From Candidatus Blackburnbacteria bacterium RIFCSPHIGHO2_12_FULL_44_25 (GTDB taxonomy: Bacteria; Patescibacteriota; Microgenomatia; UBA8517; UBA10165): a stretch of 47,612 bases of DNA. Positions within the stretch are counted from its first letter, which is position 1; each line of letters starts with the position of its first letter. The stretch is from assembly GCA_001816455.1 (NCBI GenBank), contig MHCB01000012.1:1-47612 (forward strand). Reading direction: 5' to 3'. Under the pieces are notes generated by a model that made no database searches, was not told the DNA's origin, and worked only from the letters and a program-made list of their open reading frames with translations. The position numbers were made by a program, and so were the translations under genes. Of this stretch, positions 1-47,612 are shown piece after piece.

Positions 1-680
1 GTTCCACTGCCGCAAAACGGATCCAGAATAGTGTCCCCTTTTTTGGTACATGAAAGAATAATTCGTTTAAGTAGTTCTTGTGGTTTTTGGGTTGGATGCT
101 TACCAAACTTTCGCTCAACCAGACTTGGAGCATGAATTGCCCAAACACTCCCCATTTGTTCTCCCTGTTTCTTTAAAAAGTCTTCTCTCCAGTCTGCCCT
201 TTTTAGCCAGTCGTAGGAGAATTTATGCTTCGCGTTTTTATCCTTCCTTGCCCAAATTAAAGTTTCATGGTTTGCCTTAAACATTCTCCCCGAGATATTA
301 TCCGCAACCTTCGGTTTATACCAGCAAATCTCGTTTAAGATGTGATACCCCTCTTTCTCTAAAGCATATCCGCATTTATAAATGTTGTGATACGTACCAG
401 TAACCCAAATTGTGCCGTTGGGCTTTAAAAGTCGGTGGCACTCATGTAGCCATTTTCTGTGAAATTCAAAATCTTTTTCTACGCCTTCGGATTTATCCCA
501 GCCTCCTTTGTTTACCAAGACCTTCTTTCCGCGCTCAGAAGTAAACCCACCATTAGACAACCTATACGGCGGATCAGCAAAAATCATATCAAACGACTCA
601 GGAGGTAATTCTGGAAGTATCTCTAAACAGTCTCCGTGGTAAAGAGTAAACCTATCCTGCTCAAAGTATGAAGTTAACAT
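1..680 (-). CDS. DNA methyltransferase, beta-class amino-MTase (N6-adenine/N4-cytosine type); the C-terminus lies beyond the window start
   Basis: Absent from the ORF track because there is no stop in the window. My reverse-complement translation from ATG (680-678) reads [45 protein letters not shown]...[13 protein letters not shown]...[10 protein letters not shown]...[35 protein letters not shown]. It stays open for all 680 nt. DPPY (motif IV) lies N-terminal to FxGSG (motif I), which is the beta-class order. Confidence 0.85.
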   Translation of the reverse strand, partial: [226 protein letters not shown]

Positions 681-707
681 TATAAAAAGCAGGACTATAC
701 TATGCCG

Positions 708-1418
708 TTAAAATTTATCACTTATATGATCAACTTCAGAAAATCTTATCTCACCTCTAAAGCTGTTTATTTCTTCAACATCGCGCTTGAAAACCTCCAA
801 ACTCTCAAAGTGATTCGTCACATGACTATCAATCTTGTCTTCGTCAATCCATTCATACTTTCCTTCCGCGGAATCAACAATCTCTCCTTCAGGATTGCGC
901 ACCAGACAATAATACAAGAACTTATCCTCTAAAAGTTCGCCCGTTTGTTTATCAAAAACTCGAAAATGCCTAATACTAAAAACTTGCGGTTCTCCGTCAA
1001 GATTTGTCTCCTCTTTCAACTCTCTTTTTGCTCCGTCAATAACAGTTTCTCCGTAAGCAATCTTTCCCGACATAAATCCCTGACATCCATAAAAAGGTTG
1101 CTTAAGTCTCGTATAGACTAGATACTGTCTCTTCCCGTTTCTTTCGCAAATAGCGCAAACGATAGCGCCAATTTTAGCCTGCTTCTCAATCGTTGCTGTA
1201 CCAGTATTCATCCTGTTAGCATATTCTTTTCCGGATGAAGTAAGAAAGTACCCTTCCTTGGTTTTTGTGACCCACCCTTCTTTAATAATCTGGTCTAAGT
1301 GGAAGTCAAACTGATTATTCAGCATCTCATTATCGGGCTTCATTTCTGTATATCGAAGAGAAGTCGCGAAAAGAAGCTTCCGTAAAATTTGAAGTTGAAT
1401 TAAGTGTAGCTGCTTCAT
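708..1418 (-). CDS. Winged-helix (MarR/ArsR-like) DNA-binding domain fused to a C-terminal NUDIX hydrolase domain
   Basis: 236-aa ORF. The N-terminus LQILRKLLFATSLRYTEMKP...FDFHLDQIIKEGWVTKTKEGYFLTSSGKEY looks like a wHTH. The Nudix box GKIAYGETVIDGAKRELKEETNL fits GX5EX7REUXEE. The stop lies 28 nt upstream of the methyltransferase start on the same strand. Confidence 0.8.
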   Translation of the reverse strand: MKQLHLIQLQILRKLLFATSLRYTEMKPDNEMLNNQFDFHLDQIIKEGWVTKTKEGYFLTSSGKEYANRMNTGTATIEKQAKIGAIVCAICERNGKRQYLVYTRLKQPFYGCQGFMSGKIAYGETVIDGAKRELKEETNLDGEPQVFSIRHFRVFDKQTGELLEDKFLYYCLVRNPEGEIVDSAEGKYEWIDEDKIDSHVTNHFESLEVFKRDVEEINSFRGEIRFSEVDHISDKF

Positions 1419-1458
1419 TGCTTGAATTCTAGTCAGAGGAGCAAGGCGTGTCTAGTCT

Positions 1459-1471
1459 AGTCAACTTGACT
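1459..1471. promoter_or_regulatory. Inverted repeat AGTCAA-C-TTGACT, next to the tandem gtcta-gtcta, just upstream of the wHTH-Nudix gene; possible operator
   Basis: Read directly: agtcaacttgact at 1459-1471 in the 64-nt gap between the small membrane ORF and the Nudix start (1418). TTGACT on the minus strand also resembles a -35 hexamer. No functional evidence. Confidence 0.2.
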
Positions 1472-1482
1472 GGGAAATTTCG

Positions 1483-1749
1483 TCAGTGGTGTCTTCTCTT
1501 AAGCCACCACTTTTTCAACATTCCGTACGACTCTGTGGAAACCCAATACAGGACAGTAGCAACCAAAGCTTTTAATAAGGCAAGAGGCTGATCACTAAGT
1601 CTTAAAAAGAGATAAAGCAAAACAAAGGTAAGAGAAGATATAAAAACAATTCGAGTTTTACTTGTCTCCCAATCTTTATCCGCCTCAACCCTCCTATTTC
1701 GCTCCTTAATTTTCTCGACTTCAACTTCCAACTCTACAAGTGTCACCAT
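1483..1749 (-). CDS. Small membrane protein of unknown function (charged coiled N-terminus plus 2 predicted TM helices)
   Basis: 88-aa ORF. ELEVEVEKIKERNRRVEADKD is followed by the hydrophobic stretches IVFISSLTFVLLYLFL and ALLKALVATVLYWV. It heads the minus-strand trio. No recognisable family. Confidence 0.45.
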   Translation of the reverse strand: MVTLVELEVEVEKIKERNRRVEADKDWETSKTRIVFISSLTFVLLYLFLRLSDQPLALLKALVATVLYWVSTESYGMLKKWWLKRRHH

Positions 1750-1825
1750 ACATTATTTTCTCATACCGTATAATAATCTGCCATGGAGGAAAGCCTTAAA
1801 AAGTTTATAGCGACCAATCTTAAAA

Positions 1826-1845
1826 CCTCGGGCGTTAGCCCGAGG
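1826..1845. repeat. Solitary GC-rich hairpin (8-bp stem, GTTA loop)
   Basis: cctcgggc-GTTA-gcccgagg, with perfect complementarity read from the sequence. It has the same design as the hairpins in the two modules below. Confidence 0.6.
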
Positions 1846-1876
1846 ATGAAGATTTTCCGAACACAAAGTGTGAGGA

Positions 1877-1940
1877 CAAGCGGTTAGCCGCTTGAAGCTA
1901 GAAGAAACTACCAGCGTAAGCTGGTAGAGCTTCATAGATA
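1877..1940. repeat. Two-hairpin structured repeat module, copy A (upstream of the UDG-like gene)
   Basis: caagcgg-TTAG-ccgcttg / AAGCTaGAAGAaa / ctaccagc-GTAA-gctggtag / AGCTTCATAGATA. Linker and tail are shared with copy B, while the stems differ but stay complementary. Confidence 0.65.
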
Positions 1941-1978
1941 AATTAGCCAAAGTCCAACCAACCCAAAATGCACACAAC

Positions 1979-2575
1979 GTGTATGCTCTGGATGCACTCG
2001 CAAACGAAATACGACGAAAGAACCTACTCCTATACTTCATGCAACTTGCCGAAAGAAAACCTGAAGTTTTGTTAATCGGTGAAGCTCCTGGTTACCAAGG
2101 TTGTCGATGGACCGGAGTATCTTTTTGCTCAGAACACATAATAACCAACGGTATCCCAGAAATCGATATGTTTGGTAGTCATAAAGGATATAAAAAAACT
2201 GACGAAAGCGAAAAGGTTTGGAAAGAACCTTCAGCAACAATTGTGTGGAACGTTCTTAAGGGGGTTAAAAATCTACCCTTGATTTGGGCATCATACCCGT
2301 ACCATCCCCACAAACCCGGAAAGAGGCTAACCAATCGTGCTCCCACCAGCGAAGAACTCGCAATCGGCAGACCTTTCATTCAAGAACTGATAGATATTTT
2401 TGGGATTAAAAAAGTTATTGCTATTGGCAACAAAGCAGAACTTACATTAAATAAACTAAACATCCCAGCCCCCAAGGTTCGCCACCCTTCTCATGGGGGC
2501 GCAAAACTGTTTGCCGAGGGCATACACAAACTTCTATCAGCCAAAGCAGAGAACCATGGCATTTGCCGTGGGTGA
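1979..2575 (+). CDS. Uracil-DNA glycosylase superfamily protein (family-4/5-like motifs)
   Basis: 198-aa ORF with a GTG start at 1979; an in-frame ATG at 2039 is the alternative. Motif A is LLIGEAPGYQGCRWTGVSF and motif B is VRHPSHGG, in the spacing typical of the UDG fold. There is no N-terminal CxxC pair. Confidence 0.7.
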   Translation: MYALDALANEIRRKNLLLYFMQLAERKPEVLLIGEAPGYQGCRWTGVSFCSEHIITNGIPEIDMFGSHKGYKKTDESEKVWKEPSATIVWNVLKGVKNLPLIWASYPYHPHKPGKRLTNRAPTSEELAIGRPFIQELIDIFGIKKVIAIGNKAELTLNKLNIPAPKVRHPSHGGAKLFAEGIHKLLSAKAENHGICRG

Positions 2576-2588
2576 ATGCTTTTACAAT

Positions 2589-2650
2589 CACAGCTTTAGC
2601 TGTGAAGCTGAGAAGATGCCACGGCTTTAGCCGTGGAGCTTCATAGATTA
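2589..2650. repeat. Two-hairpin structured repeat module, copy B (between the convergent stops at 2575 and 2648)
   Basis: cacagc-TTTA-gctgtg / AAGCTgaGAAGAtg / ccacggc-TTTA-gccgtgg / AGCTTCATAGATT. No T/U tract follows on either strand. Confidence 0.65.
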
Positions 2651-4327
2651 AAGGGTGCAAAGAGAACTAGGAGAGATCTTGCATTTCATTTCTGGATTCG
2701 TCTCATATCCACGAAAGATTGGATTTCCGTTTAAGTCATTTACTTCCAAAACTTTAGTCAAGAAATGCTCCTTTGCTTGCTGTTCAGAAATCGCAAATTC
2801 ATCCCCGACCAAAATCTGCCTTTTATAAATATCTTCATCCCATCTAATGTTTCTTGTTTCGATATTCCCAAACTTATAATATGAGCTGAAACTTGGCTTA
2901 TTGTAGTAGTCTTCCTTAATCGTTTGGTCTACCTCTTGTTGAAACTCAGCCGGAGGATATGCCAGGAAAAAGGCTAGTTCTATGTAAACAGGTTTCGTTC
3001 TCGACTGGTCAATTAGGAATTTTTTATCCGGGTTTTCTTTTATAACCTCTGCTAATTGTTGGAAACCGTATCCCCAAACACGAGCCCTCTCGTGTGGCAA
3101 CAGAACAAAATAACCCCTCCAAAGAAGAACAATAGAATACACCAATAGAAATACAACCAGCGGAAAAGCGAACCTTAGCCTAATTTTTTGCAGCACCATG
3201 TCTAACCCGAGCGTTGTTACAAGAGAGATAGGCAACAATAAAGGAAGAGCCCTTTGAGTCGAAAATGGATCCTTGGTAAGTGCAACAGGAAAAGGTATAA
3301 GGAAAAGCAAAAGAAATATAAACCGACCCGCGTTTGTTTTGCGTAAAGTCCATAGTTTTAGGAGCCCCAAAAACCAGGGTCCTACCATCCAAGGATAAAA
3401 AGTAGCAAGATCAGGTATAGACCGTTGCGGATCAGGATCTGGCAAAAAGAAAAGAGACCTTGGAGAAAAATAAGCCACATACTGCGAGAAAAATTCCCTC
3501 AAAAAAGAAAGAGGTATTGCTATTATCTCAGGTAAAAAGCGAATTTTTTCTGCTTGACTTATTACCTGTTGACTGTAAAACAAAGCGGACTTAGAGAAAA
3601 ACACCGTCGTATCCAAAAGCGTGAAATTGGGGATTTGAATTATCCCAAAAGCAACAGCAGAAGCAAACAGAACTATCTTGTTTGATCGATCAAACAAGTT
3701 TTTTCTAAATAAAAACAAAAACGAAAACGCAAAAAAGACAGAAAGATAACGCTCTAGGTGCGCTCCATAGGTGGAAAGTGACAAGAAAATAAAACCAAGC
3801 AATAAATAGGTTTTTCGCGAGAGGGATAACCAACAAAACAATACACCGACAAAAAACAAGAAAAAGCCCAGGTAAATTTCATATCCAGTCCGAGCAAAAA
3901 AAACATTCCACGGCGTTATCGCAAAGAGAAAAGTTGTAGTAAGTAAAGTAATTCTGCTTCTAGTAATTCTTAAACTCTTTAAAAGCAAAAAGAACACAAT
4001 TATTCCGAAGATTCCACAGACGGAAGAAGCAAGCCGCACAGCCATTGCATTCAAACCAAACACCCGAACAAGAGGGATCGTAATATACGTGTAAACAGGC
4101 GGTGAGTAAGACCCAAAAAACCGTAAAGCAACCGGAAAAGATTTCCCATATTCATCCTTCCTTGTGAGATTTAACGAGTAGGCATTATAACCAGTAACAG
4201 TCTCATCCACATATACCCCGGGTGGTACTCTTGCTAAGTCATGTAGGTAAAAGAAAGTACCAAACACCACAATCAAACAAAGAGCTAAGATTTCAATAAT
4301 CACCCACCGAAACCTACGAGTATTCAT
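2648..4327 (-). CDS. GT-C fold membrane glycosyltransferase, ArnT/PMT_2 (GT39)-like; outlying seventh member of the tandem family
   Basis: 559 aa. The first loop is VYVDETVTGYNAYSLNLTRKDEYGKSFPV. It also has AITPWNVFFARTGYE, FLPDPDPQRSIP, ALTKDPFSTQRALPLL and the C-terminal KPVYIELAFFLAYPPAEFQQ. All of these align with the proteins at 19632-30835. Many TM helices. Confidence 0.8.
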   Translation of the reverse strand: MNTRRFRWVIIEILALCLIVVFGTFFYLHDLARVPPGVYVDETVTGYNAYSLNLTRKDEYGKSFPVALRFFGSYSPPVYTYITIPLVRVFGLNAMAVRLASSVCGIFGIIVFFLLLKSLRITRSRITLLTTTFLFAITPWNVFFARTGYEIYLGFFLFFVGVLFCWLSLSRKTYLLLGFIFLSLSTYGAHLERYLSVFFAFSFLFLFRKNLFDRSNKIVLFASAVAFGIIQIPNFTLLDTTVFFSKSALFYSQQVISQAEKIRFLPEIIAIPLSFLREFFSQYVAYFSPRSLFFLPDPDPQRSIPDLATFYPWMVGPWFLGLLKLWTLRKTNAGRFIFLLLFLIPFPVALTKDPFSTQRALPLLLPISLVTTLGLDMVLQKIRLRFAFPLVVFLLVYSIVLLWRGYFVLLPHERARVWGYGFQQLAEVIKENPDKKFLIDQSRTKPVYIELAFFLAYPPAEFQQEVDQTIKEDYYNKPSFSSYYKFGNIETRNIRWDEDIYKRQILVGDEFAISEQQAKEHFLTKVLEVNDLNGNPIFRGYETNPEMKCKISPSSLCTL

Positions 4328-5039
4328 ATGACATAACTTGAAGAAACACTAAAGACAAAAAAACCAACAGCAAAACTTTCAAACTCTGCCTTCCAGCAAA
4401 CCGCTTTACAAAAGCATTCATTCCGGTTGCGCAAACAACGACAATAAAAGGAAAAAGTCCAATCGGGCCATACTGATTCCGATGACCCACAAACGAGACC
4501 AAAAAGATAGGGAGAAGAACAAACAAACCTTTCTGCCAACAAAACCGTCTTTCTAATTTAAGAATTCCAAAGACAAAAAACGGGAGAAAGACATAAGGAA
4601 ACTTTTCGAACTCATCAAAACCCACCCGCTGTCGCGGATGGTTGGCAAAGAAATACAGACCAGGATCAACCACTTCGGAAAAGTTTTGCTGAATTCTGTT
4701 TACCCAAATGGAGAACTTACTCTCTTCAAACCAGTTTGCAGGATAGAACCAAATATAGTGACCAAAAACCTGGTAAAAAGTGGGTGGATAAATATGCAGT
4801 CTTTGCTGTTGAACGAACTTTTGACTATCACCAAGGGCACTTAGTGGTTGTTTGTCTGTGGTCTTATATTGGACAACCAAAAGGATTACCAAAAGAGACA
4901 AAAGTATCTTACCGTCTAACCACTTTTGTTTTTTGTAAAAAAGGAAAGAGACGACGACCACAAAAATCCCAATCAAAGCGTTCTCAAAAACCAACCTCCA
5001 TGTCCACGGACTAAGGAGTAGGGCTAAGAAAAAAGACAT
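4314..5039 (-). CDS. Membrane protein resembling only the central/C-terminal TM module of the GT39-like family (no catalytic first loop)
   Basis: 241 aa. NFSEVVDPGLYFFANHPRQRVGFDEFEKFPYVFLPFFVFGILKL parallels NYLEPYSAKFLFIEGDLNPRHSP...FEFFFLLLGV in the full-length paralogs. The stop overlaps the start of 2648-4327 by 14 nt. Confidence 0.5.
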   Translation of the reverse strand: MSFFLALLLSPWTWRLVFENALIGIFVVVVSFLFYKKQKWLDGKILLSLLVILLVVQYKTTDKQPLSALGDSQKFVQQQRLHIYPPTFYQVFGHYIWFYPANWFEESKFSIWVNRIQQNFSEVVDPGLYFFANHPRQRVGFDEFEKFPYVFLPFFVFGILKLERRFCWQKGLFVLLPIFLVSFVGHRNQYGPIGLFPFIVVVCATGMNAFVKRFAGRQSLKVLLLVFLSLVFLQVMSYEYS

Positions 5040-5073
5040 ACGTTATTCTAACAAAACCGCTACAATTGAAGTC

Positions 5074-6570
5074 GTGAACAAGCTTTTGGCAATTGTCTTC
5101 GTTGTCTCCCTTGTATTTATTCTTTACCATCCAGCCCTCAAAACCTTCTTTTCTCAAGACGACTTTTTCCACTTCAGAGTAAGCCAAACCGATGGAACTC
5201 TGGGAGGATTTCTTAGCCTCTTTGGATTTCATTCATTTGAAGAAAGGAAAATCGCCTTTTATCGCCCCATAACCCGGGAACTGCCATTCAACTTGTCTTA
5301 TGCCTTCTTTGGCCTTAACCCGGCTCCCCTCAGAATACTTTCTTTTCTTCTACTTTTTGCCAACACCTACATGGTTTATCTGTTAATTGCAAAACTATTC
5401 AAAAACAAAACTATTGGGTTTTTTACAAGCCTCTTCTTCGCAACAACCTCCAACACAGCCGCCCTCTATTATCTTGCCGGTGGAATCCAAACAATCGGCG
5501 CCACCTTTTTTATTCTTCTTACCTTACTCCTGTTCGATCGCTACCTGGAAACCGGGAATAAGAAGATAAAAGTTCTTTCTTTCTTTACTTTTTTATTAGC
5601 TCTCGGTTCCGAAGAGCAATCCGTAATTCTACCCGTTCTTCTTGCTGGTTTAATATTTATTCAATCTTCTTTCAAAGAGTCCATTAAGAAATCTTTACTG
5701 GAACTTTGGCCACACATATTAGTAGTATGTGTTTTTACCTGGGCAGATATTAATCTGATCGGTTTTTCAAAAGAGGAAACTCAGTATCATTTTGACTTTT
5801 CGATTAAGAAACTTGCCAACACTTTTTCGTGGTATCTGGTGTGGGCCTTTGGATTGCCCGAAATGTTAATAGATTTTGTCCTCCCAGGTTTAAAACTTAA
5901 TCCAAGCCTGATGCGGTATTGGCCGCATTTCTATAAACCCATATTCTTAAGCTTTTTTATATCTGCAGCTGTGTTAATAGCAGCAACCATCTATTCTGGG
6001 TCTAAAAACATCTTTAAAAGCAGAATTTTATGGCTTCTTATTGTCTGGTTTACCACAGGTCTAGTTCCCGTTCTATTCCTTCCTCAGCATAAATCTACAC
6101 ACTATCTGCAACCAGTACTTCCGGCCTTTTGGGGAGCAATAATCTTTCTTACTTTTTCTGCCTACGAAAACCTGAAAAGCAAAGCTCCCAAGCTTTCTGC
6201 TTTACTTGCGGGATTTTTTGCCGGAGGAATACTCTCTCTTTCTTTTTTCTCAAGCCTCGCGGGAAAGGAACTATACTGGGCAGCGTCTCGTGGAAGACTC
6301 GCAAAAAAGCTAATATCAGACATATCCTACGAGTTTCCTAAATTACCCCAAGGTGCCGTCTTGTATATCCAAAACGATCCGTCTTATCCTTTCGTTGCGA
6401 AAGACTGGGGAGGAACCTCCAAACAAGCGGCTTTCGTTTTAAATAATGTTGACGGTTTAAGGCTTTATTACAAAGACCCGTCCCTAAAAGTTTATTATCA
6501 AGATACGATTCCTCCCACAGAGGTTATTCCAGAATCCGCCTACACGGTAGTCGCAAAGATTGACTGGTGA
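5074..6570 (+). CDS. GT-C-like polytopic membrane protein, TMTC/PMT-related type (DD motif after TM1)
   Basis: 498 aa, GTG start. It reads TM1, then FFSQDDFFHF, then FYRPITRELPFNLSYAFFGLNPAPLRILSFLLLFAN. This has the same architecture as the N-terminus of 44847-47216. About 11 hydrophobic segments. Confidence 0.6.
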   Translation: MNKLLAIVFVVSLVFILYHPALKTFFSQDDFFHFRVSQTDGTLGGFLSLFGFHSFEERKIAFYRPITRELPFNLSYAFFGLNPAPLRILSFLLLFANTYMVYLLIAKLFKNKTIGFFTSLFFATTSNTAALYYLAGGIQTIGATFFILLTLLLFDRYLETGNKKIKVLSFFTFLLALGSEEQSVILPVLLAGLIFIQSSFKESIKKSLLELWPHILVVCVFTWADINLIGFSKEETQYHFDFSIKKLANTFSWYLVWAFGLPEMLIDFVLPGLKLNPSLMRYWPHFYKPIFLSFFISAAVLIAATIYSGSKNIFKSRILWLLIVWFTTGLVPVLFLPQHKSTHYLQPVLPAFWGAIIFLTFSAYENLKSKAPKLSALLAGFFAGGILSLSFFSSLAGKELYWAASRGRLAKKLISDISYEFPKLPQGAVLYIQNDPSYPFVAKDWGGTSKQAAFVLNNVDGLRLYYKDPSLKVYYQDTIPPTEVIPESAYTVVAKIDW

Positions 6571-6623
6571 TACAATCTTATCTACGGTAGTCGCAAAGAT
6601 TGACTGATGATACAATCTTATCT
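6544..6623. repeat. Perfect-but-one 40-bp tandem duplication (2 copies) spanning a gene junction
   Basis: 6544-6583 is acggtagtcgcaaagattgactGgtgatacaatcttatct. 6584-6623 is identical except G6567/A6607. Copy 1 contains the stop of the 5074 gene, and copy 2 contains the TTG start of the flippase. Confidence 0.9.
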
Positions 6624-8096
6624 GTGGCGCAAGCTAATTCCGAACTGACCCTCGAAACAATAAAACAAAGATCCGTACACGGCGTCATCGCTCTCACCGG
6701 AAGAACCTTTATCCTCCAAGCAATAAATTTTGTTTCCCTTGCTTTTTTTACAATTCTCTTTACCCAAGTCGAATATGGAATTTACGGAATAGCTCTAGCC
6801 GTTCGGGGTTTTTTAACCTACTTTTCAGACATTGGTCTTGCTGCGGCGTTAATTCAAAAACGCAACAAAGTAACAAAAAACGAGTTGGGGACAACCTTTA
6901 TCATCCAACAGTCACTGGTGATTCTTCTTGTTGCAATAGGTTTTGCGGCAACCCCCTTCCTTGCCCGCTGGCAACAACTAACTACCCCCGGAATTTACCT
7001 CCTTTGGTCATTTTATATTGGATTCCTATTGTCTTCCTTAAAGACCATCCCTTCAGTTCTACTCGAGAGAAAGTTAGAATTCACAAAATTAGTAATCCCT
7101 CAAATCTTCGAATCAATTGCTTTCAATCTCGTTGCGATAGGCCTTGCTTGGTCGGGCTTTGGAATAATAAGCCTTGCCTATGCGGTACTTGTGCAGAGTA
7201 TTGTAGGATTAGTCTCAATTTACATACTCAAACCCTGGAGACCAAAGCTTGTCTTTTCCCTCGATTCGATACGAGGCCTGTTTAAATTTGGAGTTCCATA
7301 TCAACTGAATACCTTTCTTGCCGTCCTCAAAGACGACGGCCTAGTTATTGTTTTAGGGGGAATTCTAGGCCCTGCCAACCTGGGACTTCTATTGTGGGCG
7401 AAGAAATGGGGAGAGGCCCCATTAAGGTTCTTTATGGACCAAGTAATAAAGGTCACCTTTCCTGCATTTTCTCGACTCCAAGACGATCATACCCAACTCA
7501 AGAGTGCTCTCTCCCGATCCATTTTTTTTATATGCCTTTTAGTTTTCCCTGCTATCGCGGGACTAATGCTACTGGCTCCTTTATTGACCGAAGTTGTACC
7601 AAAGTATGAAAAGTGGGAGCCAGCCCTGTTTGCACTAAACCTGTTTGGCCTGAGCGCTGGAATCGCCGCCATTACCACCCCCTTGACTAATATGCTCAAC
7701 GCTATCGGCAGAATCCGTACAACCTTCAAACTCATGATTATGTGGGTAATTTTGACCTGGGCGATAATGCCCTACTTTGCCAACCGAGGTGGAGTTAACG
7801 GAGCAGCGCTGGGAGCACTGTTGATAGGACTAAGCTCGGTAGTTGCAATCGTTATCGCATATAAGTATGTAAAATTTGACGTTTCCTATTCGATCGTGAA
7901 ACCGCTATTGGGAACCACAGCAATGGCGACCATTCTTTATTTCTTAAGAACAGTGGTCCCCGTCAGTTGGTTAGGCGTTTCCAGTTTAATAATAACAGGG
8001 GTTATCTTCTATTCTGTCGTAATAAGTCTATTAATTGGCCCCACCCTAGCCGTTGATGCAAGGAAAGTCTGGTATGCAATCGCTAAAAAACAATAA
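6600..8096 (+). CDS. MOP-superfamily (Wzx-like) polysaccharide/lipid-linked oligosaccharide flippase
   Basis: 498 aa, TTG start at 6600 (GTG at 6624 is the alternative). About 12-14 TM helices. YGIYGIALAVRGFLTYFSDIGLAAALIQKRN is typical of Polysacc_synt family N-termini. Confidence 0.8.
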   Translation: MTDDTILSVAQANSELTLETIKQRSVHGVIALTGRTFILQAINFVSLAFFTILFTQVEYGIYGIALAVRGFLTYFSDIGLAAALIQKRNKVTKNELGTTFIIQQSLVILLVAIGFAATPFLARWQQLTTPGIYLLWSFYIGFLLSSLKTIPSVLLERKLEFTKLVIPQIFESIAFNLVAIGLAWSGFGIISLAYAVLVQSIVGLVSIYILKPWRPKLVFSLDSIRGLFKFGVPYQLNTFLAVLKDDGLVIVLGGILGPANLGLLLWAKKWGEAPLRFFMDQVIKVTFPAFSRLQDDHTQLKSALSRSIFFICLLVFPAIAGLMLLAPLLTEVVPKYEKWEPALFALNLFGLSAGIAAITTPLTNMLNAIGRIRTTFKLMIMWVILTWAIMPYFANRGGVNGAALGALLIGLSSVVAIVIAYKYVKFDVSYSIVKPLLGTTAMATILYFLRTVVPVSWLGVSSLIITGVIFYSVVISLLIGPTLAVDARKVWYAIAKKQ

Positions 8097-9789
8097 ACCC
8101 GCTGCTCTTCTTATCATTATCGGAAGTCTCGTTTGGAGTCTTACTATGGTTAAAAGCGGGCTCTGCTGGGACGCGAAATGCGTCGGAGGCATAGGATTCT
8201 GGGGCCCCAACGGCCACGACGGCGTGTGGCACATAGCACTCATAAATCATCTGGCTAATGACTCTCTGGAGATGCCCGTCTTCTCAGGCTCAGACCTAAA
8301 AAACTACCATATAGGCTTTGATTTGTTATTAAGCCTCTTTGTACGGTTTTTCCATATTCCCGCCCAAACGCTATACTTCCAAATAATTCCACCCATCGTT
8401 GCTGTATTAATCGGCTTTTTAACCTACTTGTTTGTGGAGCGATGGACCAAATCAAAAAAAGGAGCATTTTGGGCCACCTTTTTTGTCTATTTTGGCGGAA
8501 GTTTTGGCCCAATAGTTTCCTTAATCCGGGATGGTCACATAGGAGGGGAGTCAACATTTTGGTCTCAGCAAGCAATCTCCACGCTAATCAACCCTCCTTT
8601 TGCGTTATCTCTCGTTGCTTTACTGGTAATACTACTTATCCTCCTTAAATACGAGGAAAAAAAAACTTGGAAAAAATTCGCGGTTTTAGTTCTCTTAATT
8701 GCAATTACGACCCAAATCAAGGTCTATGCTGGAATCCTAACGATTAGCGCCCTGCTGGCGGTTGGACTGTATGACCTCGTTCTTAAAAAAAACACTTCAT
8801 ACCTTGCTCTTGCCACAACATCTTTGGTTATCTCTTTACTGTTGTTTATCCCTCTAAACAAAAACTCCTCTTCTCTAGTTGTCTTTCAACCTTTTTGGTT
8901 TTTAGAAACAATGATGGCCCTGTCAGACCGTCTGGGTTGGCCACGCTACTACGAGGCAATGACAAACTATAAGGCGGGGGGAAACTTTGTGAAAGGTGTA
9001 CCAGCTTATATAGTTGCTTTTATTATTTTCTGGGCAGGAAACATGGGGACACGTATTGTTGCTGGAACCGAAAACTTTCGGTGGATTAAGAGTTGGAACA
9101 AGCTTTCTCCCATTAAGGTTTTTATGGTAGTCCTTACGACAGAAGCATTAACAGCGCCGATGTTATTCCTCCAAAAGGGAACACCTTGGAACACCATTCA
9201 GTTTTTTTACTACTATCTGTTTTTCGCAAGCATCATTGCCGGAATCGCCTTCGAGAATTTGATCAAAGATAAATCGCACCAAGTACGTATCATTCTTGTT
9301 TGCGCCCTCCTCGTCCTCACGCTTCCAACCACCTATGCCACTCTACAACACTATCTTCCCTCTCGCCCCCCGGCAAGACTTCCAAATGATGAGATAGAAG
9401 CCCTGAAGTTTTTATCCAAAAACGAAAGAGGAGTCGTCTTAACTTATCCCTTTGATTCCTACGCAGCCGAGCAAGCGGTAGTTAATCCACCAAGGCCTCT
9501 ATACCTGTATGAATCAACTGCCTATGTCGCTGCCTTTTCCGGAAAACCGACTTTTCTGGAAGATGAAATAAACCTAAACATTACCGATTACGAATGGCGA
9601 GCCCGTAGAAAAGAGGTTGAAGAATGGCTTAAAAACCTTGATCAAAAAGAAACATACGCCTTCTTGAGAAAAAACAACATTAAATACGTCTACTGGGTTA
9701 AAGGCCAACGCGCGAGTTTAGGAGAAACCCAACTCGGAATCTCACGCATCTTCGAGAACAAATCCGTAGATATTTATCAAGTAGACTAA
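8053..9789 (+). CDS. Large polytopic membrane protein, GT-C-like or glycan polymerase/ligase-like, unclassified
   Basis: 578-aa ORF; the likely start is ATG 8056 or 8074 (MQSLKNNKPAALLIIIG). The first loop is GFWGPNGHDGVWHIALINHL...NYHIGFDLL. There are more than 10 hydrophobic segments and a soluble C-terminal region of about 150 aa (YPFDSYAAEQAVVNPPRPLYLYESTAYVAAFSGKPTFLEDE). Confidence 0.5.
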   Translation: MMQGKSGMQSLKNNKPAALLIIIGSLVWSLTMVKSGLCWDAKCVGGIGFWGPNGHDGVWHIALINHLANDSLEMPVFSGSDLKNYHIGFDLLLSLFVRFFHIPAQTLYFQIIPPIVAVLIGFLTYLFVERWTKSKKGAFWATFFVYFGGSFGPIVSLIRDGHIGGESTFWSQQAISTLINPPFALSLVALLVILLILLKYEEKKTWKKFAVLVLLIAITTQIKVYAGILTISALLAVGLYDLVLKKNTSYLALATTSLVISLLLFIPLNKNSSSLVVFQPFWFLETMMALSDRLGWPRYYEAMTNYKAGGNFVKGVPAYIVAFIIFWAGNMGTRIVAGTENFRWIKSWNKLSPIKVFMVVLTTEALTAPMLFLQKGTPWNTIQFFYYYLFFASIIAGIAFENLIKDKSHQVRIILVCALLVLTLPTTYATLQHYLPSRPPARLPNDEIEALKFLSKNERGVVLTYPFDSYAAEQAVVNPPRPLYLYESTAYVAAFSGKPTFLEDEINLNITDYEWRARRKEVEEWLKNLDQKETYAFLRKNNIKYVYWVKGQRASLGETQLGISRIFENKSVDIYQVD

Positions 9790-9811
9790 CTTACGCTACA
9801 ATAAAAGACAA

Positions 9812-10708
9812 ATGACAGTCACCGTGGTCATAAACACTCTAAATGAAGAAAAGAATCTGCCCCGTGCTCTGGCATCAATAAAATCCATTGCTGATGAAAT
9901 TGTCGTAGTAGACATGGAATCCACAGACAAAACTGTTGCAATCGCCAAAAAGGAAGGTGCTAAGGTCTATTCCCATAAACCAGTTGGTTACGTCGAACCT
10001 GCCCGCAATTTTGCAATAAGTAAAGCCAACTGCGATTGGATATTAATACTCGACGCAGACGAAGAAATAAAGCCGGAACTTGCCAAAAAGCTAAAAATTA
10101 TCGCAAAAAGTAAAAAACCTTCGGATTTCTATAGACTTCCTAGGAAAAACATCGTTTTCAAAAAATGGCTCAAACACTCTCGCTGGTGGCCAGATTACAA
10201 CATCCGTTTTTTCAAAAAAGGTGCAGTGAGTTGGAACGAGGTAATTCATTCCGTACCAGAGACAAAAGGAGAAGGACTCGATCTGCCAGCCCAGGAAAAA
10301 TTTGCGATTATCCACCACCACTATGAGACAGTTGCCCAATACTTAGAACGGCATAATAGATATAGCACAGTGCTTGCAACAGAGCTCCAAAAAAAAGGAT
10401 ACGAATTTTATTCACTAGATCTAATAAAAAAACCTCTGGGTGAATTTTTAAGCAGGTATTTTGCAGGGGAAGGCTATAAGGATGGAGTACATGGATTAGC
10501 ACTAAGCGCCCTTCAAGCATTCGTAGAGCTAACTGTTTATATAAAGGTTTGGGAAAAGGAAGGATTTCAAGAAAGCGAAATTACCCAGAAACAAATAAGC
10601 ACCCAATTCTCAAAAAGTGAATTCGAACTTGACTATTGGCTTCGGAATACAGGTATCAGAAAATACAATCTACCCGAAAAATTCCTCAGACGGCTTCTAC
10701 AAAAATAA
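9812..10708 (+). CDS. GT2 glycosyltransferase, WaaE/LgtF (beta-1,4-glucosyltransferase)-like
   Basis: 298 aa. VTVVINTLNEEKNLPRAL...EIVVVDMESTDKT...ILILDADEE, then WWPDYNIRFFKKG...VIHS...HHHY...YLERHNRYST. It is a paralog of 11613 and 30838. Confidence 0.85.
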   Translation: MTVTVVINTLNEEKNLPRALASIKSIADEIVVVDMESTDKTVAIAKKEGAKVYSHKPVGYVEPARNFAISKANCDWILILDADEEIKPELAKKLKIIAKSKKPSDFYRLPRKNIVFKKWLKHSRWWPDYNIRFFKKGAVSWNEVIHSVPETKGEGLDLPAQEKFAIIHHHYETVAQYLERHNRYSTVLATELQKKGYEFYSLDLIKKPLGEFLSRYFAGEGYKDGVHGLALSALQAFVELTVYIKVWEKEGFQESEITQKQISTQFSKSEFELDYWLRNTGIRKYNLPEKFLRRLLQK

Positions 10709-11616
10709 TGTACCAAGTGTCTATAGTCATCCTAAACTGGAATGGAATCAAAGACACGCTTGAATGTCTAAGCAGCATCCGAAAATTACGAAGTACGAAT
10801 TACAAATTACAAGTTATCGTTGTAGATAACGGATCCACCGATAATTCACGAACCCTGCTGCGCAAAGAAAAAAAAATTACCCTACTAGAAAATAAAAAAA
10901 ACCTAGGTTATGCTGGCGGAAACAATGTCGGCATAAGATATGCCGTGGAAAATGGTGCGGACTTCATACTCCTTTTGAACAATGACACAACAGTCTCTGA
11001 AAGTTTCTTAAACAAATTTCTAGACGCGGCAGAATCCCATAAAGAAGGGGGTGTCTTCTCCCCAAAAATATACTTTGCCAAGGGTTATGAGTACCACAAA
11101 GAGGACTATCATCCAAACGAACTGGGAAAAGTCATCTGGTACGCAGGTGGAATAATTGATTGGAAAAATGTTTTGGGTTCCAACTATGGCGTGGACGACG
11201 TAGATGTTGGCCAGTATCACGTCATCCGCAAGATTGACTTTGCAACAGGCGCATGCGTGTTTTTAAGACGCGAGGTAATAGAAACGATAGGCTACCTAAA
11301 CGAACGGTATTTTTTATACCTCGAAGACGTAGACTATTCAATCAGAGCTCGCCAAGCAGGTTGGAAAATCCTTTTTGTCCCCGACAGCCACATTTGGCAT
11401 AAAGTTTCTCAAAGCTCAGGCATAGGCGGTGCTTTGAATGACTATTATATAACCAGAAACCGTCTCCTATTCGGTCTCACATATGCTCCTATTCGGTCCA
11501 AAATTGCTCTTCTCCGCGAAAGCATTAAATTGTTACTAGCCGGTCGCCCTTGGCAGAAAAAAGGAGTCATTGATTTTTACAAACAGAGCTTTGGGAAAGG
11601 AAGTTTTAGCCAATGA
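10708..11616 (+). CDS. GT2 glycosyltransferase, WbbL/rhamnosyltransferase-like subfamily
   Basis: The track ORF starts at 10636. I prefer ATG 10708, which forms a TAATG junction with the previous stop: MYQVSIVILNWNGIKDTLECL...VIVVDNGSTDNS...NLGYAGGNN...LLLNNDT...GACVFLRREV...YLEDVDYSIRARQAGWKILFVP. Confidence 0.85.
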   Translation: MYQVSIVILNWNGIKDTLECLSSIRKLRSTNYKLQVIVVDNGSTDNSRTLLRKEKKITLLENKKNLGYAGGNNVGIRYAVENGADFILLLNNDTTVSESFLNKFLDAAESHKEGGVFSPKIYFAKGYEYHKEDYHPNELGKVIWYAGGIIDWKNVLGSNYGVDDVDVGQYHVIRKIDFATGACVFLRREVIETIGYLNERYFLYLEDVDYSIRARQAGWKILFVPDSHIWHKVSQSSGIGGALNDYYITRNRLLFGLTYAPIRSKIALLRESIKLLLAGRPWQKKGVIDFYKQSFGKGSFSQ

Positions 11617-12374
11617 CACTAAGCGTAGTAATTATCACCAAAAATACCGAGAAAAAAATAGAGGACTGCTTGGAATCAATAAAGGACCTGGCAGACGAGA
11701 TAATCCTTTTGGATGGCGGGTCTACGGACAAAACAATTTCTTTAGGTAAAAAGTATAACGCAAAAATATACAAACAAAGGGGAAAGAACTTTGCTTCGTG
11801 GCGAACGCAAGCAAAGGGAGTAGCAAACGGGGAATGGTTATTCTATGTAGACTACGACGAAAGAGTATCGGAGGAACTTAGAGAAGAGATAAAAAGAGAA
11901 ACCCAAACCAGTAAATTCTCGGCTTTTGACATGCCTCGTAAGAACTTTGTTTTTGGAAAATATTTAAGATATGGCGGATGGTATCCTGACTACGTCCTTC
12001 GTCTCATCAAGAAAAAGAATCTTTTAAGATGGGACGGGGAGGTACACGAACAACCCAAAATAAACGGTAGTATTGGCCGACTTAAAAATGCACTAGTCCA
12101 CATTAAGGAGGAGAATATCGGCGATATGGTTACAAAAACCAACCGCTACGCAACCTTTGAAGCCAAACTTCTGTTTGATGCCGGCCACCCTCCCGTGACT
12201 TGGTGGAGGTTTATGCGGGTGATTCTACAAGAAATATGGCACAGGCTAGTTACAAAACTGGGAGTATTAGATGGACCCGAAGGGATTATTTACTGCGTTT
12301 ACCAGGGTTACAGTCGGTTTGTCACCTACGCCAAACTTTGGGAGATGCAAAAAACCCAGACACCTAAAAAATGA
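11613..12374 (+). CDS. GT2 glycosyltransferase, WaaE/LgtF-like
   Basis: 253 aa. LSVVIITKNTEKKIEDCL...EIILLDGGSTDKT...YVDYDERV...WYPDYVLRLIKKK...VHEQP...KTNRYATFEA. ATGA overlap with the upstream gene. Confidence 0.85.
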   Translation: MTLSVVIITKNTEKKIEDCLESIKDLADEIILLDGGSTDKTISLGKKYNAKIYKQRGKNFASWRTQAKGVANGEWLFYVDYDERVSEELREEIKRETQTSKFSAFDMPRKNFVFGKYLRYGGWYPDYVLRLIKKKNLLRWDGEVHEQPKINGSIGRLKNALVHIKEENIGDMVTKTNRYATFEAKLLFDAGHPPVTWWRFMRVILQEIWHRLVTKLGVLDGPEGIIYCVYQGYSRFVTYAKLWEMQKTQTPKK

Positions 12375-13399
12375 AAGCATTAATCTACGACCCATACTTA
12401 GACACAGCCGGAGGGGGAGAAAGGTACATGCTAACTGCATCCAGTATTCTACTGAAAAGTGGATACAACGTCGATGTCTGGTGGAAGGATAAAAAAATAG
12501 ACGACTGGTTAGATACTCGCCTCGGGATAGACCTGTCAAAAGTAAATTTTACAGAAGAATTAAACCACGGCTTAGGGTATGACCTAGTTTTCTGGCTATC
12601 CGACGGAAGTATCCCTCTCCTTCTGGGCAAAAAGAACATCGTTCACTTCCAGACTCCTTTTACAAACGTCGACGGTCGATCGTTATTTAACCGATTAAAG
12701 AAAACAAAAATAAACGCCTTTATCTGCAACTCTCGTTTCACAAAGCAGTTTGTAGACAAGGAATATGGAGTAAATTCATTGGTTGCCTATCCTCCGGTAA
12801 ACATCAATCTTTTTAAGAGCGGCAGAAAAGAAAATATAATTCTCTTTGTTGGACGGTATTCTCAACTTCAACAACATAAAAGACAAGACATTCTAATAGA
12901 AAGTTTCAAAAAAATGTGTGGTTCTGGGTTAAAAAACTGGCGCCTGGTCCTAATAGGGGGGAGCGAAGTTGGCGGCCGCGAGTTTGTCGAGTACCTAAAG
13001 GAGAACTCACGCGGGTATCCAATTAGCATCCTGGAAAATTTGCCATTGAGTGGAGTTCGTGAATTCTATGCAAAATCAAAAATCTTTTGGTCTGCCTCAG
13101 GCTTTGGTGTCGACGAGGGAAAAGAACCCCACCAAGTAGAACATTTTGGAATGACCGTTGTCGAGGCTCAATCAGCAAAATGTGTACCAATCGTTGTTAA
13201 CAAAGGGGGGCACAAAGAAACAATAAGAGAAGGTAAAAACGGCTTTTTATGGACCGATACCCAACAACTTGAACAAATAACCTTAGATTTGATAAGAAAT
13301 GAAAGGAGGAGGAAAGAAATTGCAATCACTGCTGAAAAAGATTCAAAAAGATTTTCTGTCAACGCATTTGAGAAGAGCATTGGTGAGATTTTTAAATAA
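12371..13399 (+). CDS. GT4 (GT-B fold) glycosyltransferase
   Basis: 342 aa. The N-terminus is GGGERYM. The C-terminal EX7E region is VEHFGMTVVEAQSAKCVPIVVNKGGHKETIREGKNGFLW. ATGA overlap upstream. Confidence 0.85.
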   Translation: MKALIYDPYLDTAGGGERYMLTASSILLKSGYNVDVWWKDKKIDDWLDTRLGIDLSKVNFTEELNHGLGYDLVFWLSDGSIPLLLGKKNIVHFQTPFTNVDGRSLFNRLKKTKINAFICNSRFTKQFVDKEYGVNSLVAYPPVNINLFKSGRKENIILFVGRYSQLQQHKRQDILIESFKKMCGSGLKNWRLVLIGGSEVGGREFVEYLKENSRGYPISILENLPLSGVREFYAKSKIFWSASGFGVDEGKEPHQVEHFGMTVVEAQSAKCVPIVVNKGGHKETIREGKNGFLWTDTQQLEQITLDLIRNERRRKEIAITAEKDSKRFSVNAFEKSIGEIFK

Positions 13400-15788
13400 A
13401 ACCTGGCCATTTATCTTGCTGGCGTCTATTGTCACAGTCTTCTTTTACCCTGTCTTTCTCGAAAATAAAATTCCTCTCCCTGGAGATTTTGTAGTCGGTG
13501 CTTACTATCCATGGCTAGATTATAAATGGGGTTTTCCGGTGGGAGTCCCAGTCAAGAATCCGATAACAACAGATGTTGTTTCTTTCATTTACCCCATGCA
13601 AATGTTGGCAATAGACCTCTTGAAAAACGGCGAATGGCCATTATGGAACCCATATATCTTAGGAGGCACCCCACTTCTTGCAAACTTTCAATCCGCCCCA
13701 TTTTCTCCAACCAATTTTGTTTATTGGTTGTTTGACCGTCTAACTGCTTGGAGTGTACAGATAATGCTCCAACATCTTCTTGCTGGAACATTTACCTATC
13801 TTTTGCTTGTCCATTGGAAAATAAAAAAACTACCAGCAGTAATCGGAGCCACTATATTTGCGTTTTCTGGTTTCAATATGGTCTGGTCTCAGTGGAATGG
13901 CCATGCGCTTGCCGCAGCTTTTATTCCACTGCTCTTACTCCTGGAAGATAAATGGCTCCAAAGTGGCAAAATCTCAAACCTAATTCTGTTTCCTACGGTC
14001 CTCGCTATCCAAATTTACTCGGGTTATCCCCAGGTGGTTCTCTATACGGCACTTAGCATAATCTTGCTTTTTTTATGGCGATTCGAAAAAAGCAAGAAGT
14101 ATCTTATAAAAGCTGTCATGTTGGGAGTAGCTGGCCTCTTCGGACTTGGGCTGGCGGCTCCTCAGATACTCCCCGGAGCCGAACTTCTATCTCTTTCACA
14201 ACGAGAGGTAGAACCACATCCATACGAATGGGCCTTTCTACCGTGGATTAAAACAATAACATTTCTTGCTCCAGACTTCTTTGGCAACCACGCTACTCAA
14301 AACTATTGGGGACCCCAAGACTATACATCAAACACAGGATTCGTTGGTGTCGTTGCTGCAACACTTGCGTGTGCGGGAATTTTGCATTCAAAGAACAAGA
14401 ATAAAAGGTTTGCAATCGTCCTTTTGTGTATTTCTTTGATTTTATCCTTCCCCACACCTGTTTCCATCTTTTTTTGGAAGACCGGAGTTTTTGGACTTCA
14501 GGCTGCCTCGGCCCATCGAGCTCTCGTACTCTTTAATCTAGGTATAGCCATCCTTGCGGGATTTGGAGCAAACACCCTTATCGCCAAAAAAATCAGTCCT
14601 CTGAAAACGTTTTTACTACCGACCGTCCTACTCTTATTTTTCCTTACGGTTTCTGCCTTTCTCTATGTTCACGGACCATTTAACCTTCCGGAAGCCCCTG
14701 ACAGTTTCAATATCCTCACTCAAGAAAAAAGCCAGTACAGAACAGGGCTCAGAAACCTTGCCTATCCAACGCTCATCTTGCTGCTTTCTTTCCCACTGAT
14801 TACAATCGCAAACAAATACAGGCCAGCCAAAAAACACCTGCTTCCAATATTACTTTTGATAACCTGTGCGGAACTTTTTAAGCCTGGGTGGAAATTTACC
14901 CCATTCAGTCCACGCAATATCATTTTCCCCAACACACCAGTTCTGGAATTTCTAAAAAACCAAGAAAAACCATTCAGAACTACGGGTTCCAGAGTAATCC
15001 CCATAAATATGCGAATGCCTTATAAAATCGAAACCCTCGAAGGATATGACGCAGTTTACCCGTTGGAGATCTCTCAATTTATTGCGGCTGTAACAAGCGG
15101 TAGAAGTGGAACAAGCCCAGTTGGGCGATATGGAACAATTGGAGACGAAACAACAAGAGTTTTAGATTTAGTTAACGTTAAATATAATCTCGTAATAAAA
15201 AGAAACAAAAAAAATGAGCCAAGCCCAACTGGCGAAATACCTAGTGCTTTCACCTCGGACAAACTGACACCAGTCTTTGAAGATGGCTCCGTTGCGGTCT
15301 TGAAAAACACAAACGTATTGCCACGTGCTTTCATGGTCTACAATTGGGTAAAGGTGGACGGGCCGGAGGCATTGGATGTATTCATGGACCCCACTTTCCC
15401 CATAGATAAAAAAATCGTACTAGCAGACGACTCGTCAATAACAACAAAACCACAACCTTCCAACAAAGTTGGTGCCGTCAGTTACACAAAAAACACAGAG
15501 AACGAGAGCGTTCTAATAGTAGAAACAGAACAAGACGGGCTTTTGTTTATTTCAGACACATATTACCCCGGTTGGAAAGCCGTGATCGATGGAGAAAGAA
15601 ATTCAATTCTTAGAGCAAATTTCGCATTCAGAGCCATTCCGATTCCCAAAGGTGAACATACTATTAGGATGACGTATGAATCAAGCTCTTTCTTTAATGG
15701 GATCAAAATTGGTATCATTTCGGCACTGCTACTAGGAGGGCTGTCTGTTTTCTTACTTAGAGAAAAAAACAGAAAACTAATTCTGTAA
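13380..15788 (+). CDS. YfhO-family GT-C membrane glycosyltransferase
   Basis: The track ORF starts at 13299. TTG 13380 or GTG 13383 is the more plausible start (MVRFLNKTWPFILL), overlapping the previous gene by about 20 nt. It has the first loop PLPGDFVVGAYYPWLDY, many TM helices, and the family-typical C-terminus DTYYPGWKAVIDGERNSILRANFAFRAIPIPKGEHTIRMTYES plus a terminal TM. Confidence 0.8.
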   Translation: MVRFLNKTWPFILLASIVTVFFYPVFLENKIPLPGDFVVGAYYPWLDYKWGFPVGVPVKNPITTDVVSFIYPMQMLAIDLLKNGEWPLWNPYILGGTPLLANFQSAPFSPTNFVYWLFDRLTAWSVQIMLQHLLAGTFTYLLLVHWKIKKLPAVIGATIFAFSGFNMVWSQWNGHALAAAFIPLLLLLEDKWLQSGKISNLILFPTVLAIQIYSGYPQVVLYTALSIILLFLWRFEKSKKYLIKAVMLGVAGLFGLGLAAPQILPGAELLSLSQREVEPHPYEWAFLPWIKTITFLAPDFFGNHATQNYWGPQDYTSNTGFVGVVAATLACAGILHSKNKNKRFAIVLLCISLILSFPTPVSIFFWKTGVFGLQAASAHRALVLFNLGIAILAGFGANTLIAKKISPLKTFLLPTVLLLFFLTVSAFLYVHGPFNLPEAPDSFNILTQEKSQYRTGLRNLAYPTLILLLSFPLITIANKYRPAKKHLLPILLLITCAELFKPGWKFTPFSPRNIIFPNTPVLEFLKNQEKPFRTTGSRVIPINMRMPYKIETLEGYDAVYPLEISQFIAAVTSGRSGTSPVGRYGTIGDETTRVLDLVNVKYNLVIKRNKKNEPSPTGEIPSAFTSDKLTPVFEDGSVAVLKNTNVLPRAFMVYNWVKVDGPEALDVFMDPTFPIDKKIVLADDSSITTKPQPSNKVGAVSYTKNTENESVLIVETEQDGLLFISDTYYPGWKAVIDGERNSILRANFAFRAIPIPKGEHTIRMTYESSSFFNGIKIGIISALLLGGLSVFLLREKNRKLIL

Positions 15789-16453
15789 TGCAAAACTCGA
15801 ACAAATTAAACCGTCAACAAAAAGCAGCCGAACTTCATAAACAAGTCCCCCCCAACCATTATGCAAGATCAATAAAAGAAAGTTTTCTCCACAGATTTTG
15901 GCATACTACGCGATTTAAGGAGATTGGAGAAATGATTGAACCGGCAGGCGGAAAAATTCTAGACATTGGTTCAGCAGACGGAACTTTCACGAAAGTAATA
16001 ATTGAAAAATCGAAAGCCACCAAAGTCGTTGGCATAGATGTTCTGGCGGCCTCCATTTCGTACGCAAAACGCCGTTTTGCCAGAAGTAAGATAGTGTCCT
16101 TTCGTGTAGCTGATGCCCACGCGCTACCCTTCCCTACAAGAACTTTTGATGCTGTGTTTTGTCTCGAAACTCTTGAGCACGTCGAGGATCCGACCCAGGT
16201 AGCATCGGAAATACACCGAGTACTTAAAGACGACGGATACGCTGTAATTTTAGTACCGAACGAAAACATACTTTTCCGGATCGGGTGGTTTTTTTGGCTT
16301 ATGGGTCCCGGAAAGATATGGAAGAATACCCACATACAAGATCTTTCTGCCGAAGCTATAATGACAACCCTTGGAAAAGCCAACTTTAGAACAAAAGAAA
16401 CAAGGCGCTTTCTGCTCGGAATGCTTCAAGCAGTCAAGGTGGTTAAGAAATGA
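15788..16453 (+). CDS. Class I SAM-dependent methyltransferase
   Basis: 221 aa. Motif I is ILDIGSADGTFT. Also LPFPTRTFDAVFCLETLEHVEDP and DGYAVILVPN. TAATG junction upstream and ATGA junction downstream. Confidence 0.85.
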   Translation: MQNSNKLNRQQKAAELHKQVPPNHYARSIKESFLHRFWHTTRFKEIGEMIEPAGGKILDIGSADGTFTKVIIEKSKATKVVGIDVLAASISYAKRRFARSKIVSFRVADAHALPFPTRTFDAVFCLETLEHVEDPTQVASEIHRVLKDDGYAVILVPNENILFRIGWFFWLMGPGKIWKNTHIQDLSAEAIMTTLGKANFRTKETRRFLLGMLQAVKVVKK

Positions 16454-17973
16454 GAACAACAAAATTCTTCCTAACCACCATTTTCTTAATAGCCCTAGCC
16501 TTACGTTTATGGTGGTTTCCCCAAAACACCTACTTTGGCTACGACCAAGCCCGAGACGCTTACGAGTCCCAGGTAATATATAAAAAAGGAGACCTAAAAA
16601 TTATTGGCCCATCAACGTCTCTAGAGGGGCTATATCATGGCCCCTTTTACTGGTATCTAATAGGCCCTGCTTATATTGTGGGAGGCGGTAACCCAACGAT
16701 TCCAGCCTTTCTGCTATCTGTAATCAACTCAACCGGTGTTTTTCTAATCTTTTTAATCGGCAAAAAAATTAGCGGGAAGAAAGTCGGGCTCATAGCAGCC
16801 TTTCTTTACGCGGTGTCTTATGAACAGACGCAATACTCACTTTACTTTGGAAACCCAGCTCCTGCGGTAGTTTCCATAATGTTGTTTTATCTAGGCTTTT
16901 TATACTTTGGTCTAGAAAGAAAGTGGTGGGGACTCTTGCTTGCGGTTATCGGACTTGGGTTGTCGATACAGTTCCAATTCTTCTTGGTTTATTTATCAAT
17001 TATTTCTCTTGTTCTATCCATGATCTTCATCAAAAACTTTAAGACATTCAATCTCAAACGGACACTACTGTTAGTTCTAACAGGCGTCCTTTCGTTTTCT
17101 TCGTTCATCCTTGCGGACATTAAATATGGCGCTCGAAGCTTTCGAATACTCTTAAATATCGCCCAAGGCGAAGGAGCCGCAAAGAATTTTGCAAAACTCT
17201 GGAGTAATTATTTAGACAGGCTGGAAATACACTTCGGCCACAACATCTTCTCAATTGATGGACATGGCCCCAGACTTTTAATTGCCATTCTGGTCATAGC
17301 TTCCGTATTCTTATGGGTAAAGCGCAAGAAACCTCGTCCCGTGCTGGCAGTCCTTCTGCTCTGGGTTTTCTCAAGCGCTCTTTTGATCTTTCTTGGGGGA
17401 CACAATCTTTACTACTCAAACATTGGAATATCAGCAGGAATTTTACTCCTCACTTCATTTCTAATGGTTAACCTCCTTAAAAACAAACTAGTAATAACAC
17501 TCATATTAATCGGAATAAGTCTAAGTAGCTGGAAACTTATACAAAAAAATTCTGTTGGTCCGATAAACGACATATATGTTCAAGAAGGCATGCTTCTGAA
17601 GGAAGAGAAAGCAATTCTCGAATACATCTACAAAACCTCAAACGGAAAACCAATTGTAGTTGCAGCAAGTACCATGCCTTTAAAAATCAACACAACTTGG
17701 TCCTATCTCTTCGAGTGGTATGGTAAAAGTAAATACGGATACCTTCCATACTGGGCAGGCGAAGCGGCTCCAGGATACCCGGGCAACCTTACTCCTTGGC
17801 GATCTCAGGTCCAAGACTATACAATGTTTGCAATAGTTGAACCGTCCCGCGGAGTAAGACAAGCATTTATAGATGGTTTCCTAAAGGAGCAAGAGCAATA
17901 CGGTAAAGTAATAGAAGAGAAACAGTTTGGAGAAAAACCAGGAACGCACTTTCTCGTTCAACGACGGAGATAA
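16450..17973 (+). CDS. GT-C fold membrane glycosyltransferase, ArnT/PMT_2-like (YDQARD-loop type)
   Basis: 507 aa. TM1 is followed by NTYFGYDQARDAYES...GPSTSLEGLYHGPFYWYL. About 12 TM segments and a soluble C-terminal region of about 130 aa. Confidence 0.7.
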   Translation: MRTTKFFLTTIFLIALALRLWWFPQNTYFGYDQARDAYESQVIYKKGDLKIIGPSTSLEGLYHGPFYWYLIGPAYIVGGGNPTIPAFLLSVINSTGVFLIFLIGKKISGKKVGLIAAFLYAVSYEQTQYSLYFGNPAPAVVSIMLFYLGFLYFGLERKWWGLLLAVIGLGLSIQFQFFLVYLSIISLVLSMIFIKNFKTFNLKRTLLLVLTGVLSFSSFILADIKYGARSFRILLNIAQGEGAAKNFAKLWSNYLDRLEIHFGHNIFSIDGHGPRLLIAILVIASVFLWVKRKKPRPVLAVLLLWVFSSALLIFLGGHNLYYSNIGISAGILLLTSFLMVNLLKNKLVITLILIGISLSSWKLIQKNSVGPINDIYVQEGMLLKEEKAILEYIYKTSNGKPIVVAASTMPLKINTTWSYLFEWYGKSKYGYLPYWAGEAAPGYPGNLTPWRSQVQDYTMFAIVEPSRGVRQAFIDGFLKEQEQYGKVIEEKQFGEKPGTHFLVQRRR

Positions 17974-17975
17974 AA

Positions 17976-18848
17976 ATGAAAACAGCAGCGATAATTCCCA
18001 ATTGGCAGGGTAGAGAACTCCTAAAAAAAAATCTTCCGGAAGTTCTTAAGGTTGGTTTCGACGAGGTGGTAGTGGTTGACGATGGATCAACTGATGGCAG
18101 TGTAGAATTTTTAAAATCTAAGTTCCCCACCGTCAATATTGTGCGACACAACAAAAACCAAGGCTTCGCAAAAACCGTGAATGATGGCGTGGAAAGTACG
18201 AATGCCGATATTGTTTTCCTCCTCAACTCCGACGTCATTCCAAAGAACAAAATCCTATCTCCAGTTCTTAGACATTTCAAAAAACCCGACATATTCGGTG
18301 TCTCTTTAAACGAAAAAAGGTATTCTTATGCGGTACCGAAAATCGAACACGGGTTCTTGGGGCACAGACCCGGCAAGGTAACAGACAAATCCCACAAAAC
18401 CTTCTGGATCAGTGGTGGAAGTGGTGCCTTCAGGCGATCTATGTGGAAAACACTCGGCGGCATGGACACAATGTTTAGTCCTTTTTATTGGGAAGATGTT
18501 GACCTCTCCTTTCGTGCCCAAAAAAGAGGGTGGAATCTTCTATGGGAACCAAAAGCCCAAGTCGAACATAAACACGAATCAACAATCAACAGCAACAACT
18601 TCTCGTTAAGATACTTAAACTATATAAAAGAAAGAAATCAACTTTTATTCCAATGGAAACACCTGGATACTTGGTTTTTGTTAACAAAACATCTACCCGG
18701 GCTACTATGGCGTCTTAAACATCCAGGGTACACAATTGTGATCTTTTTAGCTCTCCTAAAAACCCCCAAGATCATTGTACGGCGTATAAGAGAAAGAAAG
18801 GAGATAATTCTTGCCAATGAAGAAATCATCAACTCTTTCAAAATGTGA
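17976..18848 (+). CDS. GT2 glycosyltransferase
   Basis: 290 aa. AIIPNWQGRELL...VVVVDDGSTDGS...NQGFAKTVNDG...FLLNSDV...FYWEDVDLSFRAQKRGWNLLWEP. GGAGA lies 6 nt upstream of the ATG. Confidence 0.85.
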   Translation: MKTAAIIPNWQGRELLKKNLPEVLKVGFDEVVVVDDGSTDGSVEFLKSKFPTVNIVRHNKNQGFAKTVNDGVESTNADIVFLLNSDVIPKNKILSPVLRHFKKPDIFGVSLNEKRYSYAVPKIEHGFLGHRPGKVTDKSHKTFWISGGSGAFRRSMWKTLGGMDTMFSPFYWEDVDLSFRAQKRGWNLLWEPKAQVEHKHESTINSNNFSLRYLNYIKERNQLLFQWKHLDTWFLLTKHLPGLLWRLKHPGYTIVIFLALLKTPKIIVRRIRERKEIILANEEIINSFKM

Positions 18849-19659
18849 TATATCCATAGTTATTGTTAACTACAACACCGGAAATATCCTTACCAAGTGT
18901 TTAGATTCTATCTACAAAACAACAAATAACCTAAGCACTCCCAAAAGTGAAATCATAGCAATAGATAATGCCTCAACCGATAACTCTTTCACTTCTTTAA
19001 AAGAAAAAAGAAGCCTGAAATTTATACAAAACAGTCAAAACGTTGGCTTTGCTAAAGCCGTTAACCAAGGCATTAAAAAAGCAAAATCTAAGCATGTCTT
19101 ACTTCTCAATCCAGACACCGAAGTTAGACCCGAAGCGATAAACACGCTGTTAGAATTTGCTCAAACCAATCCAGATGCTGGTGTGATTGGGGCAAGACTA
19201 GTAAATCCTGATGGTTCTACCCAACCCTCCGTTTTCCATCTTCCTACTCTAATCGGTGCAATCAAAGAATACTGGTTTGGAGTTAAAAACTCCTTCTCCA
19301 AATATATCCCCCAAGGAAAAACTCCAACCCAAGTCGAGGCCCTCGTCATGGCCGCTTTTTTAATAACTCCAAAAGGCTTTAAAAGGGTTGGTCTTCTTAA
19401 TGAAAAGTTCTTCATGTACTTTGAAGACCTAGACTACTGCAAGCGGATAAGAAAAGCCGGCCTAAAGATCTACTATCTACCCAACGCGGAAATTATCCAC
19501 TATCATGGGGTTAGTGGTAAATCTCTTGCCGACCAAAAAGATCAATGGAGACGCTTGGTTCCTTCAAGTAAAATTTATCACGGCAAACTAAACCACTACT
19601 TGATCAATTCTGTTCTCTGGTCTGCGCAAAAATGGCAAAGACTCTTTTCAAAAACCTAA
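18817..19659 (+). CDS. GT2 glycosyltransferase
   Basis: The track ORF starts at TTG 18811; ATG 18817 is preferred. ISIVIVNYNTGNILTKCL...IAIDNASTDNS...NVGFAKAVNQG...LLLNPDT...MYFEDLDYCKRIRKAGLKIYYLP. Confidence 0.85.
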   Translation: MKKSSTLSKCDISIVIVNYNTGNILTKCLDSIYKTTNNLSTPKSEIIAIDNASTDNSFTSLKEKRSLKFIQNSQNVGFAKAVNQGIKKAKSKHVLLLNPDTEVRPEAINTLLEFAQTNPDAGVIGARLVNPDGSTQPSVFHLPTLIGAIKEYWFGVKNSFSKYIPQGKTPTQVEALVMAAFLITPKGFKRVGLLNEKFFMYFEDLDYCKRIRKAGLKIYYLPNAEIIHYHGVSGKSLADQKDQWRRLVPSSKIYHGKLNHYLINSVLWSAQKWQRLFSKT

Positions 19660-21377
19660 TCATACTCGTAATAACGTTAGCAGCCATACTTCGATTATGG
19701 AAACTAGACGTGGTTCCGGTTTCGCTTTTCGGAGACGAACTTGATGTTGGTTATCACGCCTACTCCGTTTTGAAAACCGGTAGAGATTATTCCGGTAATT
19801 TCCTCCCTTTGCATTTTCAGTCTCTGGCCGAATGGAGAACACCACTCTACCTTTACTCCGCAGTCCCAACTGTCGCGATGTTTGGAATCTCTCCGTGGGG
19901 CGTTCGTTTGCCAGCAGCAATGTTTGGAATACTCGGAGTGTGGTTGTTATATCTTCTTGTCAAATTAATGACAGGGAACGAGAAGCTGGCAACTTTGGCA
20001 AGTTTCCTGCTCACCATATCTCCCTGGCATATACAGTACTCTCGGGCAGGGTTTGAAGTAACCCAAATGCTTGCGCTTTATCTTGCTGGCTTATACTTTT
20101 TCTTCCGCGGATTAAAAACAGGAAAGTATCTGGTGTTTTCTGCTATTTGTCTGGCGTTCACACCTTGGGTTTACAGTACCGCAAAACTCTTCTTACCCTT
20201 AACCTTAGTAACACTATTTCTCATTTGGAGAAAGGACCTGTTCAAAGTATCGAAAAAATACCTATTGTGGGCTTGTGCTGCTTTTGCTGTGGTAGTCCTA
20301 CCCATCACCTACAGCACGATATTTGGAGGTGGGGCGGCAAGGTTTAATTACATTTCGGTTTTCTCGGATCCAACAATGGTTCCGGAAATAGGTTTCGCAA
20401 GGCTCAGGGACGCAAAAATGAGAACCCCGGAGGCCCAAATTGGCATACAGCCAACTGTTCTAGATCGCGCATTCCACAACAAAATTACCTGGCCATTTTC
20501 GTTTGTTTTTAGAAACTATCTTGAACCCTACTCTGCTAAATTTTTATTCATCGAAGGCGATCTGAATCCCCGCCACTCTCCCTCGGGCATGGGTCAAATG
20601 TACAAATTCGAATTTTTCTTTTTGCTTCTTGGGGTAGCATCTTTGATCTATTCTAAGTTAGATAAAAAAGTAAAGATCTTTCTCTGTGTTTGGACACTCT
20701 CTGCATCCCTTCCAGCCGCTCTAACCAGAGACGGGGGTCATCATGCCACAAGGCTGTTTTTCCTGTTACCCCCTCTTATTTTCTTAACCAGCCTGGGAAT
20801 TTATCAAGCTCACGAATGGTTAAACAAAAGATGGCAAAAACTATTTCTTGTTTCTCTTGGAGGGGTTATTCTGCTCTCTTTTGTATTTTACCAACACCTT
20901 TTTTGGGTACATTACCCGTGGGATTCAGAACGTTGGTGGCACGCAGGGTATGAAGATGCTATAAAAACAGCAGTGTCCGAGTCTGGAAAATACGACAGAG
21001 TTATAATTTCAATGGCTGGGGAACCAGCTTATATATTTTTCTTAGGCTGGTCTCAATTTGATCCAAAAGTTTTCCATCAAAACTATCAATATAGAGAAGA
21101 CGGCAAATGGTTACCGGTAGAAACGATTCCAAACTTTGGCCAAATCTCAAAGCTCGACAAGTATTACTTTGGCTCTCCCGGGGTAGATTTATATAGTCTG
21201 GCAAATGTGTTGCCTGACAGGACACTATATTTGGCAACAGCAAAGGAGGTAAATGTTAATCTTATACTCGAGCCAGAACGACTACCCGGGGATCTTAAAC
21301 TGGTGAAGTCATCACCGTTTCCATCAGGCGAACCGGCCTACTATTTGTTGACGAAAGTCGACAAACAAGGTCTTTGA
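19632..21377 (+). CDS. GT-C membrane glycosyltransferase, GT39/PMT_2-like, tandem-family member 1
   Basis: 581 aa. LFGDELDVGYHAYSVLKTGRDYSGNFLPL; ISPWHIQYSRAGFEV; FLFIEGDLNPRHSP; ALTRDGGHHATRL; C-terminal YDRVIISMAGEPAYIFFLGWSQFDPKVFHQ. Confidence 0.8.
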   Translation: MAKTLFKNLIILVITLAAILRLWKLDVVPVSLFGDELDVGYHAYSVLKTGRDYSGNFLPLHFQSLAEWRTPLYLYSAVPTVAMFGISPWGVRLPAAMFGILGVWLLYLLVKLMTGNEKLATLASFLLTISPWHIQYSRAGFEVTQMLALYLAGLYFFFRGLKTGKYLVFSAICLAFTPWVYSTAKLFLPLTLVTLFLIWRKDLFKVSKKYLLWACAAFAVVVLPITYSTIFGGGAARFNYISVFSDPTMVPEIGFARLRDAKMRTPEAQIGIQPTVLDRAFHNKITWPFSFVFRNYLEPYSAKFLFIEGDLNPRHSPSGMGQMYKFEFFFLLLGVASLIYSKLDKKVKIFLCVWTLSASLPAALTRDGGHHATRLFFLLPPLIFLTSLGIYQAHEWLNKRWQKLFLVSLGGVILLSFVFYQHLFWVHYPWDSERWWHAGYEDAIKTAVSESGKYDRVIISMAGEPAYIFFLGWSQFDPKVFHQNYQYREDGKWLPVETIPNFGQISKLDKYYFGSPGVDLYSLANVLPDRTLYLATAKEVNVNLILEPERLPGDLKLVKSSPFPSGEPAYYLLTKVDKQGL

Positions 21378-21382
21378 ATGAG

Positions 21383-22648
21383 ATGAAGTCAATAAATAAA
21401 ATACTTTTATCATTTTTCGTTTTTCGTTTTGCCCTGTCTTTTATTACATGGCACCCTGATCTAAATAACCACGTCGATTGGGGAATAAGATTCTGGCAAT
21501 ACGGTCCAGGATTTTTCTATAAAGCCAATGTCTGGAGTTTTACCTGGCCCAACCAACCGCCAGGGACTATTTATATATTTGCCGGAATTAGAAAACTCTT
21601 TGAAGCAGTCTTTTCCTTCTTCTGGTTTTTAAATGTAAACATCCCTCCTTTTCCTTCAAACATAATGTTGTTCTTCGAAACAAATCTCTACCAAACACTG
21701 CTAAAACTTCCCTATATTTTGGCCGATTTAGGAATAGCCTACCTTGTGTACCTAATTTTAAAGGAATTAAAACTCGGTAAAGGCGCCGTTTGGGGGGCAG
21801 TATTCTTTCTTATTAATCCGGTTGTTTTTTACAATTCAGTAATATGGGGACAAACAGACAGTCTTGTAAATTTCCTTGCACTCCTTTCTTTTTGGTTTCT
21901 TTTCAAAAAAAGACTTACTCTCGCACTTATCGTTTTTGCTGCTTCGCTCTACATAAAACTTTCTTTAGTAATCTTCTTACCAATACTCCTAGTAGTAGCA
22001 TTTCGTCAAAAATACAGTCCCAAAAAATGGGCAATAGGAATTGCCTTAGTTCTGGTTATATTCACACTACTTACACTACCGTTCTCCACAAATAGAAATC
22101 CCTTTGTCTGGTTGTTCTATATGTACAAAGACAAAGTATTAACCCAACAGCTACAAGTAATAACCGCCAACGCTTTTAATATCTGGGCAGGTATCACGGG
22201 GATTCACGAAAGGCCACACACCGCAATGCTAGGGCCTCTACCTTACAAACTGTGGGGGAATCTCCTGTTCGCTCTCTCTTATCTCCCGGCCCTAATTCTA
22301 GTTTTTAAAAAGCAAGATATAAAATCTGTTGTTTGGTGCCTGAGCATAGTCGCTTTCTCTTCGTTTATGCTTCAAACAAACATGCACGAAAGATACCTAT
22401 ATCCACTGTTTCCGTACTTTACAATCCTAGCTGTTCTTTATCCCGTACTGTCACCTCTTTACTGGGCAGTATCGGGTATAAGCTTATTAAATCTTTACAA
22501 TTTCTGGTGGTTTCCGAGAATAGAAGTTTTGGTAAAAATAATGTCTGCCTACGACAGAATAATGCCACGTATTCTAGGGTTCGTAAGTTTCTTCATTTAC
22601 CTACTAGTTTACAAAAGGTTTTTTAAAACCAATTTCAAAGAAAAATGA
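21383..22648 (+). CDS. GT-C-like membrane mannosyltransferase-type protein (Gpi18/DUF2029-like), interrupting the tandem family
   Basis: The track start is TTG 21374; ATG 21383 gives MKSINKILLSFF. WHPDLNNHVDWGIRFW...WPNQPPGTIY...LLKLPYILADLGIAYLVY...NSVIWGQTDSLVNFLALLS. About 10 TM helices and no large soluble domain. Confidence 0.6.
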   Translation: MKSINKILLSFFVFRFALSFITWHPDLNNHVDWGIRFWQYGPGFFYKANVWSFTWPNQPPGTIYIFAGIRKLFEAVFSFFWFLNVNIPPFPSNIMLFFETNLYQTLLKLPYILADLGIAYLVYLILKELKLGKGAVWGAVFFLINPVVFYNSVIWGQTDSLVNFLALLSFWFLFKKRLTLALIVFAASLYIKLSLVIFLPILLVVAFRQKYSPKKWAIGIALVLVIFTLLTLPFSTNRNPFVWLFYMYKDKVLTQQLQVITANAFNIWAGITGIHERPHTAMLGPLPYKLWGNLLFALSYLPALILVFKKQDIKSVVWCLSIVAFSSFMLQTNMHERYLYPLFPYFTILAVLYPVLSPLYWAVSGISLLNLYNFWWFPRIEVLVKIMSAYDRIMPRILGFVSFFIYLLVYKRFFKTNFKEK

Positions 22649-24171
22649 GCAGGCTCGCTCTTTTGCTGCTTCTGGTGGTTTCCGTTCTTTTGTACGGCAC
22701 CTTCCTTAATAGAACCCCCATACATCTAAACCAGGACGAACTTGGCTTTTCATTAAACGCTTATTCCTTAGCCAAAACCGGATTCGATGAGAACGGACGA
22801 TTTATGCCTCTGTATTTTTGGCACCTCGGAGTAATGTGGGCAACCCCAATTATCGTCTACCTGACTGCACTAATCCTTAAATTTCTACCATTATCGGAAT
22901 CAATTATTCGCCTGCCAAGTGTCTTTATCGGAGTTGTCGGAATTTCATTAATGTGGTTTCTGGGAAAACTGGTTTTTAAAAGTTGGCAATGGGCTTTTTT
23001 AACATGCGTACTCCTCCTGACAACCCCCGTTTACTTTATGCATTCCCGAATTCTTTTAGATAACCTCTATCCTATCCCATTTATTCTGAGCTGGCTGATT
23101 TGTCTTAAAGTTTTCTTAAAGAAAAACAAAACCTGGTTTCTTCTACTGGGCGTTCTACTGTTGGGAATCGGAATTCACAGTTACCACGCCACAAAGATTA
23201 TGATGCCTCTCTATTTCTTGAGCACCTTATTTGTAGTGCGAAACAAATTAAAAAAGAAACCAGTCCTCATTTTCTACCTGGTCACTGCCTTCGTCCTACC
23301 CATTCTCCCTCTGGTTTGGTGGCTGCAAAAATATCCTGACACGCTTGTTGATCAGGTTAAATATACTGGAATTTACGACACAAAGCTCCACCCGGCACTC
23401 GGATTCTTAACCCTTATTTCTCCGAACAACCTACTGCACAGAATAGATGTATTTGTAAACTTCTTTAATCCTGTTTTTCTATTTCTCAAAGGAGACCAAA
23501 GCCTCATCCATTCAACCCGCATGTCTGGAGTGTTTCTCCTGCCTTTAGTAGTATTTCTGCCCATAGGACTTTTGCTAGCCTGGAAAGGCCAGTCGGTATT
23601 CAACAAACTTCTTATCTTCTGCTTTTTTACTTCTCCTTTGGCAGCAACAATCGCAGGAGACCACTTTAGGATTTCTCGTGCTCTTTTTATGCTTCCGTTT
23701 GCGGTCCTGCTCGCCACATTAGGAATACAAAAGCTAATGCTAAGGCAAAAGAATTTAACCTACCTCTTGCTTCTGTTAATCCCTTTTCAATTTGGTTTCT
23801 TTTGGTATGACTACATGAAAGGATATAGAATCCGTTCCTACCAATGGTTCAACTACAACATTCCGGGTGCGCTTGAAGCCGCAATAAACAATTCAGACGG
23901 CAGAGAAAAAATATACCTGGACCACAGGGTTGGGTTTGTAGAAAAATATTGGCAATTCTACCTACTCAAATACAATCGACCCGAACTTTTACAAAAAACA
24001 GTTTATGCCGACCTCCGCTCCATAGAACCAAACTCCATGCCCGTAAAAAGCCTACTAGTTTTTCATTTCGACAACGTTGATGGAAACAAACAAACCCTAG
24101 GCCCCTTTAAAAAAATCGAGAATATAATCGAACCAGACGGCACCTCCAGGTTCTTCATCTACTCCAATTAG
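22645..24171 (+). CDS. GT-C membrane glycosyltransferase, GT39/PMT_2-like, tandem-family member 2 (most divergent)
   Basis: 508 aa. HLNQDELGFSLNAYSLAKTGFDENGRFMPL; TTPVYFMHSRILLDN; FLFLKGDQSLIHS; DHFRISRALFMLP. ATGA overlap upstream. Confidence 0.75.
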   Translation: MSRLALLLLLVVSVLLYGTFLNRTPIHLNQDELGFSLNAYSLAKTGFDENGRFMPLYFWHLGVMWATPIIVYLTALILKFLPLSESIIRLPSVFIGVVGISLMWFLGKLVFKSWQWAFLTCVLLLTTPVYFMHSRILLDNLYPIPFILSWLICLKVFLKKNKTWFLLLGVLLLGIGIHSYHATKIMMPLYFLSTLFVVRNKLKKKPVLIFYLVTAFVLPILPLVWWLQKYPDTLVDQVKYTGIYDTKLHPALGFLTLISPNNLLHRIDVFVNFFNPVFLFLKGDQSLIHSTRMSGVFLLPLVVFLPIGLLLAWKGQSVFNKLLIFCFFTSPLAATIAGDHFRISRALFMLPFAVLLATLGIQKLMLRQKNLTYLLLLLIPFQFGFFWYDYMKGYRIRSYQWFNYNIPGALEAAINNSDGREKIYLDHRVGFVEKYWQFYLLKYNRPELLQKTVYADLRSIEPNSMPVKSLLVFHFDNVDGNKQTLGPFKKIENIIEPDGTSRFFIYSN

Positions 24172-24203
24172 CCTTCCGGTATGCTTCTTGCTAAAATCAA
24201 TAT

Positions 24204-25874
24204 ATGCCTAAACCGGCGATTATACTTCTGATAGTTTTAGCCTTTCTACTCCGCGCAGTTGCTCTCTCTTCTTACCCAACTGGCTTTACGCCCGACGAAG
24301 CATCCTTTGGCTACGATGCCTACTCTCTTTTAAAGACCGGCAGGGACCAATGGGGTGAAACTCTACCTTTAACCTTAAGATCATTTGGCGATTTTAAGCT
24401 CCCCCTCTACGCCTACCTTACGATCCCCTCGATTGCAATTTTTGGTCTAAATGAATTAGCAACTCGCCTCCCAAATGCCATTTTCGGAACATTGGCCGTA
24501 TTGGCAACATATCTCCTCTCGCAGGAGCTATTTAAAAACAAAAAACTATCTTTTTTAGCTGCTCTTTTGCTAGCCATTTCCCCATGGCATATCGCCCTCT
24601 CCAGAGGAGCTTTTGAAGCAAACCTTACAACCTTCTTTCTGCCTTTTGGCGTATGGGCATTTCTAAAAGGAAAAAATAATCCGTGGTGGCTTGTCGTCTC
24701 GGCTTTTTGTTTTGGGTTAAATCTCTTTACATACCACTCTGCAAGATTGATAACACCGCTTATTGTCTTGTTGTTAGTCTACGGAAAATATGGGCCCACA
24801 AGACAAACTATATGGAAACACAAATCAGCAGTGATTATTTTCAGTATATTTTTCGTTGTCGCAGCATACACAATGTTTTTCGGAGCAGGAGCAAGAGGAG
24901 CCGATATTGCAATTTTTAATCCTACAGACAAGTGGGCATCAGTCGCCGATAGGCGCTATGAGGCGGTTCTTGCGGGGTTACCAGACTTCTTTGCCCGGTT
25001 GTTTTCTAACAAACTGATGTATGTTGTAAAAACTTTCCTAGCCAACTATTCCTCCTATTTATCTCCCCAATTTCTTTTTACCCAAGGCGCAGGAGAGTGG
25101 ACATACGGCATGATACCCGGGCGCGGCGTTCTTTATCTTATTGAATCGCTATTCGTACTAATTAGTGCGCTATATGTAGCTCGTGGGAGAGCGACAAAGG
25201 GATTATTATTCATTTTTCTGTGGATTCTTCTAAGCCCTATTCCGGGAAGCCTAACCAAAGGCCCTGGCCATGCCGGCAACAGAATTGCCGTTATGATGCC
25301 GGCTCTCCAAATTTTCTCGGCATATGGTGCGATACTCCTGATGGAGCTCATTGGCGATTGGAAGAAGAAAACAAAAAAGTTTTTGTTACCCCTCGTTATT
25401 ACACTATCTTTGTTGTCACTAACCTTTTTCTTAGAAGACTACATATTCCATGCCCCGAAGCACGCCGCGTCAAGTATGCTTTATGGAAGACGAGAGGCAA
25501 TAAAGTTTGCAAGCAGCCAGGAGGATAGATATTCAACTATTTTAGTAAGCCGTTCGCTGTCCGAACCCCATATTTATGTTGCGTTTTATAAACAATGGAA
25601 CCCCAAGGATTATCAAACCGCTTCTGTGGACTGGCTGCGTTACGAGAAAGAAAAACTCTCCTTCCTAGACCAGCTAGGGACATATTCCCTGGGAAAATAC
25701 TTATTCCAAAACATTAGTTTTTCAGACGACAAAAACCAAAAACACACTCTACTTATCGGGAAACCTGGAGAACTCCCTAGAGACGCCAATATAATCAAAA
25801 AAATAGACCTCCCCGATAACTCCCCAGCGATCTATGTGGTTGACCCGTCTACAACCCAAACTTCAATAAAATGA
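24204..25874 (+). CDS. GT-C membrane glycosyltransferase, GT39/PMT_2-like, tandem-family member 3
   Basis: 556 aa. FTPDEASFGYDAYSLLKTGRDQWGETLPL; ISPWHIALSRGAFEAN; FLFTQGAGEW; SLTKGPGHAGNRI; RYSTILVSRSLSEPHIYVAFYKQWNPKDYQ. Confidence 0.8.
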   Translation: MPKPAIILLIVLAFLLRAVALSSYPTGFTPDEASFGYDAYSLLKTGRDQWGETLPLTLRSFGDFKLPLYAYLTIPSIAIFGLNELATRLPNAIFGTLAVLATYLLSQELFKNKKLSFLAALLLAISPWHIALSRGAFEANLTTFFLPFGVWAFLKGKNNPWWLVVSAFCFGLNLFTYHSARLITPLIVLLLVYGKYGPTRQTIWKHKSAVIIFSIFFVVAAYTMFFGAGARGADIAIFNPTDKWASVADRRYEAVLAGLPDFFARLFSNKLMYVVKTFLANYSSYLSPQFLFTQGAGEWTYGMIPGRGVLYLIESLFVLISALYVARGRATKGLLFIFLWILLSPIPGSLTKGPGHAGNRIAVMMPALQIFSAYGAILLMELIGDWKKKTKKFLLPLVITLSLLSLTFFLEDYIFHAPKHAASSMLYGRREAIKFASSQEDRYSTILVSRSLSEPHIYVAFYKQWNPKDYQTASVDWLRYEKEKLSFLDQLGTYSLGKYLFQNISFSDDKNQKHTLLIGKPGELPRDANIIKKIDLPDNSPAIYVVDPSTTQTSIK

Positions 25875-27565
25875 AGATTCTTAACATAGTTAAACAGAAC
25901 AAATTAATATGCTTGGTTTTCTTAACCGCCGCCCTCCTGCGTTTCTACAGCCTCTCGCTTACTCCTCCTTCTTTGAACTGGGATGAGGTTTCCCTCGGGT
26001 TTAACGCCTACTCCATACTCAAAACAGGAAAAGACGAGTGGGGATTTTTTTTACCTAACATTTTTCGTGCTTACGGAGACTATAAACTCCCCGGATATAT
26101 ATATACGACCTCACTATCCGAAATACTGTTAGGAATAACACCCTTTGCCGTCCGGTTTCCGTCCGCCCTTGGAGGAATACTCACTGTCTTATTTACATAT
26201 CTTCTTGTTCAAAAACTTTTCAACAAAAACACTGCAACAATAGCTGCTCTTCTGGTTGCAGTCGAGCCCTGGACTATCTTTTTATCTCGAATTGCTCTTG
26301 AAGCAAACCTTGGTTTAACTTTTTTCATCTCGGGTCTTTACTTCTTCTTTAAATCACGAGAAAAACAACCTCTTTTCCCTCTGTCTATTTTCTTTTTTGG
26401 TTTATCTGTTTGGACATATAACTCCTATCGTATATTTACACCCTTAATGCTACTGACACTGCTTGTAATCTACGGAAAGGAAATTTTTGCACCATTAAAA
26501 AAACAAAGCACTAAACTTTCTCTACTGGCAGGCATAATAACTGCGGTTGTCTTTTTTACCCCAATGTTTTGGCAACTACTGCATCCAACAGGTCAAGCAA
26601 GGTACGAAAAAGTAGCAATTCTGGACTCAGGGGCAATTGGGACAATTGAACATTTAAGAAACAACTCAAACTTTCCCTCCCAGGTAACAAAGCTTTTTTA
26701 CAACCGACCAGCTTATTTTAGTTTTAACTTCATAAAAAATTGGGCCACCCATTTTTCTCCGAATTTTCTCTTTATTGAAGGGGGCTCGCAGTATCAATTT
26801 AGTATGCCCAAGCACGGTCTTGTATATGTAATTAATTCAATCTTTATACTAATAGGTTTGATTTATCTGGTGAAACAGAAATCAAAAAATAGTTTATTCT
26901 TATTCTCATGGCTAATTCTAGGGCCAATCGCTTCAAGTATCACCCGTGAGGCACCACACGTTTTACGCGCAATAACTCTTCTCCCGCTGCCCATGATCCT
27001 GGCCGCAGTCGGGTTAGAAGCAATTAAAAGCACTCTTAAACGAAAAAACAAGTCTCTCAAGTCTATTGCAATAATTTCATATTTGTTTTTACTGTCCGTA
27101 CTTACTGGAGTGTATTTTTATAAATACTTCACCGAGTATAAAAATGATTATTCCTGGTCTTGGCAATATGGATATAAAGAAACGGTTGACTATATAAAAC
27201 AAAACTACAATAACTACGACCAAATAATTGTCACAAAAAAATATGGAGAACCACATGAGTTTCTGTTATTCCACTGGCCTTGGGATCCGGAAAAATATAG
27301 AAGTGACTCCAATTTGGTCCGATTCAAGCAATCAGATTGGTATTGGGTCGATCGGTTTGACAAGTTTTATTTTGTAAACGATTGGGATATTCCCCACGAA
27401 ACAAACAAAATCTGGAAATTAGAAAGCGGAAGTGAAGTGCCAGTAAACCCCAAAAGAACCCTTTTGGTAACAAGTCCCGGTAATTACCCTCCGGACTGGA
27501 GTAAACTGAAGACCATAAATTTTCTGGATGGTAGTCCGGCCTTTGAGATATTGGAAAAAATATGA
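25871..27565 (+). CDS. GT-C membrane glycosyltransferase, GT39/PMT_2-like, tandem-family member 4
   Basis: 564 aa. LNWDEVSLGFNAYSILKTGKDEWGFFLPN; VEPWTIFLSRIALEAN; FLFIEGGSQYQF; SITREAPHVLRAI; NYDQIIVTKKYGEPHEFLLFHWPWDPEKYR. ATGA overlap upstream. Confidence 0.8.
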   Translation: MKILNIVKQNKLICLVFLTAALLRFYSLSLTPPSLNWDEVSLGFNAYSILKTGKDEWGFFLPNIFRAYGDYKLPGYIYTTSLSEILLGITPFAVRFPSALGGILTVLFTYLLVQKLFNKNTATIAALLVAVEPWTIFLSRIALEANLGLTFFISGLYFFFKSREKQPLFPLSIFFFGLSVWTYNSYRIFTPLMLLTLLVIYGKEIFAPLKKQSTKLSLLAGIITAVVFFTPMFWQLLHPTGQARYEKVAILDSGAIGTIEHLRNNSNFPSQVTKLFYNRPAYFSFNFIKNWATHFSPNFLFIEGGSQYQFSMPKHGLVYVINSIFILIGLIYLVKQKSKNSLFLFSWLILGPIASSITREAPHVLRAITLLPLPMILAAVGLEAIKSTLKRKNKSLKSIAIISYLFLLSVLTGVYFYKYFTEYKNDYSWSWQYGYKETVDYIKQNYNNYDQIIVTKKYGEPHEFLLFHWPWDPEKYRSDSNLVRFKQSDWYWVDRFDKFYFVNDWDIPHETNKIWKLESGSEVPVNPKRTLLVTSPGNYPPDWSKLKTINFLDGSPAFEILEKI

Positions 27566-29223
27566 TAGTTAAAAACAAACTCGTCCTAGTAGTAATCCTG
27601 ACAATCGCAGCGATACTTCGCTTGTGGAACCTTGATACGAACCCGCCCCATCTTTATAGTGATGAAGCAGCTATCGGGTACAATGCTTATTCTATTCTCA
27701 AAACCGGCCGCGATGAACACGGCGAGTTTCTTCCTATTGTTTTCAAGTCCTTCGGGGATTGGAAACCAGGACTCTATATCTATTCAACCGTACCGTTTAT
27801 TGCGACCCTCGGCTTGAGCGAGTTGTCGGTAAGACTCCCAAGCGCAATTGCTGGAATAGTGGCGGTATTTCTACTCTATCTCCTAGCAAAAGAGCTATTT
27901 AAAAATGAAAAAATAGCATTTTTAATAAGCCTTTGTCTTGCGCTCACTCCTTGGCATATTCATTTTTCCAGAGGAGCGTGGGAGGCAAACCTCAGCCTAA
28001 CAATACTTCTGGGAGGCACGCTATGTTTTGTTAAGTCTATCAGCGGTAAAAAGAAGTATCTTCTTCCAGGAGCGATCCTTTTCGCACTAACGTTGTGGAC
28101 ATATCAAGGGGCGAAGCTCGCTTCATTAATCGTCCTCGGAATCCTTACATACACATACAGAAAACCTCTACTGGAAATAAACCGTAAGTTAGCAACAACC
28201 ACCATCCTGATGGGTATCATTCTTACACTCCCCATACTCCTAAGTCTCATCGACGGGAAAGCCGGCCGTTTAAGTGTTTACAGTCTGTTTTCTTACGAAA
28301 GACCCCCTGAGAGCATAGATCGTATTTTGTCCCAAGAGGGAGTAAGTCGTAACTCGTGGCAATACAAACTTTATCACACAGAAACGCTTTCCTTTGTTCG
28401 TGGTCTTACCGGTAGATGGGTTAATCACTATTCCGGTCGTTTCCTATTTTTCGAGGGCGATTGGTCAAACCCTCGCCATCAAGCACCGGAGACAGGAATG
28501 CTTCTACTGATACAACTGCCTTTACTGTTATTGGGAACATTTATTCTCGTGCGCCAAAAAGACACAAAAGCAATAAGCTTCATTTTACTTTGGCTGATTC
28601 TTGCACCGCTTCCCGCTGCCCTATCTCGTGATTCAGTTCATGCCGTCCGAAGTTTCAACCTGGTAATTCCTCTTGCAGTGCTAACCGGTTTAGGTGTATG
28701 GGGCATAACTGAATTTTTACAAAAACAGAAAAAGAAGGTAGCATTTCCAATAAGCGCCGCGCTCTGTTGTATTTTCATTCTCAACTACTGGTACTATCTC
28801 GACAATTACTTTGTTCACTATCCCAAAAGAAACGCACAAGCATGGCTTTACGGGTACAAAGAGGTGATAGGAGCAATCAATAAAAAAAACTACGACGAAG
28901 TTATTTTTCAGCAAAGCTACAATCAACCCTACATGTTTTTTCTTTTTTATAAAAAATATGACCCAGAAAAATACCAAGCTACGTCCCGGAAGTACTACGA
29001 GGAAAATCCTTATGGGGATGTAGGAAAAATTTCACGTTTAGATAACATTTCCTTTAGAAATGCAACGGAAAGCGATTTGCACAAACCAGGGACGTTAATT
29101 ATATTTGACCCGGAGACCCCCCCATATCCAGCCATCCTAGAAGAGCATAGGGGTGGGGAAGTAGGAGAGGTTAAAAGGCCTAACGGAAGCACCGCATTTA
29201 GAATACTAAAGTTCAGTGAATAA
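27562..29223 (+). CDS. GT-C membrane glycosyltransferase, GT39/PMT_2-like, tandem-family member 5
   Basis: 553 aa. LYSDEAAIGYNAYSILKTGRDEHGEFLPI; LTPWHIHFSRGAWEAN; FLFFEGDWSNPRHQAP; ALSRDSVHAVRSF; NYDEVIFQQSYNQPYMFFLFYKKYDPEKYQ. ATGA overlap upstream. Confidence 0.8.
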   Translation: MIVKNKLVLVVILTIAAILRLWNLDTNPPHLYSDEAAIGYNAYSILKTGRDEHGEFLPIVFKSFGDWKPGLYIYSTVPFIATLGLSELSVRLPSAIAGIVAVFLLYLLAKELFKNEKIAFLISLCLALTPWHIHFSRGAWEANLSLTILLGGTLCFVKSISGKKKYLLPGAILFALTLWTYQGAKLASLIVLGILTYTYRKPLLEINRKLATTTILMGIILTLPILLSLIDGKAGRLSVYSLFSYERPPESIDRILSQEGVSRNSWQYKLYHTETLSFVRGLTGRWVNHYSGRFLFFEGDWSNPRHQAPETGMLLLIQLPLLLLGTFILVRQKDTKAISFILLWLILAPLPAALSRDSVHAVRSFNLVIPLAVLTGLGVWGITEFLQKQKKKVAFPISAALCCIFILNYWYYLDNYFVHYPKRNAQAWLYGYKEVIGAINKKNYDEVIFQQSYNQPYMFFLFYKKYDPEKYQATSRKYYEENPYGDVGKISRLDNISFRNATESDLHKPGTLIIFDPETPPYPAILEEHRGGEVGEVKRPNGSTAFRILKFSE

Positions 29224-30835
29224 AATACTAATTACAACTATTGTGTTACTGGGGGCCATTTTACGCTTTAACCAGTTGAACAACCTTCCAGCACTAAACG
29301 CTGACGAAGCAGCGATAGGTTACAATGTATACTCACTTCTCGAAACTGGGAGAGACGAACACGGCAACCCATGGCCTATTCATTTCCAATCTTTCAACGA
29401 CTACAAGCCGGGTCTTTATTTCTACCTAACCCTACCTTTTGTCAAAGTACTCGGTTTAACCGAGCTCGCAGTAAGACTCCCCGGCGCAACTTTAGGAGTA
29501 CTTTCCATTTTTGTCGTGTGGCTTCTGGTAAAAAACCTATTTCCTGATAAAAAGTACCTCGCAGAACTCTCCGCTCTATTTTTAGCAATTTCTCCCTGGC
29601 ACATCCATTTCTCAAGAGGGGGTTGGGAAGTAAACGCAGCCACGTTTTTTATTACACTTGGGGTGTTGGGACTTACGAAAAGTGCACAAAGTTCCAAGTG
29701 GTTTCTTGTCACACTTCTTTCCTGGGTGGCAGCAATGTACACCTACCACGCAGCAAGAGTGGTAATTCCACTGCTTGCTCTAAGCTTATCTGTATATTAC
29801 GACAGCATACTGAAAAACAAGAAAAGGTTGGCAACAATCCTTCTAGTCGGAACAATACTGCTAATTCCTCTGGCAAGGGATATGGTAGGCGAGGCGGGCG
29901 TTTCCCGCGCCTCGGGCGTAGGGCTACTAGCCGATCCAGGTCCGGTCAACAAAACAAACGTACAAAGAGGTGAGCACCTGTCCTCAGTGGGTCTCGCAGC
30001 CGAGGCTTTACACAATAAAGTCGTAAATTACGCTCTAGCATTTGCCCAGAATTACACAGAACACTTCTCTGGCGACTTTTTGTTTATATCTGGAGATGAT
30101 ATAGAAAGAAATAAAATACCAGAATTCGGAGTCATGTACCTTTCTGATATGGTATTCATATTGATTGGAATACTAGCCATTCTGAAAGGTCCCAAAGGTT
30201 GGTATCCAGTGTTAATGTGGCTTCTGGTAGCCCCGATAGCAGCAGCACTAACCTTTCAATCTCCCCACGCTTTGCGTGCCCACAATATGGTCATACCCCT
30301 GACCATAATCAGCGCATTCGGACTGTGGAATCTGGTTTTATGGTCAAACAAATATACTAAAACCAAACTCTCTCGTTTTGCATTTTGCGTTTTACTTTTC
30401 ACTCCAGTGGTATGGGACTTTTCCCGCTATCTACACCAGTACTATATTCATTTAAATAAAACATATGATTATTCGTCTCAATACGGTGTTAAAAAGTTAG
30501 TGGAGTACACAAAAACTCAGTCTCGTTATTCAAACTATTTGATAACCACCAGATACGATCAACCCTATATTATTTTCCTTTTTTACTTGAAACACCCGCC
30601 TGAAAAATTCCAAAAAGAACATACCCTTACGGCACGCGACCGATTTGGTTTTTCGACAGTTGAGAAATTCAGTAACTATTCCTTCAAGGAGATAACAAAT
30701 TGGAACGCCACAAGAACCAGTAACCCAAATACCCTAATTGCAGGTGCCCCTGAAGAAATACCAGATGGAGCAAACGTAATTAATACCATATACTTTCCAA
30801 GCGGCAAAATCGCCTTTAAAGTAGTAGCCAACTAA
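29216..30835 (+). CDS. GT-C membrane glycosyltransferase, GT39/PMT_2-like, tandem-family member 6
   Basis: 539 aa, GTG start overlapping the previous stop by 8 nt. LNADEAAIGYNVYSLLETGRDEHGNPWPI; ISPWHIHFSRGGWEVN; FLFISGDDIERNK; ALTFQSPHALRAH; RYSNYLITTRYDQPYIIFLFYLKHPPEKFQ. Confidence 0.8.
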   Translation: MNKILITTIVLLGAILRFNQLNNLPALNADEAAIGYNVYSLLETGRDEHGNPWPIHFQSFNDYKPGLYFYLTLPFVKVLGLTELAVRLPGATLGVLSIFVVWLLVKNLFPDKKYLAELSALFLAISPWHIHFSRGGWEVNAATFFITLGVLGLTKSAQSSKWFLVTLLSWVAAMYTYHAARVVIPLLALSLSVYYDSILKNKKRLATILLVGTILLIPLARDMVGEAGVSRASGVGLLADPGPVNKTNVQRGEHLSSVGLAAEALHNKVVNYALAFAQNYTEHFSGDFLFISGDDIERNKIPEFGVMYLSDMVFILIGILAILKGPKGWYPVLMWLLVAPIAAALTFQSPHALRAHNMVIPLTIISAFGLWNLVLWSNKYTKTKLSRFAFCVLLFTPVVWDFSRYLHQYYIHLNKTYDYSSQYGVKKLVEYTKTQSRYSNYLITTRYDQPYIIFLFYLKHPPEKFQKEHTLTARDRFGFSTVEKFSNYSFKEITNWNATRTSNPNTLIAGAPEEIPDGANVINTIYFPSGKIAFKVVAN

Positions 30836-30837
30836 AG

Positions 30838-31704
30838 ATGAAAAAAAGCAAACTTTCCATAGTTCTTGCAACCTTCAACGAAGAAGATAACATCGCGCCC
30901 TGTCTCGAATCAATAAAAGACATCGCCGATGAAATCGTAATTGTTGATGGCTCCTCTAGCGACAAGACGGTTCCAATCGCACTCTCTTATGGCGCAAGGG
31001 TTATCAAAAGGGAGAATTATCCGAATTTTCACATCAACAAAAAATATGCGATAGATCATGCCCATGGAGAATGGGTGTTACAACTTGACGCAGACGAACG
31101 GGTAAGTATAAAACTAGCCCAGGAAATAGCACAAGTTATGAGAATGACGCCTGGAGAATTAGAAGTTCACCAACAAAACCTAAGAGGGAGAGAACTACTC
31201 TTAAGACACCAACACCTCATAGAAGAAAGAGACGGAAAGATCGGAGACACACAAGGAGAGTACACAGCCTTTTTCTTTCCAAGAAGAAATTTTTTCTTGG
31301 GAAAATACATGAAGTATGGAGGAACGTACCCTGATGGGGTAATACGCCTCTTTAGAAATGGTAAAGCAAATCTTCCGGCAAAAGACGTACACGAACAAAT
31401 GTGGGTGAAGGGGCGCGTCGGCTGGTTGCGGAACGATCTCTTACACCTAGACTCACCAACGTTTGCACGCTATATCGCCAGGAATAGCAGATACATCGAC
31501 CTAATAGCCAAGGAACTGAAAAAAGAAAAGACCGGAAAAAGTCCGATTACTTTTCTAAACTATTTTCTCGTTAAACCTCTGCACTGGTTTCTGTTGACCC
31601 AAATAAGACACAAAGGAATTCTTGACGGCTTTCAGGGAATTGTTTTTTCTTTTTTTTCTGCCCTCAGATTCCCCAGAGCCTATTGGAGGTACCTAAATGA
31701 TTAA
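30838..31704 (+). CDS. GT2 glycosyltransferase, WaaE/LgtF-like
   Basis: 288 aa. LSIVLATFNEEDNIAPCL...EIVIVDGSSSDKT...LQLDADERV...TYPDGVIRLFRNG...VHEQ...ARNSRYIDL. Confidence 0.85.
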   Translation: MKKSKLSIVLATFNEEDNIAPCLESIKDIADEIVIVDGSSSDKTVPIALSYGARVIKRENYPNFHINKKYAIDHAHGEWVLQLDADERVSIKLAQEIAQVMRMTPGELEVHQQNLRGRELLLRHQHLIEERDGKIGDTQGEYTAFFFPRRNFFLGKYMKYGGTYPDGVIRLFRNGKANLPAKDVHEQMWVKGRVGWLRNDLLHLDSPTFARYIARNSRYIDLIAKELKKEKTGKSPITFLNYFLVKPLHWFLLTQIRHKGILDGFQGIVFSFFSALRFPRAYWRYLND

Positions 31705-32716
31705 AGTATTCGTAAACAAATCACCACTAGAAACAGCTCATTCTACGAGGGGTATTGGCCTCTACACAAAAGAACTAACAACCGCTCTTAAAGAAAATAA
31801 AAACATACAACTTGTCGACGATGTGACCAATGCAGATATAATCCACCATCCTTTCTTTGATCTGTTCTTCCCAACACTACCAGAACCACACAAAAAGATA
31901 CCAACTGTGGTTACAGTTCACGACGTTATACCGCTGATCTATCCGAACCAATACAAACCAGGAGTAAGAGGCAGGATAAGATTTCTTAGACAGAAAGAAA
32001 GACTCAGAAAAGTTAACGCCCTTCTAACCGACTCCGAAACCTCTAAAAAGGACATAGTTCGACTCTTGAGTATTCCAGCTGAAAAGATATTTGTCACACA
32101 TCTTGCCCCAGCTTCTCACTTTCGACAGCTGACGGCTGGCAACTGGGAGCTGGAAACTAAAAAGCATTACGATCTACCCGAACATTTTGTACTTTATGTC
32201 GGAGATGTAAATTACAACAAAAATATCGGGGGTCTTCTCCAAGCAGTAAGCCTACTTGATAAGACCAATGTGGTAATGGTTGGTAAAGCTTTTCAGACAA
32301 ATATACCCGAAGCTCGGCAAATTACTGAACAGATCAGAAACTTAAAACTAGAAAAAAGGGTCACAATGCCCGGTTTTGTGCCAAACGACGACTTAGTGAA
32401 ACTATACAATTTAGCAACTGCAGTTTGCCAACCATCTTTGTATGAAGGTTTTGGACTACCAATACTTGAAGCGCAGGCTTGTGAAACTCCCGTAGTTGCC
32501 AACAAAACCCAGGCATTAGTAGAGATAGCAGGGAATAGCGTCCTATTTGCTGGCAACAAACCGAATGATCTAGCGCAAAAACTAAAAAACCTACTAACAG
32601 ACACTAAACTACAAACTGCACTTAGAAAAAGAGGGAGAGAAAACATTAAAAGATTTTCATGGCAAAAAACAGCCAGAAAAACTTTAAAGGTGTATGAAAA
32701 AGTACTTGGGATTTAA
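31697..32716 (+). CDS. GT4 (GT-B fold) glycosyltransferase, mannosyltransferase-like
   Basis: 339 aa. YVGDVNYNKNIGGLLQA...PSLYEGFGLPILEAQACETPVVANKTQALVEIAGNSVLF. Confidence 0.85.
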   Translation: MIKVFVNKSPLETAHSTRGIGLYTKELTTALKENKNIQLVDDVTNADIIHHPFFDLFFPTLPEPHKKIPTVVTVHDVIPLIYPNQYKPGVRGRIRFLRQKERLRKVNALLTDSETSKKDIVRLLSIPAEKIFVTHLAPASHFRQLTAGNWELETKKHYDLPEHFVLYVGDVNYNKNIGGLLQAVSLLDKTNVVMVGKAFQTNIPEARQITEQIRNLKLEKRVTMPGFVPNDDLVKLYNLATAVCQPSLYEGFGLPILEAQACETPVVANKTQALVEIAGNSVLFAGNKPNDLAQKLKNLLTDTKLQTALRKRGRENIKRFSWQKTARKTLKVYEKVLGI

Positions 32717-33854
32717 TCGCGATCTTTTCGAGATCGTGCTTTTTTTTATCGCATGGAGAATTTGGATCACAGTTTTTGCTCTTCTGGGTATAATTCTCCT
32801 CCAACCCCCGAGTCGGGATCTCTTTGGAGGCGGATTTGAAAACTACATAACCAACCCACTCTTCTGGGGATGGAGTAATTTTGACGGTGAACATTATGTG
32901 TCAATCGCACAAAAAGGATACGGCACACTCACCCATGCCTTTTTTCCAGGCTACCCATTCTTAATAAAGCAATTAAGCCCCGAAGGTTTATCGAGAATTG
33001 TCTTTACAGGCCAGGCGGTAAGCTCCCTGTTCTTTCTACTTAGTTTAATTGTGCTATGGCAGCTGATTCGACTGGACTATCCCAGAGAAGTTGCTCGCTT
33101 TGCGCTTGTTCTCCTTGTAACCTTTCCTACCTCTTTCTTTTTTGGTTCCGTCTACGGCGAGTCCTTACTTTTGTTTCTTACACTGTTAAGTTTTTTTCTA
33201 GCAAGAAAAGCAAAATGGTTTACCAGCAGTTTGATAGCAAGCATCGCATCCGCCACCCGAATTTTCGGCATAGTACTCCTGCCCAGTCTTTTTATTGAAT
33301 GGTTATTGCAAAGAAAAGGCGGAAAGATAACAATCAGAGATGCTCAAATTTTCACAATAGCCCTGGCCGGACTAGGCCTTCTTCTTTACATGCTTTATCT
33401 TTACAAAACAACTGGTAACCCATTAAGTTTTTATACAGAGCAGAAGTTCTTTGCCCAAGGTCGCGTAAGCGATAAGCTTATACTTCTCCCTCAAGTTTTC
33501 TGGAGATATTTTAAAATGCTCCTTACCGTACAGAAAACAAGCCCTCTATATTTCACTGTTTGGATGGAATTTTTGTCAGGAATTCTCGGGAGTGTCTTGA
33601 TAGTTTATGGTTATTTTAGAAAGGTCAGGTATTCATATCTTGCATTCGCAACAATTTCCTTTTTACTTCCCACGTTGACTGGTAGTTTCACCTCTCTACC
33701 ACGATACACTCTGGTTATATTCCCATTCTTCATCATAGGTTCTTTGTGGCTGTCAGATGCAAAGAAAAAAACCAGAGTCGCAATAATAAGTCTGTTTGTC
33801 GTACTCCTCGGGATAAAAACCATGATGTTCGTGACAGGATATTGGGTCGCATGA
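32694..33854 (+). CDS. GT-C-like membrane mannosyltransferase, PIG-V/Gpi18-like
   Basis: 386 aa. WGWSNFDGEHYVSIAQKGYGTLTHAFFPGYPFLIKQL is followed by about 9 TM helices. This is the motif pattern of the Mannosyl_trans2/COG5542 type. Confidence 0.7.
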   Translation: MKKYLGFNRDLFEIVLFFIAWRIWITVFALLGIILLQPPSRDLFGGGFENYITNPLFWGWSNFDGEHYVSIAQKGYGTLTHAFFPGYPFLIKQLSPEGLSRIVFTGQAVSSLFFLLSLIVLWQLIRLDYPREVARFALVLLVTFPTSFFFGSVYGESLLLFLTLLSFFLARKAKWFTSSLIASIASATRIFGIVLLPSLFIEWLLQRKGGKITIRDAQIFTIALAGLGLLLYMLYLYKTTGNPLSFYTEQKFFAQGRVSDKLILLPQVFWRYFKMLLTVQKTSPLYFTVWMEFLSGILGSVLIVYGYFRKVRYSYLAFATISFLLPTLTGSFTSLPRYTLVIFPFFIIGSLWLSDAKKKTRVAIISLFVVLLGIKTMMFVTGYWVA

Positions 33855-35110
33855 GAACGATCACCCTAATTCAAAATTACTGGCACAAATTGTTAACAAA
33901 CCCACTCTTGGTGGGAAGCGTCATCATGTTTGTTGGGGCGAATGTTCACAACGCAGGTCAACTTTTGTATCACTATCTGGCGATAAATCTCTTAAGTAGG
34001 GCACACTACGGAGACTTAGCTGCAATGATCGCAATCTTTAGTTATCTTGGCATTGTTCAGCAATCGCTGGGGCTATCGGTTGTAAAATTTATTGCATCAG
34101 AAAAGGACGAGAAAGAATCACATGGCCATTCAAAGGCGATCTTTTTTTGGAGCATATGGGTAGCAGGGGCAATGGCTCTAATAATTCTTACACTAGCCCC
34201 TTTAATATCCAAATTTTTACAAATAGGACAACCAGGTGCGGTGTATCTGTTTGCACCAGTTGTTTTTATTACTTTTGTGACGAACACCGGAAGATCTCTG
34301 CTGCAAGGTGTTGTGCGTTTTTTTCAACTTGCCACAAGCATGATAGTCGAGGTGCTCGTGAAAATTATTTCAACGATAGTACTTGTTAAATTAGGCTATG
34401 AACTTTTTGGTGCAGTCATCGGTCTTTTGATAGGAGCAGCAGTTGGACTTGGGGTTGTCTGGCTCTCCTTAAAAGACAACCTAAAAGGTGCAAGAAAAAC
34501 AATGCTAAGTATCGTACCTCTGTTAAAATACTCACTACCAGTAATGGTTCAAAGCATTGCCATGACCGCAATGTATTCGACAGACATTATCCTTGTTAAG
34601 CATTTCTTCCAACCCGATATTGCTGGATCTTATGCAGCCCTGTCTAAATTTGGTACCATTGCGCTTTTTGTCTCATCTCCAATAGCAACGGTAATGTTTC
34701 CCTTAGTCGCAAAAAAACATTCTCACGGAGAACCATACCATAAAGTTTTCTACCTAAGCTTAGCGTCAATCACAATCATTTCTTCCGTTGTTGTGATTAT
34801 ATATAAACTATTTGGTAGTCTTATCGCTGATACTCTCACAAAAGGAAAATATGTTGAAGAATCATACTTACTGTGGTGGTTTGGTTTGTATATGTTACTC
34901 TTGGGTGTGGCAGTCCTCTTTACTCAGTTTTATCTATCTATTGGCCAAACGAAGACAGTATGGTTGTTCGCCATAGCAGCAATCCTTCAGGTTGTACTTA
35001 TTTGGTTTTTCCACTCCGAGCTTGTTAGCATTATACAGTCATCTGTCGTATCAGCTGCTTTACTGGTACTTTGCCTTTCCATATACTTCCTATATCATGA
35101 CCATAAATAA
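33851..35110 (+). CDS. MOP-superfamily-like flippase (second copy, divergent)
   Basis: The track ORF starts at 33746. ATG 33851 forms an ATGA junction with the previous stop: MRTITLIQNYWHKLLTNPLLVGSVIMFVGANV... About 12 TM helices, 419 aa. No diagnostic motif beyond architecture and context. Confidence 0.6.
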   Translation: MRTITLIQNYWHKLLTNPLLVGSVIMFVGANVHNAGQLLYHYLAINLLSRAHYGDLAAMIAIFSYLGIVQQSLGLSVVKFIASEKDEKESHGHSKAIFFWSIWVAGAMALIILTLAPLISKFLQIGQPGAVYLFAPVVFITFVTNTGRSLLQGVVRFFQLATSMIVEVLVKIISTIVLVKLGYELFGAVIGLLIGAAVGLGVVWLSLKDNLKGARKTMLSIVPLLKYSLPVMVQSIAMTAMYSTDIILVKHFFQPDIAGSYAALSKFGTIALFVSSPIATVMFPLVAKKHSHGEPYHKVFYLSLASITIISSVVVIIYKLFGSLIADTLTKGKYVEESYLLWWFGLYMLLLGVAVLFTQFYLSIGQTKTVWLFAIAAILQVVLIWFFHSELVSIIQSSVVSAALLVLCLSIYFLYHDHK

Positions 35111-35891
35111 AGGGTTACTTTCTGTTGTTGTGCCTGCGTATAAGCAAGAAAGAACCATAAAGCGTGACCTTGAAAACATAGACCGTGTGTTGTCGGAGGG
35201 ACTAAGAGACTACAATTACGAGATCATCTGTGTGGTTGACGGAATCTTAGATAACACGTCTGCGCAAGCCAGAAAGGTGAAATCTTCACACGTTCGGGTA
35301 TATGACTACGACCAGAATCGCGGAAAAGGATACGCGATCAGATATGGTATGTCCAAGACCAAAGGCGATCTTGTTTCCTTTTTAGACGCGGGTATGGAAA
35401 TTTCCCCAACAGGTATTATGATGCTTATGGCGCACATGGAGTGGTATAAAGCAGATATAGTTGTAGGCTCAAAACGTCACCCCGCCTCTCGGGTTAACTA
35501 TCCCCTTTTTCGTCATGTATTAAGCATTGGATACCACATTCTAGTCAAAATTATGTTCGGACTTTTTGTACGCGATACGCAAAGCGGTATAAAAATATTT
35601 AAAAGAAACGTTGTAGATAAAATACTCCCCAGACTTCTTGTCAAGAGATACGCGACTGATATCGAAATGCTTGCCGTTGCAAAATACGTGGGGTATGGGA
35701 GAATATACGAAGCCCCCATTGAAGTAAAGTTTGATAAAAAAACGAGCGCTATACGCTGGAGAACAGTTATCGATATGACTATTGATACACTTGCAGTTTT
35801 CTATCGGCTAAAAATTCTCCGCTATTATGCAGACAAAAATAAAACGAACTGGATAAAAGATCCTCAAGTCGACTTGGGAGCACCCGTCTAA
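35097..35891 (+). CDS. GT2 polyprenyl-phosphate sugar synthase-like (DPM1/GtrB/CsbB type)
   Basis: The track ORF starts at 34992; ATG 35097 is preferred. MTINKGLLSVVVPAYKQERTI...YEIICVVDGILDNT...NRGKGYAIRYGM...GDLVSFLDAGME...GSKRHPASRV...VRDTQSGIKIFKR...RYATDIEMLAVA. Confidence 0.8.
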   Translation: MTINKGLLSVVVPAYKQERTIKRDLENIDRVLSEGLRDYNYEIICVVDGILDNTSAQARKVKSSHVRVYDYDQNRGKGYAIRYGMSKTKGDLVSFLDAGMEISPTGIMMLMAHMEWYKADIVVGSKRHPASRVNYPLFRHVLSIGYHILVKIMFGLFVRDTQSGIKIFKRNVVDKILPRLLVKRYATDIEMLAVAKYVGYGRIYEAPIEVKFDKKTSAIRWRTVIDMTIDTLAVFYRLKILRYYADKNKTNWIKDPQVDLGAPV

Positions 35892-35900
35892 TCTTCTGTA

Positions 35901-37028
35901 ATGAATATATTAATCCTTTCCTGGCGTGACCCCAAACACCCTCAGGCTGGTGGCGCAGAACAGGTAATGCATGAGCATATGAAAGGCTGGATTGCGGCGG
36001 GGCATACGGTCACCTTCTTTTCCTCCCGTTCTCGGGGATCAAAGGCTGAAGAATGGTTGGATGGCATCAGAATAATTCGCCGTGGTAGCGATTTATTTCT
36101 AGGCGTTCAATTAGAAGCCTTTTGGTGGTATTTATTTACCGATCACGAAAAGTTTGATCTAGTCGTAGACGAATTCCACGGGTATCCTTTTTTCACGCCT
36201 CTTTTCACAAGAATTCCGAAACTAGCGGTTTTACAAGAAGTTGCCCGAGAGGTCTGGTTTTTAAATTACTTACCCTGGCCCTGGCGGTGGATAATTGGCT
36301 TTATTGGATACTGGACAGAACCGTTGGTTTTTTTGCTCTATAAAAAAACTCCATTTTTAGTCGGGTCCCTCTCTGCCAAGCAGGATCTAATGTCTTTTGG
36401 AGTCCCCCAGAAAAACATCTCAATTGTGCCCCACGGCATAATCAAAACTGAAAAACCTGTCAATATACCCAGGAAAGAGGAAAGGAAAACGATAATTTTC
36501 CTGGGTGCACTTACCACCGACAAAGGAATTGAAGAAGCGCTGGAAGCTTTTGGAATTCTGCAGAAAAAAGGCAACTACAACTTTTGGATTGTCGGTAGAG
36601 GTGAACCACTGTACATAAAAAAACTTAAAAATGGATGCAAACGTCTAGGGGTTATAAATAACACCACTTTCTTTGGTTTTGTAAGCCAGAAGAGGAAATT
36701 TCAATTACTAGGGCGTGCACATATTCTTATTAACCCCTCAATTCGGGAAGGTTGGGGCCTCGTGAATATAGAAGCAAATGCCATGGGTACGCCCGTTGTT
36801 GCCTACAAGTCTCCTGGGCTCGTGGATTCTGTAAACGATGGGAGAAGCGGTTTACTTTGCAAGGAAAACACGCCAAAAGATATCGCAAAGATGGTAACAA
36901 TGTTGCTTGAGAACAACAAATTATACACAAATCTTCAAAAGGGTGCTGTTGAATGGTCAAAAAGGTTCAGTTGGGAGAAGTCAAAAAAGCTTAGCTTAGA
37001 CTTGATAGAAAGAATAGATGAAAATTAA
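35901..37028 (+). CDS. GT4 (GT-B fold) glycosyltransferase
   Basis: 375 aa. MNILILSWRDPKHPQAGGAEQV...INPSIREGWGLVNIEANAMGTPVVAYKSPGLVDSVNDGRSGLL. Confidence 0.85.
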   Translation: MNILILSWRDPKHPQAGGAEQVMHEHMKGWIAAGHTVTFFSSRSRGSKAEEWLDGIRIIRRGSDLFLGVQLEAFWWYLFTDHEKFDLVVDEFHGYPFFTPLFTRIPKLAVLQEVAREVWFLNYLPWPWRWIIGFIGYWTEPLVFLLYKKTPFLVGSLSAKQDLMSFGVPQKNISIVPHGIIKTEKPVNIPRKEERKTIIFLGALTTDKGIEEALEAFGILQKKGNYNFWIVGRGEPLYIKKLKNGCKRLGVINNTTFFGFVSQKRKFQLLGRAHILINPSIREGWGLVNIEANAMGTPVVAYKSPGLVDSVNDGRSGLLCKENTPKDIAKMVTMLLENNKLYTNLQKGAVEWSKRFSWEKSKKLSLDLIERIDEN

Positions 37029-37932
37029 AAAGACAATATCGTTTATTTTAGTAGTTCTCCTTTTTATTTTTTTGTTTTGGAAAATATTTACGGACTTTGA
37101 CCAAATAAAAAACATTCAATGGAAACTTGATACAAAAGATACAATTTTATTGTTAGCAACACTCCTTCTCGGGCCATTTGTGAATACAATCTCCTGGCAT
37201 TTATATACAAAGGCGTTAGGAGGAAATATCAGCTTCCTCGACAACTCAAAAATCTGGACCATTTCAAACGCCGCACGATTTATTCCTGGAAGCATATGGC
37301 AATATGCCGGACGTGTCTATTTGCTGTCTCAAAAGGGCGTGAGTAAAACTTTTACAACAACAGCACTCGTCCTGGAGGCATTTTTCAATATAGGGGGAGC
37401 GAGCGTGATTGTACTTCTTGCGTTAAAATTGTTTCCCTTAAACATTCCCATTTATATACAGAAAGGTCTTTTTCCGCTTGTCATTTTTTTGTGCATAGTG
37501 CTTATTCTACTTACTGGCAGTAGGGTGAAATTTATTGAGAAGACAATTAGAGAATTACTCAAAAACGATAGTCTAAAAATAAACAAAATCCAAAAGAGGT
37601 GGCTTCCATTAATAGCAATTAGTGTTTTTACGCAATTCTTGCTTACAGGACTTTCGCTTTATTTTATTAGCTTAGGCTTAGGAGTTAATTCCTCAGCAGG
37701 AGTAATACCATATATTGGAATTTATGCGGCGTCCTGGCTTGTGGGGTATCTTACTTTTTTGGCTCCATCAGGCTTAGGCCTTAGAGAGGCCTCCATCGCT
37801 GGGCTGATGAGCCTTTATGTTCCACTTGCTCTCGGAAGTTTGATAGCAATTCTGTTCCGGCTTGCAACTCTTGTGAGCGAGGCAATAATGATTGCTGTTA
37901 TTTTTGTGTTAACTCGAAAAAAGTCCCCTTGA
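37018..37932 (+). CDS. UPF0104 / LPG-synthase-TM (MprF flippase-domain-like) membrane protein
   Basis: 304 aa with about 8 TM helices. RFIPGSIWQYAGRVYLL...YAASWLVGYLTFLAPSGLGLREASIAGLM. It is a paralog of the partial gene at the window end. Confidence 0.7.
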   Translation: MKIKKTISFILVVLLFIFLFWKIFTDFDQIKNIQWKLDTKDTILLLATLLLGPFVNTISWHLYTKALGGNISFLDNSKIWTISNAARFIPGSIWQYAGRVYLLSQKGVSKTFTTTALVLEAFFNIGGASVIVLLALKLFPLNIPIYIQKGLFPLVIFLCIVLILLTGSRVKFIEKTIRELLKNDSLKINKIQKRWLPLIAISVFTQFLLTGLSLYFISLGLGVNSSAGVIPYIGIYAASWLVGYLTFLAPSGLGLREASIAGLMSLYVPLALGSLIAILFRLATLVSEAIMIAVIFVLTRKKSP

Positions 37933-37967
37933 ACTTATTTAACAGCACGTCTATACTATTCAAACAA

Positions 37968-38501
37968 GTGAAGAAACTATCAAGCCTCATAATAAGCACA
38001 CTATTTCTTTTTGCGGTAGTATCCCCCGCAAGTGCACAGGAATCCGCAACTCACTCAGCAGATACGCCAATAGATTCATATACTCTTTTCTGGCCCCTCT
38101 CTCCGGGAAAAACAGAAGGCAATAAGCTTTATTCTTTAAAAATACTTAAGGAAAACGTTCTTGGCCTATTTGCTTTTAATGAATCTGAAAAGGTTGATTA
38201 CCAAGTAATGCTTGGAACAAAAAGGATACTTGGGGCAGAAAAACTTATTAAAGAGAACAAGCCTGATATGGCAAAGAAAACTCTTAATAGAGCAAGTAAT
38301 AACTTTTCTAAAGCTTACAGTTTGGCCAAGTCCGCAGCAGACAGAAGAAAGTTTAATGCAAGCAAAGTAAGAAGAGATAGGCTAATTAATGTAAAAATCT
38401 TAATTGACTCTCTGAAGGCGTCTGCCCCAAGCGACTTAAGCAATGATCTTGATATGGCTAAGAACAACGCACAAAGACTGCTTGCAGACTATTTGCCTTA
38501 A
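37968..38501 (+). CDS. Secreted protein of unknown function (signal peptide; helical, DUF5667-like pattern)
   Basis: The track start is TTG 37929. GTG 37968 gives MKKLSSLIISTLFLFAVVSPASA/QES, a classic signal peptide. Then YTLFWPLSPGKTEGNKLYSLKILKENVLGLFAF...KVDYQVMLGTKRILGAEKLI. Confidence 0.5.
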   Translation: MKKLSSLIISTLFLFAVVSPASAQESATHSADTPIDSYTLFWPLSPGKTEGNKLYSLKILKENVLGLFAFNESEKVDYQVMLGTKRILGAEKLIKENKPDMAKKTLNRASNNFSKAYSLAKSAADRRKFNASKVRRDRLINVKILIDSLKASAPSDLSNDLDMAKNNAQRLLADYLP

Positions 38502-38518
38502 GATTATTATTTTGTAAC

Positions 38519-40651
38519 TTAATTTTCGAAACTAAGAACGCGAAGACTAATATCCGGAAGCTCACAAGGATAATTTTTAGGAGCGACAAGTTTTATATAT
38601 TGGGCTTCCTCTCCTGGAAAAAGAAAAACAAAGTCAGCACCATAGCCCGCAATCTCCCTTTCTCCGAAATTGTTTACGCTTTCATCTTTTTGAAAAAACT
38701 GATTATTGTCTCTGGAGGTATAAACAGCTGCGCCTATCAATTTATCCTTGCATTCAGTTGACGGAAATGAGAACGTCAACGCCTTAAGCTTCTTAATTTC
38801 GTAAAGTGAAATAAGGACTTCTTTTTTGCCTTCCCTAACAGAATATGTTCTCTTGAACTGTTGAGGTGTGGCTGTCAAATCCAGACCTTCCTTAAGGTGT
38901 TGCTTGTCATTCTTCCATATTTTTAATATTGGAACACCGTCAACCTTTACTGAATATATCTCATTTAGAAAATTATCCAAATATTTCTGTCTAAAAGTAT
39001 CCCCAAACATATCCTGCCCAACAATAAGCAGCATTTGGTACTCTTCTTCTTGGTTATAACCACTTCTTGAGCCATTGGAAAAGTCAATATCTTCTCGAAG
39101 AGATAGGCGTGATATGTTTTGTGCGTTTCCAGTAACTAACGCAATTCGCGCTCTTGGCTCCGCATTCTTATTTAGCCACTTTATACCCTGAAGGTATACG
39201 TTACCGTAAGTATTGCCATATCCTGGAAAGTCACGAGCTGCAGCGCCCTTCAGGCCTCCAATAAACGAATTAAAATAGACGTTCTGGTTGGGATGTATTT
39301 CTTTTAACTCCCAAAGAATGGGTACAAAACACAGAACGATTAAAAACGACGCAAGTTTTTGCGGGACAATTTTTGCCAAAGAATTTCTTAAAAACAATGC
39401 CCCAACGCCTGCTATCATTCCCATGGGGGCAATAAATTCAATAATTTGCCTGAGTCCTCCATATATGTTGGTTATCGAAAGAGTTACCCTAAGAATTGTG
39501 AAGTAAAATAAAGTAAGCCAAAGAACCGTTACATAGTTTTTTTCTTTGAATTTGAATATGGCAACGATTGTTCCTATAAAAAATAAGACTAAAGAAACAG
39601 GGGGCATCGTGTATAGCAAATACCGTAAAGAGATCGTTTGTGTACACTTAGTAAACCAGGGAATTGTGAGATACGAAAAATTACACGTAGACCCACCAAT
39701 ATCCTTGTAATACGTCAAAACTTCATAAAGGCGATGGATTGGAGAATTCCACAATGCAGGCCAAGCTAAAAAGAAAACCGTAAATACAATTAGGGGGTAG
39801 GCCAGAAGCGCAAATAATACTTTCTTAGGATATAGAGTTAGAATCGAGTTAAGAAGTCTCCCAAATGATAACTTTTTCTTTGATAGCTTTTGCCTTACTT
39901 GTGCGCTGCTATAAAGAATAACCCAGGGCAATAGAATGAAAGGAGCAAATACAAAATTAAGTTTAGTACCAAAAGAAGCACCTCCGGCAAGAGCAGAGAT
40001 TAATATATAAAACACATTTTTTCTTGTCAGCCCCAACCAGAAAAAGTAAAGAGAGGTTATGAAAAAAGCAGCCATTGGGGGATCTTTAACGTTTAAGTGT
40101 TGCTCAGCAAAAAGAAGCGGAAAGGTATAAACAGTTAACGCAGCGACCACCGACGCAAAAGTACCGAATGTATTTTTTACCCAAATTGAAACAATTAAAA
40201 CAAGTAAAAATGTTGTTATTACGCTATAGAGATGGTAAGCGGGAACATCTTCAACTAAGCCCAGGCTCTTGAAAAAGACACCATTACTTACAGCAAGCAT
40301 TATATCGCTGAATGCTGGGTGGCCATAGGTCGTCTGTGCAACCCGACTATTAAAATCTAAAAGGTGACTTTCATATTCGCTGACCCTAACTTTCCTATGT
40401 CTATCACAGACCTCACCGGTAGCCAAATCTATGCGAGAGTTTAGGTTATATTCACTTTTACAAAGACTGGGCAAATCAGAATAGTCAGTCTTGCCAGATA
40501 GAATATATCGCAAATATGCCTGTCCTCGGGCAAAATGAATCGGGGAATCCCAATTCATTCCGTAGTCATATATAGTTGCAAGCGATAAAACAAAAAGTAG
40601 TACGGGTGCAAGAAGATAACCAAAGCGACGTATCACATTAGATTTTACCAT
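38519..40651 (-). CDS. GT-C membrane glycosyltransferase (GT39/PMT_2-like) with a C-terminal beta-rich extracytoplasmic domain; 710-aa paralog A
   Basis: 710 aa. YDYGMNWDSPIHFARGQAYL...HPAFSDIMLAVSNGVFF...NVKDPPMAAFF...HPNQNVYFNSFIGGLKGA...GNTYGNVYLQGIKWLNKNAEP...VKVDGVPILKIWKN. About half the residues match 42718-44850 over the stretches I aligned by eye. Confidence 0.7.
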   Translation of the reverse strand: MVKSNVIRRFGYLLAPVLLFVLSLATIYDYGMNWDSPIHFARGQAYLRYILSGKTDYSDLPSLCKSEYNLNSRIDLATGEVCDRHRKVRVSEYESHLLDFNSRVAQTTYGHPAFSDIMLAVSNGVFFKSLGLVEDVPAYHLYSVITTFLLVLIVSIWVKNTFGTFASVVAALTVYTFPLLFAEQHLNVKDPPMAAFFITSLYFFWLGLTRKNVFYILISALAGGASFGTKLNFVFAPFILLPWVILYSSAQVRQKLSKKKLSFGRLLNSILTLYPKKVLFALLAYPLIVFTVFFLAWPALWNSPIHRLYEVLTYYKDIGGSTCNFSYLTIPWFTKCTQTISLRYLLYTMPPVSLVLFFIGTIVAIFKFKEKNYVTVLWLTLFYFTILRVTLSITNIYGGLRQIIEFIAPMGMIAGVGALFLRNSLAKIVPQKLASFLIVLCFVPILWELKEIHPNQNVYFNSFIGGLKGAAARDFPGYGNTYGNVYLQGIKWLNKNAEPRARIALVTGNAQNISRLSLREDIDFSNGSRSGYNQEEEYQMLLIVGQDMFGDTFRQKYLDNFLNEIYSVKVDGVPILKIWKNDKQHLKEGLDLTATPQQFKRTYSVREGKKEVLISLYEIKKLKALTFSFPSTECKDKLIGAAVYTSRDNNQFFQKDESVNNFGEREIAGYGADFVFLFPGEEAQYIKLVAPKNYPCELPDISLRVLSFEN

Positions 40652-40663
40652 TTTCTAAGTAAC

Positions 40664-40692
40664 TTGCACCCTTACCGTCAAAATCCTACAAT
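40664..40692 (+). promoter_or_regulatory. Sigma70-like promoter candidate, TTGCAC-N17-TACAAT
   Basis: TTGCAC at 40664-40669, a 17-nt spacer, and TACAAT at 40687-40692. It sits in the 75-nt divergent gap, 35 nt upstream of the ATG at 40727. Confidence 0.4.
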
Positions 40693-40726
40693 CGTGGAAT
40701 GGGCTATTGGTTAGCAAAAGAATCAT

Positions 40727-41506
40727 ATGATTAAGAAAATAATGAAAAAAGTCTGGATTAGTTTCTCCGAAAAACTCGGAACAAGCATTATCCATCCGCA
40801 ATTTTTACTTATTAAATTCCAAAAAGAAGGAATCGAAACAGCAAAGAAATATGCAAAAGGTAAGCTTCTTGATATTGGTTGCGGCCGGATGCCATACAGA
40901 AAAGCATTTCTACCTTTTGTGGATTCCTACACTGGTGTCGATCATCCCGAAATTTCGAGTCTCTATTCTTCAGATATAAAACCCGATGTACTTGCAGACG
41001 CAAAAGAACTTCCCTTTCCCAAAAATACTTTTGACATTGCGTTAATGTTTCAAGTTTTAGAACATGTAGATTCACCAGACAAAGTTATAAAGGAGGCGGG
41101 TAGAATTTTGAAGCCAAACGGAATACTTATTATTACCGTGCCATTTTTTTATCCTCTACATGACATGCCCCATGATTGGGGAAGGTATACAAGCACTGCA
41201 CTTAAGTCTTACGTCAAAGAGGCATCGTTAAATATTGTCAAAATAAAAGCAAATGGAAGCTTCTTTCAATTTTGGCTTCAGTCTTTGAACACGTTTTTGG
41301 TTAAACGAATAAACGACATGTTATCCGATAAATTAAGTTTCAAATCAGCATTTATTGTTCCTGTTGCAGTTATTTCGGTTCCAATAATCTTAGTAAATAA
41401 TTTACTAATAGTTTTGGTCGGCTTATTGTCAGGAGTATTCCCAGAATATCCCAACTATTTTCCCTTAGACTACCTTGTTGTTGCGAAGAAAACTTCTAAA
41501 GCATAA
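40727..41506 (+). CDS. Class I SAM-dependent methyltransferase with a C-terminal membrane anchor
   Basis: 259 aa. LLDIGCGRMPY; LPFPKNTFDIALMFQVLEHVDSPDKV...LKPNGILIITVP. The C-terminal hydrophobic stretch is FIVPVAVISVPIILVNNLLIVLVGLLSGVF. Confidence 0.85.
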   Translation: MIKKIMKKVWISFSEKLGTSIIHPQFLLIKFQKEGIETAKKYAKGKLLDIGCGRMPYRKAFLPFVDSYTGVDHPEISSLYSSDIKPDVLADAKELPFPKNTFDIALMFQVLEHVDSPDKVIKEAGRILKPNGILIITVPFFYPLHDMPHDWGRYTSTALKSYVKEASLNIVKIKANGSFFQFWLQSLNTFLVKRINDMLSDKLSFKSAFIVPVAVISVPIILVNNLLIVLVGLLSGVFPEYPNYFPLDYLVVAKKTSKA

Positions 41507-41510
41507 AAAC

Positions 41511-42734
41511 ATGAGCAAAACGACAAAAGTCTTAGTATTAACAAGCTCCTTCCCAAGGCATAAAAACGACTGGTGGCAACGCACAATCTTATGCATTTAT
41601 AGCAATATGGATTTGAAAAAATATTCCGTTACTGTTGTTGCTCCGACTGGGCCAGACTCATTAATTTCAGAGAAAATTGATGGAATAAATGTTAGAAGGT
41701 TCAATTATTTCTATCCAAGATCCCTACAAGTTCTTACGTCAGGAGAGGGCATACTTTATAGCAGCAAGAAAAATAAAATGTTGGGTAGGATCCAGATGTT
41801 TACTTTTATTCTTGCTGAATTCTTTACAGCTTTAAGGTTGTTGACGCAGGAAAAGTTCGACATCATACATGCAAATTGGATTATTCCTCAAGGATTTATA
41901 GCAATTATTTTAGGATTTATTTTCCAAAAGAGAGTAGTAATAACAGTACATGGCACAGATGTTTTTGCTCTGAAGAAATTAAACTTTATTAAAGCCTTCA
42001 TTCTCAAGCATTGCGATCTGTGTACTGCAAACAGTTCGGCTACTAGAGACGCCGTAAAAGAAATATATCCAAAAGCAAAAGTAGAAATAGCATACATGGG
42101 AGTTGATATAAAATTATTCAATCCACTTAAACGTAACAAATTGTGGATGGACCGATTTGGGAGTAACCCAAAAATAATTTTAGGCGTAGGAAGATTGATT
42201 AAATGGAAAGGCTTTGAATATCTCATAAAAGCATATGCCCTAGTTTTAAAGTCGATTCCAAATACAAAACTAGTTTTAATTGGCAAAGGTCCAGAAGAAG
42301 AAGCCTTAAGAAAGTTGGCAAAGAAACTAGATCTTGAAGAAAACGAAGATGTATTTCTTATGGGAACATTTGGTCCAGATAAATTGCCTATGATTTACGC
42401 ATCAAGTAATTTAGTCGTTTCACCATCAATAACAATTGCCAAGACGGGAGAAAAGGAAGGCCAAGGGAATGTTGTACTAGAAGCACGTGCTTCAGGAATT
42501 CCTGTGATAGCAAGTAGGTCAGGTGGTCTTATCGATACGGTTGACGGAGAAAAAAATGGGCTTTTATTTGAGGAAAGAGACTACAAAGAGCTTTCCAAAA
42601 AAATTATTTCGGTTCTTTCAAATGATACGTTAAGAAAAAATCTCTCCAAAAACGGATTGACATATGTAAGAGAGAACTTTTCTTGGGAAAATACAAGTTC
42701 AAGATTTTGCAAGCTGTATGATGAAATTCTCTAA
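41511..42734 (+). CDS. GT4 (GT-B fold) glycosyltransferase
   Basis: The track ORF starts at 41475; ATG 41511 gives MSKTTKVLVLTSSFPRHKNDWW. GVGRLIKWKGFEYLIKA...EKEGQGNVVLEARASGIPVIASRSGGLIDTVDGEKNGLLF. Confidence 0.85.
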   Translation: MSKTTKVLVLTSSFPRHKNDWWQRTILCIYSNMDLKKYSVTVVAPTGPDSLISEKIDGINVRRFNYFYPRSLQVLTSGEGILYSSKKNKMLGRIQMFTFILAEFFTALRLLTQEKFDIIHANWIIPQGFIAIILGFIFQKRVVITVHGTDVFALKKLNFIKAFILKHCDLCTANSSATRDAVKEIYPKAKVEIAYMGVDIKLFNPLKRNKLWMDRFGSNPKIILGVGRLIKWKGFEYLIKAYALVLKSIPNTKLVLIGKGPEEEALRKLAKKLDLEENEDVFLMGTFGPDKLPMIYASSNLVVSPSITIAKTGEKEGQGNVVLEARASGIPVIASRSGGLIDTVDGEKNGLLFEERDYKELSKKIISVLSNDTLRKNLSKNGLTYVRENFSWENTSSRFCKLYDEIL

Positions 42735-44850
42735 AAACAGCAAAGGACTTAGCATTCTTATCGTTCCGATTATATATTTAGTCATTGCTGTCTGTACTTT
42801 AAAAGACTATGGTATTAATTGGGACACCCCAAAACACCTTACTCGCGGACAGTCTTATCTTCATTTTATCTTAACAGGCAAACACGACTTTTTAGACGTG
42901 CCACCATACCCTCAAATGAAAGGCGCCCCGGATTATGTTGATAACAATGTCGACCCCCCAACAAGAGGGCAGCCCGCAAAAGAAAATTCCATAGAGGCAG
43001 GAATTCGCAGAAGTTACTTTCAGTCTGACTTTTACACTTTTGATTATTTTATGACCAAACATGAACATACACATCCCGAAGTAAACGGTCTGCTGGCAGC
43101 ATTTACCAACTTTGTTTTTTACCAAAAACTGGGACTGGTAGGGGACATCGAAGCTTACCACCTGTTTATCATATTTTTAACCTTTGCAATTTCCGTAGCC
43201 ATTGCCGTGTGGACCCATAAAAACTTCGGTGTCTTTGCCTCTGTGATAGCCACAAGTTCCATGGTAATGTACCCACTTGTATTTGCAGAATCCCACTTCA
43301 ACGTCAAAGACCCAGTTCTTATGTCGTTTTTTGGTCTTGCGATTCTGACCTTCTGGTATGGTTTTTCAAAAAACAAATCTTCACACATCCTAGTCTCAGC
43401 TGTTCTTGCTGGATTCTCCCTGGGAACCAAATTTAACACCTTTTTCTTGCCGGTAATACTCGCCCCCTGGGCTTTATCTGTCCTGTGGCAAAGATATAAA
43501 AACGCAAAGGCCAAGAAATTTAACTTAACCACTCTTCTCGGAGGGCGCTCTATGTTTATTAGCATGCTGTTCTACCCCATCATTATATTTGGCATTCTTT
43601 ATGTGTTTTCTCCATATTTATGGTCGGATCCTGTAAACCGCTTTCTGGAAATAGTCGGCTTCTACAGGGAAATTGGAAGAAGCACGCCTGGCGAGCAATC
43701 CCAGTTTATAGTAGGCGGTTGGAATACTTACCCATTAGTTTGGATTGCATACACAACACCAATACCAATACTCTTATTGTCCTTTGTTGGATTACCGTAC
43801 TCCGTTTTTTTGTTTGTTAGGAAAAGAAGTGAAACCGCTCTACTTGTGTTGTTGTGGTTTCTGGTGCCGATCTTTCGCGCAATCTGGCCCGGTATGAATA
43901 TATACGGTGGAGTTCGACAAATTATGGAGTTTGTCCCGGCCATGGCAATCCTTGCCGGAATAGGTGCTTTGCTTCTCGTTAGATTGTCAAAAGTTTTTAT
44001 CCCTATTATTGTTTTTTCGCTGATTTTTGTGGGCTACGAACTGTTTGTAATCCATCCCAATCAAAACGTTTACTTCAATCAATTGGTAGGTGGTTTACCT
44101 GGGGCTTACGATAAAAAAATTCCATCCTGGGGTAACTCATACGGCAATATATATCTCCAGGGAATAGAATGGTTAAATAAAAACGCTGAACCAAACGCCA
44201 AGGTTGCTTTGGGATGGAACTATATAAGCGCTATTCCGAGATTAAAATTAAGGCAAGACATATATCTTGATAACGCCTATTGGAGCGGCCCTCGCCATGA
44301 AGGCGAGTATTTAATAGAAACGTATGACAGCAACCCATTACAAGAACGCTATAAATACGCATATTATGAAACATTTCTAGAGCCTGTTTATCAAGTAAAG
44401 GTTGATGGGGTTCCTTTACTCAAGGTTTGGAAAAACTCATTTGAATACTCAAAAGCGGGTTTCGGTAATGAAACCATAATAAAACCCGAGTCAGTACTAA
44501 TAGATGATGTACGAGTCCCTCCTGGTGCCTTTCAAAAGAGGCTAAAAATACAATTCGCAAAAGAGATTTATCTGGCAAAGTTAATTATTGACCATTCTCC
44601 AGACAACTGCGAAGCCCAAAATGGAGTAGGGTTTGTTGAGATTTCCCCAGACGGCAAAAACTGGACAAGAGACCAAAGTCCGCTTATCGATACAGAGGCA
44701 CCCTACTTAACCCCAGACATGGACGAAAACACTTTCGTTTTTATGTTTCCAGCAAAATTAGCCAGCGGAATTCTTCTTAACTCTGAAAGAGAGACTCCGT
44801 GTATTTTGAAAGACTACAAAGTCACAGTTTGGGGATCAAAAGGACAATGA
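42718..44850 (+). CDS. GT-C membrane glycosyltransferase (GT39/PMT_2-like) with a C-terminal beta-rich (discoidin-like?) domain; 710-aa paralog B
   Basis: 710 aa. KDYGINWDTPKHLTRGQSYL...HPEVNGLLAAFTNFVFY...NVKDPVLMSFF...HPNQNVYFNQLVGGLPGA...GNSYGNIYLQGIEWLNKNAEP...VKVDGVPLLKVWKN. The tail is FVEISPDGKNWTR...FVFMFPAKLASGILLN...KVTVWG. Confidence 0.7.
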   Translation: MMKFSKNSKGLSILIVPIIYLVIAVCTLKDYGINWDTPKHLTRGQSYLHFILTGKHDFLDVPPYPQMKGAPDYVDNNVDPPTRGQPAKENSIEAGIRRSYFQSDFYTFDYFMTKHEHTHPEVNGLLAAFTNFVFYQKLGLVGDIEAYHLFIIFLTFAISVAIAVWTHKNFGVFASVIATSSMVMYPLVFAESHFNVKDPVLMSFFGLAILTFWYGFSKNKSSHILVSAVLAGFSLGTKFNTFFLPVILAPWALSVLWQRYKNAKAKKFNLTTLLGGRSMFISMLFYPIIIFGILYVFSPYLWSDPVNRFLEIVGFYREIGRSTPGEQSQFIVGGWNTYPLVWIAYTTPIPILLLSFVGLPYSVFLFVRKRSETALLVLLWFLVPIFRAIWPGMNIYGGVRQIMEFVPAMAILAGIGALLLVRLSKVFIPIIVFSLIFVGYELFVIHPNQNVYFNQLVGGLPGAYDKKIPSWGNSYGNIYLQGIEWLNKNAEPNAKVALGWNYISAIPRLKLRQDIYLDNAYWSGPRHEGEYLIETYDSNPLQERYKYAYYETFLEPVYQVKVDGVPLLKVWKNSFEYSKAGFGNETIIKPESVLIDDVRVPPGAFQKRLKIQFAKEIYLAKLIIDHSPDNCEAQNGVGFVEISPDGKNWTRDQSPLIDTEAPYLTPDMDENTFVFMFPAKLASGILLNSERETPCILKDYKVTVWGSKGQ

Positions 44851-47216
44851 AAAATATCCTTAAAAAATATCAATTGTTTTTGATGGGCGCACTAATATTT
44901 CTAGTATGTTTTCTTGCGTATGGAAAAATTCTTGGAATGTATTTTTACTTAGAAGATTATCTGATTCTCCATTCCATCCAACATCCGAATTCCCCAAGTG
45001 CAGGGTACGGGTCAGGCATTGTTGGAAGACCATATGGTTATGCTGTAACACCTTTTATTCCTTTTTATTATCTTTTTAAACTCAACCCTTTTGGCTATTA
45101 TCTTGTCGAAATAATCTTGTATTTTCTGGCCGCTATCGCAGTTTACTATCTTGTATTAACTTTAACAAAGAATAAGAACGCCTCACTTGGTTCATCGCTC
45201 ATTTTCGCTTCAGGGTATGTTGGCTCAGAGTCACTATATCGGCTCGCAGTGGGTTGGCAAAATATTTTTGCTGCTATTTTCATTTCCCTATCGGCGGCCT
45301 TTTACTATAGATATATAAAAAATCCAAGCTTAAAAAGTTACATTCTGGCTTTTTTTATCTACCTTTTTACTTCCGAGTTTTCTTTCTATAGAGCCCATGG
45401 AATCGTTCTTATTGTTTTAAGTCTAGAGATATTATTTAACTTTAAACCCATAAAATCCTTAATTAGGATGATCCCATTTGCCCTAAGTTATTGGTATTTT
45501 TACGTTTATTCAATCAGAGACTTTATGAGTCCAGGCTCTACATCTGCGACATTACTTCATAAGATATTTGCAGAGAGACATTACAACTATCTTCTTGTTC
45601 CATTAAAAACTCTTGAAAACCTGTTTGTTCCCGATAAAATAAATCTACCTCTGTTTATTTTCCTGGCAGCTTTTCTAGTGGCATTGGCTTGGAAAAGAAA
45701 CAAAACTCTTATTTACTGTTTAATATTTACCGCTGCAAACTTCCTAGTATATTTTTACTATTCTCCGGGTAGTCCTCAAGAAACAGCCCAGCGGTACCTA
45801 CTGGTTTCATATGTGGGAGCTGCATCATTCTGGGGTATTTTTTTAGACAAAGTTTTTAGTAATAAACTTAAATACTTCCTATCATGCTCAGTAATCCTTG
45901 CGTTGAATTTAGGATTTTCACATAAAGAGCAAATTAATATTTTGCAGAATCGTAGTAAGCCATCTGCAAGATTTTGGCAAGATATGCGATCGCAGGTGGC
46001 AAGCTTACCAGAACATTCCGCTATATATATCGATTCAAAAAATGATGGTGTTTCAAAACCTGCACGAGACGCAGCCGTGGGTGCCGGTTCCATGGGCCCC
46101 ACAACTTCATTTGCTGCATATTACGGTATAGATTGGACAGACATATACCTTGCGGAAACTTTTTCTGAACTTCTTGAATTTATAAAAGACGGACAGGTTT
46201 TACCAAAAAATGTTTACACATTTTTCTATTCCAAAAATGAAGGATTAGTGAATACAACCGATCTAACTAAAGAAGCACTAGCCGGAACAAAATCCGCAAG
46301 CTCTTTTAAGTCCCTAAGTGATATTAGTCTCCCTTACAGTTCTCCTCTCCTCCTTGATTTCTCAAGCGATGTAAGACTTATATCCTCAAGCCTTGAATAC
46401 TCAAAGGAAAAAGTTGACCTTCCCCGTTATTTGCAATTCCTCAACTCAAAGGTCCGCTATTATAAAAACGTTTCGGCTTCTTCTACGACACAAGTCCGAT
46501 ATTCTGAAATAAAAAACATAATCGACGAAAATGCAGAAACTAGTTGGAGAGCAGATGATTTAGATTGGGCTAACTCCCACAAGGAAGAGGTGATCTTGGA
46601 CTTGGGAGAAACAAAAACTGTTGGAGGGATCCTAATTATCCCTGCTAGTATTGCTCGAACACCTTCAAAATATACATACGAATGCTCACAAGATCGTGTT
46701 ACTTGGGATAGTCTGGGTAGCTACGATAGGAAAGTTGAAAAAGTTGACGAGTTTCTTGATAAGCTTAAAGTTTCAACTTGCCATTTTATAAAACTTACAA
46801 TCTCTGCGACAGAAAGAAACGGCCCACCTCAAATATCTGAAATTGTGATTATCGAAGATGGCTTTGCTGATCTAAATGTAGATCACGCCGATAAGATTGA
46901 AGCAGATCCATTCAGGTTCGTGAGTTCGCAAGAGGACATTAACGTGTTGCACAAGTATCTAAACGAGAGTGGAGCAAGTGGGGAAATTTGTATAAACACA
47001 GATAAACAGGCTAACAAACGTACATGTACTAAGCACAATTTTAAACTGGGAATTAACAACGATTCAGTGTTTATTGATCAAGGGGGCAAATTATTGCAAA
47101 ATGTAGAAATTAAGCTTCCATCACAACTGCAAATAGAGACTAAAAACCCAAAAATTAGATATTTAACCTTTAAGGAACTTGATAAGCTAGACTACATTAC
47201 AAAGTACGAGGATTAA
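44847..47216 (+). CDS. TMTC/PMT-like GT-C membrane protein fused to a C-terminal F5/8 type C (discoidin, CBM32-like) domain
   Basis: The track ORF starts at 44799. ATG 44847 forms an ATGA junction: MKNILKKYQLFLMGALIFLVCF. The first loop is YFYLEDYLILHS...GRPYGYAVTPFIPFYYLFKLNPFGYYLVEIILYF. The discoidin pattern at about 46500-46860 is NAETSWRADD...VILDLGETKTVGGILIIPA...YTYECSQDRVTWDSLG...CHFIKLTISATERNGPPQISEIVII. Confidence 0.7.
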   Translation: MKNILKKYQLFLMGALIFLVCFLAYGKILGMYFYLEDYLILHSIQHPNSPSAGYGSGIVGRPYGYAVTPFIPFYYLFKLNPFGYYLVEIILYFLAAIAVYYLVLTLTKNKNASLGSSLIFASGYVGSESLYRLAVGWQNIFAAIFISLSAAFYYRYIKNPSLKSYILAFFIYLFTSEFSFYRAHGIVLIVLSLEILFNFKPIKSLIRMIPFALSYWYFYVYSIRDFMSPGSTSATLLHKIFAERHYNYLLVPLKTLENLFVPDKINLPLFIFLAAFLVALAWKRNKTLIYCLIFTAANFLVYFYYSPGSPQETAQRYLLVSYVGAASFWGIFLDKVFSNKLKYFLSCSVILALNLGFSHKEQINILQNRSKPSARFWQDMRSQVASLPEHSAIYIDSKNDGVSKPARDAAVGAGSMGPTTSFAAYYGIDWTDIYLAETFSELLEFIKDGQVLPKNVYTFFYSKNEGLVNTTDLTKEALAGTKSASSFKSLSDISLPYSSPLLLDFSSDVRLISSSLEYSKEKVDLPRYLQFLNSKVRYYKNVSASSTTQVRYSEIKNIIDENAETSWRADDLDWANSHKEEVILDLGETKTVGGILIIPASIARTPSKYTYECSQDRVTWDSLGSYDRKVEKVDEFLDKLKVSTCHFIKLTISATERNGPPQISEIVIIEDGFADLNVDHADKIEADPFRFVSSQEDINVLHKYLNESGASGEICINTDKQANKRTCTKHNFKLGINNDSVFIDQGGKLLQNVEIKLPSQLQIETKNPKIRYLTFKELDKLDYITKYED

Positions 47217-47612
47217 GGTAACTGATTACTTCTTATTTTTTTGGCAACAACCCAGAAGATCAAATTAACTAACTCCGCAACAATCAATACTGCTCGCGAC
47301 AACAAGGCTATAAAAGCTGCTTGCGGCACACCCATTTGTTGGCCCGTTAACACAATGAACGCACCCTCACGTACCCCCAAACCCATAGGAGTAATAAAAC
47401 TCAAGTATCCAACCAGCCAAGCCAAAAGCGACGAGGAAAACAGAAGCGGAACATTCCCGGTGTTTAAATTATCTATTAGTGTGATTGTACCCAAGCCATA
47501 CAACGTCCAGGCAACAATCTGAAATAAGAAGACCACCAAAAGGACACGTGGATTTACATTTTGAGCAATCAGTTTCGAAAGAAACCTTTTAACTAAATTT
47601 TTCAAAAAATAT
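47213..47612 (-). CDS. UPF0104 / LPG-synthase-TM-like membrane protein, C-terminal part (N-terminus probably beyond the window end)
   Basis: The reading frame is open to the window edge; the track's start is only a TTG at 47605. LLAWLVGYLSFITPMGLGVREGAFIVLTG aligns with SWLVGYLTFLAPSGLGLREASIAGLM of 37018-37932. Full-length members are about 300 aa. The stop shares TTAA with the convergent gene's stop. Confidence 0.6.
   Translation of the reverse strand, partial: YFLKNLVKRFLSKLIAQNVNPRVLLVVFLFQIVAWTLYGLGTITLIDNLNTGNVPLLFSSSLLAWLVGYLSFITPMGLGVREGAFIVLTGQQMGVPQAAFIALLSRAVLIVAELVNLIFWVVAKKIRSNQLP

Follow-up and report, generated by a model that had tools for sequence, protein, structure and literature searches.

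Our analysis points to a likely new role for a dense array of membrane glycosyltransferase genes, as most of a vertically inherited supercluster for envelope-glycan assembly in the Microgenomates (OP11-type CPR). Dozens of related species share the 45-kb block, each gene matched by a counterpart, and its product is therefore probably a conserved surface glycan that is so far undescribed; a literature search found no paper describing the cluster. The window (the whole 47,612-nucleotide stretch analysed here) comes from a Microgenomates (OP11) CPR bacterium of Rifle groundwater with a tiny genome; the first-pass annotation had correctly guessed a CPR-type host, and all relatives of the cluster belong to the Microgenomates. 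Its overall interpretation, a stepwise and largely extracytoplasmic glycan-building line fed by polyprenyl-phosphate sugars, is supported, with the adjustments given below.

Gene content of the island

The window holds 37 ORFs, present where they had been placed at first pass, except that the YfhO gene more likely starts at 13383 or 13416 than at 13380. Between 5074 and 38501, 27 consecutive genes lie on the same strand with a largest gap of at most 32 nt and 18 overlapping gene pairs, a packing that is operon-like. The 16 GT-C genes total 27,831 bp, or 58% of the window, in agreement with an earlier estimate of about 28 kb and more than half. Pfam searches reproduced exactly the previous tally of 7 GT2, 4 GT4, 2 SAM methyltransferase, 2 MOP flippase and 2 LPG_synthase_TM genes, and recovered every family that had been predicted (PMT_2/PMT, YfhO, Mannosyl_trans2, GT87-type, Glycos_transf_2, Glycos_transf_1, Polysacc_synt, LPG_synthase_TM and F5_F8_type_C). 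The features are as follows:

2648-4327, minus: GT-C, PMT_2-type paralogue, 559 aa (no Pfam hit; by paralogy)
4314-5039, minus: 6-TM membrane protein, 241 aa, overlapping the start of the 2648 gene
5074-6570, plus: GT-C, divergent PMT_2-type, 498 aa, DD motif after TM1
6600-8096, plus: MOP (Wzx-type) flippase no. 1 (Polysacc_synt_3, E 2.6e-52)
8053-9789, plus: GT-C-fold enzyme, 578 aa, STT3/DPY19/AftA-like fold, of a family without Pfam coverage
9812-10708, plus: GT2 (GT-A; Glycos_transf_2, E 1e-20)
10708-11616, plus: GT2 (Glycos_transf_2; start per sister contigs)
11613-12374, plus: GT2 (Glycos_transf_2, E 1e-13)
12371-13399, plus: GT4 (GT-B; Glycos_transf_1, E 4e-21)
13383-15788, plus: GT-C, YfhO family (PF09586, 96.7 bits against a cut-off of 28.5)
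15788-16453, plus: SAM methyltransferase (Methyltransf_11, E 8e-24)
16450-17973, plus: GT-C, PMT_2 (PF13231, 36.1 bits against 26.1)
17976-18848, plus: GT2 (Glycos_transf_2, E 5e-18)
18811-19659, plus: GT2 (Glycos_transf_2, E 8e-25)
19632-21377, plus: GT-C, PMT_2, opening the conserved core array (PF13231, 44.8 bits)
21383-22648, plus: GT-C clan, PIG-U/GT87-like (PIG-U, 30.5 bits against 24.5; GT87 weak)
22645-24171, plus: GT-C, PMT_2 (PF13231, 39.5 bits)
24204-25874, plus: GT-C, PMT_2 core paralogue (PF13231, 44.8 bits)
25871-27565, plus: GT-C, PMT_2/PMT core paralogue (PF13231, 45.6 bits)
27562-29223, plus: GT-C, PMT/PMT_2 core paralogue, ArnT-like fold (PF02366, 40.9 bits)
29216-30835, plus: GT-C, PMT_2 core paralogue (PF13231, 34.5 bits)
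30838-31704, plus: GT2 (Glycos_transf_2, E 4e-20)
31697-32716, plus: GT4 (Glycos_transf_1, E 1e-33)
32694-33854, plus: GT-C, PIG-V/Mannosyl_trans2 type (PF04188, 41.1 bits against 22.4)
33851-35110, plus: MOP flippase no. 2 (Polysacc_synt_3 and Polysacc_synt; start per sister contigs)
35097-35891, plus: GT2, candidate polyprenyl-phosphate sugar synthase (by structural relatives)
35901-37028, plus: GT4 (Glycos_transf_1, E 3e-37)
37018-37932, plus: stand-alone MprF-flippase-domain protein, UPF0104 (LPG_synthase_TM, 86.7 bits)
37929-38501, plus: DUF5667 protein whose N-terminus bears a TM or signal segment (PF18915)
38519-40651, minus: GT-C, PMT_2, 710-aa type (PF13231, 32 bits)
40727-41506, plus: SAM methyltransferase (Methyltransf_11, E 9e-18)
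41475-42734, plus: GT4 (Glycos_transf_1, E 1.5e-37)
42718-44850, plus: GT-C, 710-aa type (PMT_2 weak, below cut-off; by paralogy)
44799-47216, plus: GT-C of the 5074 subfamily with a fused F5/8 type C domain (discoidin, sugar-binding)
47213-47605, minus: second MprF-flippase-domain gene (LPG_synthase_TM), cut by the window end and 290 aa at full length on longer contigs

All 16 polytopic proteins previously read as GT-C enzymes were borne out as having this fold. Eleven score above a Pfam gathering cut-off (PMT_2/PMT, YfhO, PIG-U/GT87 or PIG-V), with PMT_2/PMT accounting for eight genes (16450, 19632, 22645, 24204, 25871, 27562, 29216 and 38519), and PIG-U-like proteins are a class whose members are not always catalytic. 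Four were assigned from paralogy over the full length, from the annotation of orthologues or by aligning profiles with each other: 1) 2648, which has a DE motif 15 aa past TM1, is 28.5% identical to 27562 over its full length (E 1.6e-56). 2) Orthologues of 5074 (50-59% identity) contain PF13231 and bear the name 'glycosyltransferase family 39 protein', and hhalign, with 98% probability (E 2e-13), relates 5074 to the PMT_2 paralogues. 3) 42718 is 34% identical over its full length (E 1e-134) to 38519, whose loop 1 is long and whose C-terminal domain spans 265 aa. 4) The N-terminal 534 aa of 44799 match the 5074 family by hhalign (96.9% probability), and F5_F8_type_C (PF00754) occupies aa 558-681; this domain suggests that the acceptor may be a glycan. 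Across the GT-Cs an acidic motif lies 6-15 aa past TM1, and the N-termini preceding TM1 are short and K/R-rich; a crude assessment of topology with a hydropathy script and homology predicts an outward orientation for the conserved Asp/Glu loop that follows TM1. Among the remaining genes, the 4314 protein has neither a Pfam nor an NCBIfam hit and is related by hhalign, weakly (52%), to TM9-12 of the PMT_2 paralogues, and the 10708 GT2 matches the rhamnosyltransferase model TIGR01556 weakly and below its cut-off (E 9e-25; 87 bits against 200).

The structural comparison with ArnT/STT3-type enzymes proposed at first pass was run on two representatives. The AF2 model of 27562 (pLDDT 92.7) has ArnT (5F15, TM 0.54) as its best PDB match. 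The sixteenth GT-C, 8053, was assigned from its AlphaFold model (pLDDT 85.5, pTM 0.89), for which the top 23 Foldseek matches in the PDB are all GT-C enzymes, STT3 first (E 1e-9), with DPY19 and AftA also matched. The family has 1344 homologues (1565 representative clusters), every one of the homologues named 'hypothetical'. The start of its gene overlaps the end of that for flippase no. 1, to which it is apparently translationally coupled. This enzyme is the strongest candidate for a transferase or ligase acting on the flipped unit.

PMT and GT39 enzymes glycosylate serine or threonine of proteins in Actinobacteria, Caldicellulosiruptor and eukaryotes. Hence it might be supposed, though we regard it as unlikely, that the PMT_2-type enzymes attach mannose or other sugars to Ser/Thr residues of secreted S-layer proteins, pilins, adhesins and the like, with 8053 as an OST-like en bloc transferase. 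The PMT/PMT_2 Pfam hits, the STT3 match of 8053 and the similarity of the N-terminal part of GT2 30838 to the protein/peptide glycosyltransferases GmaR and SunS are consistent with this, as is the GT39 enzyme that protein glycosylation in C. bescii is reported to require (PMC6151902). However, the closest solved structure of the core paralogue is the lipid A modifier ArnT and not a PMT, MIR domains are absent, the 8053 family has neither the WWDYG motif nor an STT3 Pfam hit, and the discoidin domain of 44799 points to a glycan acceptor.

Conservation across the Microgenomates

Of 80 loci from other species, 69 have their core genes in collinear order, and an orthologue of 19632 was found in 44. 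For the 38 full-length loci of other species the median count is 7 GT-C genes in a locus of 21.6 kb, all four core paralogues being present in 29 of them, and DUF5667 homologues occupy the same slot in many loci. The left module is syntenic in Blackburnbacteria and another genome and the right module in many metagenome contigs; longer contigs extend the island beyond both window ends, to about 62 kb with 20 or more GT-C genes. Thus, the island is not peculiar to one genome and is a conserved, lineage-wide cluster. Twelve fetched loci, on about 10 independently assembled contigs from different samples, share at least 99.9% identity with the sequence, so the island is no assembly artefact. A chimera or a row of duplicated genes decaying into pseudogenes, in favour of which we found nothing, is extremely improbable and for practical purposes refuted by these loci, by the full length and conserved motifs of all 16 GT-C ORFs and by the retention of orthologues across species.

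Median identities are 41-48% between cross-species orthologues and 33-36% to the best in-window paralogue, which implies that the paralogues are old and individually retained. By this measure they appear to predate the species splits, and their individual retention is as would be expected if each has its own job. We infer that they act serially ('stepwise') on one glycan; parallel action on several acceptors would look alike. Independent modifiers are familiar from the three-component systems of Firmicutes and from animal TMTC1-4/TMEM260, and each GT-C could place a single side-chain sugar on its own polymer, site or class of protein. Several GT2/GT-C neighbour pairs, such as an ArnC-like GT2 with a 690-aa GT-C, are compatible with this, and known bacterial PMT_2/YfhO enzymes add single sugars to LTA, WTA and wall polysaccharides (PMC8035078). 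Nevertheless, 4-7 paralogues are kept together in fixed order and translationally coupled in dozens of species, which fits a joint pathway better, and recognisable donor synthases are far fewer than GT-Cs; we consider such parallel decoration somewhat unlikely, if the least so of the alternatives.

Donor supply and absent functions

The best solved relatives of GT2 35097-35891 are Dol-P-Man synthase 5MLZ (9e-11), ArnC and GtrB, and it has partial NCBIfam hits to PgfS, ArnC and PpgS. On longer contigs a full-length ArnC/GtrB-type polyprenyl-phosphate sugar synthase (E 1e-48) lies about 7 kb past the right window edge and adjoins the 690-aa GT-C gene. Both strengthen the earlier proposal that polyprenyl-phosphate sugars feed the system. 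The UPF0104 family is a predicted flippase, and in archaea it adjoins AglD-like GT2 and PMT/STT3-like enzymes (PMC5898192). No GtrA-type flippase was found in the island.

By Pfam, the 37 window ORFs include no priming phosphoglycosyltransferase, Wzy/Wzz, ABC exporter or NDP-sugar gene, as first reported, but the lack of the last is partly an effect of the window edge, with an Epimerase_2 gene a short way beyond the right one. Wzy, Wzz, a priming transferase, a ligase and LCP were sought in the window ORFs and 10 kb on each side and none was found; nor does a priming phosphoglycosyltransferase occur in the approximately 69 kb examined. An ordinary Wzx/Wzy-dependent O-antigen or EPS locus, unusual in looks only, would share with the island its two Wzx-type flippases and many GT2/GT4 genes, but is disfavoured as very improbable by these absences and by the 16 GT-C genes, to which such loci have no counterpart.

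The missing priming transferase is in keeping with a lipoglycan of the mycobacterial PIM/LM/LAM kind, in which GT4s glycosylate a membrane lipid inside, a flippase exports it and GT-Cs elongate and branch it outside, so that an Und-PP priming enzyme is unneeded. The four GT4 genes and the GT87/PIG-U-like, PIG-V-like and PMT_2-like GT-Cs could serve in these roles; the eukaryotic namesakes PIG-U and PIG-V are members of the GPI-anchor pathway. MprF-like flippases act on lipids and glycolipids, and the MprF-like HexF is linked to glycolipid synthesis. Against this, MOP (Wzx-type) flippases usually move Und-PP-linked units, and relatives often have PglF/PglE-like genes in the cluster (PglF-like dehydratases in 23 loci) and in one case a PglC-type Bac_transf gene, which hint at Und-PP-linked amino-sugar primers. 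We regard this route as unlikely.

Proposed pathway and its parallels

In the envelope-glycan assembly line that we favour: 1) soluble GT2/GT4 enzymes would make one or two lipid-linked precursors on the cytoplasmic side of the membrane. 2) The two MOP flippases would export them. 3) DPM1/ArnC/GtrB-like GT2s (35097-35891 and the ArnC homologue outside the window) would load polyprenyl phosphate with single sugars, which UPF0104 proteins or another flippase might turn over. 4) Outside, the GT-Cs would add these sugars singly to the exported glycan, each conserved paralogue perhaps forming a different linkage. 5) Methyltransferases may cap some sugars. 6) The 8053-family enzyme, as best candidate, would transfer or ligate the flipped unit, the final acceptor being a lipoglycan, a wall polymer or a surface protein. 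The GT-C steps agree with the 'largely extracytoplasmic' line first envisaged, but a considerable share of the synthesis should also be cytoplasmic, given the 11 soluble glycosyltransferases and the two MOP flippases.

The F5/8 type C domain of 44799 may be compared with AftD and YfhO (PMC8035078). The predicted parts of the proposed pathway match the established three- or multi-component scheme of a GT-A C55-P-sugar synthase, a flippase and a YfhO or PMT_2 GT-C (PMC8035078).

Gene content of the block

ORF calls over the whole window gave 37 real genes, each of which was scanned against Pfam; 11 of the 16 large polytopic proteins scored above the curated cut-offs for families of the GT-C clan (PMT_2/PMT membership being defined by PF13231 or PF02366, and GT76/GT87-type membership by PF04188, or PF06728/PF09594, above the gathering score). 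The same scan returned seven GT2, four GT4, two methyltransferase, two MOP flippase and two LPG_synthase_TM (UPF0104) genes, which are the numbers counted in the first-pass annotation. Genes are designated by their start coordinates.

Features of the block and its left edge (coordinates, strand, assignment and evidence)
708-2575: NUDIX and UDG genes, left of the block
2648-4327, minus: GT-C, full-length paralogue of 27562 (28.5% identity, E 1.6e-56)
4314-5039, minus: 6-TM protein of 241 aa without family match, overlapping the start of GT-C 2648
5074-6570, plus: GT-C, 5074 family (orthologues and hhalign)
8053-9789, plus: GT-C fold, 8053 family (AlphaFold2 and Foldseek)
13299/13383-15788, plus: YfhO (PF09586, 96.7 bits against a cut-off of 28.5)
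16450-17973, plus: PMT_2/PMT (Pfam above cut-off)
19632-21377, plus: PMT_2/PMT (Pfam above cut-off)
21383-22648, plus: PIG-U/GT87-like (PIG-U 30.5 bits against 24.5; GT87 weak, below cut-off)
22645-24171, plus: PMT_2/PMT (Pfam above cut-off)
24204-25874, plus: PMT_2/PMT (Pfam above cut-off)
25871-27565, plus: PMT_2/PMT (Pfam above cut-off)
27562-29223, plus: PMT_2/PMT (Pfam above cut-off)
29216-30835, plus: PMT_2/PMT (Pfam above cut-off)
32694-33854, plus: PIG-V/Mannosyl_trans2, GT76 (PF04188, 41.1 bits against 22.4)
37929-38501, plus: DUF5667 protein in the block, with an N-terminal hydrophobic segment
38519-40651, minus: PMT_2 (Pfam above cut-off)
42718-44850, plus: GT-C, full-length paralogue of 38519 (34% identity, E 1e-134)
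44799-47216, plus: GT-C with an F5/8 type C domain at residues 558-681 (hhalign to the 5074 family)

NCBIfam gave no match for the five proteins that lack Pfam hits. Four of the GT-C candidates, 2648, 5074, 42718 and 44799, do not pass PF13231 or PF02366 directly and are joined to PMT_2 through homology. The orthologues of 5074 (50-59% identity) bear PF13231 and the record name 'glycosyltransferase family 39 protein', and the profile of this family aligns with that of the PMT_2 paralogues at an hhalign probability of 98% over 298 columns. Residues 1-534 of 44799 in turn align with the 5074 family (96.9%, 361 columns), with the 'YLEDY' of 44799 falling on the invariant 'SQDDF' of that family. 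Against PDB chains a profile built from eight PMT_2 paralogues reached ArnT at no better than E 0.055. A Foldseek search of the PDB with the AF2 model of 27562 (pLDDT 92.7) recovered ArnT as the best match (TM 0.54/0.55, probability 1.00), with OSTs, Pmt4, Emb proteins and ALG9/12 next in rank. Thus, with 11 proteins assigned by Pfam, four by paralogy, hhalign or orthologues, and 8053 by Foldseek of its AF2 model, all 16 polytopic proteins are GT-C-fold proteins. This confirms the first-pass observation of 16 such genes; their combined length is 27,831 bp (58% of the window), in keeping with its estimate of more than half, and the best PDB matches of both modelled proteins, 8053 and 27562, are GT-C enzymes.

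The 27 plus-strand genes from 5074 to 38501 form an operon-like unit of 33.4 kb, in which gaps stay within 32 nt and overlaps join 18 gene pairs, often in the 4-nt ATGA manner. Scans for sigma-70 promoters and intrinsic terminators did not rise above shuffled controls, and searches for tRNAs and Rfam families returned none.

A hydropathy script found 7-11 TM segments in each of the 16 GT-C proteins. In the AF2 models of 8053 and 27562 a helical bundle is followed by a soluble C-terminal alpha/beta domain; such a domain spans about 140-160 residues in most PMT_2-type proteins, as in ArnT, and about 265 residues in the 710-residue type. A DE/DD/ED pair lies 6-15 residues after TM1 in nine of the 16 proteins (2648, 5074, 19632, 22645, 24204, 25871, 27562, 29216 and 44799), and the other seven have single Asp residues in that loop. 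Within families, D34 is invariant and E35 nearly so among the PMT_2 paralogues, D29-D30 are invariant in the 5074 family, and H55-D56 in the 8053 family. The N-termini preceding TM1 are short and rich in Lys/Arg, which, together with the homology to ArnT, fits a predicted topology with the N-terminus inside and the acidic loop 1 outside; loop-charge parity derived from the crude TM calls was inconsistent.

The 6-TM protein 4314-5039(-) stays unassigned: hhalign gave no more than a weak match (52%) to the bundle of C-terminal TM helices in the PMT_2 paralogues, and a weak homologue adjoins the orthologue of 2648 in one related locus (L016). Many related contigs have the DUF5667 protein (37929-38501) in the same place, behind the UPF0104 gene, and it seems to be an integral member of the cluster.

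The 8053 family

Neither Pfam, NCBIfam nor PDB-sequence searches gave a match for 8053, and searches of PDB chains with 8053 and 5074, as single sequences and as family profiles, returned nothing. As the hhalign comparison of the 8053 family with the PMT_2 paralogues was unclear (68%), its GT-C status was settled by structure prediction. The AF2 model, built with 45 homologues (pLDDT 85.5, pTM 0.89), has GT-C enzymes as all 23 of its best PDB matches in Foldseek: yeast and human STT3 stand at the top (E 1.4e-9 to 2e-8, TM 0.51-0.55), followed by DPY19, AglB, AftA, PglB and AftD, with AftA and DPY19 scoring about as well as STT3 (TM 0.50-0.55, probability 1.00). Judged from this model, 8053 is a GT-C-fold enzyme with an STT3-like fold. 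Despite this fold we did not file it as an oligosaccharyltransferase of the STT3/AglB/PglB kind, because a WWDYG-type motif (W[WY]D[YWF][GA] or WW[DE]) occurs in none of the 45 family members, and the family does not match Pfam STT3 (PF02516).

With 1,565 representative clusters (E<=1e-3), this is a sizeable GT-C family that lacks any Pfam model. In the window the 8053 gene overlaps the end of the gene for the first MOP flippase (6600-8096). Many members elsewhere are 1,000-1,160 aa long and begin with a secreted domain some 450 aa in size (e.g. the homologues P0361 and P0379), which has no Pfam match and displays the motifs VNPVRGxDFW, YPKSVGAW and DQYSTD. This domain does not occur in the window; in six related loci it is found as a separate ORF of 620-680 aa downstream of the core array. 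One homologue of 1,639 aa (P0399) combines a MOP flippase, the ~450-aa domain and the 8053 module in one protein, a single case that could be a frameshift artefact and is taken as a hint only. One related locus (L093:2002-5324 and 8247-11698) encodes two tandem members with two PTPS_related (PF10131) membrane proteins upstream, and thus holds more GT-C-like diversity in the left module.

Conservation, extent and host

The block is more than the single island described in the first-pass annotation, being a conserved, lineage-defining cluster found across many species. A scan of one genome per species with a 5-sequence alignment of the core paralogues returned 558 relatives of these, and the labels on the best 80 loci are of Microgenomates type or generic for CPR (Woesebacteria, Daviesbacteria, Shapirobacteria, Amesbacteria, Gottesmanbacteria, 'Patescibacteria group'). 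Many titles of MAG records are discordant, namely 'uncultured Gammaproteobacteria' (L009, L011, L013 and about 35 others), 'Clostridia' (L049) and, once, 'Parcubacteria'; since these loci contain the same syntenic cluster, the titles are probably mislabels. In 38 full-length related loci there is a median of 7 GT-C genes per 21.6 kb, a density like that of the window. The core order, C-19632, PIG-U-like, (C-22645), C-24204, C-25871, C-27562, C-29216, and thereafter GT2, GT4, PIG-V-like, MOP, GT2-35097, GT4, UPF0104, is collinear in 69 of the 80 species, and all four central paralogues are present in 29 of the 38 full-length loci. Orthologues across species have a median identity of 41-48%, against 33-36% for the best paralogue within the window, and so the duplications are ancient, with each copy retained.

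Synteny of the left module (5074-like, MOP, 8053-like, three GT2, GT4, YfhO, methyltransferase, and so on) was found in one Blackburnbacteria genome, which also shares the N6_N4-methylase/PDDEXK insert upstream, and in one other assembly. Many metagenome contigs show synteny with the right module, usually as one 690-710-aa GT-C followed by an ArnC-like gene. The region 38.5-47.2 kb of the window, with the lowest G+C (0.36-0.40), carries extra 710-aa GT-C copies and the discoidin-fused GT-C; as relatives usually have a single 690-710-aa GT-C there, it is a lineage-specific expansion, and in a cluster that is elsewhere constant 38519-47216 looks like the part that varies. In relatives, PglF/PglE-like sugar-nucleotide genes often stand beside the 710-aa GT-C (23 of 77 related loci), and in place of the extra copies they frequently precede the single GT-C. 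Thirteen related loci have, close to the cluster, a radical-SAM protein split by a LAGLIDADG intein (e.g. L059:16850-19780).

NCBI assembly GCA_001816425.1 and contigs from the Rifle aquifer, as long as 189.6 kb, also encode the window proteins, and all 12 sister loci on other independently assembled contigs are at least 99.9% identical in DNA. In one sister scaffold (L004, 19353-19543) the GT4 gene 35901 looks split, but Ns and wrongly joined sequence account for this, and we rejected it as a real variant. The longer contigs reveal that glycan genes go on past both window ends: on the right, the second UPF0104 gene is completed, and a third 690-aa GT-C, two methyltransferase genes and three GT2 come before a gene of UDP-GlcNAc 2-epimerase type; on the left, beyond a 5-6-kb insert, there are two genes of PMT_2 type, one that is YfhO-like and a GT2. 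The GT-C total thereby reaches at least 20 genes in about 62 kb, which corresponds to some 7-10% of a genome of 0.6-0.9 Mb. The insert, which separates two GT-C blocks (window 708-2575 together with L091:12579-15983), is of a DNA-repair/modification type, with genes for an HhH-GPD glycosylase, a PDDEXK nuclease, an N6/N4 DNA methylase, NUDIX and UDG; the methylase and PDDEXK pair occupies the same place in the Blackburnbacteria genome (L094).

CPR bacteria have ultra-small cells, have for the most part not been cultivated and are believed to live attached to others; to our knowledge almost nothing is known of their envelope chemistry. Complete genomes of relatives measure 0.6-0.9 Mb, so that the 45-62-kb cluster would take up roughly 5-10% of a genome of this size. 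This share, together with a gene order kept across many candidate phyla, argues that the product is central to the biology of the lineage. The kinds of components are known, unlike the arrangement: public records already name single genes ('glycosyltransferase family 39 protein' or 'hypothetical protein'), and full-text searches of the literature on Patescibacteria, Microgenomates and Woesebacteria found no description of GT-C arrays in CPR; Meheust et al. (2019) mention no more than membrane-protein families without known function that are enriched in Microgenomates. The cluster offers defined genes with which to approach the surfaces of Microgenomates by glycan, lectin, cryo-ET and proteomic methods, many natural ArnT-like paralogues bearing on the divergence of GT-C specificity, and, in the 8053 type, a sizeable GT-C family still to be given a Pfam model.

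Proposed glycan assembly and comparison with known systems

A GT2 of the flank (L088:19699-20637, 312 aa) ends in two TM helices and is homologous over its full length to ArnC (E 1e-48) and GtrB (E 2e-32), and the best solved relatives of the GT2 35097-35891, which align over the catalytic domain only, are Dol-P-Man synthase, ArnC and GtrB. From these genes in and beside the island we infer polyprenyl-phosphate sugars as the donors of the GT-Cs. No GtrA-family flippase matched in the island; the candidate flippases there are two Wzx-type MOP proteins, 6600-8096 and 33851-35110, and two UPF0104 proteins. As the first-pass annotation had noted, a priming phosphoglycosyltransferase, Wzy and Wzz are missing from the 37 window ORFs, and they are likewise missing from 10 kb on either side (about 69 kb in all), which speaks against a Wzx/Wzy-dependent O-antigen or EPS locus in spite of the Wzx-type flippases. 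A PglC-type primer appeared once among 40 scanned unmatched ORF clusters (of 118, drawn from about 157 related loci).

In the known multi-component scheme a GT-A enzyme makes a C55-P-sugar, a flippase inverts it and a YfhO/PMT_2 GT-C transfers the sugar outside (PMC8035078). In archaea, stand-alone UPF0104 proteins encoded beside AglD-like GT2 and PMT/STT3-like enzymes are predicted to be flippases (Makarova et al. 2015, PMC5898192), and glycolipid synthesis in C. difficile has been linked to an MprF-like protein. On the strength of this component match and flippase literature we propose a four-step sequence, in which one or two lipid-linked precursors would be assembled in the cytoplasm by the GT2/GT4 enzymes, exported by the two MOP flippases, extended by many extracytoplasmic additions from polyprenyl-phosphate sugars by the GT-C paralogues, and in part O-methylated. 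For the transferase or ligase of the flipped unit we propose the 8053-family enzyme. The earlier interpretation of an extracytoplasmic stepwise line is supported. The data establish family membership, fold, gene order and conservation; donor type, orientation, serial action and acceptor are predicted elements.

The Gram-positive systems (CsbB/GtcA/YfhO, GtlA/GtlB, GacI/GacK/GacL, CsdAB) and the Gram-negative ArnC/ArnT have the three component types that, with candidate flippases, the island and its flank also contain. However, each pairs one GT-C with one donor synthase, with 1-3 systems per genome, whereas the island has 16-20 GT-Cs in one cluster; UPF0104 and MOP proteins stand where a GtrA-type flippase would, and donor synthases are far fewer than GT-Cs. 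The small, three-gene archaeal neighborhoods of an AglD-like, Dol-P-sugar-synthase-like GT2, a stand-alone MprF-flippase-domain protein (UPF0104) and a PMT/STT3-like GT-C (PMC5898192) recall the consecutive GT2 35097, GT4 35901 and UPF0104 37018, which are in contrast set in a 45-60-kb array. The Campylobacter Pgl genes also bring a flippase and a GT-C transferase together with GT2/GT4 steps of the cytoplasm in one locus, and the PglF/PglE-like sugar genes of the island's relatives, with a PglC-like primer in one, add to the likeness; it differs in its single GT-C (PglB) with WWDYG and in having no polyprenyl-monophosphate-sugar branch.

The ER LLO pathway employs GT-B enzymes inside (ALG1/2/11), a MOP-like flippase candidate (Rft1), GT2 Dol-P-sugar synthases (DPM1/ALG5) and, outside, six serial GT-Cs (ALG3/9/12/6/8/10) followed by the STT3 transferase. 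Its logic and component classes are those of the island, and the structural matches include ALG9/12 and STT3. It differs in that the CPR GT-Cs are ArnT/PMT_2-like and not ALG-like, that the 8053 family lacks the OST WWDYG and that the cluster lacks an ALG7/WecA-type primer; the likeness is one of logic. The island might be a bacterial counterpart of the ER-lumenal pathway, at least six serial GT-Cs finishing a complex, conserved glycan outside the cytoplasmic membrane that the previously unrecognised STT3-like 8053 family would move en bloc to surface proteins or the wall, a reading we regard as unlikely. Were it true, this CPR lineage would have in the glycan one of its defining envelope components, which might also mediate attachment to hosts.

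For the proposed stepwise line of external additions, the mycobacterial synthesis of arabinogalactan, LM and LAM (PimE, MptA-C, AftA-D, EmbA-C) offers a further parallel, with serial external GT-Cs using decaprenyl-phosphate sugars after cytoplasmic GT-A/GT-B steps, on a glycan that is lipid-linked or lipid-anchored. Emb, AftA and AftD are among the Foldseek matches of the island models, and the number of GT-Cs is comparable; but the mycobacterial genes belong to GT53, GT85, GT87 and GT89 and are dispersed over a 4.4-Mb genome, whereas those of the island are mostly of PMT_2 type and clustered in a genome of probably less than 1 Mb.
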